The notes under the pieces were generated by a model. That model had not been told where the DNA came from and did no database searches. It saw nothing but the letters and a program-made list of their open reading frames with translations. From assembly GCA_021613535.1 (NCBI GenBank), contig CP075492.1, forward strand, positions 19,902,001 through 19,966,000: DNA of 64,000 bases, read 5' to 3'. Made by a program: the position numbers and the translations under genes. Positions 1 through 64,000 of the stretch are shown piece after piece (the stretch's first letter is position 1; the number at the start of each line of letters is the position of its first letter). The DNA comes from Adineta vaga. Lineage: Eukaryota > Animalia > Rotifera.

Positions 1-3000
1 TTCATTCATATTATCAGAACTTTGAACATAAGCAATTAAATGATCATCACCCCATTTCATCACAATACACACAGAAATAGATGATATGTTAAGTAAACAT
101 CGTTCTATTTCACCAAGTTCAATACGTTGTCCATGTAATTTGATTTGATGATCTTTTCTTCCTTGATAATGAAGAAGACCATTACTATCCCTTTTGACGA
201 GATCACCTGTTCGATAATATATTTCACTATCGATTTCAATAAATGCTTTTGATGTCAAATCATCACGTCCAAGATAGCCAGCAAAGACACCAACTCCTCC
301 TACAAACAATTCAGCTTCTTCATTGATCATCACATTTTGCAAGAATTCATCTAGAACTAGAGTTCGATAATTTGCAAGGGGTGCACCTATGGGAATGCTC
401 TGTATATTGGATGATATGTTGATATCATAGAATGTGCAAGCAATAGTTGTTTCCGCTGGTCCGTATAGATTCCATAGAAGACAGTTTTGCAAATTGATGT
501 TTTTGATTGAATCAATCAATTTAATCGTGAAAGGTTCACCTATAAATGAAAAATCAAATGAGTTAAGATGAAGAAATAACTTCATGTCACATGCTCACCA
601 ATACTACAAAGCGATCGAAGATATGCGAAGCCATCAAACATATTACATAGTTTCACAAAAGCGAAAAAACTCTGTAATAAACTCGGTACAGCATGCATAT
701 ATGTGATTTGTTTATTTCGTAAAACTTCATATAAATAATCAAAATCAATTGTTCCTCTTGGATGAAGCATAACTAATGTGGCACCATGGATTAAAATACC
801 AAGTATTTCTTGAACATGAATATCAAATGAACATCGTGCCATTTGTATAGCTATATCGTATTGATTGAATGAATCAATAAAAGTTAAAGAATCGATACAT
901 TTAACGAAATTCTCATGTCGAACTTGAGCCTACAAAGAAGAAGAGTAAAAACAGTTAAATATTTAAAAAAAAGAAGGAAACAATTAACAAACCGCTTTTG
1001 GTATTCCAGTTGAACCACTTGTAAAGATGATGTAAGCTATGTTATGAGATGTCACTCTTATACTTGATAATTCATCAATATCAACATTATTCTCCATATC
1101 ATTGTTAGTTAATATAGAATCCATATTAACTAAGATAATATTATCATTAAACTTCTCTTTAGTCAATGAATGAACAAGAACAAGACGAGATTGAGTTTGT
1201 TCTATGAGAGAATATAATCGATGTTGTGGATCTCGTGCTGATAATGGACAATAAACACTACCAATCATTTCAATGGCCATTATACCAATAACCTATTCAA
1301 GATCAATATTCATTCTCATTCTCATTCTCATTCTCATTCTCATCAACTACTCACCATTGGTATACTTCTCTCGACACATTGACAAATTATTTCACCTACA
1401 CAGATATGATATTCATTGAGTAGATTCGAAGATAACAATTGAACATAATACAAAAGTTCAGAATATGTCAAAGATTGATCATCTAATTCAACAGCTAACT
1501 TTTGTGGATATATCTTTGCTTTCGAAGCAAACTCATGATGAATACAATTAGTAGTAGTCGAAGAAGAAGGAAATGATATTTGTGTTTGATTTAGAGATTG
1601 TATTAGAAATTGTTCATTTGGTAACAGTAATGATAACTCATAGATTGATGTCTCTTTTCTAGTAGTATGAATAGATGTCGATAAATGATGTAACATTGAA
1701 TGAAATTGATGTGAAATCTTTTCAATTGTCTTCACATTGAATAAATCAAGAGATGCATTGATTGTGCATGAGAGTTCATTCATATCTAGATTATGTTGAT
1801 AACTAACGATAAAATCAAATTTACTCATGATTTCATCTTCACTAATCTTAAGTGACAATGGTACTAAAGAAAGTTGACTATCACCAATTCTTATTTCATT
1901 ATTGTTGTTATATGATATGAATTCAAATGATATGTCGAGAAATGCAGGATGTAATATATTAGGATGTTGATCAAGGATACGTTGAAGTGGAAAATATGAA
2001 TATTTCATACTATTTCTTATCATTTCACTAACATAATCGAGTAGTTGACAAAAAGACCAATGAGAATCTAATTGGCATCGTAATGGAATAGCATTTACAA
2101 ACATACCAATCACTGACTTGAGTTCATCTCTATATCGACCATGTGTATTCATTCCAATGCATAGATCATTTTCTCTATTTGTTAATTTAAATAAGAAGAT
2201 GTAGTAGATTGCAAGAGATAGATGTTCGATGGAATGATTGTGTGCGGATGCATAGGAAAGAAGATGACGTGAAAGATCTTGACCAAAATCAAAAGAAATG
2301 AATGTTCCACGACCTGTTCGATGTTCATTTACAAGACGATATCGATCATATGGTAATGATAAAGATTGATCAAGTTTGCAATCATAAAGAGTATCATGCC
2401 AAAACAGATTTGCGCCACTCATCGGCATTTGTCGTTCAATAACAGCATCTAGATGAAAAAGAAAGAATCGATGAATTAAGAAAGAAATAGAGTTTTAGTT
2501 ACAATCAACATAACGTGGAATAGTATCATCGGTGTTAGATAGTTGACTTGTTGTATATGCTTGATTAAGATCATGAAGAAACACATTCATTGATGGAACA
2601 TCAAAAGTAGCATGATGAAAATTGAAAATAATTACATCTTTGTCAGAGAGAAGATCATTTGAAGAGATGTGTTTGTAGTAAATAAGATGACATCGAAAGA
2701 CAAGACCTTGAGCTAGATGAAAAAGTTGAGGATTACGTTTTTCTTCATGTATTATATTAGTGAGTTGTTGATGTGTTTCATAAGTGCTTTGAATAAATGT
2801 AAATAATGTATTGTTATCATTGTTCGAAGTCATGATTTGTTGCATGAATGAGTTTGTTTCTGTATTAAAGACAAGTGATGTACGAAGTGATTCATGTTTT
2901 GTAAGGATTAGTTGAAGAGCATTGTAGAGTTGTTTAATTGATAGAGTATGTGTTGAGGAGAGATGATAAACAAAAGGCATATTGTAGATTGCTACTTGTG

Positions 3001-3066
3001 GTTTCTCAGGATCAAAACGAATTCGTTCATCAAGCCAAATACGAGCTTGTGCAAATGATGCTGGTG
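1..3066 (-). CDS. NRPS cassette 4 (C-A..., cut by the window edge); A-domain code about DIQHCILIAK
   Basis: Five exons visible; near-identical to cassette 1 from about 2450 to 290 and identical to cassette 2 (16148-16430) over about 283-1. Confidence 0.9.
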
Positions 3067-6000
3067 CTACAATGTGTCATATTGTTATTAATGTGTGTGA
3101 ATGAAAAAAAACAATTTTTGTAAATTGCGGAGTATGATTGTGTATTGACTCTTCACGAGGCATTCCTGATGATGCATTTCAAAAAGTGACAGTGAAATTT
3201 TTTTTATATATTCGTAACTGAATAAACTAGCTTGTTTTTAAATGAAGTCTATAAGATTATGTCACTTTGAATGAGATTTGCTCAGTTTGAGAGATATCAG
3301 AAACATAGAATTTGAGTTTGCAATATGTGGTGAATCCATTTCATCACTTCTATTTCGAACTTAAAATGCGACATTGGTACTCAAACGGCTTCTTGTAAAT
3401 GAAGATAAGCATAGACAAAATTATGCCGAATAGAACCATTATTTGTCAGCTACAGTTCTTCACAGTGAGAGTGAAGTTTCGAGATAGAACTCTCATAAAT
3501 TTCTAAAACTATCTTAAATTGACGACATATGTATTTAGAAAGAAACACTACGATGTAAAATTCATTTTCGTCGCTTGGACCATTTCAATTTACTCGTGAA
3601 ACCATATGAGTAAAAATCAAGGGGAGATCAACGTTACTCCAGTACTCCACTATACTCCATTCGTACACGACGAAGAGAAAACAGTCGATATTCGAGTTTT
3701 CCAGAAAATGTTGGAGTACGAGTGAAGTAAGCGGAGTATTAGAGTAGTTGTTTTTCCCCTTGCATTTCGTACATTACTACAGCATCTTATCATTCGGTCA
3801 ATAATGAATTGGCTAAACGTTTCGTTCGTTCATTTAAACAAAGAATGCTACAAAAACAGCATTTAGGACATATGAACGAATCCATTGCTTTACGTAATGT
3901 GTTAAGATCCTTTCGTTAGTGTCCACATACATCTATTGATTCCTCTTCAGCAAATTCATTATTTCGACATTCAATTCGTACAGAATTTAATATTATGAAA
4001 CTAACTCCATCATCACTACCTACATCATTATAACAACCAAAATTCTCTGTTGGTCGATTAGTGTGGACATTGAAATCTTCACACAATCATCGTCCACAAT
4101 GGGGTAATACCTAATTATTAAACCAATTGGTTCAATGTTATACGAAGTTCGATTATGCAATGGTTAATTATGTAAATGTCACCATAATTAGCTTCGTTCT
4201 TCTTATTCTCCTCAATCAGTGCCATCAACTTAATACAGCTTATCAAGTTATTTAGCAGCTTCTGCATCATCAGTAAAAAGAACTTCAATTACTTTGATTA
4301 CTTCTACATCAAGATGATCTCAACGACATCGACATGCTCGTGTTCGTTATTCTCCTTTGTAATTATTTTGGAACACCTTCGTTTCATGCGTGACTAATAG
4401 TCACCGGTTATATTACGGTTATATATCTACATAGTTTTCTCTTCTTCCCTTGTTACTAATTAACATAGAACTCACGTTCATCTCTCAAAAGCACAAATAC
4501 TATAACAAAGTTCCCGATTTAATTCACTCTTCTAGTGAACAAATTCTGATGTGGACTACCTCCCCATAAATCCAGCTGAATTCTATATTCACTGAGGACC
4601 CATAAGAATCGGATTATTCCCTCTTGGGAATATGCATCAACAAGAACAATACGTTTTGAATTAGAGTAGAAACCTACCTTCATCTACGATATTTGATTGT
4701 CGCTGAAATATAACATTCTTAATTTCTTTAGCTTCCTTTGGCAATATAAGATTGAGTTTCGATATAGTTGCCACACAGGTTTCCACTCCATCCACTATTT
4801 CATTTGATGGAAAAAATTGTTCCAAACAAAATGAAAACCTTTCAGCTATATGTGCAACAGTTCCATCATCAAATAAATCAGAAGAACATATCAAATCAAA
4901 TGATAATCTGTTATTTTTTAACGCTGGATTATAAACAAATGTTAACATAAAATCGAATTTAGCTTTTTCATATGATTTTTCTAATGGTACTTGCTCCAAT
5001 TGTGTATCATTCATCGATAAGTAAGTCTCACCTTCTGACAAAGTGACGAAATCGAACATTGTTTCCAGAAAACCAAGATTAGATTGGTTGAGATGGAAGT
5101 CACTGAGAATATGTTGAAGTGGATAATGAGAATGTTCAAGTATTGATAAACATTTCTCTTGTATATATCTAACAACTTCATTGAATGACCAATGATGATC
5201 AAGTTGAATACGATATGGTAATGTTGACACAAACATTCCTATCATATTATACAATTCAGAACGATATCGATTAGCATTTATAGTACCAACACATAAATCA
5301 GTTTCATTATGTGATAATTTGAATAGAAAGACATAAAATATCGAGAGTCCAAGTTGAAAAAGTGTCAGATGATGTGATGAGGCATAATTTAGAAATGGTG
5401 TACATATAGTATCATTTAATATTATTTGAGTTGTAGAAGCTAAACCAGATTGCTGCTGAATTGATGTACGAGATCGATCATATGGTAATGATAATGAATG
5501 TTGAAAATCACATCCTTGTAGTTGAGAATACCAAAATTCATGAGATAATGTCATATCCATAATATGTTCATGAATAGAATAATCAACGTATTGAAATGGA
5601 TTGTCGTCGACAAAAACTAAATTATTGTCTCGATAAGCAAGAGAAAGATCACGAATAAAGATTGATGTTGATGCACCGTCAAAGAAAGCATGATGAATAG
5701 TAAATAATATTAAATCATCTGCAGTCAACATATCACTTTCTTCATTTGAACTATTATGAGAACGAAGAATATGACAATTAATAACATGTCCTTTTGATAG
5801 ATCAAATAAACCATATTTGTTTAAGATTTTCTTTACAATTTCATTCTTGTCCGTGTTTTCTTTGGAAACATTCACTATTGAAAAGCTATTTGTTTCCGTA
5901 TTATTGATTAAAATACTCAGATCTCGACAATCTTGTGCAATAACACCATTTCGATCAAGATAAAGTGCTGTTCGAAGAATCTTGTGTTTTCTTATGACAG

Positions 6001-9000
6001 ATTGATATGCATGTTGTAATCGTGAAATTGATATATGATCAGTTATCGACGATAAACGATATATAAATGGAATAACATACATATTAGTATTGTCATTTGT
6101 CGAAGATGAAAAACGAATGTGTTCATCTAAGAAAATGCGTTCTTGGGCAAAGGATGCTTTAGCTGAAATGAGATATAGAATGTGATTATTGCAGTATTTT
6201 TCAGATTATACTTTTACCTGTAAGGATATTTAATGAATACCAGCAACCGTCATCGTTACTCAATTTGGAATTCAGAATCTCATGAATAAGCTGTGCATGA
6301 CCGATAACAGTTGGGTATTGAAATAGATCACTAATAGCAATGGAATTTACTTCTAATTGAAATTCTATTTTATACTGATGTAGAAGTTGCATAATAACTA
6401 ATGAATGACCACCAATCGTGAATATGTTTGTATTAATAGAGATCTGTTGTTGTTTTAATACGCCACACCATATACGATGGATAATAGATTGAATTTCACT
6501 TGTTGGTTCTAGCAATTCGTTACCGTCATTAAGATTTATTGAAGAGAGAGAAACGAAATCAGGTAAAGGGAGCTGTTTTCGATCTATTTTTCCATTTGGA
6601 TTTAACGGTAACTTTTCAAGAATAATAAAACAAGATGGAATCATATGTGGAGGTAGATGTGATTGACAATGTTCACGTAACTCATTTTCATTTACGATCG
6701 AACTTTGAACATAAGCGACTAAATGATCTTCACCGCATTTGATGACAACGCAAGTAGATATCGATGTGATACTAAGTAAACATCGTTCAATTTCACCGAG
6801 TTCAATTCTTTGTCCGTGTAATTTGATTTGGTGATCTTTTCTTCCTTGGTAATAGAGAAGACCATTATGGTCTATTTTTACGAGATCACCAGTTCGGTAA
6901 AATTTTTCATCATTAATTTGAAGAAGAACTTTGGATGTTAAATCGATACGGTTAAGATAGCCAGCGAATACACCAGCACCACCAATAAATAGTTCACCTT
7001 GTTGGCCGACGAGCGCATATTGAAAATATATATCCAATACTTTATAATACTCGTTAGGGAGTAATCTACCAAGCGCGATAAGTGATTCACGGCGCGCGGA
7101 ATCGATGCAGTGACAGAAGGAAACAACTGTAGTTTCAGCTGGCGCATATATATTATATAAACCACAGTTGTTGTTAATGTGTTTTAATAAGCGATGAACA
7201 AGTTTGTTTGATATAGGTTCTCCTAGAAATCTTATAAGTACATTCAACACTCTTTCTGTAATTTACTTACCACCAAAACACAGTGATCGTAGCGTCAACA
7301 AAGAATCACCATGTGAACGTTCAATAGCTTCACACAAATAATCCAGGAATGTCGGAACAGGTGCGATACATGTGATTTCTTTAGTTTCGCATATATTCAT
7401 AAAATACAAAAAGTCCATGTTCCCATACGGATGTAACAGCACAAGAGCTGAAGACAAAAATAAGCTACCGATGATTTCCATGACATGCACGTCGTACGTA
7501 GGAGCACATATTTGGGCCATAACATCATTCTTCTGCAACACTCCAGTATTTTGTAAACCTTGAATAAAATTTGAGAAATTTCGGTGTGTGGTTTGAACCT
7601 AAAAAAGCAACAAACTGCAAGCGATATAACACAGTGTGTAAAAAGCATACTGCTTTCGGTATGCCAGTCGAACCACTTGTAAAAATAATGTAAGCTATAT
7701 TATTAGATGATACTGTTATCCTTGAAAGTTTCTCTAGCTTGAAATCACCGCTCAAATCTGTATTAGTCACTGTTTCATCAATATCCAATAAGTTCGTAAT
7801 ATGAGGAATTTTTGTGATAGTAGTTCGATGAACAATAACCAGGTGAGACAGTGTTTGTTGTATAAGAGCATGTAAACGGTCTTTTGGATCTCGAGGTGAT
7901 AATGGACAATATACACCACCTACCATTAAAATTCCCATTATGCCAATCACCTAAATTACAGAAAACTTCCTAAGTCGAAATAATACATACTTATTTAAAG
8001 CCACTTACCATTGATATACTTCTTTCGACGCATTGACAAACAATATCACCAACCTTTACACAACATTTATCCAATAAAGTCAAAGACAACACTTGAACAT
8101 AATATAACAGCTCACAATATGTCAACGATTGTTCATCCAGTTCAACAGCTAACTTTTGTGGATATATCATTGCTTTAGAAACAAATTCATGGTGAATACA
8201 ATTGACAGAAGGAAATGATATTTGTGTATTATTCATTGATTGTAGAAGTAATTGTTCATTTGGTAATGTTAGTGAGAATTCATAGAGTGGTTTACTCAAT
8301 TGACTATGAATACAGGTAGATAACTGATGTAACATTGAATGAAACTGTTGTGAAATCTTATTAACGGTTTCCACATGAAACAAATCCATTGATGCATCGA
8401 TTGTATATGATAGTTTATTCAGATCCGAATTATAATGAAAACTAAGAATAAAATCAAATTTACTCATGACTTCATCTTCGCTAATACAAATTGAATATGG
8501 TGCAAGGATGAGCTCATTATCACCTAGCATTATTTTGTTTGCGTCTTCGCTCGTCATAAATGATGTAAAGTCGAATGACGTGTCAAGAAAAGCAGGATTT
8601 GATACATGAGGATGTTGATCAAGAATACGCTGAAGTGGAAAATATGCATATTTCATACTATTTGTGATCAACACTCGCATCTGATCAGTGAATATATGAA
8701 AGGATGAATGAGGATCAAGTTGACATTGTAGAGGAATAGCGTTTACAAACATTCCAATGATAGATCTCAGTTCATCTCGATATCGTCCGTCTGTGTTCAC
8801 TCCAATGCATAAATCTTTTTCTCCATTGGTTAATTTGAATAAGAAAATGAAGTAAGTGATGAGTGCCAAACATTCAAGTGACATGTTACTTGTCGATGCA
8901 TACAAAAGAAAGTCATGTGAAAGATCTTGTCCAAAATCAAAAGAAGTCGAAGTTCCACGACCAGTTCGATGTTCATTTGAAAGACGATATCGATCATATG

Positions 9001-12000
9001 GTAATGGTAGAGATTGATCAAGTTTACTATCATGTAGAGCATCAAGCCAAAACATTTCTGCACCAGTCATTGGTATTTGTTGTTCGATAGCAGCATCTAA
9101 AAGACAACGACGAGTGATATATGAGAAAGAGAAAAGTGAAATAAATGTGTATATTTACAATCAAGGTAACGTAGATTAGTTTCTTCGTTGTTGTCAAGTA
9201 ATTGACCTGTTGTATATGCTTGATTAAGATCATGAACAAATATATTCATTGATGGGAAATCAAATGAAGCATGATGAAAGTTAAAAATGATTACATCCTT
9301 CTCCGAAAGTAGCATTTCGGAAGAGATCTGTTTGTAATAAAGAAGATGACATCGAAAGACGAGACCGTGAGTGAGATTAAAAAGTTGAGAATTTTGTTTC
9401 TCTTCGTCTATGATATTGTTCAATTGTTCTTGAGTTTCATAAGTACTTTCAATAAATGTAAATAATGTCATGTGATTACTGTTATTAACTTGCACAATTC
9501 GTTGCATCAATATATTTTTATCCTTGTCGAAAATGAATGCAGTATGAAGTGAAAGATGTTTGTTGACAGTGAGATTGAGTGCATGTTGAAGTTGTTTTAC
9601 TGATATAGTATTATTTGGAGAAAGATGATAAATGAAAGACATGTTATAGATTGCTGCTTGTGAATTTTTGGGATCGAATCGCATTTGTTCATCGAGCCAA
9701 ATGCGAGCTTGTGCATAGGATGTTGGTGCTATATTAAATGTAGTATATGTGTGTAATAGTAGAAACATCAAGGATGTAAAAGAGACGATGTAGCATTCTA
9801 TCTACTGATAATTTTATTTGTGGCCGTAGGCGGCGTAGCGTATAGGGTTGAAAAGCTTGTGCCCCACTTGAATTTTGCTCCTGTAGGCTCGGTCTCATCT
9901 GAATTACAGCTGTAAAGTTTGATCACAGGGTTGGTTGTTTAGCTGGACAGTTCTATGTTCTCGCAGCATTTAACACTATGCATAGGTTTTTGTGTACTCA
10001 AAAAGTGAGTACACTACTAAAATCGGTCTGTATGTCCGGCCGTTTATCCGATAACTTTCGAAAGGAGAGTCCGATTGAGCTGAAATTTTCTACACAGTTT
10101 AGACTCAGTAATATCTCAGTCGAGTTCGAAGATGAGACCGATCGGTCAAGAATTGCTTGAGTTCTCGTAAAAATACTGAAAACTGGCCAGACCATCACTG
10201 AGGAGGAGTACGGGGATTTGTTGCAAAAATTTTTTTCCGTCATTTTCACAGGATATATCGGTCTGTTGGACTTCATGTGCATTACCTTTGTGTCCTCAAG
10301 TCCTGAGAGTGAATGTGGGTGATATAAGTGATCTGGGTGAAATTTCACCCAGATGGTTTTATGATGGGTAAAATCTCCCAACTTTATATGGTGGTTTCCT
10401 AGGCACGATATAATGTCGAGAACATGTTGGAACCTGAGTTGAAACTATAGATAGGGGTTATTTGAGGGACCTGGGTGAAATTTTACCCAAGTGGTTCCGT
10501 GATAGATAACAGCGTCAAACTTTCCATGGTGCTTTCCTAGGTCTAGAAAAAGATCAACAGAATGTTGGTATACAAGTACGGGGGTAGGGAGGGATGACCT
10601 GGGTGAAATCTCACCCAGGTGGTTTTGTGATAGATAATGTCATCGAACTTTCTACGGTGCTTTCCTAGGTCTAGAAAAAGGTCAAGAGAGTGTTGGCAGA
10701 CGAGCAGGGGGTAACAGGGGTGCAGAATATGGTCGTGTGCGCCGACGCGTGTTGGGGAAAAGTTTAGGCGTTGAAATATTTTTAAATGTAATATTAGCAG
10801 CAATATTTTTTCTGTAGATAAGAAAATAAGTTTTGTATGTAGATTATCTAATTTGTTTACTCATATAGAATTATATAACTGTTTGTCTTTTTGTTTCTTA
10901 TGACAATTAATATGTTCTAGCATAAGCATACATAAACTCTGTGTTTTAATTTGTTTTATTTTTTTCTATCATTTAACCCTTCGTCGTTGTCGTGGGGTCC
11001 AAGCGGACCCACCACTTGTCTATATCTTCTGACAAGACTGCAGTTGACGTTTTGGTTTGCTATTTTTGAATAGTGCATACTAACCCCAGCCCATATAGAA
11101 AGATTGGATTTCCTCTCTGCTGTGCCCAAGTAATTATAAGACTACAACTGAAGGCTCAAAATGAGGACAGCTACGAAGGGTTAAGTAACGATATAAAATA
11201 TCTCGTGCGGTTTATATTGTTGTTATACTTAAAATTTGTTTTCGTTATTTCTAACATGTATAAAAACAATCTAAAGCATGGCGATGTATAAAGATATATA
11301 CAAGAAACAAGACAAAAAGAAAATATTCAGGAGAAAAAAAATGAATATTAAATGCGAAGTCAGGAGAGTGATAAACGTAAATCATAAACTTTGCTTGCCC
11401 TTCTTTTATTCTTTACGTTGTTTATTCAAACTTTCAGTCGTTTAAAGTTCTCTCAGTTATAAAAATTGGAAATGTTTCCAAGTAAAGAACAAGCACCACG
11501 GTGACCAGAATTAGTCGATGATTGATGGAACTGATTGTGTTTTATGATTATCTTATTTTGGGCACAGTAGTTTCTTTTCTTCCTACATTTCTTTTTAAAA
11601 ATATATATTTGAAAACAGAACATTTATTTTTATTTTGATATTGAGAGAAATTTTCAATCAATTTTTCTTCGTTGAGGGAAATTTTTCGTTTTAACGACAA
11701 ATTCTGCAGCCCTAGGGGTAGGGAGAGGTAACCTGAGGAAAATTTCACCAAGGTAGTTGCGTGATAGATAAAGTCATCAAACTTTTCATCGTGCTTTCCT
11801 AGGTCTAGAAAATGGTCAAGAGAGTGTTAGCGTCAGCAGGGTGAGTGTGAAGAATCAGTGAGAGAACGATGCGACATATGATATGAAGAAATAAAGGAAA
11901 GCGTAACTCCATCAGCGCTAAAGCCTCTTCTATCAAAAAACATCACAATGAGGGTCAGCAGGGAGACCTTTTGTGGCTTTCAAGCAAGTATTCTTTGTAT

Positions 12001-15000
12001 TATTTCACTTTAACAAAGTCATTCTAAGTGTGCTAGTTGGCGAAAAATGTAGAAATTCATTCAAAACATAATTTCTTTGAATTTGAAGGCCACAGATGAA
12101 CATAATCCAGGTATCAATAATACGTTATTGAGAACAGATTTAGAACCTCGTAGTTTTTCAAGTGTACGGAAAAAGTGAGTGCATAATTAGAATCAATCGA
12201 TGTGTCCGTCCATCGGTTCGTTTACACGATAACTCCCGAAAAGCTAATCCGATTATGATGAAACTTGCCAGAGTATTGTCACATCAATATCTCACTCGAG
12301 TTCGAAGATGAGCGTGATTGGACGAGCCATTGCTGAGTTATTGAAAAACTACTGATATTTCCCTATATCTTCTATCTCATACACTTTTTGCAGTACACAT
12401 AACTTTCGGATAAAATCCGAAGTTTCCGTATTTATTTATCAATTGAGATGAGAAATTAAGATCGTAAAAGAGTTCAACATAAATATTGTGGTCACTTCAA
12501 GTAGCATATTTTATTTTATACACTCAAAGTAGTATACGAAGTCGACTGCTTATATTACGTCGTGCATTACTAAGAGATGTAACTATATTTCGACCGTGTG
12601 TATTCTTCTTTTTTATATGATTCCTTAATTCCTTGGCTTGAGTGGAAATACGACACTAGAAGTTATAAACTCTGCAAGAATAATCACTAAATATATTCTC
12701 AAAAGAATTGATTGTCATGATTTTCTCAATGTATTTAACGTCATAACTCTCATCTGATGATACAAGACTAACAGCAGCACTGTCAATATAAGCAGAATCT
12801 TATTTTTATATTAGTGCTGCTTTTGATAACGAGTGAGGCGTGTCATCAAAACGATTTAACAAATCAATACTTTCGTATTAGAAAAGAAAAAGGTAAAAAG
12901 TCAAATACAATATTCCGCAGGTGGAGAAGTTCTTCTGGTGGATTTCAATGATATTTCAACGAGTTCTCAACAAACAAATTAAGTTAGTAAATATCATTAT
13001 TGGTTAGAAATGCAACTTGTATTGTTACATTCTTTAACTTCATGACATTCTAGTGAAGAGAGTGAATTAGTTTTACTACACTTATGAAAAGCAACGGTGT
13101 ATTGATTATCCTGGGCGAACCTTTTATAAAGTGGATAATGTAAAAAATAGAATAGTTGTGAAAGGGAGTGAAAATTAAACAAAATACTGGTGATATGCAT
13201 TACGTCTATTTGTTTCTCCCCATCTTCTTTGAAAGGCATTCGTTTCTTGCATGACTCATAGTCACGAGTTATACTACATATATATATATGGATAAATTGC
13301 AAAATTATTGTACCATGTTGAGTAAAAATAGAAGAAAAAAAAATTTCGATTTTCGAGCCGATAACCATTGCATCTTATTACCCTATATAAGAAATGTGTA
13401 TGAATAAAAGTTCCCAACTACCACTATTATATCAGCTGGAATATATTGAGAATTCTAAGAAGTGTCAAAAATCATTATACATTGTTATTATGCAAGAAGC
13501 AAAATCAGACCGGTATTTTTTTAATAAAGTTTGATAGAAGCCATCTATAGATCTCAGATTTTGACCATTGGAAAAAATAAATGACGACGCATCGAAGCTT
13601 TTACTATCAGACTTTCTAATGGATTTTCTTACATTTTCAAAACCGTTTTTCTATACAAAATACCGGAAAATAATCTCTTGGAAAATACGCACCACATAAA
13701 ATAGTAAATTTTCTTGAAAAGCAGAGGAAAAATCGTCTTAAACAGTCACTTTAAAACGTAAAACTTATAAGTATGACTACTATTCGCTTCAATCCTAGTT
13801 ATGATATAATCATCAGTAAAAAACATCTAATCGGCCCAATTTCTCAAAAATCTCGTCTGACAACTACATTTTGAGATCTTATTTGATATTCTTTTGCTAA
13901 CATGAATAAGCGAAACCTTTTCATTGTCTTTGTTGAATTTATTGCCCACTAGTGACCTTCAATTTAAAGCGTGTCAGAAAAATTTTGAATATTTTCTTAC
14001 ATCTCTAACGTAAGTACAAAATACTTAAGTAAAGTGCCAGGTACATGAAACTAGCACAAAGTAATTATACTTCTTCTTGTCCAGTCTCTAAGTTAAACAA
14101 ATAATCATACCTTCATCAGTAATATTGTCTAATCTATGGAAGATTATTGATTTCATTTGTTCAGCTTCTTCTGGTAGAATAAGAGAGAGTTTGTTAATCG
14201 ATGTCTTAGACTCATGCATCGTAGTATCACGAGACTTCGTCTGAAAAAGTTGTTCGAGGAAATATTGAAATCTTTGAGCAATTTTTGTCACTGTTCTTCT
14301 CTCAAAAAGATCATATGAGCAAACAAATGCACATGACAACTCATTAACAATCGATGTCGACTTGTTCAAAAAATGCAATGAAAAGTCAAATTTCGCCACT
14401 TGATATGATTGTTCTAGTGACACTTTCTCCAAATCTACGCCATTCATACATAACTCATTGACATCTTCTGATTCAGTGATAAAGTCAAACATTGTTTCAA
14501 GAAATGAAGCATTTGATTGATTAACATGTAGGTCACTAAGAATATGTTGAAGTGGATAATGAGAATGTTCAAGTATTGATAAACATTTCTCTTGTACATA
14601 TGTAACAACTTCATTGAATGACCAATGATGATCAAGTTGAATACGATATGGTAATGTTGACACAAACATTCCTATCACATTGATGATTTCACTTCGATAT
14701 CGATTAGCATTTATACTAGCAATACATATATCATTTTCATGATGAGTTAATTTGAATAGAAAGACATAAAATATCGAGAGTCCAAGTTGAAAAAGTGTCA
14801 GATGATGTGATGAGGCATAATTTAGAAATGATGTACATATATCATCATCAAAAGTAATTTCAACAGTAGAAGCTAAGCCTGTTCGTTGATTCGTTGATAA
14901 ACGAGATCGATCAATTGGTAATAATAATTGATGATCAAGATTATATCCTTTGAGCTCTGATCGCCAGAAGTGTTGAGATAATGTCATATCCATAATATGT

Positions 15001-18000
15001 TCATGAATAGAATAATCAACATATTGAAAGGAATGATCATCATCTATAGGTAATAAATCATCAGTCTGATAGGCAAGAGAAAGATCACGAATAAAGATTA
15101 ATGTAGATGCACCATCAAAAAATGCATGATGAATAGTAAATAATATTAAATCATCTGCATTCAATAAATCATCATCATTGTTAGTTAACAAAGCATCAGA
15201 TCGATAATGGCGAAGAATATGACAATTAATAACATGTCCTTTCGATAGATCAAATAAATCAGATTGATTTAATATTCTTTTCACAATTTCACTCTTTTCA
15301 CTATTCACTTCTTCAAGATTTATCACAATAAAACTACATGATTTCACATTATCAATAAGAACATTTTCATCTAAACAATGTTGTATAATAATACCATTTG
15401 TATCAACATCAAGTGATGTTCGAAGAATATTATGTTTTCTTATGACAGATTCAAATGCATGTTGTAATCGTGCAATCGATATATGATCATTATTAGATGA
15501 AATACTAAAAAGTAATGGAATAACATACATGTTCTGATTATTATTATTGTTGTTGTTCGTAGATGAAAAACGAATTTGTTCATCTAAGAAAATACGTTCT
15601 TGTGCATAGGATGCTTTTGCTATAAACAATAAATTACAAAATATAAAAAAATATAGTTAGAAAATAAGCACTCTATACCTCTAACGAGATGTAATGAAGA
15701 CCAATGATAATTATCGATAGTGAGATTAATATGCATTATATGATGAATTAGTTGAGCATGATTCATGATGGTTGGATGTTGAAATAAATCAGAAATAGAA
15801 AGAGAATTTGTTTCTAAATTAAATTCTATTTTATAACGATGAAATAGTTGCATCATAAGTAATGAATGACCACCAATAGTAAATATATTTGTATTGATTG
15901 AGATTTGTTCGTGTTTGAGTATATCACACCAAATATGATGAATAAGAAGTTCGATTTCATTTGTTGGTTGTGTCAGTTGGATATCATTTGTGAGATGTGT
16001 CGATGGTAGATGAGAAAAGTTAGGTGAAGGAAGAAGTTTCCGATCTATTTTACCATTTGAATTCAATGGTAGTTTGTCAAGTATCATGAATATTGATGGA
16101 ATCATGTGTGATGGTAAATATGATTGACAATGTTGACGTAATTGTGTTTCATTCATATTATCAGAACTTTGAACATAAGCAATTAAATGATCATCACCCC
16201 ATTTCATCACAATACACACAGAAATAGATGATATGTTAAGTAAACATCGTTCTATTTCACCAAGTTCAATACGTTGTCCATGTAATTTGATTTGATGATC
16301 TTTTCTTCCTTGATAATGAAGAAGACCATTACTATCCCTTTTGACGAGATCACCTGTTCGATAATATATTTCACTATCGATTTCAATAAATGCTTTTGAT
16401 GTCAAATCATCACGTCCAAGATAGCCAGCAAACACGCATACTCCTCCGATGTACAGTTCACCTTCTTCGTCAAGAATAGTAACTTGCATGTATATATCCA
16501 AGATAAGACATAAATAGTTTGGCATCGCTAGACCGATTGGTATCACTGTTTTGTTTCCTAATGCAGTAATGGGTTGAAATGTTGAATTGATTGTTTCTGC
16601 TGGCCCATATATGTTCCATGTCAGACATTTTTCTTCGGTATAATTTGTTAATAAGTTACTTAGATCGATAGTAAATGCTTCACCTGGTGAAAGAAAACAA
16701 GTTTGAGAATAGAATAGTCTATTTTAATATTTCTTACCGCTAATACAAAGAGACCTTAAACATAAACTCTGAATCAACTGGGAAGTGTCAATAAAAAAAG
16801 AGAACAAGGCTCGGAACAGACTTGGTACAGCTTGTATACAATTTATCTGTTTTTGTTTTATCACTTTAGTAAAATACTCGAGATCCAATATTCCGTCAGG
16901 ACGAAGCATAACTAATGTTCCACCAATGATTACTGTTCCCATTATTTCTAAAAGATGAACATCAAAAGAGCAGCGTACAGTTTGCGCAACGATGTCATTC
17001 CTATTAACCGCATCGATGGAAACCATTGATTGCATACATTCAAAAATATTTCCATGTCGAATTTGGATCTATCAACAAAAGAAATAACGACATAATGTAA
17101 ACTTATTACCTTCAGTACTAACCGCTTTTGGTGTTCCAGTTGAACCACTTGTAAAGATGATGTAAGCTATGTTATGAGATGTCACTCTTATACTTGATAA
17201 TTCATCAATATCAACATTATTCTCCATATCATTGTTAGTTAATATAGAATCCATATTAACTAAGATAATATTATCATTAAACTTCTCTTTAGTCAATGAA
17301 TGAACAAGAACAAGACGAGATTGAGTTTGTTCTATGAGAGAATATAATCGATGTTGTGGATCTCGTGCTGATAATGGACAATAAACACTACCAATCATTT
17401 CAATGGCCATTATACCAATAACCTATTCAAGATCAATATTCATTCTCATTCTCATTCTCATTCTCATCAACTACTCACCATTGATATACTTCTCTCGACA
17501 CATTGACAAATTATTTCACCTACACAAATATGATATTCATTGAGTAGATTCGAAGATAACAATTGAACATAATACAAAAGTTCAGAATATGTCAAAGATT
17601 GATCATCTAATTCAACAGCTAACTTTTGTGGATATATCTTTGCTTTCGAAGCAAACTCATGATGAATACAATTAGTAGTAGTCGAAGAAGAAGGAAATGA
17701 TATTTGTGTTTGATTTAGAGATTGTATTAGAAATTGTTCATTTGGTAACAGTAATGATAACTCATAGATTGATGTCTCTTTTCTAGTAGTATGAATAGAT
17801 GTCGATAAATGATGTAACATTGAATGAAATTGATGTGAAATCTTTTCAATTGTCTTCACATTGAATAAATCAAGAGATGCATTGATTGTGCATGAGAGTT
17901 CATTCATATCTAGATTATGTTGATAACTAACGATAAAATCAAATTTACTCATGATTTCATCTTCACTAATCTTAAGTGACAATGGTACTAAAGAAAGTTG

Positions 18001-21000
18001 ACTATCACCAATTCTTATTTCATTATTGTTGTTATATGATATGAATTCAAATGATATGTCGAGAAATGCAGGATGTAATATATTAGGATGTTGATCAAGG
18101 ATACGTTGAAGTGGAAAATATGAATATTTCATACTATTTCTTATCATTTCACTAACATAATCGAGTAGTTGACAAAAAGACCAATGAGAATCTAATTGGC
18201 ATCGTAATGGAATAGCATTTACAAACATACCAATCACTGACTTGAGTTCATCTCTATATCGACCATGTGTATTCATTCCAATGCATAGATCATTTTCTCT
18301 ATTTGTTAATTTAAATAAGAAGATGTAGTAGATTGCAAGAGATAGATGTTCGATGGAATGATTGTGTGCGGATGCATAGGAAAGAAGATGACGTGAAAGA
18401 TCTTGACCAAAATCAAAAGAAATGAATGTTCCACGACCTGTTCGATGTTCATTTACAAGACGATATCGATCATATGGTAATGATAAAGATTGATCAAGTT
18501 TGCAATCATAAAGAGTATCATGCCAAAACAGATTTGCGCCACTCATCGGCATTTGTCGTTCAATAACAGCATCTAGATGAAAAAGAAAGAATCGATGAAT
18601 TAAGAAAGAAATAGAGTTTTAGTTACAATCAACATAACGTGGAATAGTATCATCGGTGTTAGATAGTTGACTTGTTGTATATGCTTGATTAAGATCATGA
18701 AGAAACACATTCATTGATGGAACATCAAAAGTAGCATGATGAAAATTGAAAATAATTACATCTTTGTCAGAGAGAAGATCATTTGAAGAGATGTGTTTGT
18801 AGTAAATAAGATGACATCGAAAGACAAGACCTTGAGCTAGATGAAAAAGTTGAGGATTACGTTTTTCTTCATGTATTATATTAGTGAGTTGTTGATGTGT
18901 TTCATAAGTGCTTTGAATAAATGTAAATAATGTATTGTTATCATTGTTCGAAGTCATGATTTGTTGCATGAGTGAATTATTGTCTTTGTGAAAGGTTAAT
19001 GAGGTACGAAGTGATTCATGTTTTGTAAGAAGTAGTTGAAGAGCATCACGAAGATGTGGTACTGATAAGTTATGGTCTGAGTGGAGACGATAAACAAATG
19101 GCATATTGTGAATTGTCGGAAAGGATTGATCTGTATGAAAATATATTTGATTATCATGCCATATCCGATATTGTGCAAAAGATGCTGGTGCTAGAATAAA
19201 GGCAATCATGATTCAGTGTTTTTCAGATAACTAAAGACAACGATCATCAAATGATGTTGGGTATTCGTAGTCTAATTTTTTCCAGTAGGTTGCTTCTCTA
19301 AGTACATAGTAGATTTTTGCATGTTAATACTACACGCTAAATAAAAAAGACGTATTACGAAACCTATCGAAAAGGTTCTGTAAATGTCAAAAGCTTCAGA
19401 ATGCGTTGATAAAGCGAAAGAAATGGTTTTGAAAATGTACGAACTCTTAAAAGGATCTAACCGCGGGTACACGCCCCGAACCATCGTCTACGAAACCTCT
19501 TCAAGTTTCGTACAGGGAAAAAAGGTTTCATATCTGCTCACGAAACCTTATTGCATTCGTATAAAACCACAGTGCTGAACCCCAAGATTTCGCATTTTCT
19601 GACGGAGCCGTTTTTTCGCCGTACAAAACTCAAAATGCTTTCGCAGATGATGGTTCGGAGCGTGTACCCGCGCTCAGATGCTTTTAAGGGTTCGTAGATT
19701 TTGAAAACCATTTCTTTCGATTTGTCAACGCATTCTGAAGCTTTTGACATTTACGGAACCTTTTCGATGGGTTTGGTAATACACCTTTTTTTATTTAGAG
19801 TGTACGTTAACCTTCGTTTTTGTGTACTCAAAACAAGGGGAAAAGGCAGACTTGAAGTACAAAAGTATGTCAAAGTACAAAAGCAGTTCAAAGTATGTAG
19901 AAGTAGTCGAAGTAGCTGAAAGTACTTGAAGTAGCTGAAAGTACGTATAAAGTAGCGTAAAGTACTTAAAAGTGATTCCAGGTACTTATAAAGTAGCTGA
20001 AAATATGCGTAAAGTTCGCAAAAGTACTTCAAAGTCCAAAAGTCTGCCTTTTCCCCCTTGACTTGAAAAGTGAGTACACCTCTAGAAGCGGTCTGTATGT
20101 CTGTCCGTCCGTCCGGTAATTCGATAACTCTGCACAACTACATTCGATCGAGCTGAAATTTTTGTGCGTAGAGTTGTCTCATCAATATCTTAGTCGAGTT
20201 CGAAGATGAGCTTAATCGATTTTTGTCATTGCTGACTTACAGAAAAATTTCCCAATATCTCTATGTATAAAGTAGCCTGTTTCGCTGTCTGTTTGCCTAT
20301 TCGCTACCCATTCATTTTCTCAAAAAGCTAAGGTCACAATGTGGTTGGCATCATCAGGGTGAGTGTAACGAATCAATGAAAAAACGTCACATGCTTATAA
20401 TTATTTGTCCTTACTTTGCACTTTGCCCCTTTTGTCCTTCGGAAGAGTATATAAGTGATCAGAGATCCAAGCAGGTCAGTATTTTATAAACCTCGCCTGC
20501 CTTCGTGTGAAGGCCTGATTATTTTTTATCCCAATAATATAACAACAATAACAGTAACTTTATTGTTCGATTCTGCAGAACTTCTCGAGACTGACTTGAA
20601 TAAATTAGATGATTACACTGAAAACTCTGTGCGATGAAAATGAATGAAGCATCTCGGTATTTACAGTGTAGACTAGCTTGTTTTTTCTTCGTTACCAGGA
20701 TGACATAAGAGTTGAAGTGAAACATGAAAAAGTTGCTTTAGAATTGCTCTTTAGTTATTGATAGTCAAGAAACACTTAGAGTAACTTATAGGAAGCTTGA
20801 ACTAAGAAGTAACTAATCTGCAGAAAAACAAACCGACGAAATTTTAGTATCCATCATTAATAAAATGTTAACATGAAAGAGTGAGGTTTTCAACAGAATA
20901 CCGTATTTTAGATCAAATAAGAACTGCCGTTTACAAGAAAAAGAACAAAGTAGTATAGTAACAACATAGGGATAAATCATATTTCTGGTTTATGAACATT

Positions 21001-24000
21001 CTGGATGAATCTGATAGATAAAAAAGTCTCCTGGCGTATTGTGACCAAGAGACATTCGATCCCCATTAACCACTTAATCTGTGTCAGACAATGCTGCTTC
21101 GTCTGGGTCGAATCAACGTGAAACTGAAAATATTCATCAGCAAGTAATGATGAATCATGAGTTGCCTAGTTCGAATTATAATATAAATGCACATTTAGCT
21201 CAATAATATCACTTCGAAAATAAATGACAAAACTTGAACTAGATTGTTTCTATAAAACAGGAATACTTTTTCTTCTATCTATAATTAATTATAACTCTCG
21301 TAGAGTATATTTCTGCAAAAATAGGAATAGGTAGGAATAGTTTTATTTCAGTTGGTATTCAATACAATACAAAAATATACACATATATATATATCTATTT
21401 ATGAATTTTATTTACTGAAAACAAAAGCTAAATCTTGATCTACCAACAACTATGTCTATAAACGCTTTTACAAAATCATCATTTATATTCGAAGTCGAAT
21501 TAGGCAGCTACTCTGATGAATATGTGAACTCGTGTCGATGAGCTTTCGACAATGATATAAGATTTAAATATATTTAAGTATTTTTTATATTATTTTCAAA
21601 TATCTATCTATTTTGTCACATCTGAATACTACCTTGAAGATGACCTTATCTGCATCTTTTTTACTGATCACATACGAAGAAATAAAGGAAAGCGCTGTTC
21701 CATCAACACTAAATCTTCTTCTATCAAAAATTATCTCAGTGAAAGTCAGCAGAAAGACGTTAGTGACTTTCAGCTAAGACTTCTTTGTATTATTTCACTT
21801 TATCAAAGTAATTTTTTGTGTGTTAATTGGTGAAAAATGTAGAAATTCATTCAAAAGCATGATTTCTCTTAATTTGAAGGCTTCAGATGAACATAATCCA
21901 GCTATCAACAATATGTTATTGAGAACAGATTGAGTACCTGGTACTTTTTCAAGTGTACGGAGAAACGGAGCGCATAACTAGAATCAATTGATGTGTCCGT
22001 CCATCGGTTCGTTTACACGATAACTCCCGAAAGGCTAATCCAATTATGATGAAATTTGCTAGAGTATTGTCACATCAATATCTCGCTCGAGTACGAAGAT
22101 GAGTCGAATTCGACGAGTCATTACTGACTTATTGAAAAAATACTGATGTTTCCCTATATCTTCTATCTCATACATTTTTTGCAGTACACACAATTTTCGG
22201 ATAAAATCCGAAGTTTCCGCATTTATTTCCTGATACAATAAAGTATATACAACACATCGTTAATCTCGCAAAAGGTTTAAGTTTTATAGACAATCTTAAC
22301 TACTTTCTATACTAACAAAGTAAAGTATTCTGGTAAAATAAGGTAACAACACCATAGCTTGCATGTAGAAAAAAGATTCGCGCAAATATTATTGCTTTTC
22401 ATTGTATATTTTTTATTAGTGCATTGTTAGTCTTCATTAAGCCGTCATGGTTGGTTGATTACGTTGTTCGACACGTAAATACAAGGTACTGTGTTCAAAC
22501 CTCAGTATGTTGGACAGAAGACAGTGCAGATGCCACCGTTCGTAAAAAGAAAAAGACGGTAGAACCCGGCTGTATGTGGAAAAAATAAATAATAACCGCG
22601 GCCGGCCCCTTCGGGGATCAACCCTATGGGACGTTATTATTATTATTAGTCCTCATTGCAAAACTGTTTCTGACACGTATCTAATTGCGGCCGAACTCAT
22701 CAAAAACACCATTTAGGGCCTTTGTTTTCTGAACATTTACATTAGCACATACTAATAAACATTCACTATGTACTTTTATATCTGCAACTCCATAAAAATT
22801 CTGTTTTGAAGTTTCATTTAATTGCATCAGAAGATGTACAGAATGTATTACACTTCTGCTACTATACAAAAATTCCACTACATCGTATTTCGGTTTAGCT
22901 AAAACGAAAGTAGAATTTGGAGTAGTGTTTTGTTGAAAATGCACATGATAAACATATTTCGAAGAAGAAAAGTCTTTATGGAAAATAGATTACTAGGTAA
23001 ATTCTACTGTGAAGATCGGAACTCATAACAAAATTATTAGTCTTGAAATCGAAATGATATAAGTTCTGTTAGTGTGAACAGAATGTGCAATCTAAAAAAG
23101 AGGAATTTTACCGAACCTATATCGAGGAGAAGATCCTTTGGCGTTTCGTATCGATTTACTGAACCAAAAAAAGTCATTAGAATGTTCACCAATCTTTTTT
23201 TAGATCAGCAAATCGTACAAAACCTCAAAGGATCTTCCGTTCGATACAGGTTGGGTAAAATTCATCTTTTTTTAGAATATAGTTGTACATAAAAATAAAT
23301 GCTTAAAATACAATATTCTTAAAGTCAATTGGTGAGCATTCTTTCCTTCATACATACATCATATGGTGAACTTATTTACTATAAACCACATCAACATTTA
23401 CTTTTCGATAACTAGAAACATAGAAAACGAAAAATCATACCTTTATTCATGATATTTTTCGATCTATGAAACACTTTTGCTTGTATTTCGTCAACTTCTT
23501 CTGACAGGATAAGACTAAGTTTCGATATAGGTGTGAAACATGTATCCATTCGATCAATCATTTGTCTTGATGAGAACAATTGTTCCAAACAAAATGAAAA
23601 TCTTCGAGTTATACTAACAACTGTTATCTTATCAAACAAATCATTAGAACAAACCAAACTAAATAATAATTTATTGTCTTTCAACGTTGGATTATAAGTA
23701 AATGATAGCATAAAGTCAAATAGAGCTACTCTGCAGGACTCATCCAACGACACGCCTTCTAAATTTATACCGCTTAAACGTAAATGGTTCATATCTTCAA
23801 ACGCGTTAACAAAAAGAAACACTGTTTCAAGAAATGAAGCATTTGATTGATTAACATGTAGATCACTAAGAATATGTTGAAGTGGATAATGAGAATGTTC
23901 AAGTATTGATAAACATTTCTCTTGTACATATGTAACAACTTCATTGAATGACCAATGATGATCAAGTTGAATACGATATGGTAATGTTGACACAAACATT

Positions 24001-27000
24001 CCTATCACATTGATGATTTCACTTCGATATCGATTAGCATTTATACTAGCAATACATATATCATTTTCATGATGAGTTAATTTGAATAGAAAGACATAAA
24101 ATATCGAGAGTCCAAGTTGAAAAAGTGTCAGATGATGTGATGAGGCATAATTTAGAAATGATGTACATATATCATCATCAAAAGTAATTTCAACAGTAGA
24201 AGCTAAGCCTGTTCGTTGATTCGTTGATAAACGAGATCGATCAATTGGTAATAATAATTGATGATCAAGATTATATCCTTTGAGCTCTGATCGCCAGAAG
24301 TGTTGAGATAATGTCATATCCATAATATGTTCATGAATAGAATAATCAACATATTGAAAGGAATGATCATCATCTATAGGTAATAAATCATCAGTCTGAT
24401 AGGCAAGAGAAAGATCACGAATAAAGATTAATGTAGATGCACCATCAAAAAATGCATGATGAATAGTAAATAATATCAAATCATCTGCATTCAATAAATC
24501 ATCATCATTGTTAGTTAACAAAGCATCAGATCGATAATGGCGAAGAATATGACAATTAATAACATGTCCTTTCGATAGATCAAATAAATCAGATTGATTT
24601 AATATTCTTTTCACAATTTCACTCTTTTCACTATTCACTTCTTCAAGATTTATCACAATAAAACTACATGATTTCACATTATCAATAAGAACATTTTCAT
24701 CTAAACAATGTTGTATAATAATACCATTTGTATCAACATCAAGTGATGTTCGAAGAATATTATGTTTTCTTATGACAGATTCAAATGCATGTTGTAATCG
24801 TGCAATCGATATATGATCATTATTAGATGAAATACTAAAAAGTAATGGAATAACATACATGTTCTGATTATTATTATTGTTGTTGTTCGTAGATGAAAAA
24901 CGAATTTGTTCATCTAAGAAAATGCGTTCTTGAGCAAAGGATGCTTTAGCTGAAATGAAAAGTAGAATGTGATTATGAGAATGCTTTTCAAATTATACTA
25001 GTTACCTGTAAGGATATTTAATGAACGCCAAGAATGATCATCTTTACTCAATTCGGTATTGAGAATCTGATGAATTAGTTGAGCATGATTCATGATGGTT
25101 GGATGTTGAAATAAATCAGAAATAGAAAGAGAATTTGTTTCTAAATTAAATTCTATTTTATAACGATGAAATAGTTGCATCATAAGTAATGAATGTCCAC
25201 CAAGAGTAAATATATTTGTATTAATTGAGATTTGCTTTTGTTTGAGTATATCACACCAAATTTGATGAATAAGCAGTTCGATTTCATTTGTTGGTTCTAA
25301 GAATTCGTTAGTGTTGTTAAGTTTAGTAGAAGCAAGAGAAACAGAATCAGGTAATGGAAGAGACTTTCGATCGACTTTTACCATTTGAATTCAATGGTAG
25401 TTTGTCAAGTATCATGAATATTGATGGAATCATATGTGGTGGTAGATGTGATTGGCAATATTCGCGTAATTCGTCTTCATTTACGAGCGAACTTTGAACA
25501 TAAGCAACTAAATGATCTTCACCCCATTTCATAACAATACACACAGATATAGATGATATGTTAAGTAAACATCGTTCGATTTCACCAAGTTCAATTCTTT
25601 GACCATGTAATTTGATTTGATGATCTTTTCTTCCTTGATAATGAAGAAGACCATTACTATCCCTTTTGACGAGATCACCTGTTCGATAATATATTTCACT
25701 ATCGATTTCAATAAATGCTTTTGATGTCAAATCATCACGTCCAAGATAGCCAGCAAAGACACCAACTCCTCCTACAAACAATTCAGCTTCTTCATTGATC
25801 ATCACATTTTGCAAGAATTCATCTAGAACTAGAGTTCGATAATTTGCAAGGGGTGCACCTATGGGAATGCTCTGTATATTGGATGATATGTTGATATCAT
25901 AGAATGTACAGTCAATAGTTGTTTCCGCTGGTCCATATAGATTCCATAGAAGACAGTTTTGCAAATTGATGTTTTTGATTGAATCAATCAATTTAATCGT
26001 GAAAGGTTCACCTATAAATGAAAAATCAAATGAGTTAAGATGAAGAAACAACTAGATGTTATTTGCTCACCACTACTGCAAAGTGATCGAAGATATGCGA
26101 AGCCATCAGACATATTACATAGTTTCACAAAAGCGAAAAAACTCTGTAATAAACTCGGTACAGCATGCATATATGTGATTTGTTTATTTCGTAAAACTTC
26201 ATATAAATAATCAAAATCAATTGTTCCTCTTGGATGAAGCATAACTAATGTGGCACCATGGATTAAAATACCAAGTATTTCTTGAACATGAATATCAAAT
26301 GAACATCGTGCCATTTGTATAGCTATATCGTATTGATTGAATGAATCAATAAAAGTTAAAGAATCGATACATTTAACGAAATTCTCATGTCGAACTTGAG
26401 CCTACAAAGAAGAAGAGTAAAAACAGTTAAATATTTAAAAAAAAGAAGGAAACAATTAACAAACCGCTTTTGGTATTCCAGTTGAACCACTTGTAAAGAT
26501 GATGTAAGCTATGTTATGAGATGTCACTCTTATACTTGATAATTCATCAATATCAACATTATTCTCCATATCATTGTTAGTTAATATAGAATCCATATTA
26601 ACTAAGATAATATTATCATTAAACTTCTCTTTAGTCAATGAATGAACAAGAACAAGACGAGATTGAGTTTGTTCTATGAGAGAATATAATCGATGTTGTG
26701 GATCTCGTGCTGATAATGGACAATAAACACTACCAATCATTTCAATGGCCATTATACCAATAACCTATTCAAGATCAATATTCATTCTCATTCTCATTCT
26801 CATTCTCATCAACTACTCACCATTGATATACTTCTCTCGACACATTGACAAATTATTTCACCTACACAAATATGATATTCATTGAGTAGATTCGAAGATA
26901 ACAATTGAACATAATACAATAGTTCAGAATATGTCAAAGATTGATCATCTAATTCAACAGCTAACTTTTGTGGATATATCTTTGCTTTCGAAGCAAACTC

Positions 27001-30000
27001 ATGATGAATACAATTAGTAGTAGTCGAAGAAGAAGGAAATGATATTTGTGTTTGATTTAGAGATTGTATTAGAAATTGTTCATTTGGTAACAGTAATGAT
27101 AACTCATAGATTGATGTCTCTTTTCTAGTAGTATGAATAGATGTCGATAAATGATGTAACATTGAATGAAATTGATGTGAAATCTTTTCAATTGTCTTCA
27201 CATTGAATAAATCAAGAGATGCATTGATTGTGCATGAGAGTTCATTCATATCTAGATTATGTTGATAACTAACGATAAAATCAAATTTACTCATGATTTC
27301 ATCTTCACTAATCTTAAGTGACAATGGTACTAAAGAAAGTGGACTATCACCAATTCTTATTTCATTATTGTTGTTATATGATATGAATTCAAATGATATG
27401 TCGAGAAATGCAGGATGTAATATATTAGGATGTTGATCAAGGATACGTTGAAGTGGAAAATATGAATATTTCATACTATTTCTTATCATTTCACTAACAT
27501 AATCGAGTAGTTGACAAAAAGACCAATGAGAATCTAATTGGCATCGTAATGGAATAGCATTTACAAACATACCAATCACTGACTTGAGTTCATCTCTATA
27601 TCGACCATGTGTATTCATTCCAATGCATAGATCATTTTCTCTATTTGTTAATTTAAATAAGAAGATGTAGTAGATAGCAAGAGATAGATGTTCGATGGAA
27701 TGATTGTGTGCGGATGCATAGGAAAGAAGATGACGTGAAAGATCTTGACCAAAATCAAAAGAAATGAATGTTCCACGACCTGTTCGATGTTCATTTACAA
27801 GACGATATCGATCATATGGTAATGATAAAGATCGATCAAGTTTGCAATCATAAAGAGTATCATGCCAAAACAGATTTGCGCCACTCATCGGCATTTGTCG
27901 TTCAATAACAGCATCTAGATGAAAAAGAAAGAATCGATGAATTAAGAAAGAAATAGAGTTTTAGTTACAATCAACATAACGTGGAATAGTATCATCGGTG
28001 TTAGATAGTTGACTTGTTGTATATGCTTGATTAAGATCATGAAGAAACACATTCATTGATGGAACATCAAAAGTAGCATGATGAAAATTGAAAATGATTA
28101 CATCTTTGTCAGAGAGAAGATCATTTGAAGAGATGTGTTTGTAGTAAATAAGATGGCATCGAAAGACAAGACCTTGAGCTAGATGAAAAAGTTGAGGATT
28201 GTATTTTTCATCGTATAAGATTTCATGAAGTTGTTGATGTGTTTCATAAGTGCTTTGAATAAATGTAAATAATGTATTGTTATCATTGTTCGAAGTCATG
28301 ATTTGTTGCATGAGTGAATTATTGTCTTTGTGAAAGGTTAATGAGGTACGAAGTGATTCATGTTTTGTAAGAAGTAGTTGAAGAGCATCACGAAGATGTG
28401 GTACTGATAAGTTATGGTCTGAGTGGAGACGATAAACAAAAGGCATATTGTAGATTGCTACTTGTGGTTTCTCAGGATCGAAACGAATTTGTTCATCAGG
28501 CCAAATACGAGTTTGTGTATATGAAGCTGGAGCTACAACGATGAAAATTCCTTATTAGCTCGTTGGCGACGCGTGACGTATATCTACGTCCGCGTTCCAA
28601 TCAGCTCATGGTTGCTTTGCATGTAGCTCTTTGAATATTCATGTGATCTACGCTAATACAATGGTATCATATTAAAGGAATAGCGATATGATGATCTTCT
28701 TGTCACAATGGCTTTCGTCTAATTTAGCAGATAGATTGAACTTTTATTCTTTATGAGCAAAGAAAGATTTGTTGGTGATACAAGGATTTCTATCAGTGTT
28801 GATTGCGTCGATTTAAATAAGTTTTAGGTCGACAGCATCTCCATTAATAGTTATTTTTCATAGATAGAAGAACATTTAGTTATAGTATTGCAAGCTACTC
28901 TTTATTTGAAGTAAAGGATATTTGAACAGTGGTCACTTCTACTACAATTTAAATGTTAAAAATATGAATTAGTATGAAATGTATCTTGTTGTATAAATAT
29001 TTTTATTGGATACATTCTTTTACTCAGTTTTTGGCGAATTAAACTCTTGGAAACATTATATGTGAGTACATCTGTATGAATTCCATTGTTATGTATTCAA
29101 AATGATCGAAACTGATAGAGGTATTTTAGCCAAATTATAAATACAAAGAGATAACGTAGGTGGATAGATAGTGAAATATTCTGGTAGTATACTGCAGTCG
29201 TTCAAACAGGCCAACATGTTATAGGCTTGATCTTTCTTTATCCTCATAATATAATATTAATGACAACAGAGACTTTATTGTTCAATTCCACTGAAGTTTT
29301 CGAGACCAATATAAACAAATTACAGGATTACATTTAAGTCTCTGCACAGATGGATTAATCGAAATGTTTCGGTATTTATCATGCTGAATGTCTTGCATTT
29401 TCTTCGTTCCCAAAATGATATAAGACTTAGAGTAAAACTTAAAAGAAACATGAACTACGAAGTAACTAATCTGCAGGAAAAAAGGTCGACGAAATTTTAC
29501 TATTCATCAGCATTGAGGTTTCAATACAGATGAAGAAGATTTTCAACAGAATACTGCACTGTAGATTAAACAATTACGGTTAAATCTGGTTACAGCTAGA
29601 GTACTATGAGCAAGAGACAATTGATTATTGTAAATCGCTAAATATGTATCTGGAAGTGCTCCTTCATATTATTTTACAATATCTGTCTGTTTTGTCGCAT
29701 TTGAATATCACCCTGAAGATAACGTTATCTGCATCCTTTTTACTCCTCACGATCGGATATTTTTTAACAGTATACTGAACTCTCAGATAATCATAACAAT
29801 TGATAATTATGGGTGGATAATGCAATAGGAATATGTATGAGATGAAATTATACGACCATCAAACTTACAATTTGCTCGTAGAGATCTATATGAATAAGAA
29901 AATGTCTATCGCCCACTCCTGTGACAAAAGTCAGCTGTTTCTCCTTCTTTGCACAGACTTTTGACGTCATGCTCATGATAAATCCTTATAAGATCGAACT

Positions 30001-31671
30001 ATACATTACATCGCAAAAAATACTGGATGATTGCCGATTAAAATCGGATTTGAAGAATTTCAATCGACTATATTTTTGACTTTTCTACTACATAGACATA
30101 CCTTCATTTATAATAGTCGGTAATCTGTGAAAGATTACTCCTTGCATTTCTTCAACTTCTTCAGGCAGAATGAGTGATAATTTGCTGATAGATATACTAT
30201 ACTGATTATGGATTGGTTCATCAACTACTGGAGAGCAAAACATTTGTGTAAGTATATGTTTGAAACGCCTTGCAAGCAAATCCACATTAGCTTGATATTT
30301 GAACATATCCGCCGAACAAGTCAAGAAACACTTCGTACTTCGTGCATAATGATCATGTGATAGTATGAAAGTCAAATCAAATAACGCTGTTCCATTGCCA
30401 TGAGATGTATCTTGATCATAATAGGCACCGAGTACACAACCTTCATTCACAGTTATCTCTGTGTTAGTATTTTGTGTTACTGTTGACACCAAAGATTCAT
30501 ACTGGAATGATGTTGAAGGTAATGCATGTTCTCGTTTACCTTGTGTTTCAATAATCTGTTGATAAGGCAAAGAAGCATGTTCCAAAACATCAGTGCAAAG
30601 TTGTTGTACTTTTTGTACAAAGTGATTAAATGAATTATTTGGTTCAATTTTAATTCGATATGGTACAAGATTAACAAACATACCAATCATAGTTTTCGTC
30701 TCTTCTTTCGATCGATTAGCTATAACACCTCCCACACACAAGTCATCGTCATCATTGGTTAATTTGAATAAAAATGCATAGTAACATGCAAGAGTTAGTG
30801 CAAACATAGTAATATTATTTGATGATGCAAATATCATCATAGCATCAACAATATCTTGTTCAATATGAAATGCCACGGAAAGACCACGACCAGAGCGAAT
30901 TTGATTGTTTGTACTTTCATCAGGTACTAAATGTTGTATGCGATTCCAGTTATACCCATGCATAAGACCTGACCAAAATCGCCGTGCTTTATTCATTTTG
31001 GAATCTACACTTGCATCGGATAACATCGCTTGTTCATGCAAGGCAAAGTCGATATATTGTGGAATTGTCAATGTAGGTTGATGATCGTCATCAGCACAGC
31101 ATGCTTGTTCAAAAGCATTGACAAATGCTTTAACTGAACTTAGATCAAACGCAATGTGGTGAACAGTAAAAATAATAAGATCGCCTTGATGTAATGAATG
31201 ATCATGAGTTTCAGTACTCTGTTGTACTACATGGCACCGCAAGACTTTCCCCTTTTCAACATCGAAATGCTTTTTGATAGATTCGTTTGTAAGTAGATCA
31301 TTGAGTTGTTCTGATGTCGAAATGCCCTGCGAACATTGAAACGAGTAGATGTCATCGGTAAGTGGTTGTATATATTGTTCTATTTGATTACTTAGTTGAT
31401 TCCAATGAACAGCAGTTCGTAAAACTGTATGCTGTTCTATTACCAAGCGTAATGATGAACGAATATGTTCTATTGGTACTGAGCCATATTTAACTCTCAT
31501 TGGAACCAAAATATTGTAGACAGACAAGTCAGAAACACGAAAATAAAGCTGTTCGTGCAAGTAAATACGCTGTTGAAGGAACGATGCTACAGCCTCTGTT
31601 CGACCAGAAGGTGTGAGCCGTTGAACTCCATGCCGAGTTGCTGACAACGTTAAATGCTTTTTTGGAAACAT
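1..31671 (-). CDS. Giant multimodular non-ribosomal peptide synthetase, C-[C-A-T-C]x3-C-A..., at least 24 exons, 3' end beyond the window; one +1 frameshift near 25376-25379
   Basis: Exons read by eye with GT-AG introns: 31671-30102, 28532-27969, 27914-26821, 26764-26465, 26401-26071, 26011-25006, 24949-23441, 19190-18627, 18572-17479, 17422-17123, 17068-16738, 16683-15679, 15619-14111, 9728-9159, 9096-8009, 7950-7651, 7598-7271, 7222-6218, 6162-4678, 3066-2503, 2448-1355, 1292-993, 929-599, 539-<1. Motifs: A3 YIIFTSGSTGxPKA, A5 YGPAETT, A7 YRTGDL, A8 GRKDHQIKLHGQRIELGEIE, A10 NGKIDRK, T-domain GGHSL, C-domain HHxxxD and IGMFV(N/S)xxP. Confidence 0.93.
1311..1343. repeat. (CATTCT)n microsatellite in a homologous NRPS intron (5 units here, 4 units near 17441 and 26783)
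   Basis: Direct reading; accounts for the 62-bp versus 56-bp intron length. Confidence 0.85.
3618..3762. mobile_element. Small MITE with CAAGGGGA termini
   Basis: caagggga...tccccttg ends with internal tactcc/ggagta inverted motifs; no target-site duplication (TSD) visible; termini resemble the element at 19834-20060. Confidence 0.55.
3762..4360 (+). mobile_element. Degenerate Ty3/Gypsy-type integrase fragment in an NRPS intron
   Basis: Translates with stops and frameshifts to YITTASYHSVNNELAKRFVRSFK...FR*CPHTS...LFRHSIRT...KFSVGRLVW...IGSMLYEV...VRYSP, matching the retroviral-type integrase C-half (PYHPxSNGxAER, YRxTPH). A possible LTR remnant ends at ...ataaca 4507. Confidence 0.75.
4678..9728 (-). 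CDS. NRPS cassette 3 (C-A-T-C), the most divergent copy; A-domain code about DVMACGIVVK
   Basis: Six exons with the same intron positions; C HHASFDFPS, A5 variant NIYAPAETT, T FTIGGHSL, C HHAFFDGAS. Confidence 0.9.
9987..10200 (+). mobile_element. Non-autonomous Helentron/DINE-like element, copy A
   Basis: T-run start, hairpin gtgtactca-aaaag-tgagtacac (9992-10014), gtctgtatgtcc motif, and the core atatct...cgagttcgaagatgag shared with three other copies. Confidence 0.6.
10333..10700 (+). repeat. Degenerate tandem repeat, three units of about 130-140 bp, with a fourth unit near 11730-11825
   Basis: Recurring ctgggtgaaattt(c/t)accca...tttcctagg at about 10333, 10471, 10598 and 11732. Confidence 0.7.
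10977..11180. mobile_element. piggyBac-type MITE
   Basis: TTAA on both sides (10973-10976 and 11181-11184); 15-bp terminal inverted repeats (TIRs) cccttcgtcgttgtc / gacagctacgaaggg with 2 mismatches. Confidence 0.85.
12154..12436 (+). mobile_element. Helentron/DINE-like element, copy B
   Basis: Shared core with copy A; 3' gcagtacaca sub-terminal motif and hairpin ttcggat-aaa-atccgaa. Confidence 0.6.
14111..19190 (-). CDS. NRPS cassette 2 (C-A-T-C); A-domain code begins DVLQCSI
   Basis: Six exons with the same intron positions as cassette 1 and an open frame throughout; T FTIGGHSL. Confidence 0.9.
19333..19802. mobile_element. Foldback MITE with inverted arms of about 200 bp, CAC termini and TA flanks
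   Basis: ta|cacgctaaataaaaaa ... tttttttatttagagtg|ta; the arms produce the mirror-image ORFs MSKASECVDK on both strands. Confidence 0.85.
19817..20270 (+). mobile_element. Helentron/DINE-like element, copy C, interrupted by a MITE
   Basis: tttttgtgtactcaaaa [insert] ...agtgagtacac...gtctgtatgtctgtccgtccgtcc...gtcgagttcgaagatgag. Confidence 0.6.
19834..20060. mobile_element. MITE with TIRs of about 19 bp and internal AAGTA(C/G) repeats; possible 8-bp TSD (hAT-like)
   Basis: caaggggaaaaggcagact ... agtctgccttttcccccttg, flanked by actcaaaa / acttgaaa. Confidence 0.75.
21945..22228 (+). mobile_element. Helentron/DINE-like element, copy D (paralogous with copy B)
   Basis: Collinear with 12154-12436, including about 280 bp of flanking sequence. 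Confidence 0.6.
22441..22648 (+). mobile_element. tRNA-derived SINE-like element
   Basis: tRNA-like head with A-box-like tggttggttgatt and B-box-like gttcaaacc, a GC-rich 3' body and an (ATT)n tail. Confidence 0.6.
23088..23279. mobile_element. Short foldback MITE
   Basis: tctaaaaaagaggaattttaccgaacct ... aggttgggtaaaattcatctttttttaga, with inner gaagatcctttg / caaaggatcttc. Confidence 0.7.
23441..28532 (-). CDS. NRPS cassette 1 (C-A-T-C); A-domain code about DIQHCSLIDK (Ser-like)
   Basis: Six exons; C HHATFDVPS, A core motifs, T FTLGGHSL, C HHAFFDGAS. The A/T exon is 1006 nt versus 1005 nt in cassettes 2 and 3, matching the extra A in GGTAAAAGTCGAT. Confidence 0.88.
30102..31671 (-). CDS. 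NRPS exon 1: divergent N-terminal (starter-like) condensation domain
   Basis: 527-aa ORF with ASFLQQRIY, HHIAFDLSS and IGMFVNLVPYR motifs; ends in a phase-1 donor (GAA G|gtatgt at 30101). The start codon is uncertain. Confidence 0.85.
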
Positions 31672-32558
31672 ATTTTGTGATGAATAAATAGAGAAAAATA
31701 TCTATTTATAATGCAAGAAAACCTATTGTAATCTACAAGTTGTAAAACAAATAGAAAAATTATATATAAATGATAAAATGAGCTAATAACTGAAGTGAGA
31801 TATTGTAAAAACATCAAAAAGATGATTTTGTGGAGACACATGCATTACGAGCACAAATGAAGGATCAATTCTTCTTTTTCGAAATAAAGGACATCGCTAT
31901 ACATAAAACTGATTTTTTTCTTTCATCTTTCTTAAACATGTCATAATTTGCTATTCGCAACGGAACTTTGAGCGACTTGTCAAGACTTCGAGAAACTAAA
32001 TTATATATATTTTTCACAGATATCTATACACATATCATATAACAACATTTCACAAATACATAAGAAAAACAAATGAGACATTATAATATTATATTAAATA
32101 GTAAGAAAAAGAACATGTTATTAATATATCTAATGACTAAATACGAAAAATATTCATAAACAAAAGTATGTTGTGAAACAAATATCATATTATAATAGAT
32201 ACACTTAGAATACAAAATTGGTTAGAATGTTTGTGGTTACTTAAGATAGAATGAAATATCTCTTAAATAATGTATCGTATAAAAAACTTATGTTCTTATG
32301 ACATAAGTCAGTATTTCATCTAATCTTATCAGTTATAAAGTTCGAGTTTTTGAATGTTTAAAGTCTCTGTAAAATGTATAATAAAACATAGTCCTTATCA
32401 GGCCTAAGCTATTTACTTTCGAGTTTTCAAATTTAATATTCTATAAATGTCTCTATAGTGTGATATTTGATAAATGTTAGAGTTAGTATATGAAAACAAA
32501 ATCTCAACTGACCCAATCATTAATGTCTAAAAAGTAATAATTGTTAATGTTTGTGATT

Positions 32559-35500
32559 CTAACCATCCATGAGAAGCAATTCAACATCATTAATTACAAA
32601 ATGATCCTTGAGTTGTCGTATCATTTCACGAGCAATGACTTCTTCTTGTTTATTTCGAATTGTCATCAATTGATAAGGTCCACGTGGCTGAATACGACGC
32701 ATTTGTGCAATCATCTCTCGAGCACAAGTAGAGATACTTGTTGCCGATAGATTTGAAGGTATTTGAATAACATAAGTGGAAGCCCGTGCTTTTTGAGTTT
32801 TTTGTCCATCTATATCGTTGATAAATAGTGCAAACAACGACTCATCTTTATTGGTAGTCGACTTCTCTGCAATACAAAATCTAACAAGACTATCATGTTG
32901 ATGTCTACGTTGAAGACAAATGATATTTTCTGTGCCAGTATACATAGACGACATATTGGATGATATAGTATCATTTTCTTTGACAATATCAATATTCATA
33001 TCTTGTTCTTTATTAGCCGATGATACAACTTCATAACGTTCATTTAGTTTTTTATGAATAACTGTTGCAATTGTTTCAATAGAAAATCCTTGAAGAAGAT
33101 CAACTAATGGTATAAAAATACCAGTCTCTTGTCCTAACCAATTGTATAATGAAAGTGCTGCTAATGAATCCATACCTTGACTAACGAGTGAACGATCAAT
33201 TAAAATACGATCAACATTAGTTGCCCCTAGAAGTCTTGATACAGCTGCTTGAGTTCGTTCAATAATAGTTTCTTTCTGATTGAAATTCGAGTCAGTTGTA
33301 ATATTAACTCCTGATGATGTTGTTAAGGCATTTGTAAGATTCATAGCTGCATATCGTTCTTCTACTATTTTACGTAAATGAAATGTCGGTAACTTCTGAT
33401 GTCTTTGATACAAAGTCTGCCAATTAGCAGCAAAAACAACAGGACATGGACAATTTTTTGATTTGCTAGAAATTGTTCGATCAATTCAAAAACGACTACT
33501 GTTGGTACTAATTCAAAACCTTGTGTAACCTGTAAACTTATCAGTGCATCTCGATGTCGATGAAACATACCAGCACCACTTACAGCTGGTAAACCGACTG
33601 AAAGAGCTGGTATATGGAGTTTTGTCACACGATAATGAGCTAGAGCATCAAGAAACTGATTACCAGCATTATAACTGGCAGCTGCTAATTCAAGTAAATG
33701 ATTTCGAATTGATGAGAACATAATGAAAAAATGAATCGGGGCATGAGTAAGTTGTGTCACTTGATGAAGTATCCAAGCACCACGAACTTTAGCTGCTAAA
33801 ACACGTGTCAGATGTTCTTGTGTTAAATTAGCTAAAGAACGATCCTCTGCAACAACAGCAGTATGAATAATACCACGAACAGGATGAGAAGTTCTATTTA
33901 GATTTTCAATAAGTTGATGAACTTGATTAAAATTTGTTACATCAACTTGAACAACATCAACATAAGCATTATATGTCTTAGATATTTGTTTTAATTTTAA
34001 CCACTCATTATATTGTGGATCAGAAGGTTGTTCAAGTTCAATTAATGTTCGACGACTCATAAGTGTTATATATTTAACACCACGCTTTTCTATCATCCAA
34101 CGAGACATTGTCAATCCAAGACCACCAAAACCACCAGAAATTAAAATTGTTCCTTGTTGACAAACTTCCACAGGAAACATAATATCATTATCTAAAATTA
34201 CAATTCGATAGAAAAGAAAATGAAAGAATAAATAAATCTGAATTACCTGTCGATAAATGATCAGTAGACGATTTGTGAGTTATATTTAATGGTTCATTAG
34301 AGTTAGTTAATCGAACAGCAGATTTGCCCATAGCTTGACCACTATTACATCTCATACACGCTTCTATGACTTGGGATGGTTCATAGATAACTGTTGGTTC
34401 AATTGGTTTTAATTTACCTTGTACAAACAAATCAACCATTTCTTGTAACATAACAGTACAAATATCTTGCTGTTTGTCAGAAAGTGAAATCAAATCAATA
34501 ACATGCATACTACAATCAGAACGTAAATCAAACAGTGATAAAGCAGTCTTATCAAAAACATCTCGTTTGCCTCATTCAACAAAATGGCCATGAGAAGCAA
34601 GTAATTTAATGGATTGTTTAAGAAGAGGACCAGACAACGAATTAATAACGACATCAACACCATTAGGTAGAATAGTTAGTACATCATTAACAAAAGAAGC
34701 ATCTCGACTATTGAATACATATTCAACATTTAAACGTTCACGAAGAAAACGTCGTTTTTCTTCACTTCCAGCTGTGGCTATAACACGAGCACCAATATAT
34801 TGACAATATTGAATACAAATTTGACCAGCACCACCTGTTGCAGCATGAATGAGAACAGTTTGACCAGCTCGTAAATGAACGCGATATTTAAGGGAATAGA
34901 TTACTGTTAAACATACAACAGGCATAACTGATAATTGTTCATCGGTGAAAAGACATTCAGGTGGAATACATACAATTTGTGATGAATCAAGAACAATATG
35001 TGAATGTAATGAACCACGATCCGATATACCAACAACATGATTACCGGGTTGAAACTTCGTTGTAGAACATGCACGTACAATAATGCCAAAAAAATCTGAA
35101 CCAGGTTCTGTATCTCGATCAACATGTGGTTGATCTTGATCAAGCTGTGCAAAAGTACGTGTATGTGGATAAAGACCTCGTGCTTTAAGTACATCACGAA
35201 AGTTAATTCCAACACAATGAACACGAATCTCAACTTACCTGGTGATAATTCTCTTACTCTTTTATCACTAGTCCATGTTAAATCATTAAGAAAACGAGAT
35301 GGAGGAACAAGAAGACGAAACGGATATTGATCAGCGTCTCTTTGAGGATTAATACAAATTTGTTGTTGTTGTTGGAATTTAGATTTTTCTTCTTCATTTT
35401 CTTCTTGTTTTTCTAACATTTCATAATGCCATGTCAGATGTTTGATTGATTGATTTTGATTTGTTTCGAGACGAAGAACAACTTCATCCATTGTATTTGA

Positions 35501-38500
35501 ATATCGACAAGTAACAAGATATTGTGCTAAAGCGTGAGCAAGTGTTTCTTCGTCCAATAAAGAAGATGAAGATGATTGAAGATCAATAAGTTTCAATCGA
35601 TGTTGATCATATTCAATCATCAGACTACGTGTAAGACCGATGAGAGGTGATGCAATTATATTACAATTAGATTCGATATTCAACTGACCATGTCGTGTAA
35701 TAACGAACACAAATGGACGAAAGTTAGGAGATGTTGCTTGGATTAGTTGAAGAAGCTGAATAAATGAGCCTAAAATAGATTCTTCATGTTGTTTAAATAC
35801 CAAATCACTGTTGTCAGCGTCTATGCAAGTTTGTTCATATGACCAAGCAAAAACAACATATAGTTGCTTATATTTACTCATCATCATTTGAATTGTAGAA
35901 CGAATTATTTCCATTTTTGAGTTACACATATCAAAAAATCGAACGTTAGAACATGGCAAAAGTGATGCTGTAGTATGTCCAAGACTGTGAAGATCATTTT
36001 TGGCGAAAAATAGCCATGCTTGATGTTTTCTTTCATCAAGTGTCTTTAATATTTCGTGAGATGTTGTCTTTTGAAAGATAATTAATGCACTTTCAGGTTG
36101 ATTCAATATTGTTTCAATACTCGTAGACCCACCTAATTCTCTTAAAGTTGTAGTCCATTGATGAACATTATTTAATACACGAACATTATCCGATAATGAC
36201 CACCATTGATCAAGTAAACCGAAGATTAGATCAAAATAAAGAGGGACATCAATTAATTCGAGTAATAGAAGAAGGCCATTAGGGATAAGTAGACGACGAA
36301 GATCGATTAGAGATTTCATCAAATCCTGGCTTCCTTGCAATTCATTTGCAGCAAACACAACATCAAACGATTCGACTGGTATCTTTTCTAGAATTTCACT
36401 GTTGAACAAGTCATATGTTTGATCATATGTAATAGACAAATGAGTTTGATCAGCTAAATGTGTTTGAAATAGTTGTTCAGCGTGTGTGAGTTGCACCGGA
36501 TCTGATTCCATATAATGTAGATCGATCCATAGACTTGTTTGCTGTGATAAGTTAACTAATAGATGAAGAACAGGTAGAGCATCCAAATGTTCACCGCTGG
36601 CGATCCAAAATATACGTAATCGACGGTTAGTAAGAGATTCACAACATATTTGATCGTATTGTTGCTGGAGTTGTTGACCTATTGCATGGAATATTCTTTG
36701 TGTTTTATTTGCACTAATAATACTTTTTATTTGTTGTAATGTTTGTTCAGTTTCATCATTCCCCAGAAATACATCTATTCCACTTTGTTGTCCACTAAAA
36801 ACTTCTTTTAGATGTAAACCATAATTGTTCATTGAGATTAACAGTGGCTTGAGACGAGGAAAACGATTGAATAAATTCATAAGACGAAGTTGCGTTGAAT
36901 GCAATGTCACTTGCTCGGATATATGTGAGGTAAGAGATTGACACGTATTGAACAACAAAAGATACTGGCGATCGATGGCATTCACATCAAGTCCTTCTAT
37001 GGCCATTTGAGCATAACAAGCAGCCAATTCATTGAACGGTTCAATGGATTCGATTAAATCATGATTAGTAATAGTGTTAATCGCATTTTCAAGAATTTGC
37101 TCAGGCGATGGAAGTAGATCAGCTATACTTTTTATTATCGGTAAATTAAGCCATGTTCTTTTCATGCAATAATCCTTTATAATTATATTTAACTGTTCAC
37201 CATGATCTGCGTTAGGTAACTCAATAGCTGTATTTAATTTATCAAAAATAGATTTTTCTAATGTCCATCGACCAGATCGTACACCTTGAACTCGTTGAAC
37301 AGTAAGACCTTCAAATTTACACATGATGTCTGCTGACAGAGAGTTTTTGTCAGTATTTGAAAGAACCATTAAATCACAAGTATATGTTCGTTCTTGACTC
37401 AAACCGTAAACACTGTCATGAAAATTACCACGCATCTCAATATTGGAATGAGATATGTTATTATTGTCTGTATAACTTACAAATTTTTGAATACCAACTG
37501 GAAGAAATGTTGCATTCGCACCAGGTAATAAAGCTAAGAGTGGATGAAAACAAGCATCAAGTAATGATGGATGAAGTAGATAATAAGAAGAATGATCACT
37601 GATTTTACTAAGAGCATTTGAAATTTGAGCTGTAACTGTTGTTGATGTACCTTGTAAGAAGTGCATGTTTTGAAATGAAGGTCCGTATTGATAACCTCTT
37701 GTTGATAAATGACTATAGACATTTGATACATCATATGCCGACCACGTTTGATCGTGAACTTTATTAGTAGTAATTACTGTGGTTGATTTGTGTTGAGTAC
37801 TATCTATAGTAATTCGACCATGAGCATGTAAAATGAATTCATTCAGAGAATATTCACTAAGAGTCTGTTGATCAAGAAAAGAATCAATGAAATCAGTACT
37901 AGCCATACCTAATGAACGCATACAGTCTGGACCGACTGTCGACCATGGTCGACTGTAAATGAACCATTCACGTGTTGACTTCATAATTTGTGTAAATACT
38001 TCTGTCAATTCATGTTCACTAAGAAGTAGTGGTTTTACAAATTTACTTTCTTCTAAAATAATTAAAGATTGTTTATTATTATCTGATGATAGAAATAATT
38101 GTCGACAACCAGCTGTAACCATTTCAAGTAGTGCAACAGCAGGATATAGAATAGTATCTTGAATTTTATGGTCTTTTAAAAATATATATTTTGGTAAATT
38201 AATATTAATAAGACTTCTCCATGTAGCATTTGTTTGTCCAGTTAATTGACGAACACCAAGTAATGGATGAGTAGGAATACGATTAGCTAGACGTTTTATA
38301 GCTGCATCCTTTGATTCATACCAACATGGAGTTAGATTAAATGTATAGAGAGGAAAATCATCAAAGAATGCTGCATCTTCTTTCGAAGGTAAAATATATC
38401 GCATATGAAAATATTGTTTCCACATATCAGATGATGTTATTAATTGTGCTAGACTTGTCAGTAATGTTATTTGTTCATTTTCTTTTCGTTTCAATGTTGG

Positions 38501-41268
38501 AAGAATAAGGGGCTGTTGATTGGTTGATTCGTAACACTCTCGAATAGATGTGGCCAAGACTGGATGTGGCGAAATTTCAAGAAAAATAGTTGCATCATCA
38601 TTTTGTGCAATAGATGTCATTGCATCACAAAATCGAACCGTTTCTCGTACATTTGTCCACCAATAATGTGCATCGACTGGCATTTCATCACTTAATTCAC
38701 CTCCAATAACACTTGAATAGAGACGAGCTTGGGCACATTTTGGATCAAACATTTGTTGTGGATCTTTCAAAGGAAGTCCTCGAATGTCTTTGAGTGATGA
38801 CAGCAGTTCTTTTTCGATATCAAATCGATCCATTTGATGACAATGAAATGCATTTTCAATACGAAGACGGGTTTTAAAAACATTTGGATAAAATGTTGAA
38901 AGAATTCGTTCTAATTCATCAATAGTCTTTTCATCTCCACTCAAGGTGACAGAACGAGGACTATTTACAACAGCAATACACACAAGATGTTCAATACTTT
39001 TAAGAAGTTTGGCTTGTACTTCTTCTTTACTCATCGAAACAGCTAACATTCGACCACCTTGTCTTGTATTACGATTTTGTAAACGTGATCGATGATAAAC
39101 AACACGAACAGCTTCTTCTAAGGTGAGGCGACCGGCAACAAATGCAGCTGCTTGATCTCCAGCACTATGTGATATAATACTTGAAGGATAAATATGCCAT
39201 GAAACAAGTAATGCTGCTAAGGCAACTTGAATAGCAAATAATGTTGGTTGAGCAATATTGGTATCATTAATACGAGATTCTTGTTCAGTTTTTTTTCCAA
39301 TTAATTCGTCTAATAATCGCCATTCACCATTGTTAATTTTACTCATTTCACTATCAATTAATTGTATCCATCGAGTAAAAACAGGTTCACTTTCGTATAA
39401 TTGTCTACCCATAGCCCACCATTGTGGACCTTGTCCACTAAAAACAAAACATATTTTTGATAGTGGTACTGTTGGGCGCATAGCTATTGAAAGGCCTAAT
39501 ATTATCTGTTCAGAGAGAAAAGCATTGATTTGTTTTTGAAGTTCTTGACGATTTGCAAATACAAAAATAGCTAAATGTGTATAACTAATTGTCCGTTTAA
39601 GAAGAAGTTGTTGAGAGACACGTTGAAGGAAAGCATAATCATCATTCATGTCATCCGGAAGAGGTCTTTTTTGTAACCATTGATTGAATTGTTTTACTTG
39701 ACCATTAAGAGATGTACGACTTTTTGCTAAGGAATAATAAAAGTTAATTTTTTATGATAGAAAAACATTCCCACTACCTACTTGAGAAAATAATGACGAA
39801 GTATTGTTTATTTTCTATTTGATGATACCCGTTAATATGATCAATGACACATCCATTAACAAATGAGTTTTTTACATTTGGTTGATATTCTTCCACAATT
39901 GCATGTACATTGTTACCGCCCATGCCAAATGAATTTATACCTATAGCTATAGGATCAGTGTTAGTGGAAGAAGGAAATGGTACGGAATGTCGAACAACAT
40001 GAAGATTATAGCGTTGTGCTTCGATCCGAGAATTAAGAGATGTGGATTGCATATTTGGTGGAATAGTTCGATGATGCATACACAGAGCAACTTTGATTAA
40101 TCCAGCAATACCGGCTGCACCTTCTGTGTGTCCTAAATTACTTTTAACAGAACCAATTAATAATGGAGGATCAAGTTGTGATCGATTAAAAAATCGACCT
40201 AGACAATTCGCTTCTATAGGATCCCCTACTGGTGTACCAGTACCATGTGCTTCAACATAGAAAATGCGTCGAGGATCAAATTCTGTCCGTTTGTAAATAT
40301 TTGTAAGTAGACGTATTTGTCCAGCAGCAGATGGAACAACAAAATTACTTTTATCTTCACTTCCATCATGATTGCTGAGTACATCTCGAAGAACACAATA
40401 AATACGATCGCCATCACGTACGGCGTCACTCAGTCGTTTCAACAGTATAAGACCAAGACCCTCACCTAAAATAATTGATTATTTTGATATGTGTGTGAAT
40501 ATATTTCTCACCTTTAGCATAACCATTAGCATCAGCACTAAATGATCGACTTCTTCCATCAGGTGATTGAGCACCGATAGTTGAGCTATAAAAAATACTT
40601 TCTGGTGCGAAGACACCATTTACACCACCACATACAGCCATATTCGCTTCCTTTGTACGAAGAGTTTGTACAGCCATATGCACAGCTTCTAATGATGATG
40701 AACAAGCCACATCTAATGAGACGTTAGGACCTTGAAGATTAAAATGATATGATAATCGAGCGGCAGCATTATATAATAAACTATTAGGCCCATGAAATCT
40801 TGATCGATATTCGGGTTCCATTCGAAGTGATGTGTAAGCATGATCCGTAGAGAATTGTCCGATGTGTACAGATGTTTGTGAACCATGCATTTTTTCAATA
40901 GAATAGCCAGCATCGTCGAGTAAATGGACAAATTTTAGCATTAATAATCGATGACAGGGATCCATACTGCCTGCTTCTGCATCCGATAGTCCAAAGAAAC
41001 TGGCTTCAAAGGTGTCCCATTGATTATTCGAGAGGAAATATCCTCTACGCACGAGTTTCTCACGAAATTGTTGATTATTATCCATGTTGAACATATGAAC
41101 GCAATATGAATCAATATCGAGTCGATCACGGGGCATTGCGCTTCCGACATCTCGACTCTCATCCAATGCATTCCATAAATCGTCAGCACAATGAATATCA
41201 CCAGCAAATTCACATGACATACCTATAATAGCCACTGGCTCTAGAAGACTACTGAGTGTTGACGACAT
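32559..41268 (-). CDS. Type I reducing polyketide synthase (KS-AT-DH-pseudoMT-ER-KR-ACP-truncated TE) with two frameshifts and one in-frame stop; possibly a pseudogene
   Basis: KS DVACSSS, EAHGTGT and KSNLGHTE; AT FSGQGPQW, SHSAG and NAFH; DH DHKIQDTILYP and LLDACFH; ER VGINFRDVL and LIHAATGGAG; KR ISGGFGGLG and YNAGN; ACP QGMDSL. Introns at 40466-40511, 39727-39781 and 34192-34246. Lesions: 1-nt deletion near 35235-35236, TGA at 34572-34574, 1-nt deletion in the run at 33454-33459. Confidence 0.9.
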
Positions 41269-42744
41269 TGTCACTTGTTGAATATCAGTCACACAGGAAA
41301 TACAAAAACTGATGAAAGAAACAGTAAGTTTCGTATCTGAAATGTATAATTGAAATAAACTACTATGGCTTAAACATTATATATCATACGTAAAATCGAA
41401 ATGACAGATGTAGATTGTGTTCATTTATATAGAATAATTTCTCACGTAGGATGATTCGGTACTATTCAATAGCTTCATAAAAATAATTATCAGGCATAAA
41501 TTTTTGTAGTTTTTTACCTTACACAGCTAATCAGAACTAGATGATATATAACAGTAGAGAATCTGAAGATTTTCGTTTGTATACCGTCTAATAAACAGAC
41601 CAGAGGACACGACAAAATCTAATTTAATTTTTCTTTTCTTTATCTATTTTGCCTCATGTTTTAAAATTATTTTCCGTTAATTCCTGAAATATGAATTCGT
41701 CTTTCGTCAACCTTCGCACAGTGTCTCTATTTTTTCACATAAACGATACCATGAGAACTCATTCTTTATCTTTTTTACTCTAGAGATCTATTCAAGAGAT
41801 ATACATTAAGATATCGATCTAGTAGAATGGTTTTCGACTTCTTCTTAATACTAGCATTCTAGTATGACCATTATAGGTAATCACCGAAAAGGAGTCGACT
41901 TTTTGGAAAAGCAAAACTTTTTTTTCCATATAGGGTGATAGACCCACCATATCTTCTATCATCATCATAAATATCAGATCGATTGGTGGTTGTCGCGCAA
42001 TATGAGAGTGGTCAATATATTGACTCAAAAACGACTCACTCAATAATATTTCACATTCTCTTTCTTGTAGAGAACAGTCTTCCAAACATTAATTGTCTGC
42101 TTGCTTGTGTGTCTGCAGAGGTAAAAAAAGAACATCGAAGTCCGATTTTATGGAAAAGTCATTTGTAGATGTATTTCGGTGCAGGGAATCGGAATTTGAG
42201 CGTCATTTGCTCCGATCACTGAAGAGAAGGTGTGAATTGGGAGAACTGACATGAAATAATAAAAAGAGAGTTTTCAGGTTAATCTATTTCTATGGGTGTC
42301 CGAGTATTCTCATTCTAGTAGTAGAGAGTGTGGTAGCCGTGTACTGTAAGCTTTCTTTCGTATATGATTACGGACACTTCACTTATTGGTAAAAGGTTAG
42401 CTCGAGAAGAAACTAATACCGACCGCTCATATGTTTTGATCTGCACGTACTTCTATTTTTCTCGATTGATCAAAGCTTATGTTGGTATTGACACATAAAA
42501 ATCATCTTCATTTCAGGATATTTTGTGTAAATCGCTGAAAAATCGAAAAACACGATTTTTGCATATATCAGAAATTGGGCTCGTGTTTCAACATTTTCGA
42601 TATGAAGACATGATCTGATCGAACTGAAAGTTTTACCTGACTATTTTCATAACTATCTGTAACGTGTAAAAAAATCAGCGAAATCTGATATGTGAAATTT
42701 TCGCGATTATCTAGATTTATCAGAGAAGTACTCTTAAGAATTTT

Positions 42745-43430
42745 AATAGATTCATGATTAATCTAGAAACAACTATTCAATTTACAGTAGAGATTCAAAT
42801 GCCTAACAAATTACCTTTTCTCGATATTATAGTAGAAAGACTTAAGAACAATCTATGATTACATATGTTTATATTCAAAATCGATGAGAAACACACAAAA
42901 ACAATATAGAAATAATTTGCAATAGAATTGTAAAGATTTATTCACCGGATGTTTTTGTTAAAAAGAGAATTTCCGTTTCTGATAGTTATCATCAGAATAT
43001 TATCGAAAAAAGTCATGAGAAAAGTTAAATTAGAGAAAAAACATTAATATAAATAATCAACAAACTAATGTTAATATGAAAAGTATTCATGTTTCTGTAC
43101 CATATCATTATGATATATCGATTTAATTAGCAGACAAGATTATTTGATTCTACTTATTGCAAAAAAAATACAAAATGATAGTGTTATTTATCAATATAAT
43201 TGTCAAGATTGTCAAAAATCTTATATCAGACAAATGGTAAAAATGTTGAGCAACGGAAAAAAGAATATCCAAATACTTTCAAAGGGATAGGAAACTCCAA
43301 AATGATTAGAACATTGCTCAACAAACAGATATAAAAATTAACCTAAAAATACCCCAAAAAATAATTAAAGAAAGTCTTTTAATGGATTATGTAAAAGTTA
43401 ACAAACAGAATTATATATTCGCTAAAAGGT
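42745..43430 (+). mobile_element. Degenerate Penelope-like retroelement (RT C-terminus and GIY-YIG endonuclease)
   Basis: IQFTVEIQMPNKLPFLDIIVER matches the Penelope-like RT motif FTxExE...LPFLD; SVIYQYNCQDCQKSYIRQ...RKKEY matches GIY-YIG. Multiple stops and frameshifts. Confidence 0.8.
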
Positions 43431-44829
43431 TATGAGTGAAATATTTTTGTGGACATTTAAAGTTAAAATTGAATAGATAATAAAACGTTTTATTATCTAT
43501 TAATGAGATCACATTTTTTCCCGTCAGATTATACAATTTATATATGTGTATTTCGAAGAAAGATACGATCTTTTGCTTTTATTTGGAGATGACTTTTTCT
43601 CTCAAGATTTTTTGCTATTTGGAAGATAGAACAAATGATTGGATTTACATGATGATTGAGATATTGCTATCTCTAACGATCAGATTGCAGACGGAATCGG
43701 CAGGTCTATGGGTAAAACTCAATGTCGAAAAGGTAGGAACTCAAAATAATCTAAAAACTATCGTTTTCTATGGTAAATAGCACATTCTAGTCCTTTAATA
43801 ATTATATTCGTGAATTTGCACAATCAGAAAATTTGAATAAAATCGATCTACACCAATCTTTGCCGATTTGGTTCCAAGTGTACCGCCTATAGAATAGACT
43901 AGACTATTTTTCAAAAACTTCTCACGAGCTCGAGCATTGAAGGTCTAATGCAATGTAAAAATACTGTTTAATTAATGATACTTTATCTAATAGCGTTCAG
44001 AATCTAAAAACTAGATTCACGTGTACCCTATGTCTTTTCAGGAGGAATCAATGTTAATTTTTATGCAAAAATCAGTTGAAAATCGATAAAATTTTTGCAC
44101 TTTTTCATCGAAGAAAAACTTTAAATTGTGTCAACTTGATTTCTATTGTTTTTAGGTGTTAATAAACGGGATCACATCTTTCTGCGATTTTTCGAAATGC
44201 TTTCTCTGCTTAGATTCCTTCGCATCACCACTGACGTGAGTGTTCTTTTTTATGTAGTTTCTTTTTTAGTTTTGACTGACGAATACAACAGTAAGTAGCG
44301 AAGCATCTTATAATAAATAAGACCAAAATGTTATATCCGGTTTTCTTTTCTCTTATATTTACTGTCAAATGATGAAGAAAGACTTCTAGTTGAATATTTC
44401 TCAAAAAACATTTTGGTATATAGCACTAAAGAAAAAGTACACATCGAGAAACTATAAGTTTCCAATCGTTGAATTATTCTCAGTCTAAATATTCAATCGG
44501 GATTACTATTTCATGTCTCGCATTGCAGTACATTCTTCTGTGCTTCTAAAATCACATTTTTCTGCAAGAAATGCAATAAAAAGAAAATTAAATTATACAT
44601 AATACCTGAAAATTTGGCCCAAAATGAACTGTATTTAATCCACTATTGATGCTATTCGACTATTTTTATACGACAGATCATAACCTGTATTCTCTTCGGT
44701 TCAGTTCAATTCAATGAACTGAACTATATGTGTACCCCTCAACATGAAACGAGAATAGTAAAGCTATTATAATTTTTCATTAAAAATTTCATCTTAAATT
44801 ATTTTCATAGAAACTAAACTAGTCCATAA

Positions 44830-45930
44830 CAGGGGTCGAAATGGGCTGCCCGGCCCAACGAAACTTTTACTTCGGTCCGGGCGGGTCGGTCTACGAAAGC
44901 CTCTGGGCTGGGCGGGCCAGATATTTTATCGGGCTAGCCCGGACCAACGGTATTATTCCTTTTTTATGGTTTTCTGTGTTATTTCATATCTCTTATGCCG
45001 GTGTGAGTATTTTTAAGCATCCTACAGGCAAAAACTGAGAGTCTCAATACTAAAAATAATATTAGTGCTTGCTTTTCTCAAAACCGATAGTGTTTCCCAT
45101 CTACATATTGCTTTCTATAATATATTATCAAACTTAATTAATATAAAAATATTTTTATAGATGAGATTCTATAGAAATAAATCATTGTTAATATTTGGAA
45201 TAACGCATGCCAGCTTGTTTTATACTTTAATATTAGCTAATAGATGAATTTACTGTGTATAGAACGATACAGAGAAAAGTTTTGAGTTGTATACTTTTCT
45301 CCTGAAAGACTCTTGTACTTTAATAATATGAAAAGTTAGCAGATTTACGAAATAGTCCGCAGGTAATAAGAAAATCTTACTATCCAATGTCAATGCGATC
45401 TAGAAATCATACGTTTCTATAGTGGACTAAAGTTAACCTATAAAAAATGATTATTCACAATTTTTGATCACGCATCTACACAAATGTTTATTGAGTCCTA
45501 CGTCATTAATTGATTATACTGTAAGACGATATAATCTACATGCATGATATACTTCGTTCAGGCTTGTTTTACCAAAAATTCAGAGACATATTACAATAAG
45601 TTATGTCTGATTACGATTGTCACGTCAAAATATGCTTTAAAATATCATCTTATTCAGTTCACGCATATTTAACTCAGACAATTTTATAGTGAAAGAGTTT
45701 TATTCACTTAGTTTAAGTTCACTTGACACGTCATAATGCTAGCTCTTTGCTTTTCGGAAACATTGCTTACCACTAAAACAGTCCTTTACTCCTAATAAAA
45801 AGAGCAAATGTTGATATTAAACTATCCTTCGGGCTCGGGCCGGGCCGGGCCGGGCCGGGCGGGCATAACAAATACACGGGCTACTTTGGACCGGGTCGGG
45901 CCACGGAAATGAGGCCCGTTTCGAGCCCTG
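44830..45930. mobile_element. Non-autonomous hAT-type DNA transposon
   Basis: Perfect 8-bp TSD gtccataa (44822-44829 and 45931-45938); 17-bp TIRs caggggtcgaaatgggc / gcccgtttcgagccctg; sub-terminal GGGCC repeats at both ends. Confidence 0.92.
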
Positions 45931-46399
45931 GTCCATAATTGTGATTTAACACTCTTTTAGAATAAAAAAAATTCTATATCTTCATATCCCATCATCTACA
46001 AAAGCTATTGATTATATAACAAAACGGATAAATTATAGTTTTTTTTATTTCCAATTTCTGAAATAACTGCGTATATGACAAAAAATTCTACGTTTTCTCT
46101 CTAAATCAAAAATATAAATTTATATATTATTGTTTTACTTATACAGATTCTAATCTCAACTGAATTCTTTAACCAACTACACATGTACAAAAATTCAACT
46201 TAATAAGATGTGAGAACATTAATACTCAATTGTCAATGACATTAACATATACTGAAAATCATTTCAATATACATTGTCGGTTATTATCTATATCAATTAC
46301 TTTTCATTATGAAAAAATGAAATGGCTTGTATCAATGTAAAACCTTACCAGAATCATTATGCTTTCATCGTACAAACCGAAGATTAACTTCATCTTACC

Positions 46400-46508
46400 T
46401 AGTTGATACAAAGTTTACATGTACGATTCATGTGTTGTAACTGATGAATGCTTGGCACTAACTGCAGCAAAAGCCATAATCATAATCAGAATGATAGACG
46501 AACGTATT
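46400..46508 (-). pseudogene. Decayed first exon of a secreted-protein gene, paralogous to 50496-51325
   Basis: Reads (ATA)RSSIILIMIMAFAAVSAKHSSVTTHESYM*TLYQL followed by a G|gtaag donor; the start codon is lost and there is an internal stop. Confidence 0.5.
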
Positions 46509-48051
46509 TGGTTGTTGTTGTTGTTGTTGATTATTTAGTGAGCAAATGAAATATCTGTTGATTGATAGAAACTCGATTATAATTTATACAATCGATTAGT
46601 GAAGAGACTCACTCAACCAAAGCCCAGTGTTGGTTTGAAGGAAAGAAAAAAAAATTAGCACGTAAAGTATGCTGCTTATTCAACCATAACTCAGTGTTAA
46701 TTCGAAAGAAAGAAAAAGAATATTTGTTGTTTTGAGTTATTTGACTATCAATGTCAAAAAAAGAGAAGAATCAGATTATAATCGATTTCTATTAAATACT
46801 TTTAATGAATTTTTTTATTATAAAATGATTAAAATCATGAGGAATTGATTATGATAAAAAATTTTTAATTGCATTTATATTTAATCATTTCATAATCAGT
46901 TTAGAAACGATTAAAATTTCATTGAATCATTTTAAATTAATTCATTTTTTTCTTCAAGTTCATCTTCTATAAAATATCAAAACTTCACTATTTTTTATAA
47001 TATATTATAGAAACTATTACTATCTGGAAAGAGAAATAATTGAAATCTTTAGTTAGACTTTGAACTTCGTACATTTTGAATGATATACTTACTATTTAAC
47101 TTGTCATTGATAATAATCTAATAATCAGCAATTAAATAAAACTTTTTCAAATAAATAAGTGCTTATCATTTCATCTAGATGCTGATATCGATCAAAAACG
47201 AATTTAATATAACAAATCTTTGCTTTTCATCTCGTTGTTAAAATCATTATAAAATTAAGGAAAAGATTTGTAAATATATATATATATATAAAGAATTATT
47301 TTCGTTTTATTTTCATATACAGATAATTCTAAAAGAAGGAAAAACAATTATTTCATTAAATAATATCTTAATGTTCATATCGATAATGGATCCATCTTAA
47401 AATAAATAAAATCAAAATGTATCAATATTTTATATTTATTTTTCTAGATTTTAATTTTGATTCAATGAAAAAATTTTAAAAGTATTTTATGAAATTATCA
47501 ACTTATTCGTCATAACAAAATACAGATTAAAAATAATATCTTTCTTCTTTTTTTAGAATCAATCTATTAACAATAATCTCATTTAAACAACAAATATTCA
47601 ATTAAAAACATAGTATGTACATTAAAAATGATCTTTTATATAGAAATATTTTTGAGAATAAATGTGACAGTATTTTAATACTTGAAATATTCAGTTAGAT
47701 ATTTGTTTTCATTTACACAATATAACTGTATTTAATTATCATTTCATAGATCACATTTGGATAATAACTCTAGTTCTAATTCTGATTGTGATCATCATCA
47801 ATATTTTAATTCTTTTTTTTATTAAAAGACAAAATATGAAGTTAAAGAAACGTTAACAACTACCAAAGTAATATTAACAACATCTATATTTTCAATAAAA
47901 TCGAGTATGTTTCGTTGTTCATAAGATTAAATAACGGGAAAAACAAACGAAAATGGATGTGACTGAACTTATGTATAATGATATTATCATTCCGACATCC
48001 ACATCTATTCTTATTTATATTTCATTGTTATTTCATGTTTTTCTTTAGTTG

Positions 48052-48515
48052 AGGAGTCATTGAAATGGAAAAAGAAAGGAATAAATGTTGCTGGAGGATC
48101 GATATGGGAAAATCACTCAGATCGGTTTTTTTTCAGAAGGAATTTCTATTGATGATACAAATAATAATCGTATTATGAAATGGAAAATTGGTTCAAATCA
48201 TGGTAAAATTGTTGCAAGTAGAAATTTTCGTGAATCTGATCTTAATCAATTGGATAATTCGACTTTTATTTTAGTTAATAATGATTATTTAATTTATATA
48301 TCAGATACAGAAAATCATCGAATAATGAAATGGAAAAAAGATACTAAAGAAAGAGTTATTTTTGTTGATGGAAAAGATCAAAACACATTCTATAGACCTA
48401 AAGGAATAGTTATGGATCGATTATATATTGCAGAAACATCTTATTGTCGAATAATTCGATGGTATGAATAAGGAAATGAGAAACCTGAAATTATTATTGG
48501 TGGAATTGGACCAGG
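48052..48515 (+). pseudogene. NHL-repeat protein pseudogene
   Basis: KWKKKGINVAGG, then a frameshift, then NNRIMKW...YISDTENHRIMKW...LYIAE...RIIRWYE* GNEKPEIIIGG. A possible upstream transmembrane exon lies near 47750-47905. Confidence 0.75.
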
Positions 48516-49082
48516 TATCATAGATCTCCGCAGGACAACTAAAAGGTCGTTCCATCCCGTCCCGCTTCCTTTTGTACTTTTCTCATAAATCCAGCTAATT
48601 TATTTTAACACTTAAATAAAGTTCAAACAACACAAACGTTGAATGAGAATTGTTAAACTATTATCCACATCATCTGCCAATGATTTAGACGCCGATCACA
48701 AATATGTACTTTTAGTCTTAGTAAAAAAACCTCCGTCAAAACGAAAAATTCAACTTTCAAAATCCCACCATAATTTTAGGCGATACAACAGCGACTTTGC
48801 ATCCAAAAAAGATTTTCAGTTACTAATTAATTATAGATCAGGAATCAGAATTAAAGTTACACCGAATGATCTCGATATCGACCTATTTCGACCACTTAAT
48901 TTTTCTATTTTCTTGAGTTTAACTAATACAAACGACTAAAATGAATTCAAATACAAAGCATTTGACGAAATTTTTAATTGTGATTTCAAATGTATATTCA
49001 ATTTTTAATTATAGATCCTTTTTGGATGAAGAAGCGATCCAATAGCGCCAAGTCATGTTGGTTTTAAGAATATTAGATTTCC

Positions 49083-49084
<2 letters not shown>

Positions 49085-49119
<35 letters not shown>
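49085..49119. repeat. (GA)n microsatellite
   Basis: About 17 GA units, read directly. Confidence 0.95.
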
Positions 49120-49122
<3 letters not shown>

Positions 49123-49439
49123 GATAGGGGGAACGAAGAAAAAGCTATGCGTAACGTTTTGCTTCTCAATACGACGAATTATCTGACATAAAATACTGAG
49201 CTCTATCATTTATGTAATGCAAATGTATAAGCTTACAAATTCGGTCTTCGTGTGTTGAAATCAGTAGAATTTCAAATATCTACATCAGCTCAGATTTCAG
49301 TTTATAGTTGATTTGGAAACTTTGCCGGAGTCGCCGCACTCCGCGATACTGCACAGGCAGGATTAATTTGAAAAATAAAAAACATTGAACTAAGTAAAAA
49401 ATTCAACAGAACAGTTATTGTATCAATAGTGTTTTTTTT

Positions 49440-49760
49440 TCTTTCTTTTTTCTGTTTTGTCTTAAGAGTATATCCTTCGTTCTGATGATTTACAAAACTT
49501 CAATCGTATTGACATATCCAATATATGTTTGCACATATATTCTTTAAAGAAACTTGAACAATTACAAATCCGATTTTTTCATTCTGATGAATTGTTCGGT
49601 AAACTTGCCTTCCATATTCAGAATTGAGCTTCTAAATCATCAGACAAAGTTTTATCCTCAATCCAACTAAATTTACGTCGAATTCTTTTTCTTTCTTGAA
49701 CATGCTCTTAGTCAATTTCTATCAGATTCTAATGAACTTTTATATTGCTGTATCAACACG
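49440..49760 (-). mobile_element. MULE-type transposase relic (SWIM zinc finger)
   Basis: Minus strand reads IWKASLPNNSSE*KNRICNCSSFFKEYMCKHILDMSIRLKFCK, a CxC...CKH SWIM motif, with stops. Confidence 0.65.
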
Positions 49761-50495
49761 AGATTTGTCATTGTAAATCGAAGTGTAGAAAGAAAAGAAT
49801 ATCATCTAGAAAATACTACCGATCATTTCAAGTCAATATAGTCAAAGAAAGAAAAAGAAAAGGTGTATATATTTGTGTATGACTGGAAAACGAAAGAGAA
49901 AATATGGACGTTCTCATATAATTATAGAAACTTTGGTTTGACGTCTTAGTATTAATTTGTATTTATAATAAATAACTTGATAATGAAAATGTTTACTTGC
50001 TAAATATAGTTTATTACTGTACTTTTAATTAATAAACATAGTGGAAAAATATTCTACTTAGAAATTTTTAATTTCAATTGACAAAATAAAAATAATTAAA
50101 AAAATAAGTATTGATTGAACGAATATCGCGATTCATATTTTATTTTATTGTACATCATTTATTTCAATTATTTAACTGATGACTTGACAATTATTTAAAA
50201 CATTCTAACTATATATACATTATATATGAATTAATATAAGAATATGATAGTTGATGATAAAACGTTTTTCTTTCCTCAAGAAACAAATAATATAAAAGTA
50301 AAATATTATCCGACAGTATAGCCTTTCATTCTCGATCAGTTATAAAAACAACGTATATTTTTGTTTGTTTCTTCATATCAATACTGTATTATGGTTGAAT
50401 GAGCACCTTTTTATGTTGATAGGATAAAATCCAAAGATATTTTTTTATCCATCAAACAAATACACTTATACGTACATTTATTTAGTAGCAAACAA

Positions 50496-51325
50496 ATGCA
50501 TTCATTTATTATTGTGGAAGTCATTTTGGTATTAGTTGCAATTATTGCCAAACATTCATCAATTGCAACACATAATTCATGCATTCAAGCATTGCGTCGA
50601 CAAGAATAAGCAGAATAATATGTTTTTACGACGTTTTATGGAACAACTAGTTAAATATGATGATAATAACGAAGATTTTCGCGATGAAAAACGTCAAGAT
50701 GGTAGGATTTATTATTAATAGACATACTAATCGATATTTGATACTAAAAAATGATTGAAATTTCATTGAACAAATCACTAATTCCGTGTATAATTGATAA
50801 TATTATGACGAAATCAGTTCATAGCTTTTTATTTATTTCAGTGTCCAAATGTAAAAATCATAGAAAAGATATAGGTGAAACAGATGTTGATTGTGCTGGT
50901 AAAACTGGTTGTGACAAGTGTGCTGGCATGAAGATCTGCAAGGAAAACAGTGATTGTTACAGTAACAAATGTTCTAAAAGGAAGTATACTGGTAAATGAT
51001 TTTACAGATTGTTTATATGATGAAAGAGCCATTACCTTGTATCATATTGATTTTAATTTCAGCACCACTAACTTATGATTTTGAAGGTTGTTGTGATAGT
51101 ACAAATTGTATTCTTTGCACTAGTCACCATAATAATATTATTCTCTCTTGTCAACGTGACGATGCTTATAATAGTTTTTTAATTTTTTTTGGTACTTCTT
51201 GTGATCCCGATAAGAATAATGCTGGTGCTGGTAGTTGTAATCCTGATGATAATAAGAAAAAAGAGCCCCCACAAGATGACGAAAACAATGAGAATAATGA
51301 TCCATTAATTGAAAATCTCTCATAA
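50496..51325 (+). CDS. Putative secreted cysteine-rich precursor (signal peptide, acidic pro-region ending in KR, GETDVDC-type Cys repeat)
   Basis: MHSFIIVEVILVLVAIIAKHSS...; exons about 50496-50595 (weak donor), 50651-50701, 50842-50991 and 51063-51325; CKNHRKDIGETDVDCAGKTGCDKCAGMKICKENSDCYSNKC. The first intron is uncertain, so the gene may be disrupted. Confidence 0.55.
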
Positions 51326-51614
51326 ACTTGAAAAAGACTTTGAAATTTTCTCTATTTTTACATTTTTATACTAATATTTCAATCTTTCTTTTTTTTTACT
51401 TAGAATTCTTTTTGGTAGCGTATAACTAATCATTTATATTTTAATAATAATAAAAAACCTAAGTTGATCTTCTAAATTACGATTATACATGTTGTATCAT
51501 AATAATACATTTAGTCATTTGTATATAATGAGAAAGAACGAAAGATTATGAGGGTGTGAATTGTAGGTAAGGTGTCAGTTGATGATCTATCTCTCACCCA
51601 TCGATCTGCATCCT

Positions 51615-51713
51615 CAATATCACACAACGTCTGTCTTAGCAAATGAATCAGTGTTAGTTGCAGGGAGAGAAAATGGTAGTGGTTGTTTTAACAGCGCTGA
51701 ATTATATCAATGA
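51615..51713 (+). pseudogene. Kelch-repeat fragment
   Basis: QYHTTSVLANESVLVAG...NSAELYQ* with a frameshift; matches the HTASVLxNGxVLVxGG...SAELY Kelch pattern. Confidence 0.6.
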
Positions 51714-53275
51714 AAATCACTGTACAAAATTATCTTTTCACAAAATATTCTAAACTATAAAATTTCATGTTATACGGAATATATTTACTCATCATTATTT
51801 AAAGTCATACATTTCTTTGTTATTAAAATATAATTCATTTTATTTATTACTTGTTTGTTTATTGTGTTTAGTATTAAATGTAAATGAATTCTAATTCTTA
51901 CAAGATTCCATAATTTATTTCATACAATCTATTTTTTCTGAGAATGTAAGAGTAACATATACCTACACATAAATTTCATCTTCGCTCATCCTTTTTTTCT
52001 CTCTTCATGATTAATGTAACTCAACAAATGAATGGAAATGTTTTGCAAGACGATGAATGTAATCGAATCCACGTTATCGAATCATTCGTTCACAAATACA
52101 CCGTAGATTGAGGGTGTGAATGATGCTAACAGGATATGTACTCATATCTACACCCTCTTGAATGTGATTCTCATCTATATAATAACTTATTTTTGATAAT
52201 GTTAGTTTAATTTTATCGAAATGTCGAATAAAATTCATATAAATAAACAAATACTAATTAAAACCGCTATAGCTCTCCAATTTTTATTCTGAATTTTGCC
52301 CTTGACAAGAGCATTACACAAGAATTTCTTTTTTAGCTGTATCACCATGTTTTCAGAAACGTGACGAATTTAAAACAATTCGTCGACAATGTCGTTCGTC
52401 AAACGCTTCGGAAGTCTTACTCATTTCGTGAAGCATTCAAGCGATACTATAGATTTCATGCAAGAAAAAAGTGAATGTTTACGACGTGATATTGATGTTG
52501 AACAGTCATTTTTTTCATCGTTTTGATTTTATTGATAAAAAAATGTCAAGATGTTTTTGACGATTATTATGGTGATGATACAAAACTTATCGAAGAAGTA
52601 CAAAAACTCCATCTAATTATCCTAGGCGAACACAGTTCAAAACACAAAAACATCAACGTTTGACTTTAATATTAAAATATGTATCTCGCAATATCCTCTA
52701 ACATAAGTTTTTATCTTTGTGAGCCTGTCTGCATGGCTCTCGAGTGATGTATATAAAAAAGAACGAAAAGAGAATCACTCCCCGTATACTGTGTCAGAAC
52801 ACACATATATACCGGGAAGAAAAAGAAAACAAAGAGAAAGAATGGTATCAAAGATAACATTCTTTCACGAAACAAACAAAAGGGATGACTGTAACACTCC
52901 ATGAATCAAAAGGATGATGAAGAATGTATCCAGACGTGACATGGTAGAGAGGAAGAGAGAAGAACAATAGCGAGAACACTCGTCATCGCTAACAATCTTG
53001 TTCCTTTTTTGTTATAGTGAGTAGTTTCGAATATTTGATCAAACAATTTAAAAAAAAATGTTATATTCATTATTGTTTCTGCAAAATTCGAGATGAAATA
53101 AAAGTTATTCTATATGGCTATTTGAACTGATACTTGTTTTTCAATACGAATGAATTACTGATAAAACACAATAAGTCATACGAAGAAAGGCTGTAGTTTC
53201 TATTAGATTTTGTAGTTTTATCGTTTTTTTTTTCTCAAGAATCTTTATGTTTTTGATCATTTTAGTCATAATATG

Positions 53276-53330
53276 TGAGGGTGTGGGTGAGGGTGTAACT
53301 ATAGCAGAGAGAGACCAACACCCACACCCT
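53276..53330. repeat. Short inverted pair of telomere-like motifs (GAGGGTGTGGG...CACCCACACCC); similar elements at 51549, 52109, 60682 and 61275
   Basis: Direct reading of five 50-70 bp elements that begin gagggtgtg; most end in its complement. Confidence 0.6.
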
Positions 53331-53915
53331 TGAAATCACTTGAGCGATTGCAAAGATATATCAATTACAAAAGTTCTGCAAACTTTTTGTGATACCTTAT
53401 TTAGAAAAATGGAGATATTGTTGATAAGTAACCATCACTACAGTTTGTTCTAATAATGCCTTTTCTTCTAATATTATTTGTTAAAAAATCCCTTGCTTTA
53501 TCATATTCATTGATCACCTTAAAAAAAACTCTTATAATAGAATTAGAGATTCATGAGCAACTTTTATCTTTTTCTTTACTAACTAATTTTAATTCATCAT
53601 ACTATGTACCATGAAGTTATTCAACAAATCGGATTAAAAAAAAAGAAAATCTTTCATTTTCATTTAATATAAAACTGACGTGACTAAATATTAGTAAATG
53701 ACTATCAAAGTTAATTTATATCTACAAACTTTCTCAATTTTATTATTGATAGAACACGATTAAATGGTATATGTATATATGTATTTATGTCACATTATAT
53801 TTGTTCAAACATAGGCATCATGTCTATTTAGCAAAAAAAAATTATCATTCTCTTTTGCAACATTATTTATTAATAATCCTTTATAAGATTAGAAGGCATA
53901 TTATATGATCAAGCA

Positions 53916-56900
53916 ATGTATATATTCTTCATATATTTCAGTTCTATACAAATTTGTTATAGTACATTTTCTTATCCCGAAGTTTTACTTTATAAAACAA
54001 GAAATCGTCAATTTTCTGATAAAAAACTTGAAACAAATTGTTTTTATTATTCCGGTCTAACATTTGATCGTGTCTATACTTTGGTACCATATTGTTTTCG
54101 TTCATCTGATAATTTCGTATATATATCATCTATGTCAAATGGTATATCGTTTGAAGATTTATATAAACGAAATATTACAAGTAAACTTTTATTGAAGAAT
54201 TTTGCTTCAATTGATACAATAGAAGATTATGAAATATATTGGCAAAAACGTCAATTGAATCTAAATACAAATGATTCAGATAAAAATCTTTATTTTATAT
54301 GTGATTCACTTTCATTTGGTATTGAATGTCAATATCATTTGATTGCGAAAGGAACTATAAGACAAATAATAAATGAGTTAAATAAATGGAAAAAAACTTC
54401 AAACGTATCAGATATATTAGCTGAAACTCATGGAACTTGTATAGAAGGAATTCAATGTGATGGACGTGATATTTGTCTTGATTGGCGAGAAATATGTAAT
54501 GGTATGTTATAATAATATCAACAATTCTATATATACATATATCTATTCATTTCTCTATAGGACATGTTGATTGTCTCAATTATAAAGATGAAGAGTTTTG
54601 TAATGAACTTGAAATAAATGAATGTGATCCTCAAACAGAATATCGTTGTTCAAATGGTCTATGTATTTCACATCATTTTTTCTATGATCTTATTCCCGAT
54701 TGTTTGGATAAAAGCGATGAATCAGAACATGATCTATGTTTTGATGGTGATATGGCTTGGACCTGTGAAAATGCTATGTGTGCTCCATACCATCACACTA
54801 GAACCAAAGACAGTTTCTTAAAAACGTTCAGTTGTGGTGATGGTCAATGCACACAAATTACATTTACCGATTCAACAAGCGTTTCCCAACGGTATTCTTT
54901 TAGATGTATCAATGGTCGAGATATAGTCTATAGTAGACAACTATTCGAATCTACAAATGAATGTTTAGATTATTTAAAATGTTCTTTAAACTTTAATCTG
55001 TTTTATTCTGAATGTCGAAAATTATGTTCTTCGGAATTTCTTTGTAACATGAAAGCCAAACCAAAGTGTATCAATCAATCGTTAATAATGTATCCATTAA
55101 AACCTGTCTACGATAATCATGTATTCTTTATTTATACACTGAATAGAACACTATCTTTGCATTTGAATATAATACCTTCATTTATTTGTTTTGATTCAAT
55201 ACGATGTTCACAATATAGAATAACAAATACTATTAATAATCGTACATGTTCAGATATTAATCAATTTGAAGCATTTCATCAGAGGAAACAATATGTTTTT
55301 TGGAAAGATGTTTTTACAGTATTGCAAATTATTTTTGGTGGATGTTCATTACCAGGTAAATAAAACATATTTGTTTCGTTGATTTTTTCAATTAAATTCT
55401 ACTTTTATATAGGATTAATGGTTAAGAAAGATTCTGATTGTTCACATTTATCATTATTTCATTGTCAAAATTCATCAAAATGTATATCAAAATATCGATT
55501 ACAAGATAATATAATCGATTGTTATAATAATACAGATGAAGATTACAATGATACATGTGATCTTGCACTTCCTCACCGATTTCAATGTAAATCAGAAAAA
55601 CGATGTATACCTCGTCGTTTGTTTTTAGACTTTTCTAAACATTGTATTGATGGTTCGGATGAATCTTTGACGACAAACTGTCAGACTTCATTCAGTGAAT
55701 CTTGTGATATTCTAGCTGGACGTAAAGAAATTAATCAAATTGTTTCTTTTGCTGATATATGTGATGGTATAGAACGTATTCAACCTACATATGAAGACAA
55801 AAATACAGATGAAACAGATTGTAATGAATATTCTTGTGTATCAGAATATACTCTATGTGATGGACAAATGAATTGTCCTGATGGACGTGATGAAATATTT
55901 TGTGAAAATACTGTATCAACATTAATATGCAATATTGATAAAGAACAAACCTTTTGTGTTCAACAGAATGGTAGTGTTACAAACTACTGTGCTTCTATGA
56001 ATGTTATTGGTGATCAAAAAGTGGATTGTTTAGGATCAAGTGATGAACGTGATCATTGTCGAATAAAGTATCCGTATGAATTTAACCGACGTTACAGATG
56101 TAAGTTTTCAATTAATCTATACATATAATTATAAAGACGAAGAAATTAATATATTTAGGTTTAAATGATTCAACATGTATAACTCCACATCAAATTTGTG
56201 ATTGTCATGCAGATTGTCCTTTAAAAGATGATGAAAGTTATCCATTATGTCCTTGGAAAAGTGGTAAATGTAATCCGGAAATACTTCCATGTCAAGGTGA
56301 CATGCCAATTATATTTCGAGGGAATCGGTGCAATGGTATATTTGATTGTTACAACTATTTAGACGAATGGTTATGTGATTTATTGGATCGACCATCGATT
56401 GATTCATTTAAACTCCAGAGACTATCTTATTTCAAACCAATTCTTCCACAAAATCTTCAACGATCTCTTAATCTATATACATATCGAAGTTGGTATTGTA
56501 ATCGAGGTATGCCGATTCGATTTATAAAAGATCCTGAACATTTTCAATGTTTATGTCCTCCTGCTTATTATGGAAATCGATGTGAATATCAACGAAAACG
56601 ATTAAATCTTATACTTGAACTTAATGCTCCAACATTAATTGAACGAACAAGTATTTTTAAACTTATAGTTTTTCTTATTGAAACATCTAATTATACAATT
56701 GTATCACAAGCAGATGAAATTATTTATTTACCATCATCACAATGTTTACCAAAACATATTATTGATTTATTATATCCAATTAAATGGAGATACGATATTA
56801 AACATTATGTTCATATTCAAATTTACCGTTTAACAAATTCTTTTATAGAATATCGAGGTTCATGGTTTTTCTCAATTAAATTTGAATTTCTTTATGTAAA

Positions 56901-58857
56901 TCGTATTGCTTCACAGATAATGTTATTAGAAAAAAATTCAGTTAAAAATTGTCAAAATTTACCTTGTCTACATGGTTTATGTGAATTATATTTAAATTTT
57001 CCTGAACATTCATTTTGTCATTGTGAATCTGGTTGGTCCGGTCGTTTATGTAATATAAAACATTTACAAGAATGTGATTGTGCTCCTCAATCATTATGTG
57101 TTAGTCCTGGTACATGTATTTGTCCTTTATATAAAATTGGTTCACGATGTTATATTGATTTTAATCCATGTATAGATAATCCTTGTGGAAAACATGGTAT
57201 ATGTGTTTCACTCGATATTCAATCAATTCGATCGTACTGTTTTTGTGACGAAGGATATTTTGGTAGAAGATGTGAACAGATTTCATCTCATTTAAAAGTA
57301 AAATTTTCATCTTCAATTATTATTCCATCAGCTATTTTAGTTCATTTTATAACATTATTTGATAAAACAGATCATCAAACAAATTCATATTTTAAACGAA
57401 TTCGTTTATATGAAAGTGAAACAGATGTATTTTATCCGATGAATTATCTTCCAACGATAATTTTTATTCAACTTATAATTGAAAAAAATTCTTTTCCATT
57501 ATATCTTGTTTTTCGTGATTCTTTTCAAACACCATTATTATTAAATGAAATTACAATAGAAATTACTAATTCAAATCGATGTCCTCATATAAATGAATTT
57601 TTTGATAAAGATTTTCCATATTTACCTTATCTTTATCGTGTTAAATTTTATCAACGTCCATGTCGTCAAAAGAACGAGAATTTCTTATGTTTTTATGATA
57701 ATATACAGATTTGTTTCTGTAATCAATTTAATGAAACTGAGTGTTTTCCATTTATTTCAATGAATAATACAGCACAATGTACAAATGAATATAATCCATG
57801 TGAGAATAATGGACAATGTATACAAGATAAACAACGATGTCCAACAACAAGTATATGTTTATGTCCTGAATGTACATTTGGTAGTTTATGTCAATTTAAT
57901 ACACGTGGATATATATTTTCTTTAAATACAATTATTGGACCATATATTAAACCAAACATTTCATTAATAAATCAATCAAAAAGTATTTTAATTGGTTTAA
58001 TTATTTGTTGTATACTTTTTTTATTTGGTATTATTGATGGATTATGTTCTATTATAACATTTTCTCAATTAACTATTCGACAAACTGGACGTGGTATTTA
58101 TTTATTAAGTTCATCTTTAATATCATTTTTAACAATACTTATATGTCTTATTCAATATATTTTGATACTTTTTCAACAAATTAATCAATCAAATTCTTAT
58201 TATAGTTGTGTTATTATTGAATATTTAATAAAATGTTTTCCAATTACTTGTGATTGGTTACAAGCATGTTTATCAATTGAAAATGTATCGATTATTTTAT
58301 TGGGAATCAAATTTCGTCAAAAGATTAGTTATAAAATAGCGAAATATATAGCAAGTGGAGTCTTTTTATGTGTAATTCTTATATCATTATATGATCCATT
58401 GCATCGTCATTTATTATATGATGAATTTGAAAAAAGAACATATTGTGTTGTTTCATATTCAACAAAATTTCTTAAATCGTATGATTCGACAATGAATTTA
58501 ATTCATTTTATTGGACCATTTATTATAAATGTTATATGTTCAATAGTTATGATTATTCTTAGTACTCGAATCAAAGCTCGAACAAATCAGAATTATAAAA
58601 TACAATTTTATAATAATATTAAAAAACATAAACATTTAATAATTAGTCCAATTCTATTAGTTCTTCTAATGATACCAAGATTAATTATAACATTTCATAC
58701 GACATGTATAAGACCAACACGAAATTCTTATCCTTATTTAGTTATGATTGGATATTTTATATCCTATTTACCATATATATTAACAAGTATTATTTTTATT
58801 TTGCCATCAACAATTTATAAAAAACAACTTTCGACATTATTAAAACGATTTGTTTAA
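53916..58857 (+). CDS. LDL-receptor class A / EGF repeat protein with a C-terminal rhodopsin-like 7TM domain (about 1588 aa)
   Basis: Exons 53916-54501, 54561-55355, 55413-56099 and 56159-58857 join in frame (4767 nt). Signal peptide, many LDLa motifs (CDGxxxCxDGxDE), EGF motifs (CLCPPAYYGNRCE, CHCESGWSGRLC) and seven hydrophobic helices at the C-terminus. Confidence 0.88.
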
Positions 58858-60058
58858 TGTTAATCTTTACCGAGGATGAAAGCGAGTGACGCGCTAAGAT
58901 CGAAATGTGTTTTGATAGTTTTTTTATATTCACCCTTACTTGCAGTGTTTATATAAATCTAGAACAGTTGAAGAGTTGTTTGTATAGTTTTCAATATGGA
59001 TTTGGTTACTCTGTTATCATTTGTGGAAAGTTAATGATCAATAAAGAAATAAATCCATATTCAAATCTGTACTATAGACTCATTCAGAAATCAGAGTATA
59101 TATATACCTATGCAGCTCGCACATTTTCATTCTCTGTATATTGGCAGATTGCTTTATTGATCTATTAATATGCGATAACATCATTATACAGCTTTATATT
59201 CATTTTATTTCTCAAAAGCAAAATAAAGATGAAAGACAAGAGATTTTTTTATCGATATTTAATTTAAATCATTATTTGAGTATAACATTTAATGATAGGA
59301 GTAGATGAAAAGAATAAAAAGCATCCTCATCCTTCTATCTAAATCCTGAATATACATAATCAATATTGAAAAAGAGAAGAAAGTATAAACACATGATAAT
59401 AAGAGAAAATAAAGAAGTAGGGATAAGAAAAATTGTATGAAGATAAAACGAAAGAACAAGTTTATTCTTGATGGTTCTATGTCGATTCAGTTTAAAGGTG
59501 GTTTTATTTCCAATTGATTATTATCTATTTCAACAGCATCTGAGATTCACGATAAAACTAGAGAATATTGTTCTTCACCAGTAGAGATTTTTGTCGTTTT
59601 CTATAATAGATCATAAGCTGAATCATGTTTATATTTGATAATTAAATTCAGATCTTGAGAGTGTGGACACTGATGGTGGGGATAAGAGCGTGAAGGACGA
59701 GAGGGTTCAAGATAGTATCGGTGTGCGGAAACACTGATGCCATTGATAAATCCGTAATGAATAAATAAAGCCCTCAAAAAAAACGTCCCGGTATGCTCTC
59801 TCATCCTCAAGAGTATTTACGATGCAAAGATATTCTAATTTGTCGAGCATACGATTAGATAATAAATTATTGTATTTATTATACCGAAATGTCACTAGTT
59901 TAGTGCAGAGAACTGAATTAGATCATGTCGAATAAGTACACAAGTGAGAAAACTACGATATAATGATCTCGATTAAAATCAAACTTTATTTAAAAATCAT
60001 GACAACTTAGTCTCATATCATACAATAGTTCTTTAGAATGGTAACAAATATTTTTATT

Positions 60059-60600
60059 TTAAGCACAAATTACTTCTGAATAACCACTAGGACAGCTTTT
60101 GCATAAACAGTTGTTGACGAATGTACCATCGTAATCAGTAAAAGGGACACAAACACCAGTCCCACAGTTCTTATAACCTGTAGAAATATAAGATGTAAAA
60201 TACATAAATGACTTTCTGTTAATCATCTAATGAAGAAGACGTTCAGTGGAAGCTTTCGAAATGTATCAAATCTTTTGTTTTGGTATCTGATTTTTCGTAA
60301 CTCTTGACAATTCTAAGTGATTCAATTTTGTGCACCGTCTCTTTCATTCTATGTTTAGAAGAAAGCTGTCTGGGGTGTAACAAGTCGAGGAGAAGAAGTA
60401 AAATAACAAAAAATTAGTATTTTTCCTTACCAACACATTTGCCGTAACAGTTGTTACTGTTACATGTTCGAGATTGACCTTGAACAACTAAAAGACGAAT
60501 GATACAGGCAACAATCATAAATCGAAACGATTTAATACATACCAATAACAAAGCTAAATATCAAGAAAAATGAAATTAGTGCTTGAAGTAGAAGACGCAT
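60059..60600 (-). CDS. Secreted CS-alpha-beta defensin-like peptide of ASABF type (77 aa, 3 exons)
   Basis: Exons 60600-60543, 60487-60431 and 60177-60059 with GT-AG introns of 55 and 253 bp give MRLLLQALISFFLIFSFVIVVQG-QSRTCNSNNCYGKCVGYKNCGTGVCVPFTDYDGTFVNNCLCKSCPSGYSEVICA*. Confidence 0.82.
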
Positions 60601-60660
60601 GATGTCGTATGCATTCGAATATGATGAGTTTTGTGTGTTACTAGTTGAAACACGGTGACA

Positions 60661-60667
60661 ATTTATA
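60661..60667 (-). promoter_or_regulatory. Candidate TATA box of the defensin-like gene
   Basis: TATAAAT on the minus strand about 60 nt upstream of the ATG. Confidence 0.4.
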
Positions 60668-61793
60668 TGGTATTCGCATCTTGAGGGTGTGGGTGTTCCC
60701 TTCATCTTCATCTACGACCACATCCATACACACCCTCACACCCTCCTTTTACTAATATCTGCGTACTATTTCGATGTATATTATTAGCAGTGAGTTCTTC
60801 CATTAATTTCAACAGACCAAACGAAGCTATACGACTGGCAATGTTGCTCAAAAATTCGACTCACTCATTATAGTTTTATTCGATATTATCATTCGTGCAG
60901 GTCACGAAAGTGATGCTTTTGAGTACTCGATTCCGCTTCTAAATTTTATTCATCAATGCAACATAAGATTGGATGATTATTTTAGCAGTTTATTTAATAA
61001 TAACTCAACTTTTAAAACCGATTCGGACGTCCTATAAAGTATACCTTTTTTCTTTTCGTTTTCTTCTTCATATTGTGAAACAACGTTTAACATTCACAAA
61101 ATTAAACTGACAACAAAGGAAAATAGTTATAAACATATTTCGGATAAACTGTAGAATGTTGAATAGTTGATCGTTTTATTTTAGCACAATTACGTCGCGT
61201 TTCATCTCGCGTAAAGTTTCTTGTTACCTTTTCCAACTCATCATGCTACATTTTTAATTCAGTTAAACAAGGTAGAGGGTGTGGGTGTGGGTGTGGTAAC
61301 GAAGAAACAAATCCACAGCCTATAACCAAAACCAATAGAGGAAAAAATTTATTGAATTTAGAAATAAACGTGCAGATGTAAAGACACTCTGTATAATACT
61401 GATAATTAAATGATTTGATGAATATAAGATTAAATATACATCCACATTTGTTATACGATTTTTTTAGAAAATAGAAAGGTTTGCAATGGTAATAGATTGC
61501 TTGCGAATGACATTATACCAAGTATAAAAAGTACAATTGTTTCATCGTATAAATTACTATCTCTTATATTTTCTTTCGATACTTCATAGACCCAAAGATT
61601 TCTTGAATACCGTTGAATTTCACATTGATTACCTATAAAACATCTGTTAACACAATAATATCACTTTCCCACTGATATCGTTATTTTTTACTTTCTTTCA
61701 TTTCTCTCCAATGTAAGCTTATGTTGCATTGTGAAGGAACTATATAATAATTTCAGAAATCATTAAAAAGAGTAAATAGACTGAAAAAGTATT

Positions 61794-63182
61794 TCACACG
61801 ACTTCATTCTGCCCTCCAGAATAATACTTTAACTCAATCAAATCATGTGGTACAGTTTTACCATTCCAGGCTTTGTGAATGGCAATAGCAGCACCAACAG
61901 CTGTTGCTTGAGCCATCGATGTCGCATAGACTTCCAATTGGTGGAATTCCAGCGCAAGAAGATGCATAAACACACTGTTTTTACTAAACCCACCGTCGAC
62001 AAAGATCCGTTGCACTTTACAATCCTGTAGCACATAGTTGGTAGATATGGTTTGCTGCTCCACTATGTCAATCATGAGTTGGTGATAAGCCTCAATATCA
62101 TTGGTGAAATCATCCAGATAACGTTGCTCAAAAACAGACTTCTGCAGCTGACCATTCTGCTTATGACTGTGCAGTGAAGTTTGCACTTTGAGTTTGGTAA
62201 CTATATCTGGATCGTAATTAATGGTGTGGTAACGAATTATGTCTTGGGTAAAGTGGGTGGCAATGCGTTCTACCTGCTGCTCGTATTCGTATCCTGTGAA
62301 CAGACGGGATGCTTTTACGGTGCTACCTTTGTATTGCAGATAATTGAGACAGTCATTCTTCAGCTGATCAGCAGTGAGTGGCGTTTGGTTAAAAGGATTT
62401 AAACTGATGGACCATGTACCGGTTGATATCAACACAAAAGTCATATTGAAGCTCACCAAATAGGGGATAAGTGCTGCCGAGCTGTCATGCAGCCCAACGC
62501 CAACACAGCAAGTACTTCCTGGAAGCACTGAGGGCCACACGCTGTCTGCAGTTTGTAAAGGGGCCATTTTTGGCAGGATGTCTTCATCGTTTACCCATAA
62601 GTGGTAATTATTAATGCTGAAATCCCAGAGTGCTGTATGACAGCCGATGCTGGTGAGATCGGCAACCATTTGACCGCTGAGGAGATAGCTCATGTATTGA
62701 GGTAGGTGCAAGGCGTACTTGAGCTTTTTGAAAACTTCAGGTTGTTTGTATTTTAACCGGTAAAGTTGTAAACCCGAATTTAGACTACCTAAAATCGGCG
62801 ACGCAGTTTTTTGGGCAAATTTGGCTTCGTCGCCATAGATATCGTAAAATTGTTTGCTCAGTTCAGACGGATAGGGCTTCAGATAATTATATAGCGGAGT
62901 TAACGGCGTTCCATCTTCATCGACATAAACAAAACTAGCACCATAGGCAGAAAAATTTACCGCTTTTAGATCGAACTCTTTATGCTTGAAGATCTCGCGC
63001 AGCGAATCAAATACCCATAGGCGCAGGCTGTCAAGATTTTCGCATGGATAATCATCTTCGTCATGAGTTTCCGGAAAGCGAGCAGTCCGTTCAAAAGCTA
63101 TCTTGTAGTTGTCGTCAAATAGAAACAGCTTTTTATTGGTTTTACCTATATCAAAAATAGCTATAACAGGTTTTAGCGCCAT
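61794..63182 (-). CDS. FGGY-family carbohydrate kinase (rhamnulokinase/fuculokinase-like), bacterial type, intronless, 462 aa
   Basis: N-terminal AIFDIGKTNKK phosphate loop, GLHDSSAAL, STGTW, FVDGGFSKN and ATAVGAA. Start placed at MALKPV (63182), not the upstream ATG. Visibly higher GC than the flanks. Confidence 0.88.
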   Translation of the reverse strand: MALKPVIAIFDIGKTNKKLFLFDDNYKIAFERTARFPETHDEDDYPCENLDSLRLWVFDSLREIFKHKEFDLKAVNFSAYGASFVYVDEDGTPLTPLYNYLKPYPSELSKQFYDIYGDEAKFAQKTASPILGSLNSGLQLYRLKYKQPEVFKKLKYALHLPQYMSYLLSGQMVADLTSIGCHTALWDFSINNYHLWVNDEDILPKMAPLQTADSVWPSVLPGSTCCVGVGLHDSSAALIPYLVSFNMTFVLISTGTWSISLNPFNQTPLTADQLKNDCLNYLQYKGSTVKASRLFTGYEYEQQVERIATHFTQDIIRYHTINYDPDIVTKLKVQTSLHSHKQNGQLQKSVFEQRYLDDFTNDIEAYHQLMIDIVEQQTISTNYVLQDCKVQRIFVDGGFSKNSVFMHLLALEFHQLEVYATSMAQATAVGAAIAIHKAWNGKTVPHDLIELKYYSGGQNEVV

Positions 63183-64000
63183 ACTTGGTAATCCGGTTAA
63201 TATTTGGTTTGGCCTGGCTCTGTTAACGCTCGAGCAAGTACTTCTTATTATGGGTCGGTAGAACCGCAAGATAAGGGATAGTCCAAAGTCGTTGTGCAAG
63301 GCGTCAGTCGAATATATAATCTGAAAAAGTGTCTTCATTGAAAGATAAAAGATATTATGCAGTGAAACGAGCGACTGACAACATGTAATATATACATCGA
63401 CACTCAGAGAAACCATATTGGAATCAGCGGTAGTGCGTTATAATTATCGCTGGTATTGATTAATCATTACTCAAAGCTATTCATAAGCAAAGGGTCCGAA
63501 AAATGTCCTAATGTTTGCAGCTTCTCCGTTCATAATATTACCACTACTCTAATTACCGAGTCGTTAACATTACTGAACATAATACAAAGAAGACATCTAG
63601 AATGATATGAATAGATAGAGGGAGTGGGTTCAGGGCTTCTGTTGATGAAAAATGTGATTTGCTGTGTGTGAGATGACGTTCTATGGTATATTGCAAGACT
63701 AAGCGGTTATTTTTCATATAACTCACTCTATCTCATCCTCTCTTTCGGCTCAGTCGAATACATTGTTATAGGGGGAGTCATTCATGCATTCAGTGATTTT
63801 GTAAGGGATGCAGTCATTTAAAACGTGAATACTTGTTCACTCTGTGTTCTTTTTCTGTGTGAGAAAAATCTTCTTTGTGAAATTTAATAAATGTTTATAT
63901 TCCATGATATTACACTCGGAAGTACTTACATGATAATATAAGAAAAGGAAATAAAGGTATTCCAGCTAGAAGCTATACAATTATGATAAGTATTAGTGCA

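Follow-up and report, generated by a model that had tools for sequence, protein, structure and literature searches.

Assembly lines of the PKS/NRPS kind are rare in animals. The nematode nemamide system, PKS-1/NRPS-1, likewise pairs a PKS gene with an NRPS gene, and its PKS domains have been reported as FAS-derived. Bdelloid rotifers carry about 40 PKS/NRPS lines per haploid genome, the condensation (C) domains of which form a clade of their own without significant matches in other animals. Fungal highly reducing PKSs and PKS-NRPS hybrids, such as LovB and PsoA, follow the order KS-AT-DH-MT-ER-KR-ACP, normally with an intact ER. A canonical linear NRPS possesses one C domain per module (C-A-T) with the motif HHxxxDG, and it ends in a TE, R or C(T) domain. 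Pls (epsilon-poly-L-lysine synthetase) and PosA, by comparison, are single-module A-T polymerases that end in a membrane and left-handed beta-helix domain (TIGR02353; PMC10522769).

The window analyzed here, a stretch of 64,000 nucleotides, lies on chromosome 3 of Adineta vaga (CP075492.1, offset 19,902,000; the chromosome record itself matches). The PKS-NRPS locus in it corresponds ORF by ORF to region 3.8 of Nowell et al. 2024 (PMC11258130, Suppl. Data 9): the CDS coordinates of that region equal the window ORFs plus 19,902,000, and chromosome coordinates, strand and ORF lengths agree (for instance, 30088-31671 is 19932088-19933671). The region is annotated there as minus strand, with "2 frameshifts, 1 stop codon", 16,259 aa and NRPS_term. 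The existence of cluster 3.8 is not news, because the cluster and its defects are already in this published list. The catalogue gives neither a spliced model nor a product or expression for 3.8 and assumes co-translation (the 16,259-aa estimate); it classes some 10 of its 40 clusters as defective and offers assembly errors as a possible cause (PMC11258130). Rows 3.6-3.8 are displaced in its summary sheet. What we add is that the PKS lesions are real and copy-specific, that the PKS transcript ends ahead of the NRPS, and that the assembly shows two further, putative frameshifts in the NRPS. A. vaga cluster 5.2 on chromosome 5 (AVAG|g48151) shares the layout, with one reducing PKS followed by a C domain, tandem C domains and NRPS_term; it has fewer modules, is listed as intact and is a PKS-NRPS hybrid induced by the fungal pathogen. 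Identity of our locus with this induced cluster was rejected, as g48151 maps uniquely to 5.2; an antifungal role is therefore not established for 3.8. Induced clusters of this family are almost silent at baseline.

Both genes lie on the minus strand, 887 nt apart, with domain E-values that reach 1e-50, far past chance level, which confirms the intron-bearing PKS and NRPS pair that an earlier note, made from the DNA letters, had placed on one strand 0.9 kb apart. That note had also read the pair as a domesticated cluster in an apparent animal genome, and the pair is indeed animal-integrated and of the bdelloid type. The locus sits within a rotifer chromosome of 20.35 Mb, in a subtelomeric position about 0.4 Mb from its end, at host-like GC, near a spliced LDLa-EGF-7TM receptor gene of animal type, and its synteny with Adineta steineri is kept. 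A fungal, protist or bacterial contaminant, for which the microbial type of the domains could speak, is refuted by these observations and retains practically no probability. The top named homologues come from Adineta and Rotaria, and the next nearest are microbial rather than animal (by similarity, not by a tree). The linkage of both genes recurs in a related genome: in A. steineri (loci L010 and L011) the C0 and pre-A C domains start 828 nt after the PKS, so that the order of PKS, spacer and starter C is intact, and the downstream NRPS is visible only to the second C domain in the assemblies examined. The orthologous PKS, CAF1008153.1 (P0377), has 2,832 aa in an intact frame, and is 63-81% identical to the window PKS across all domains. 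With its downstream condensation gene, it resembles cluster 3.8 in the stub-like TE, the inactive MT, the length of the spacer and the motif of C0. P0377 emerged from a representative-sequence search that returned mostly multi-KS bacterial proteins. The Rotaria loci L002, L003, L005-L007 and L009 hold PKS fragments, with no NRPS found within reach; locus L004 stops 250 nt beyond its PKS.

The PKS starts at ATG 41,268, stops at 32,559-61 and comprises four exons (41268-40512, 40465-39782, 39726-34247, 34191-32559), separated by three GT-AG introns of 46, 55 and 55 nt, of which that at 34,192-34,246 was observed spliced in two RNA runs. Database searches were run exon by exon, and the joined spliced proteins, with X at the NRPS break, served only for local counting and motif reading. 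KS, AT, DH, KR and ACP were recognized by Pfam and the ER by NCBIfam:

32559-41268, minus strand: highly reducing type I PKS, KS-AT-DH-pseudoMT-ER-KR-ACP-truncated TE, broken in the window copy
40047-41241, minus strand: KS, Cys-His-His triad motifs present
38435-39448, minus strand: AT, active-site Ser motif present
37349-38269, minus strand: DH, a profile match whose motif carries Asp at the usual Gly
36150-36625, minus strand: pseudo-methyltransferase, which resembles PKS C-MT structures and has lost the glycine-rich SAM motif, as has its A. steineri counterpart
34250-35234, minus strand: ER, frameshifted and interrupted by a premature stop codon in the window copy
33581-34153, minus strand: KR (Pfam)
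33063-33251, minus strand: ACP, phosphopantetheine Ser present
32562-33035, minus strand: truncated TE-like tail without the nucleophile motif

At the level of the family, this single module thus possesses KS, AT, DH, ER, KR and ACP with catalytic motifs. LovB is the second-best match of the KS in the PDB; cluster 3.8 shares the domain order of LovB and PsoA and differs from them in its dead MT, its TE stub and its separate eight-module NRPS gene. An origin of the KS from animal FAS, or from a FAS-derived protein, was rejected, since FAS reaches 92 bits while microbial PKSs of bacterial and fungal type score 178 and 159, and the TE is a stub. As far as sequence comparison tells, the nemamide and bdelloid systems are of independent origin, because the bdelloid C clade is separate and the KS is far from FAS, whereas a derivation from FAS has been reported for the domains of the nematode PKS. 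Recent decay of TE and MT was likewise rejected: the TE stub and the dead MT are common to intact homologues, in which the stub tail is equally present (63% and 49% identity over ACP and tail). A metagenome scan with the ACP-TE tail found no relative.

Three lesions interrupt the window copy of this gene:

35235-35238, minus strand: 1-nt deletion (frameshift), which also yields a consensus in-phase splice donor
34572-34574, minus strand: TGA at the Trp of homologues, a premature stop in the ER
33453-33459, minus strand: 1-nt deletion (frameshift) in an A run between KR and ACP

At both frameshifts, the missing bases are present in the RNA-type runs X11 and X12, which would suit the view that the defects are assembly errors and the haplotype is intact. 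However, an independent DNA run of 2015 (X4), with long contigs at a depth of 110-170, agrees with the window at each lesion, without gap or change. The RNA contigs, for their part, stem from a copy that is 1-6% divergent from the window and lacks the two frameshifts. That the RNA derives from another PKS copy follows from dozens of other sites that differ from the window. The lesions (two frameshifts and a stop) are therefore real, and for the PKS the assembly-error view is rejected; applied to the whole cluster, it is quite improbable. The PKS of the assembled haplotype is a recent pseudogene, its amino-acid decay being no worse than that of the expressed copy. The second copy was found transcribed, at low level, and spliced in two studies; the simplest view is that it represents the other allele, located on the homologous chromosome.

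The first deletion also raises the question whether the ER has been turned into an intron, leaving a functional PKS without ER and, as its product, an unsaturated chain: the donor it creates (35,238) is perfect and matches the phase of the acceptor at 34,192, and splicing between them would remove two of the three lesions. Because of the frameshift at 33,453, however, translation would still end ahead of the ACP (the first stop is codon 2,251), and the joint was not found in the RNA, which comes from the other copy. We consider a functional ER-less enzyme very unlikely, although the spliced form may have been a passing stage, and hold to the reading of a pseudogene beside an expressed copy.

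Between the two genes lies the following element, its length of 887 nt resulting from the NRPS ATG at 31,671:

31672-32558, no strand assigned: spacer with the PKS 3' UTR, covered by RNA to about 32,302

Three blocks of it are conserved with the 828-nt spacer of A. steineri. Contigs from three RNA runs pass unspliced from the ACP across the PKS stop to about 32,302, and this shows that the PKS transcript ends separately, in the spacer. The same contigs bear on whether PKS and NRPS form one hybrid polypeptide through splicing from the GT at 32,561 into C0, as a GT just ahead of the PKS stop and an AG closely upstream of the NRPS start would permit. Besides the unspliced RNA, the expressed copy reads TGG at the PKS stop and stops five codons further on, homologues terminate there too, and in A. 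steineri the PKS and the downstream condensation gene are annotated apart; we rejected this fusion, which keeps very little probability, in favor of a PKS transcript of its own.

The NRPS begins at ATG 31,671 on the minus strand and covers, up to the window edge, 24 exons and 6,260 codons, with 23 GT-AG introns and the domain order C-[C-A-T-C]x3-C-A; A and T domains with core motifs are present in each module. The gene runs about 29 kb beyond the window start (modules 4-8 and a Pls-type terminal domain), and the NRPS DNA examined there lies beyond chr3 19,892,299-19,902,000, the part with the end of module 4 and module 5. The total is eight modules, where the earlier note had read a peptide of at least four residues. 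Its statement that the introns are short is borne out by all three PKS introns and by 19 NRPS introns (48-63 nt), and fails for four long, repeat-filled ones (1,569, 4,250, 4,382 and 1,611 nt). The parts within the window are:

30102-31671, minus strand: exon 1, which encodes the starter condensation domain C0; A. steineri has the same motif, HHIAFDL
28533-30101, minus strand: long phase-1 intron from C0 to module 1 (splice model)
23441-28532, minus strand: module 1, C(pre-A)-A-T-C(post-T), Ser-like code
25376-25379, minus strand: A10 motif of module 1, with a single surplus base, a putative frameshift in the assembly, read from the sequence
19191-23440, minus strand: long intron that separates two tandem C domains and contains inverted-repeat (MITE-like) elements
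14111-19190, minus strand: module 2 (domain matches)
16469-17122, minus strand: specificity subdomain of the module 2 A domain, swapped: it is about 63% identical, its flanks 97-100%
9729-14110, minus strand: long intron that separates two tandem C domains and contains dispersed and palindromic repeats
4678-9728, minus strand: module 3, which diverges from the other modules (about 75% nt identity)
3067-4677, minus strand: long intron between tandem C domains (splice model)
1-3066, minus strand: C-A part of module 4, the gene continuing past the window start

Near-identical modules are thus set apart by a swapped specificity subdomain; the substrate codes, with Ser predicted for modules 1 and 7, are extrapolated from distant bacterial domains. 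A second NRPS frameshift in the assembly falls in module 6, outside the window (chr3:19,891,547). Both indels are single bases in short A runs inside near-identical repeats, where polishing fails, and for these two the assembly-error explanation is about evenly balanced. No A. vaga protein spanning the module-1 frameshift was found, the best matches reaching 60-76%.

These NRPS defects, together with the confirmed PKS lesions, could also mean that no part of the cluster functions in A. vaga any longer and that it is a subtelomeric duplicate in decay, its PKS showing residual transcription only. In the co-expression check, RNA contigs of three runs were found on the PKS only and none covered NRPS exon 1, such contigs indicating presence and not absence; the share of clusters listed as defective agrees with this reading as well. 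Yet the remaining NRPS codons are open, the splice sites are canonical and dN/dS between modules is 0.25-0.53. Moreover, a PKS copy free of the frameshifts is transcribed and spliced, the window copy has not decayed further than it in amino acids, and induced clusters of the family are themselves almost silent at baseline. We regard a dead cluster as rather unlikely.

Each NRPS module departs from the canonical rule in carrying two C domains of distinct types, with phase-1 introns at their borders and 35-37% identity between the types. The post-T domain keeps HHxxxDG and the pre-A domain has HHxxxD followed by a bulky residue: the motif Gly occurs in 102 of 107 post-T homologue motifs, and Phe or Val in all nine pre-A ones. 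The catalytic assignment is not clean, because C0, the first pre-A C and the post-T C of module 7 lack this Gly. In NRPSs, the place after T and before the next C-A (T-X-C-A) is the standard position of an E domain. The post-T C occupies exactly this place, and the pre-A C retains His-His and Asp in every copy under purifying selection; accordingly, the post-T C could be a tailoring domain, a convergent epimerase, with the pre-A C making the bond and a lipopeptide rich in D-amino acids as the outcome. Against this speak the complete HHxxxDG, the best PDB matches of the post-T C, which are the condensation domains of AB3403, TycC, Txo2 and LgrA (weak, E about 1e-18), an E-domain profile that stays below threshold on the paralogue g48151, and the published antiSMASH calls, all of which are LCL (PMC11258130). 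An epimerase role thus seems doubtful, and we prefer bond formation by the post-T C.

The terminal TE or R domain sought by the earlier note is replaced by a domain homologous to the end of Pls and PosA. It aligns to TIGR02353 from model position 47 to 695 (E 1e-30 and 1e-12) at 106 + 47 bits, below the family cut-off of 423, and its coding part holds five hydrophobic segments. Other than in Pls and PosA, it caps an eight-module line with internal C domains.

Altogether, we think it probable that cluster 3.8 belongs to a family of split PKS and NRPS assembly lines that is old, bdelloid-wide and of microbial origin, with a pseudogene and a second copy as described above, and that it works in the following way. 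Iterative chain building is inferred from the single PKS module, which would use malonyl units to build a reduced, unmethylated fatty-acyl chain on the ACP. As the TE is a stub, this chain would stay on the ACP until the starter C0 accepts it in trans and joins it to the first amino acid (Ser-like code). The peptide would then be lengthened by eight NRPS modules, the canonical post-T C most likely making the bond while the pre-A C would mainly maintain the C-A platform, and the Pls-type membrane and beta-helix domain may free the product at the membrane via acyl transfer. Judged from this domain content, the product is likely an N-acyl octapeptide, probably defensive; the literature searched held no product of a bdelloid NRPS. 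Duplication, gene conversion and subdomain swaps may increase the number and variety of modules, aided by same-phase introns at the domain borders. Far more tentatively, we speculate that bdelloids possess an assembly-line grammar of their own, composed of a stand-alone reducing PKS with a stub TE, transfer of its chain in trans to a starter C, paired C domains of split role, Pls-type release and a reshuffling of modules through same-phase introns and swaps of specificity subdomains, of which 3.8 would be an allele-polymorphic example, one PKS copy dead and one live, that makes an N-acyl octapeptide.

Paired-C modules and a Pls-type end on a multimodular line depart from bacterial rules in a way that can be tested. 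The read data further indicate that at least some clusters listed as defective are truly broken copies beside an expressed one and not assembly errors, and such pairs of broken and expressed copies bear on the turnover of chemical defences in an asexual animal.

Reading all six frames and scanning the exons one by one for domains places a PKS and an NRPS in the same orientation on the minus strand. Database searches were made per exon; the joined spliced model entered local scripts alone, with an X at the break. The two genes and their lesions are as follows:

41,268 to 32,559, minus strand: PKS gene, starting at its ATG; four exons, GT-AG introns of 46, 55 and 55 nt
31,671 to the window edge, minus strand: NRPS gene, its ATG 887 nt downstream of the PKS; 24 exons, 6,260 codons up to that edge
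about 35,235, minus strand: 1-nt deletion in the PKS, frameshift
34,572-74, minus strand: TGA in the PKS where homologues carry Trp, premature stop
33,453, minus strand: 1-nt deletion in the PKS, frameshift before the ACP
25,376-79, minus strand: one extra base in the A10 motif of NRPS module 1; exon of 1,006 nt versus 1,005 in modules 2 and 3
752 of L001, the chromosome 3 piece past the window start (chr3:19,891,547): module 6 has lost one nucleotide from its first exon, a lesion without its own entry in the list of Nowell et al.

The 887-nt gap between two minus-strand genes bears out the earlier note, which had placed them head-to-tail 0.9 kb apart, and the codon count agrees with its NRPS of more than 6,000 aa. 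The short introns that it described are found in the PKS (46-55 nt) and at 19 NRPS positions (48-63 nt), but four further NRPS introns span 1.6-4.4 kb and carry dispersed and inverted repeats. Apart from these long introns and from the frame breaks in the PKS and in NRPS module 1, its description stands. The PKS domains are ordered KS-AT-DH-MT-like-ER-KR-ACP, followed by a short tail; the NRPS reads C0-[C-A-T-C]x3-C-A within the window, C0 being the starter condensation domain.

One NRPS intron holds a MITE-like element (19,343-19,791) with 181-nt inverted arms that are 87% complementary, and a smaller one lies at 23,094-23,272. A 557-nt repeat occurs in two different long introns (11,881-12,437 and 21,672-22,228, 87% identical), with related pieces at ~10,000-10,180 and 20,066-20,247, and repeats of ~130 nt, each with a near-palindrome of 20-24 nt, are present at 10,317-10,713 and 11,715-11,841. 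The first and second long introns have three homologous blocks in common (71-83%; 20,511-21,671 and 29,223-29,750), a remnant of shared origin that insertions later broke up.

KS, C and A exons have their named homologues in Adineta and Rotaria; together with the placement on chromosome 3, ~0.4 Mb from its end, and the receptor gene 13 kb away, these proteins uphold an animal origin over contamination. The neighbouring genes are:

53,916-58,857, plus strand: spliced gene for a 7TM rhodopsin-type receptor with LDLa repeats and EGF; very AT-rich, GC3 0.08
48,085-48,468, plus strand: NHL-repeat fragment
60,059-60,600, minus strand: small Cys-rich, defensin-like peptide gene; three short exons, GT-AG introns, signal peptide; last exon without a Pfam match
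61,794-63,416, minus strand: intronless FGGY carbohydrate kinase; GC 0.42, GC3 0.43 versus a background of 0.30; a candidate for a younger horizontal transfer

The cluster is real and animal, and its coordinates and main defects are already catalogued: the CDS coordinates of region3.8 (A. vaga chromosome 3, minus strand) equal the window ORFs plus 19,902,000, so that 30,088-31,671 corresponds to 19,932,088-19,933,671 (Supplementary Data 9, PMC11258130). The window accordingly spans CP075492.1:19,902,001-19,966,000. Region3.8 is annotated with "2 frameshifts, 1 stop codon", 16,259 aa and NRPS_term (Nowell et al., 2024, PMC11258130). In the summary sheet of Supplementary Data 9 the lengths and flags of 3.6-3.8 are shifted relative to the detailed sheet, the 16,259 aa belonging to 3.8. 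Such clusters number ~40 in A. vaga, where the PKS-then-C order recurs in six others, 3.1, 3.2, 4.3, 5.2, 6.6 and 6.7 (Nowell et al., 2024, PMC11258130), and dozens per bdelloid species (Suring et al., 2023, PMC10531068). Identity with the pathogen-induced model g48151 was rejected, as this model maps to cluster 5.2 and not to 3.8.

The linkage is retained in a related genome. Adineta steineri keeps an intact PKS orthologue (2,832 aa, 63-81% identical by domain); 828 nt further on comes a C0 with 63% identity and an unchanged motif, and beyond it an intron and the C domain preceding A (pre-A C). Three blocks of the spacer align between the species. The MT region, which matches structures of PKS methyltransferases, no longer has the glycine-rich SAM motif in either species. 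The post-ACP tail is weakly similar to the start of a thioesterase (E 0.7), with no nucleophile motif in any of the three homologues examined. Since the KS scores 178 bits against a bacterial PKS and 159 against LovB versus 92 against FAS, derivation from FAS was rejected by similarity. At another A. steineri locus (L012, 2,378-13,311), a paralogous PKS has two genes directly upstream on its own strand, one of C-A type and one with hexapeptide and methyltransferase matches. Rotaria loci L002, L003, L007 and L009 hold lone KS first exons, in two cases ~9 kb from the next exon, which are possibly decayed or intron-expanded copies.

The PKS lesions are real, because contigs of the 2015 DNA run X4, whose sample and study differ from those of the likely source run, agree with the window gap-free across these sites. 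Three further runs were classed as RNA by behaviour, with the 55-nt intron spliced in two and PKS-only coverage in all. Their long contigs diverge by ~1-6% from the window, and in two of the three the missing base is present at both frameshifts. The X4 contigs break at 34,317/34,318, exactly where the RNA starts to differ, which suggests that the second PKS copy is present in that DNA too. The simplest reading of this copy is an allele; a close paralogue is the alternative. Many of the 36 listed differences between window and expressed copy are synonymous. At the sites that a homologue can polarise, the window does not come out as more derived than the expressed copy (6 against 3), so the PKS was broken recently. 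In the expressed copy the terminal TAG of the window is replaced by TGG, and its stop lies five codons further on, at the point where homologues also end. RNA-type contigs continue unspliced beyond the PKS stop to ~32,302, and none in the three runs covers NRPS exon 1; the separate PKS 3' end is established, as are the anatomy, the linkage and the lesions. The deletion at ~35,235 creates a perfect in-phase splice donor that could permit skipping of the ER, although the deletion at 33,453 would still remove the ACP; no such joint was seen in the RNA-type contigs. The NRPS frame is otherwise open in the window, and both its indels, in modules 1 and 6, sit in short A runs within repeats and could be consensus errors. 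A wholly dead cluster is one of two main rivals to the working assembly line proposed below.

The pre-A C domains and those following the carrier (post-T C) form two families with 35-37% mutual identity and 27-30% identity to C0. The post-T type keeps HHxxxDG in 102 of 107 homologue motifs, whereas every pre-A copy seen has Val, Phe or Tyr in place of the motif Gly; the other main rival takes the post-T C for an epimerase. Known bacterial tandem C domains are confined to exceptional cases like icosalide module 3 (PMC10510592). The module layout of 3.8 also occurs in L008, another bdelloid-like contig, with a reductase end. The post-T C of module 7 (L001 9,914) is divergent (HHAATDR, ~75% nucleotide identity to the others), and the C preceding the last module is of a different type. 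Domains of either C type are preceded by a phase-1 intron, always at the same position, and the post-T C domains are single exons made up of whole codons (1,509, 1,509 and 1,485 nt), which permits in-frame duplication or exchange of the units.

Modules 1, 2, 4, 6, 7 and 8 are 99.5-100% identical over ~1.4-2 kb, introns included; in module 2 identity falls to ~63% at 17,122-16,469, from motif A3 to about A6, which holds the specificity code, and module 6 has a similar swap. Between diverged module parts dN/dS is 0.25-0.53. Modules 4, 2 and 1 share, in one corresponding small intron, a 6-nt microsatellite (1,310-1,343; 17,440-17,467; 26,782-26,809) that differs by one unit between copies and marks recent duplication or conversion of modules. 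A-domain codes were read by motif position, at positions presumed from GrsA: DIQHCSLIDK, Ser-like, in modules 1 and 7, DIQHCILIAK in 4 and 8, DVMACGIVVK in 3 and, approximately, DVLQCSIINK in 2 and DIQSLGMITK in 6. The best structural matches of the module 1 A domain include Txo1, Txo2, FscH and EntF, which we take to be Ser-activating; the predicted Ser is the one call deemed worth testing.

Modules 6-8 lie on L001 (19,866,319-19,892,298). The piece holds no TE or R domain at the NRPS end, where the earlier note would place one; instead, the last carrier is followed by a domain of ~700 aa whose match to TIGR02353, the Pls/PosA terminal domain, covers most of that model (E 1e-30 and 1e-12 for its two exons), with scores below the family cut-off. 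This domain also has hexapeptide beta-helix matches and hydrophobic segments. The PosA domain has been modelled as paired membrane helices beneath three left-handed beta-helices, acyltransferase-like (PMC10522769). Where the earlier note gave at least four residues, eight carrier domains are listed for 3.8 (Supplementary Data 9, PMC11258130).

We propose that the PKS would work iteratively to build a reduced acyl chain, which would stay bound to the ACP owing to the stub TE, and that C0 would pass it in trans to residue one. The line may then run through eight elongations, one C of each pair doing the work, before the Pls-type domain releases an N-acyl octapeptide at a membrane. The pseudogenisation of one PKS copy, the split transcripts, the two C types in pairs and the subdomain swaps are refinements of a known system. 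The putative octapeptide would probably serve in defence, if cluster 5.2, the pathogen-induced PKS-NRPS of A. vaga, is taken as the analogue.

Follow-up and report, generated by a model that had tools for sequence, protein, structure and literature searches.

Subdomain exchange within the A core of NRPSs has been described in bacteria (Baunach et al., 2021, PMC8097286), including the kahalalide synthetases of Ca. Endobryopsis (Li et al., 2024, PMC11428043). A related class of repeats, termed GRINS, comprises repeats inside one synthase that exceed 500 bp in length and 80% in identity between modules and are ascribed to gene conversion (PMC8256042). Bdelloid rotifers are the one group of animals in which multimodular NRPS/PKS clusters number in the dozens, some of them responding to fungal attack (PMC11258130). 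The question arises of how genes of this kind diversify in the absence of sex. The locus analyzed here has already been catalogued as Av20 Chrom_3 region3.8 (Chrom_3:19853598-19938546, minus strand, with an NRPS_term domain; Supplementary Data 9), in an entry listing '2 frameshifts, 1 stop codon' (PMC11258130). A term search of the main text of that study found neither 'gene conversion' nor 'specificity', and 'adenylation' in the methods only; no account of homogenised modules or pocket islands was found in it (Nowell et al., 2024, PMC11258130).

The Adineta vaga locus shares with bacterial A-core exchange that the C domain, C-A linker, A_sub and T are near-identical, while differences fall mainly in the specificity-setting A3-A6 core, inside which breakpoints vary and a few residues can flip specificity. 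Unlike the bacterial cases, the gene is subtelomeric in an animal and carries spliceosomal introns, the swaps take place among tandem modules of one gene and not between pathways or species, and the islands of difference go down to two codons. The repeats exceed the GRINS thresholds of length and identity inside one synthase, but they span NRPS modules almost whole, whereas GRINS cover parts of PKS modules; furthermore, GRINS have a mean absolute skew above 0.15 for GC as well as for TA, and here only the GC skew is that high (GC 0.19, TA 0.08; 300-nt windows, 23400-28499). Code positions 301 and 331 set apart otherwise identical domains here, much as in the engineering of PheA-type domains on the Stachelhaus code, but the A. 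vaga variants are natural. The pattern is established in bacteria and the cluster is already catalogued; here the pattern is seen in an animal gene.

The window, meaning the whole stretch of DNA analyzed, comprises 64,000 nt of A. vaga (GCA_021613535.1, CP075492.1:19,902,001-19,966,000, forward strand), and positions below refer to it. It holds part of a PKS-NRPS gene of about 70 kb on the minus strand, which continues beyond the window start and contains eight C-A-T-C cassettes: cassettes 1-4 in the window and cassettes A, B, C and D upstream of it.

1..3066, minus strand: cassette 1, C_a and the A domain as far as approximately motif A8; exons 2503-3066, 1355-2448, 993-1292, 599-929 and 1-539 (the last continues off the window), from frames, GT-AG sites and phases, with Pfam matches to Condensation and AMP-binding in the corresponding exons of cassette 4
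3067-4663, minus strand: spacer
4664..9800, minus strand: cassette 2, the sole non-homogenised module, 74-79% identity to the others, code DVMACGIVVK
~9801-14110, minus strand: spacer
14111..19190, minus strand: cassette 3, C_a-A-T-C_b, family-identical outside its own island, code DVLQCSINSK
19191..23440, minus strand: spacer between cassettes 4 and 3
23441..28532, minus strand: cassette 4, C_a-A-T-C_b; exons 27969-28532, 26821-27914, 26465-26764, 26071-26401, 25006-26011 and 23441-24949, from frames, GT-AG sites, phases and Pfam
28533-30090, minus strand: spacer
30091..41376, minus strand: PKS loading part (KS-AT-DH-ER-KR-ACP) of this gene, followed by a first C domain (Pfam)

The T and C_b domains of cassette 1 lie past the window start, where the gene continues. 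The spacers measure 0.46-4.3 kb. Each is bounded by an in-frame G|GT...AG|C junction, and a search of the spacers found no A or T domain remnants. The conserved in-frame GT-AG junctions suggest that the spacers are spliced out to yield one polypeptide. Separate single-module genes are less likely, because C_a lacks a start codon ahead of the C1 motif and all of the junctions are GT-AG and in frame. A reading of C_b as an E domain was set aside, since C_b has a C1-type motif and a standard HHxxxDG.

Cassettes 1 and 4 had been singled out in the original prediction as essentially identical, including a 63-bp intron, with A-core differences clustered in two small patches. Both observations hold. 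Self-comparison aligned 17-3072 with 25489-28538 at 97.2% identity over 3,063 bp, and the twin relation stops at about 25610 (138 in cassette 1). The features concerned are as follows.

138..2734, minus strand: near-identical tract, cassette 1 side, 22 substitutions in 2,591 aligned columns
25610..28200, minus strand: near-identical tract, cassette 4 side, same alignment (22/2,591)
26402..26464, minus strand: 63-bp intron after motif A3, without differences between cassette 4 and cassette 1 (930-992)
577..637, minus strand: patch 1, cassette 1; F (TTT) at 637, codon 301 = ATT (Ile) at 600-602, 5' half of the 59-bp intron 540-598
26049..26109, minus strand: patch 1, cassette 4; S (TCT) at 26109, codon 301 = AGT (Ser) at 26072-26074, 5' half of the intron 26012-26070
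436..463, minus strand: patch 2, cassette 1; codon 331 = GCT (Ala) at 439-441, linked silent changes at 436 and 463, position via 1AMU alignment
25908..25935, minus strand: patch 2, cassette 4; codon 331 = GAC (Asp) at 25911-25913, position via 1AMU alignment

Fourteen of the 22 substitutions fall within 202 bp of the A core (binomial P ~5e-11; scan statistic P < 1e-5), a strong clustering; the core tract also holds one 6-bp indel, in an intronic (ATGAGA)n run. Patch 1 has ten substitutions in 61 bp, four of them exonic (S/F, two silent, S/I) and six at positions 8-22 of the following 59-bp intron, where the changes are specific to cassette 4. Patch 2 has four in 28 bp: a silent change, the two-base change GAC/GCT (D/A) and a further silent change. 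The cassette labels had been reversed, as cassette 1 carries ...CSIG and ...TTIAC and cassette 4 carries ...CSSG and ...TTIDC. The claim that the domains differ almost only at pocket residues goes too far: of the six residue differences in the tract, positions 301 and 331 account for two. The C domain holds R/Q and P/Q, the beginning of the A domain S/P, and a loop 12 residues ahead of position 301 S/F. Two code positions among six differing residues correspond to a hypergeometric P of ~0.002.

The PheA code comprises positions 235-331 and K517, and point changes at 278 and 301 shift specificity. In an exon-by-exon profile search, PF00501 matched three exons and PF13193 the final one; many NRPS structures were matched (E down to 6e-65), and the core motifs A3, A4 (FD...E) and A5 (N.YGP.E) and the A10 lysine are present in the exon translations. 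Residues 21-214 of the exon 5 query correspond to 318-519 of the 1AMU chain, with K212 equivalent to K517, and this range places the D/A residue at PheA 331, as predicted; 1AMU was not among the matches listed for a short exon 5 query. The alignments of exon 4 with PDB sequences end ahead of residues 299-301, and position 301 was therefore assigned to the S/I residue from its place directly ahead of the G-E turn and from profile continuity. Just before this turn the usual G stands in cassettes 2 and C and in many paralogues. A one-codon deletion makes the assignment of position 331 in cassette 3 uncertain.

The resulting codes are DIQHCILIAK (I301/A331) for cassette 1 and the Ser-like DIQHCSLIDK (S301/D331) for cassette 4, reproducing exactly both strings that had been read by eye, with the cassettes exchanged. 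State S301/D331 occurs in cassettes 4 and B, whereas cassettes 1, D and A have I301/A331; with a sample of five, an association between the two positions is not proven (chance ~0.1). We know of no characterised member with the DIQH scaffold. The code of cassettes 4 and B is identical at seven of ten positions, including H278, S301 and D331, to the Ser code DVWHLSLIDK (PMC10634486). The two states may load different amino acids.

The near-identity is not restricted to the twins, but also takes in cassette 3 and the four cassettes upstream of the window. Seven of the eight cassettes are 99-100% identical, including introns and a 461-bp spacer, except for islands in the A core; outside the core, block identities among the seven are 99-100%, as against 42-97% within it, with abrupt transitions from flank to island, into 40-45% divergence. 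The 461-bp spacer is 100% identical between D/C and C/B, and a perfect tandem period of 5.55 kb runs through these three cassettes, D, C and B. Identity that reaches introns, silent sites and spacers is what concerted evolution produces. The islands are of three sizes. The largest is that of cassette 3, which begins in the A3 motif and finishes in the A6 motif, the boundaries of the A3-A6 exchange unit:

16433..17133, minus strand: cassette 3 island, 701 bp from motif A3 to motif A6, with two introns inside and zero differences from cassette 1 on either side

The cassette C island measures 451 bp and ends at codon 331, likewise with zero differences on either side, and the other five family cassettes have patches of tens of bases.

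Several lines of evidence point to repeated exchange within the family. Of 231 informative-site pairs, 112 fail the four-gamete test, and the minimum recombination estimate is seven overall and six in the core (at least six exchanges within 450 bp). Of 16 states by which cassette 4 departs from the family towards the end of the A domain, 12 are shared with the unhomogenised cassette 2. Together with the 99-100% identity across exons, introns and spacer, these mosaic sites bear out the view that the modules were homogenised by recombination. Replacement and silent changes in the core stand at an unremarkable ratio of about 9:7, plus intron changes, which looks like old divergence rather than a burst of adaptive substitution; the presence of silent and intron sites and of a two-base codon change among the clustered differences likewise fits old sequence, retained or imported, and not new point mutations. 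There is good support for pocket-sparing recombination. The further suggestion that selection stands behind the pocket patches is plausible but unproven.

When the patches were compared across paralogous loci, each pocket state recurred in diverged paralogues on other chromosomes (70-76% diverged), S/D in L009, L010 and L022 and I/A in L011 and L012; on these comparisons, both states are old. For either large island, no donor above 78% DNA identity was found elsewhere in the haploid genome assembly, and none above 62% identity at the protein level; nor was a donor or recipient identifiable there for a given island tract. The best match of the cassette 3 island elsewhere in the genome reaches 68-70% DNA identity, and its core is closest to a cluster on contig 5 (62% protein identity, compared with 45% to its own neighbours). 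A homologue search found no independent copy of these cassettes, its matches being bdelloids only (Adineta steineri, A. ricciae and Rotaria) at up to 76% identity, and exact-product look-ups gave no matches for those ORFs of cassettes 1 and 4 that contain the patches.

We regard it as probable that exchange among the tandem cassettes spared the pocket and kept old divergence as islands. Repeated unequal exchange and gene conversion between tandem cassettes would have brought seven of them to 99-100% identity, with conversion tracts halting short of the pocket-lining part of the A core, so that older divergence survives there in islands of three sizes. The two old pocket states would have been dealt out among five cassettes while short-tract exchange shuffled the surrounding markers, and the islands may be kept by selection on product structure. 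A more specific proposal, which we advance only tentatively, is that S301/D331 and I301/A331 constitute a co-adapted two-residue specificity switch on an adenylation scaffold that is identical in all other respects. In this asexual animal, very short conversion tracts would keep the pair together and move it from module to module within one synthetase of horizontal origin.

The abrupt jumps from flank to island, the silent and intron differences that islands hold besides replacements, and a core that is the most diverged part even against unhomogenised cassette 2 could also reflect a neutral barrier. Conversion would then stall at dense mismatches through heteroduplex rejection, and the islands would be the regions most diverged before homogenisation, by chance the pocket core. 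This is unlikely in our judgment: the smallest patches, with only 4-10 mismatches in 28-61 bp, form a weak barrier, they were crossed many times (at least six exchanges) with the 301/331 pairs still together, and the same two pocket states are retained in distant paralogues.

A different sequence of events, in which one cassette was recently amplified in tandem by unequal crossing-over and then received core segments or patches from other A domains, in the manner of bacterial A-core swaps, would account for the perfect period of D, C and B with its identical spacers, for the affinity of the cassette 3 core to the contig 5 cluster and for island ends that match the known A3-A6 exchange unit (PMC11428043; PMC8097286). 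We consider it rather improbable. The haploid assembly lacks a donor above the identities given, so any import would be old or from a lost or unassembled copy, and the cassette 2-like ancestral states of cassette 4, present in several segments, are better explained by partial homogenisation than by a recent copy.

Frameshifts in two modules raise the question of whether the array is still functional.

25375..25375, minus strand: extra A in an A-run directly after the K517 codon of cassette 4; the frame shifts and a stop follows nine codons on

Cassette C has a similar 1-bp frameshift in an A-run (C3:19891548); if real, these indels break the reading frame and with it both modules. The array might thus be a decaying set of pseudogenes whose synthetase is no longer made, with the pattern as a fossil, in line with the stop codon in the catalogue (PMC11258130) and with very low RNA-like coverage. 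Against this account, which we find improbable, all exons of six cassettes are open, more than 16,000 codons are open apart from the frameshifts, and all splice sites and phases are conserved. Moreover, a contig of run X16 has the intron 27915-27968 spliced out, so the family is transcribed, and several 'defective' clusters are substantially transcribed according to the catalogue authors (PMC11258130).

Polishing of a long-read assembly across repeats of 99% identity could have created or erased some of the small-scale mosaic, and the read evidence consists of short Logan contigs that break at each variant, with single-base variants not phased to individual cassettes. An assembly or polishing artefact, in which a collapsed, expanded or mis-polished subtelomeric repeat produced the near-identity or the single-base mosaic, would agree with these breaks, with both frameshifts lying in A-runs and with the catalogue's warning that such clusters are hard to assemble (PMC11258130), but is very improbable, as three independent short-read DNA studies have cassette contigs at 2.8-4.3x unique-flank depth and show each of the two letters at 26109, the repeats enclose large islands of unique sequence, which an artefact would not create, the pocket states recur in unique paralogues, and the 301 and 331 sites are 160 bp apart, within one read pair.

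The locus shows a bacterial mode of diversification in an intron-bearing animal gene, where homogenised scaffolds surround a pocket-coding core that has been either spared or exchanged. It also offers natural A-domain pairs set apart by just two code positions, unusually clean material for tests of how specificity is set. The patches may diversify the peptide product. If the two-residue switch is true, it would provide built-in variation of a defensive lipopeptide sequence, and nature would have supplied a minimal design by which A domains can be re-programmed.

The cassettes described here belong to a locus on contig 3 of the 100.8-Mb, six-contig genome, at a distance of about 390 kb from the end of the chromosome, which corresponds to the catalogued A. 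vaga Av20 cluster. Its nearest database proteins come from Adineta steineri, A. ricciae and Rotaria (61-76% identity). Four NRPS cassettes lie within the window and four more (D, C, B and A) in 50 kb fetched upstream of it. The final upstream cassette terminates in A-T, to which a membrane-spanning hexapeptide-repeat domain (Pls/PosA "NRPS_term" type) is joined; at this fused end of the last module, neither a thioesterase nor a reductase was found.

Features of the locus (window positions unless stated)
41376 down to 30091, minus strand: KS-AT-DH-ER-KR-ACP and the first C domain, from domain search
28532-23441, minus strand: cassette 4, C_a-A-T-C_b
19190-14111, minus strand: cassette 3, C_a-A-T-C_b
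about 9800-4664, minus strand: cassette 2, C_a-A-T-C_b
3066 to past the window start, minus strand: cassette 1, C_a-A-T-C_b
23441-24949, 14111-15619 and 4664-6205: C_b domains, each before a spacer
C3:19873071-19875920 (upstream of the window), minus strand: A-T end of the last module, fused to a membrane-spanning NRPS_term-type domain (TIGR02353, E 6e-30)

Every cassette shares six exons, separated by GT-AG introns of 54, 56-62, 63, 59 and about 56 bp, the first of which is spliced, as 27915-27968 is exactly missing from a contig of sequencing run X16. Genome-wide, more than 100 homologues of exon 4 are present, with open frames of ~111-129 residues. A phase-1 intron stands right behind codon 301 (GrsA-PheA numbering) in all paralogues with a readable exon end among 20 A cores (L006-L025) on contigs 1, 2, 3, 5 and 6, and the spread of the A-domain family is therefore younger than this intron.

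When the cassettes are compared block by block, C_a, the N-terminal region of A and the stretch of A beyond motif A6 show 99-100% identity in seven of the eight, and T, C_b and the spacer are equally similar in four to five of these seven. Strong variation is confined to the A core. In cassette 3, a diverged island of 701 bp (17133-16433) extends from motif A3 to motif A6, with zero flank differences from cassette 1, and cassette C carries an island of 451 bp ending at codon 331; in the remaining five cassettes the differences are confined to small patches. Cassette 2, 74-79% identical throughout, serves as the unhomogenised reference.

Cassettes 1 and 4 align with 97.2% identity over 3,063 bp. 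The near-identity first noted is evident in the central 2,591 columns, which hold only 22 substitutions and one intronic (ATGAGA)n run that differs by 6 bp, and the 63-bp intron that follows motif A3 is, as also noted, free of any difference. The (ATGAGA)n microsatellite lies in the intron that separates C_a/A exon 2 from A exon 3 (26765-26820; 1293-1354), and its copy number sets cassettes 1 and D one unit apart from the other cassettes. As first noted, the substitutions are bunched rather than evenly spread: 14 of the 22 fall inside 202 bp (binomial P 5e-11), and none of 100,000 permutations was as extreme by scan statistic. Patch 1 comprises 10 substitutions in 61 bp (577-637 versus 26049-26109), of which the exonic ones (cassette 4/cassette 1) are S/F, two silent changes and S/I, while the next intron, of 59 bp, holds six more at its positions 8-22. 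In patch 2 there are 4 substitutions in 28 bp (436-463 versus 25908-25935), giving one silent change, GAC/GCT (D/A) and one further silent change.

Both patches would map to PheA pocket positions, as the original prediction held. Exon 5 of cassette 4 aligns with GrsA-PheA (1AMU) over query residues 21-214 and chain residues 318-519, so that query residue 212, the A10 lysine, falls at 517; this alignment range and the ungapped N.YGP.E....-type motif place L25, I33 and D34 at 322, 330 and 331. Position 301 is the final full codon of exon 4, just ahead of the split glycine in the G-E turn, and the Pfam profile runs gapless across the intron, with exon 4 reaching profile position 272 plus 20 residues and exon 5 starting at 295. 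Cassettes 2, C and several paralogues have the usual G at this position. The mapping of S/I to 301 appears sound.

Ten-letter substrate-pocket codes, read from sequence
Cassette 4: DIQHCSLIDK
Cassette 3: DVLQCSINSK
Cassette 2: DVMACGIVVK
Cassette 1: DIQHCILIAK
Cassette D: DIQHCILIAK
Cassette C: DIQSLGMITK
Cassette B: DIQHCSLIDK
Cassette A: DIQHCILIAK

The residues and codes proposed for cassettes 1 and 4 hold, but their labels do not: S301+D331 (DIQHCSLIDK) belongs to cassette 4 and I301+A331 (DIQHCILIAK) to cassette 1. The claim that the two differ almost only at pocket residues was too strong, since of six residue differences in the whole tract two are on code positions (P about 0.002) and four are not.

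Exchange among the cassettes is recorded by 22 informative sites, with 112 of 231 pairs incompatible and a Hudson-Kaplan minimum of seven exchanges, six of them within 450 bp of core. Positions 301 and 331 partition the five cassettes alike, with 4 and B on one side and 1, D and A on the other, and intervening sites partition them otherwise; with five copies, chance alone would produce such agreement with a probability of about 0.1, so it is suggestive only. Cassette 4 departs from the family at the start of C_a, in a 28-bp patch (28201-28228) and in the A_sub-T segment, where 12 of 16 special states are common to cassette 2, so that cassette 4 is a mosaic, family-like in some segments and cassette 2-like in others. 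The A_sub-T segment (25100-25610) reaches only 58-88% similarity to the other homogenised cassettes. The proposed homogenisation of modules by recombination is borne out by the 99-100% identity and the mosaic of at least seven exchanges, with the pocket-coding core spared.

The pocket variants themselves are old. No donor for either large island was found elsewhere in the haploid genome, where the best DNA matches reach 68-78%. The cassette 3 core belongs to another A-domain lineage, as its exon 4 shares 62% protein identity with a contig 5 cluster (nearest exons G000:C5:10204057-10204383 and 10258591-10258917) versus 45% with its own neighbours. When residues 301 and 331 were read in 20 paralogues of these A domains, located on other chromosomes, S301+D331 occurred in three and I301+A331 in two, besides S/G, I/G, G/A, G/D and G/S; homogenisation of the array is therefore younger than both pocket states. 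Three features of the patches indicate old sequence that was retained or re-dealt rather than new adaptive mutation: some of the differences are silent or intronic, one codon has changed at two bases, and both states recur in old paralogues.

Read evidence consists of Logan contigs, which break at each variant and so give letters for the cassette family as a whole. In three independent DNA studies, depth over the cassette contigs is 2.8-4.3x that of the unique contig at 30088-31200. At 26109 the Logan contigs show both letters, and an RNA-like run matches the other cassettes in its letters rather than cassette 4. In the assembly, one A is inserted into an A-run of cassette 4 (25375) just past the A10 lysine (K517) codon, shifting the frame to a stop nine codons on, and cassette C lacks one A from an AAA in C_a (about C3:19891548), which also shifts the frame. 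These indels agree with the "two frameshifts" in the published table (Nowell et al., 2024); for some such cases its authors suspect problems with the assembly (PMC11258130).

The layout between modules is unusual in its tandem C domains: T is followed by a full C_b (HHxxxDG intact), a spacer and a full C_a, with no A-T in between. The basic spacer, 461 bp, is 100% identical at two places; others have grown to 1.5-4.3 kb through insertions, and no A or T domain remnants were found in the spacers. All spacer ends read G|GT...AG|C in one phase, so that removal by splicing would keep a single frame, and we infer that the spacers are spliced out. Large spacers share a repeat of 560 bp at 87% (11881-12437 versus 21672-22228), and shorter repeats within a spacer occur at 10468-10713 and 11715-11841; these are presumably inserted mobile DNA.

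The cluster itself is already catalogued, and module homogenisation with sparing of the core has been described for bacteria. Bacterial synthetases diversify mainly through A-core swaps (PMC8097286), and in the heavily recombining kahalalide synthetases the "specificity unit" is A3-A6 (PMC11428043); the rotifer pattern is the same. GRINS, a form of conversion between PKS modules (PMC8256042), differs in that the rotifer cassette lacks its defining combination of skews. A term search of the main text of Nowell et al. (2024) returned neither "gene conversion" nor "specificity", with "adenylation" in the methods only, and no account of homogenised modules or pocket islands.

The pattern is real, clean and statistically strong. 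The islands may be maintained by a simple mismatch barrier to exchange; the patches, however, are small and plainly crossed, which favours selection as the force that would maintain them. The findings fit a picture in which tandem modules evolve in concert and the pocket-coding core is spared.
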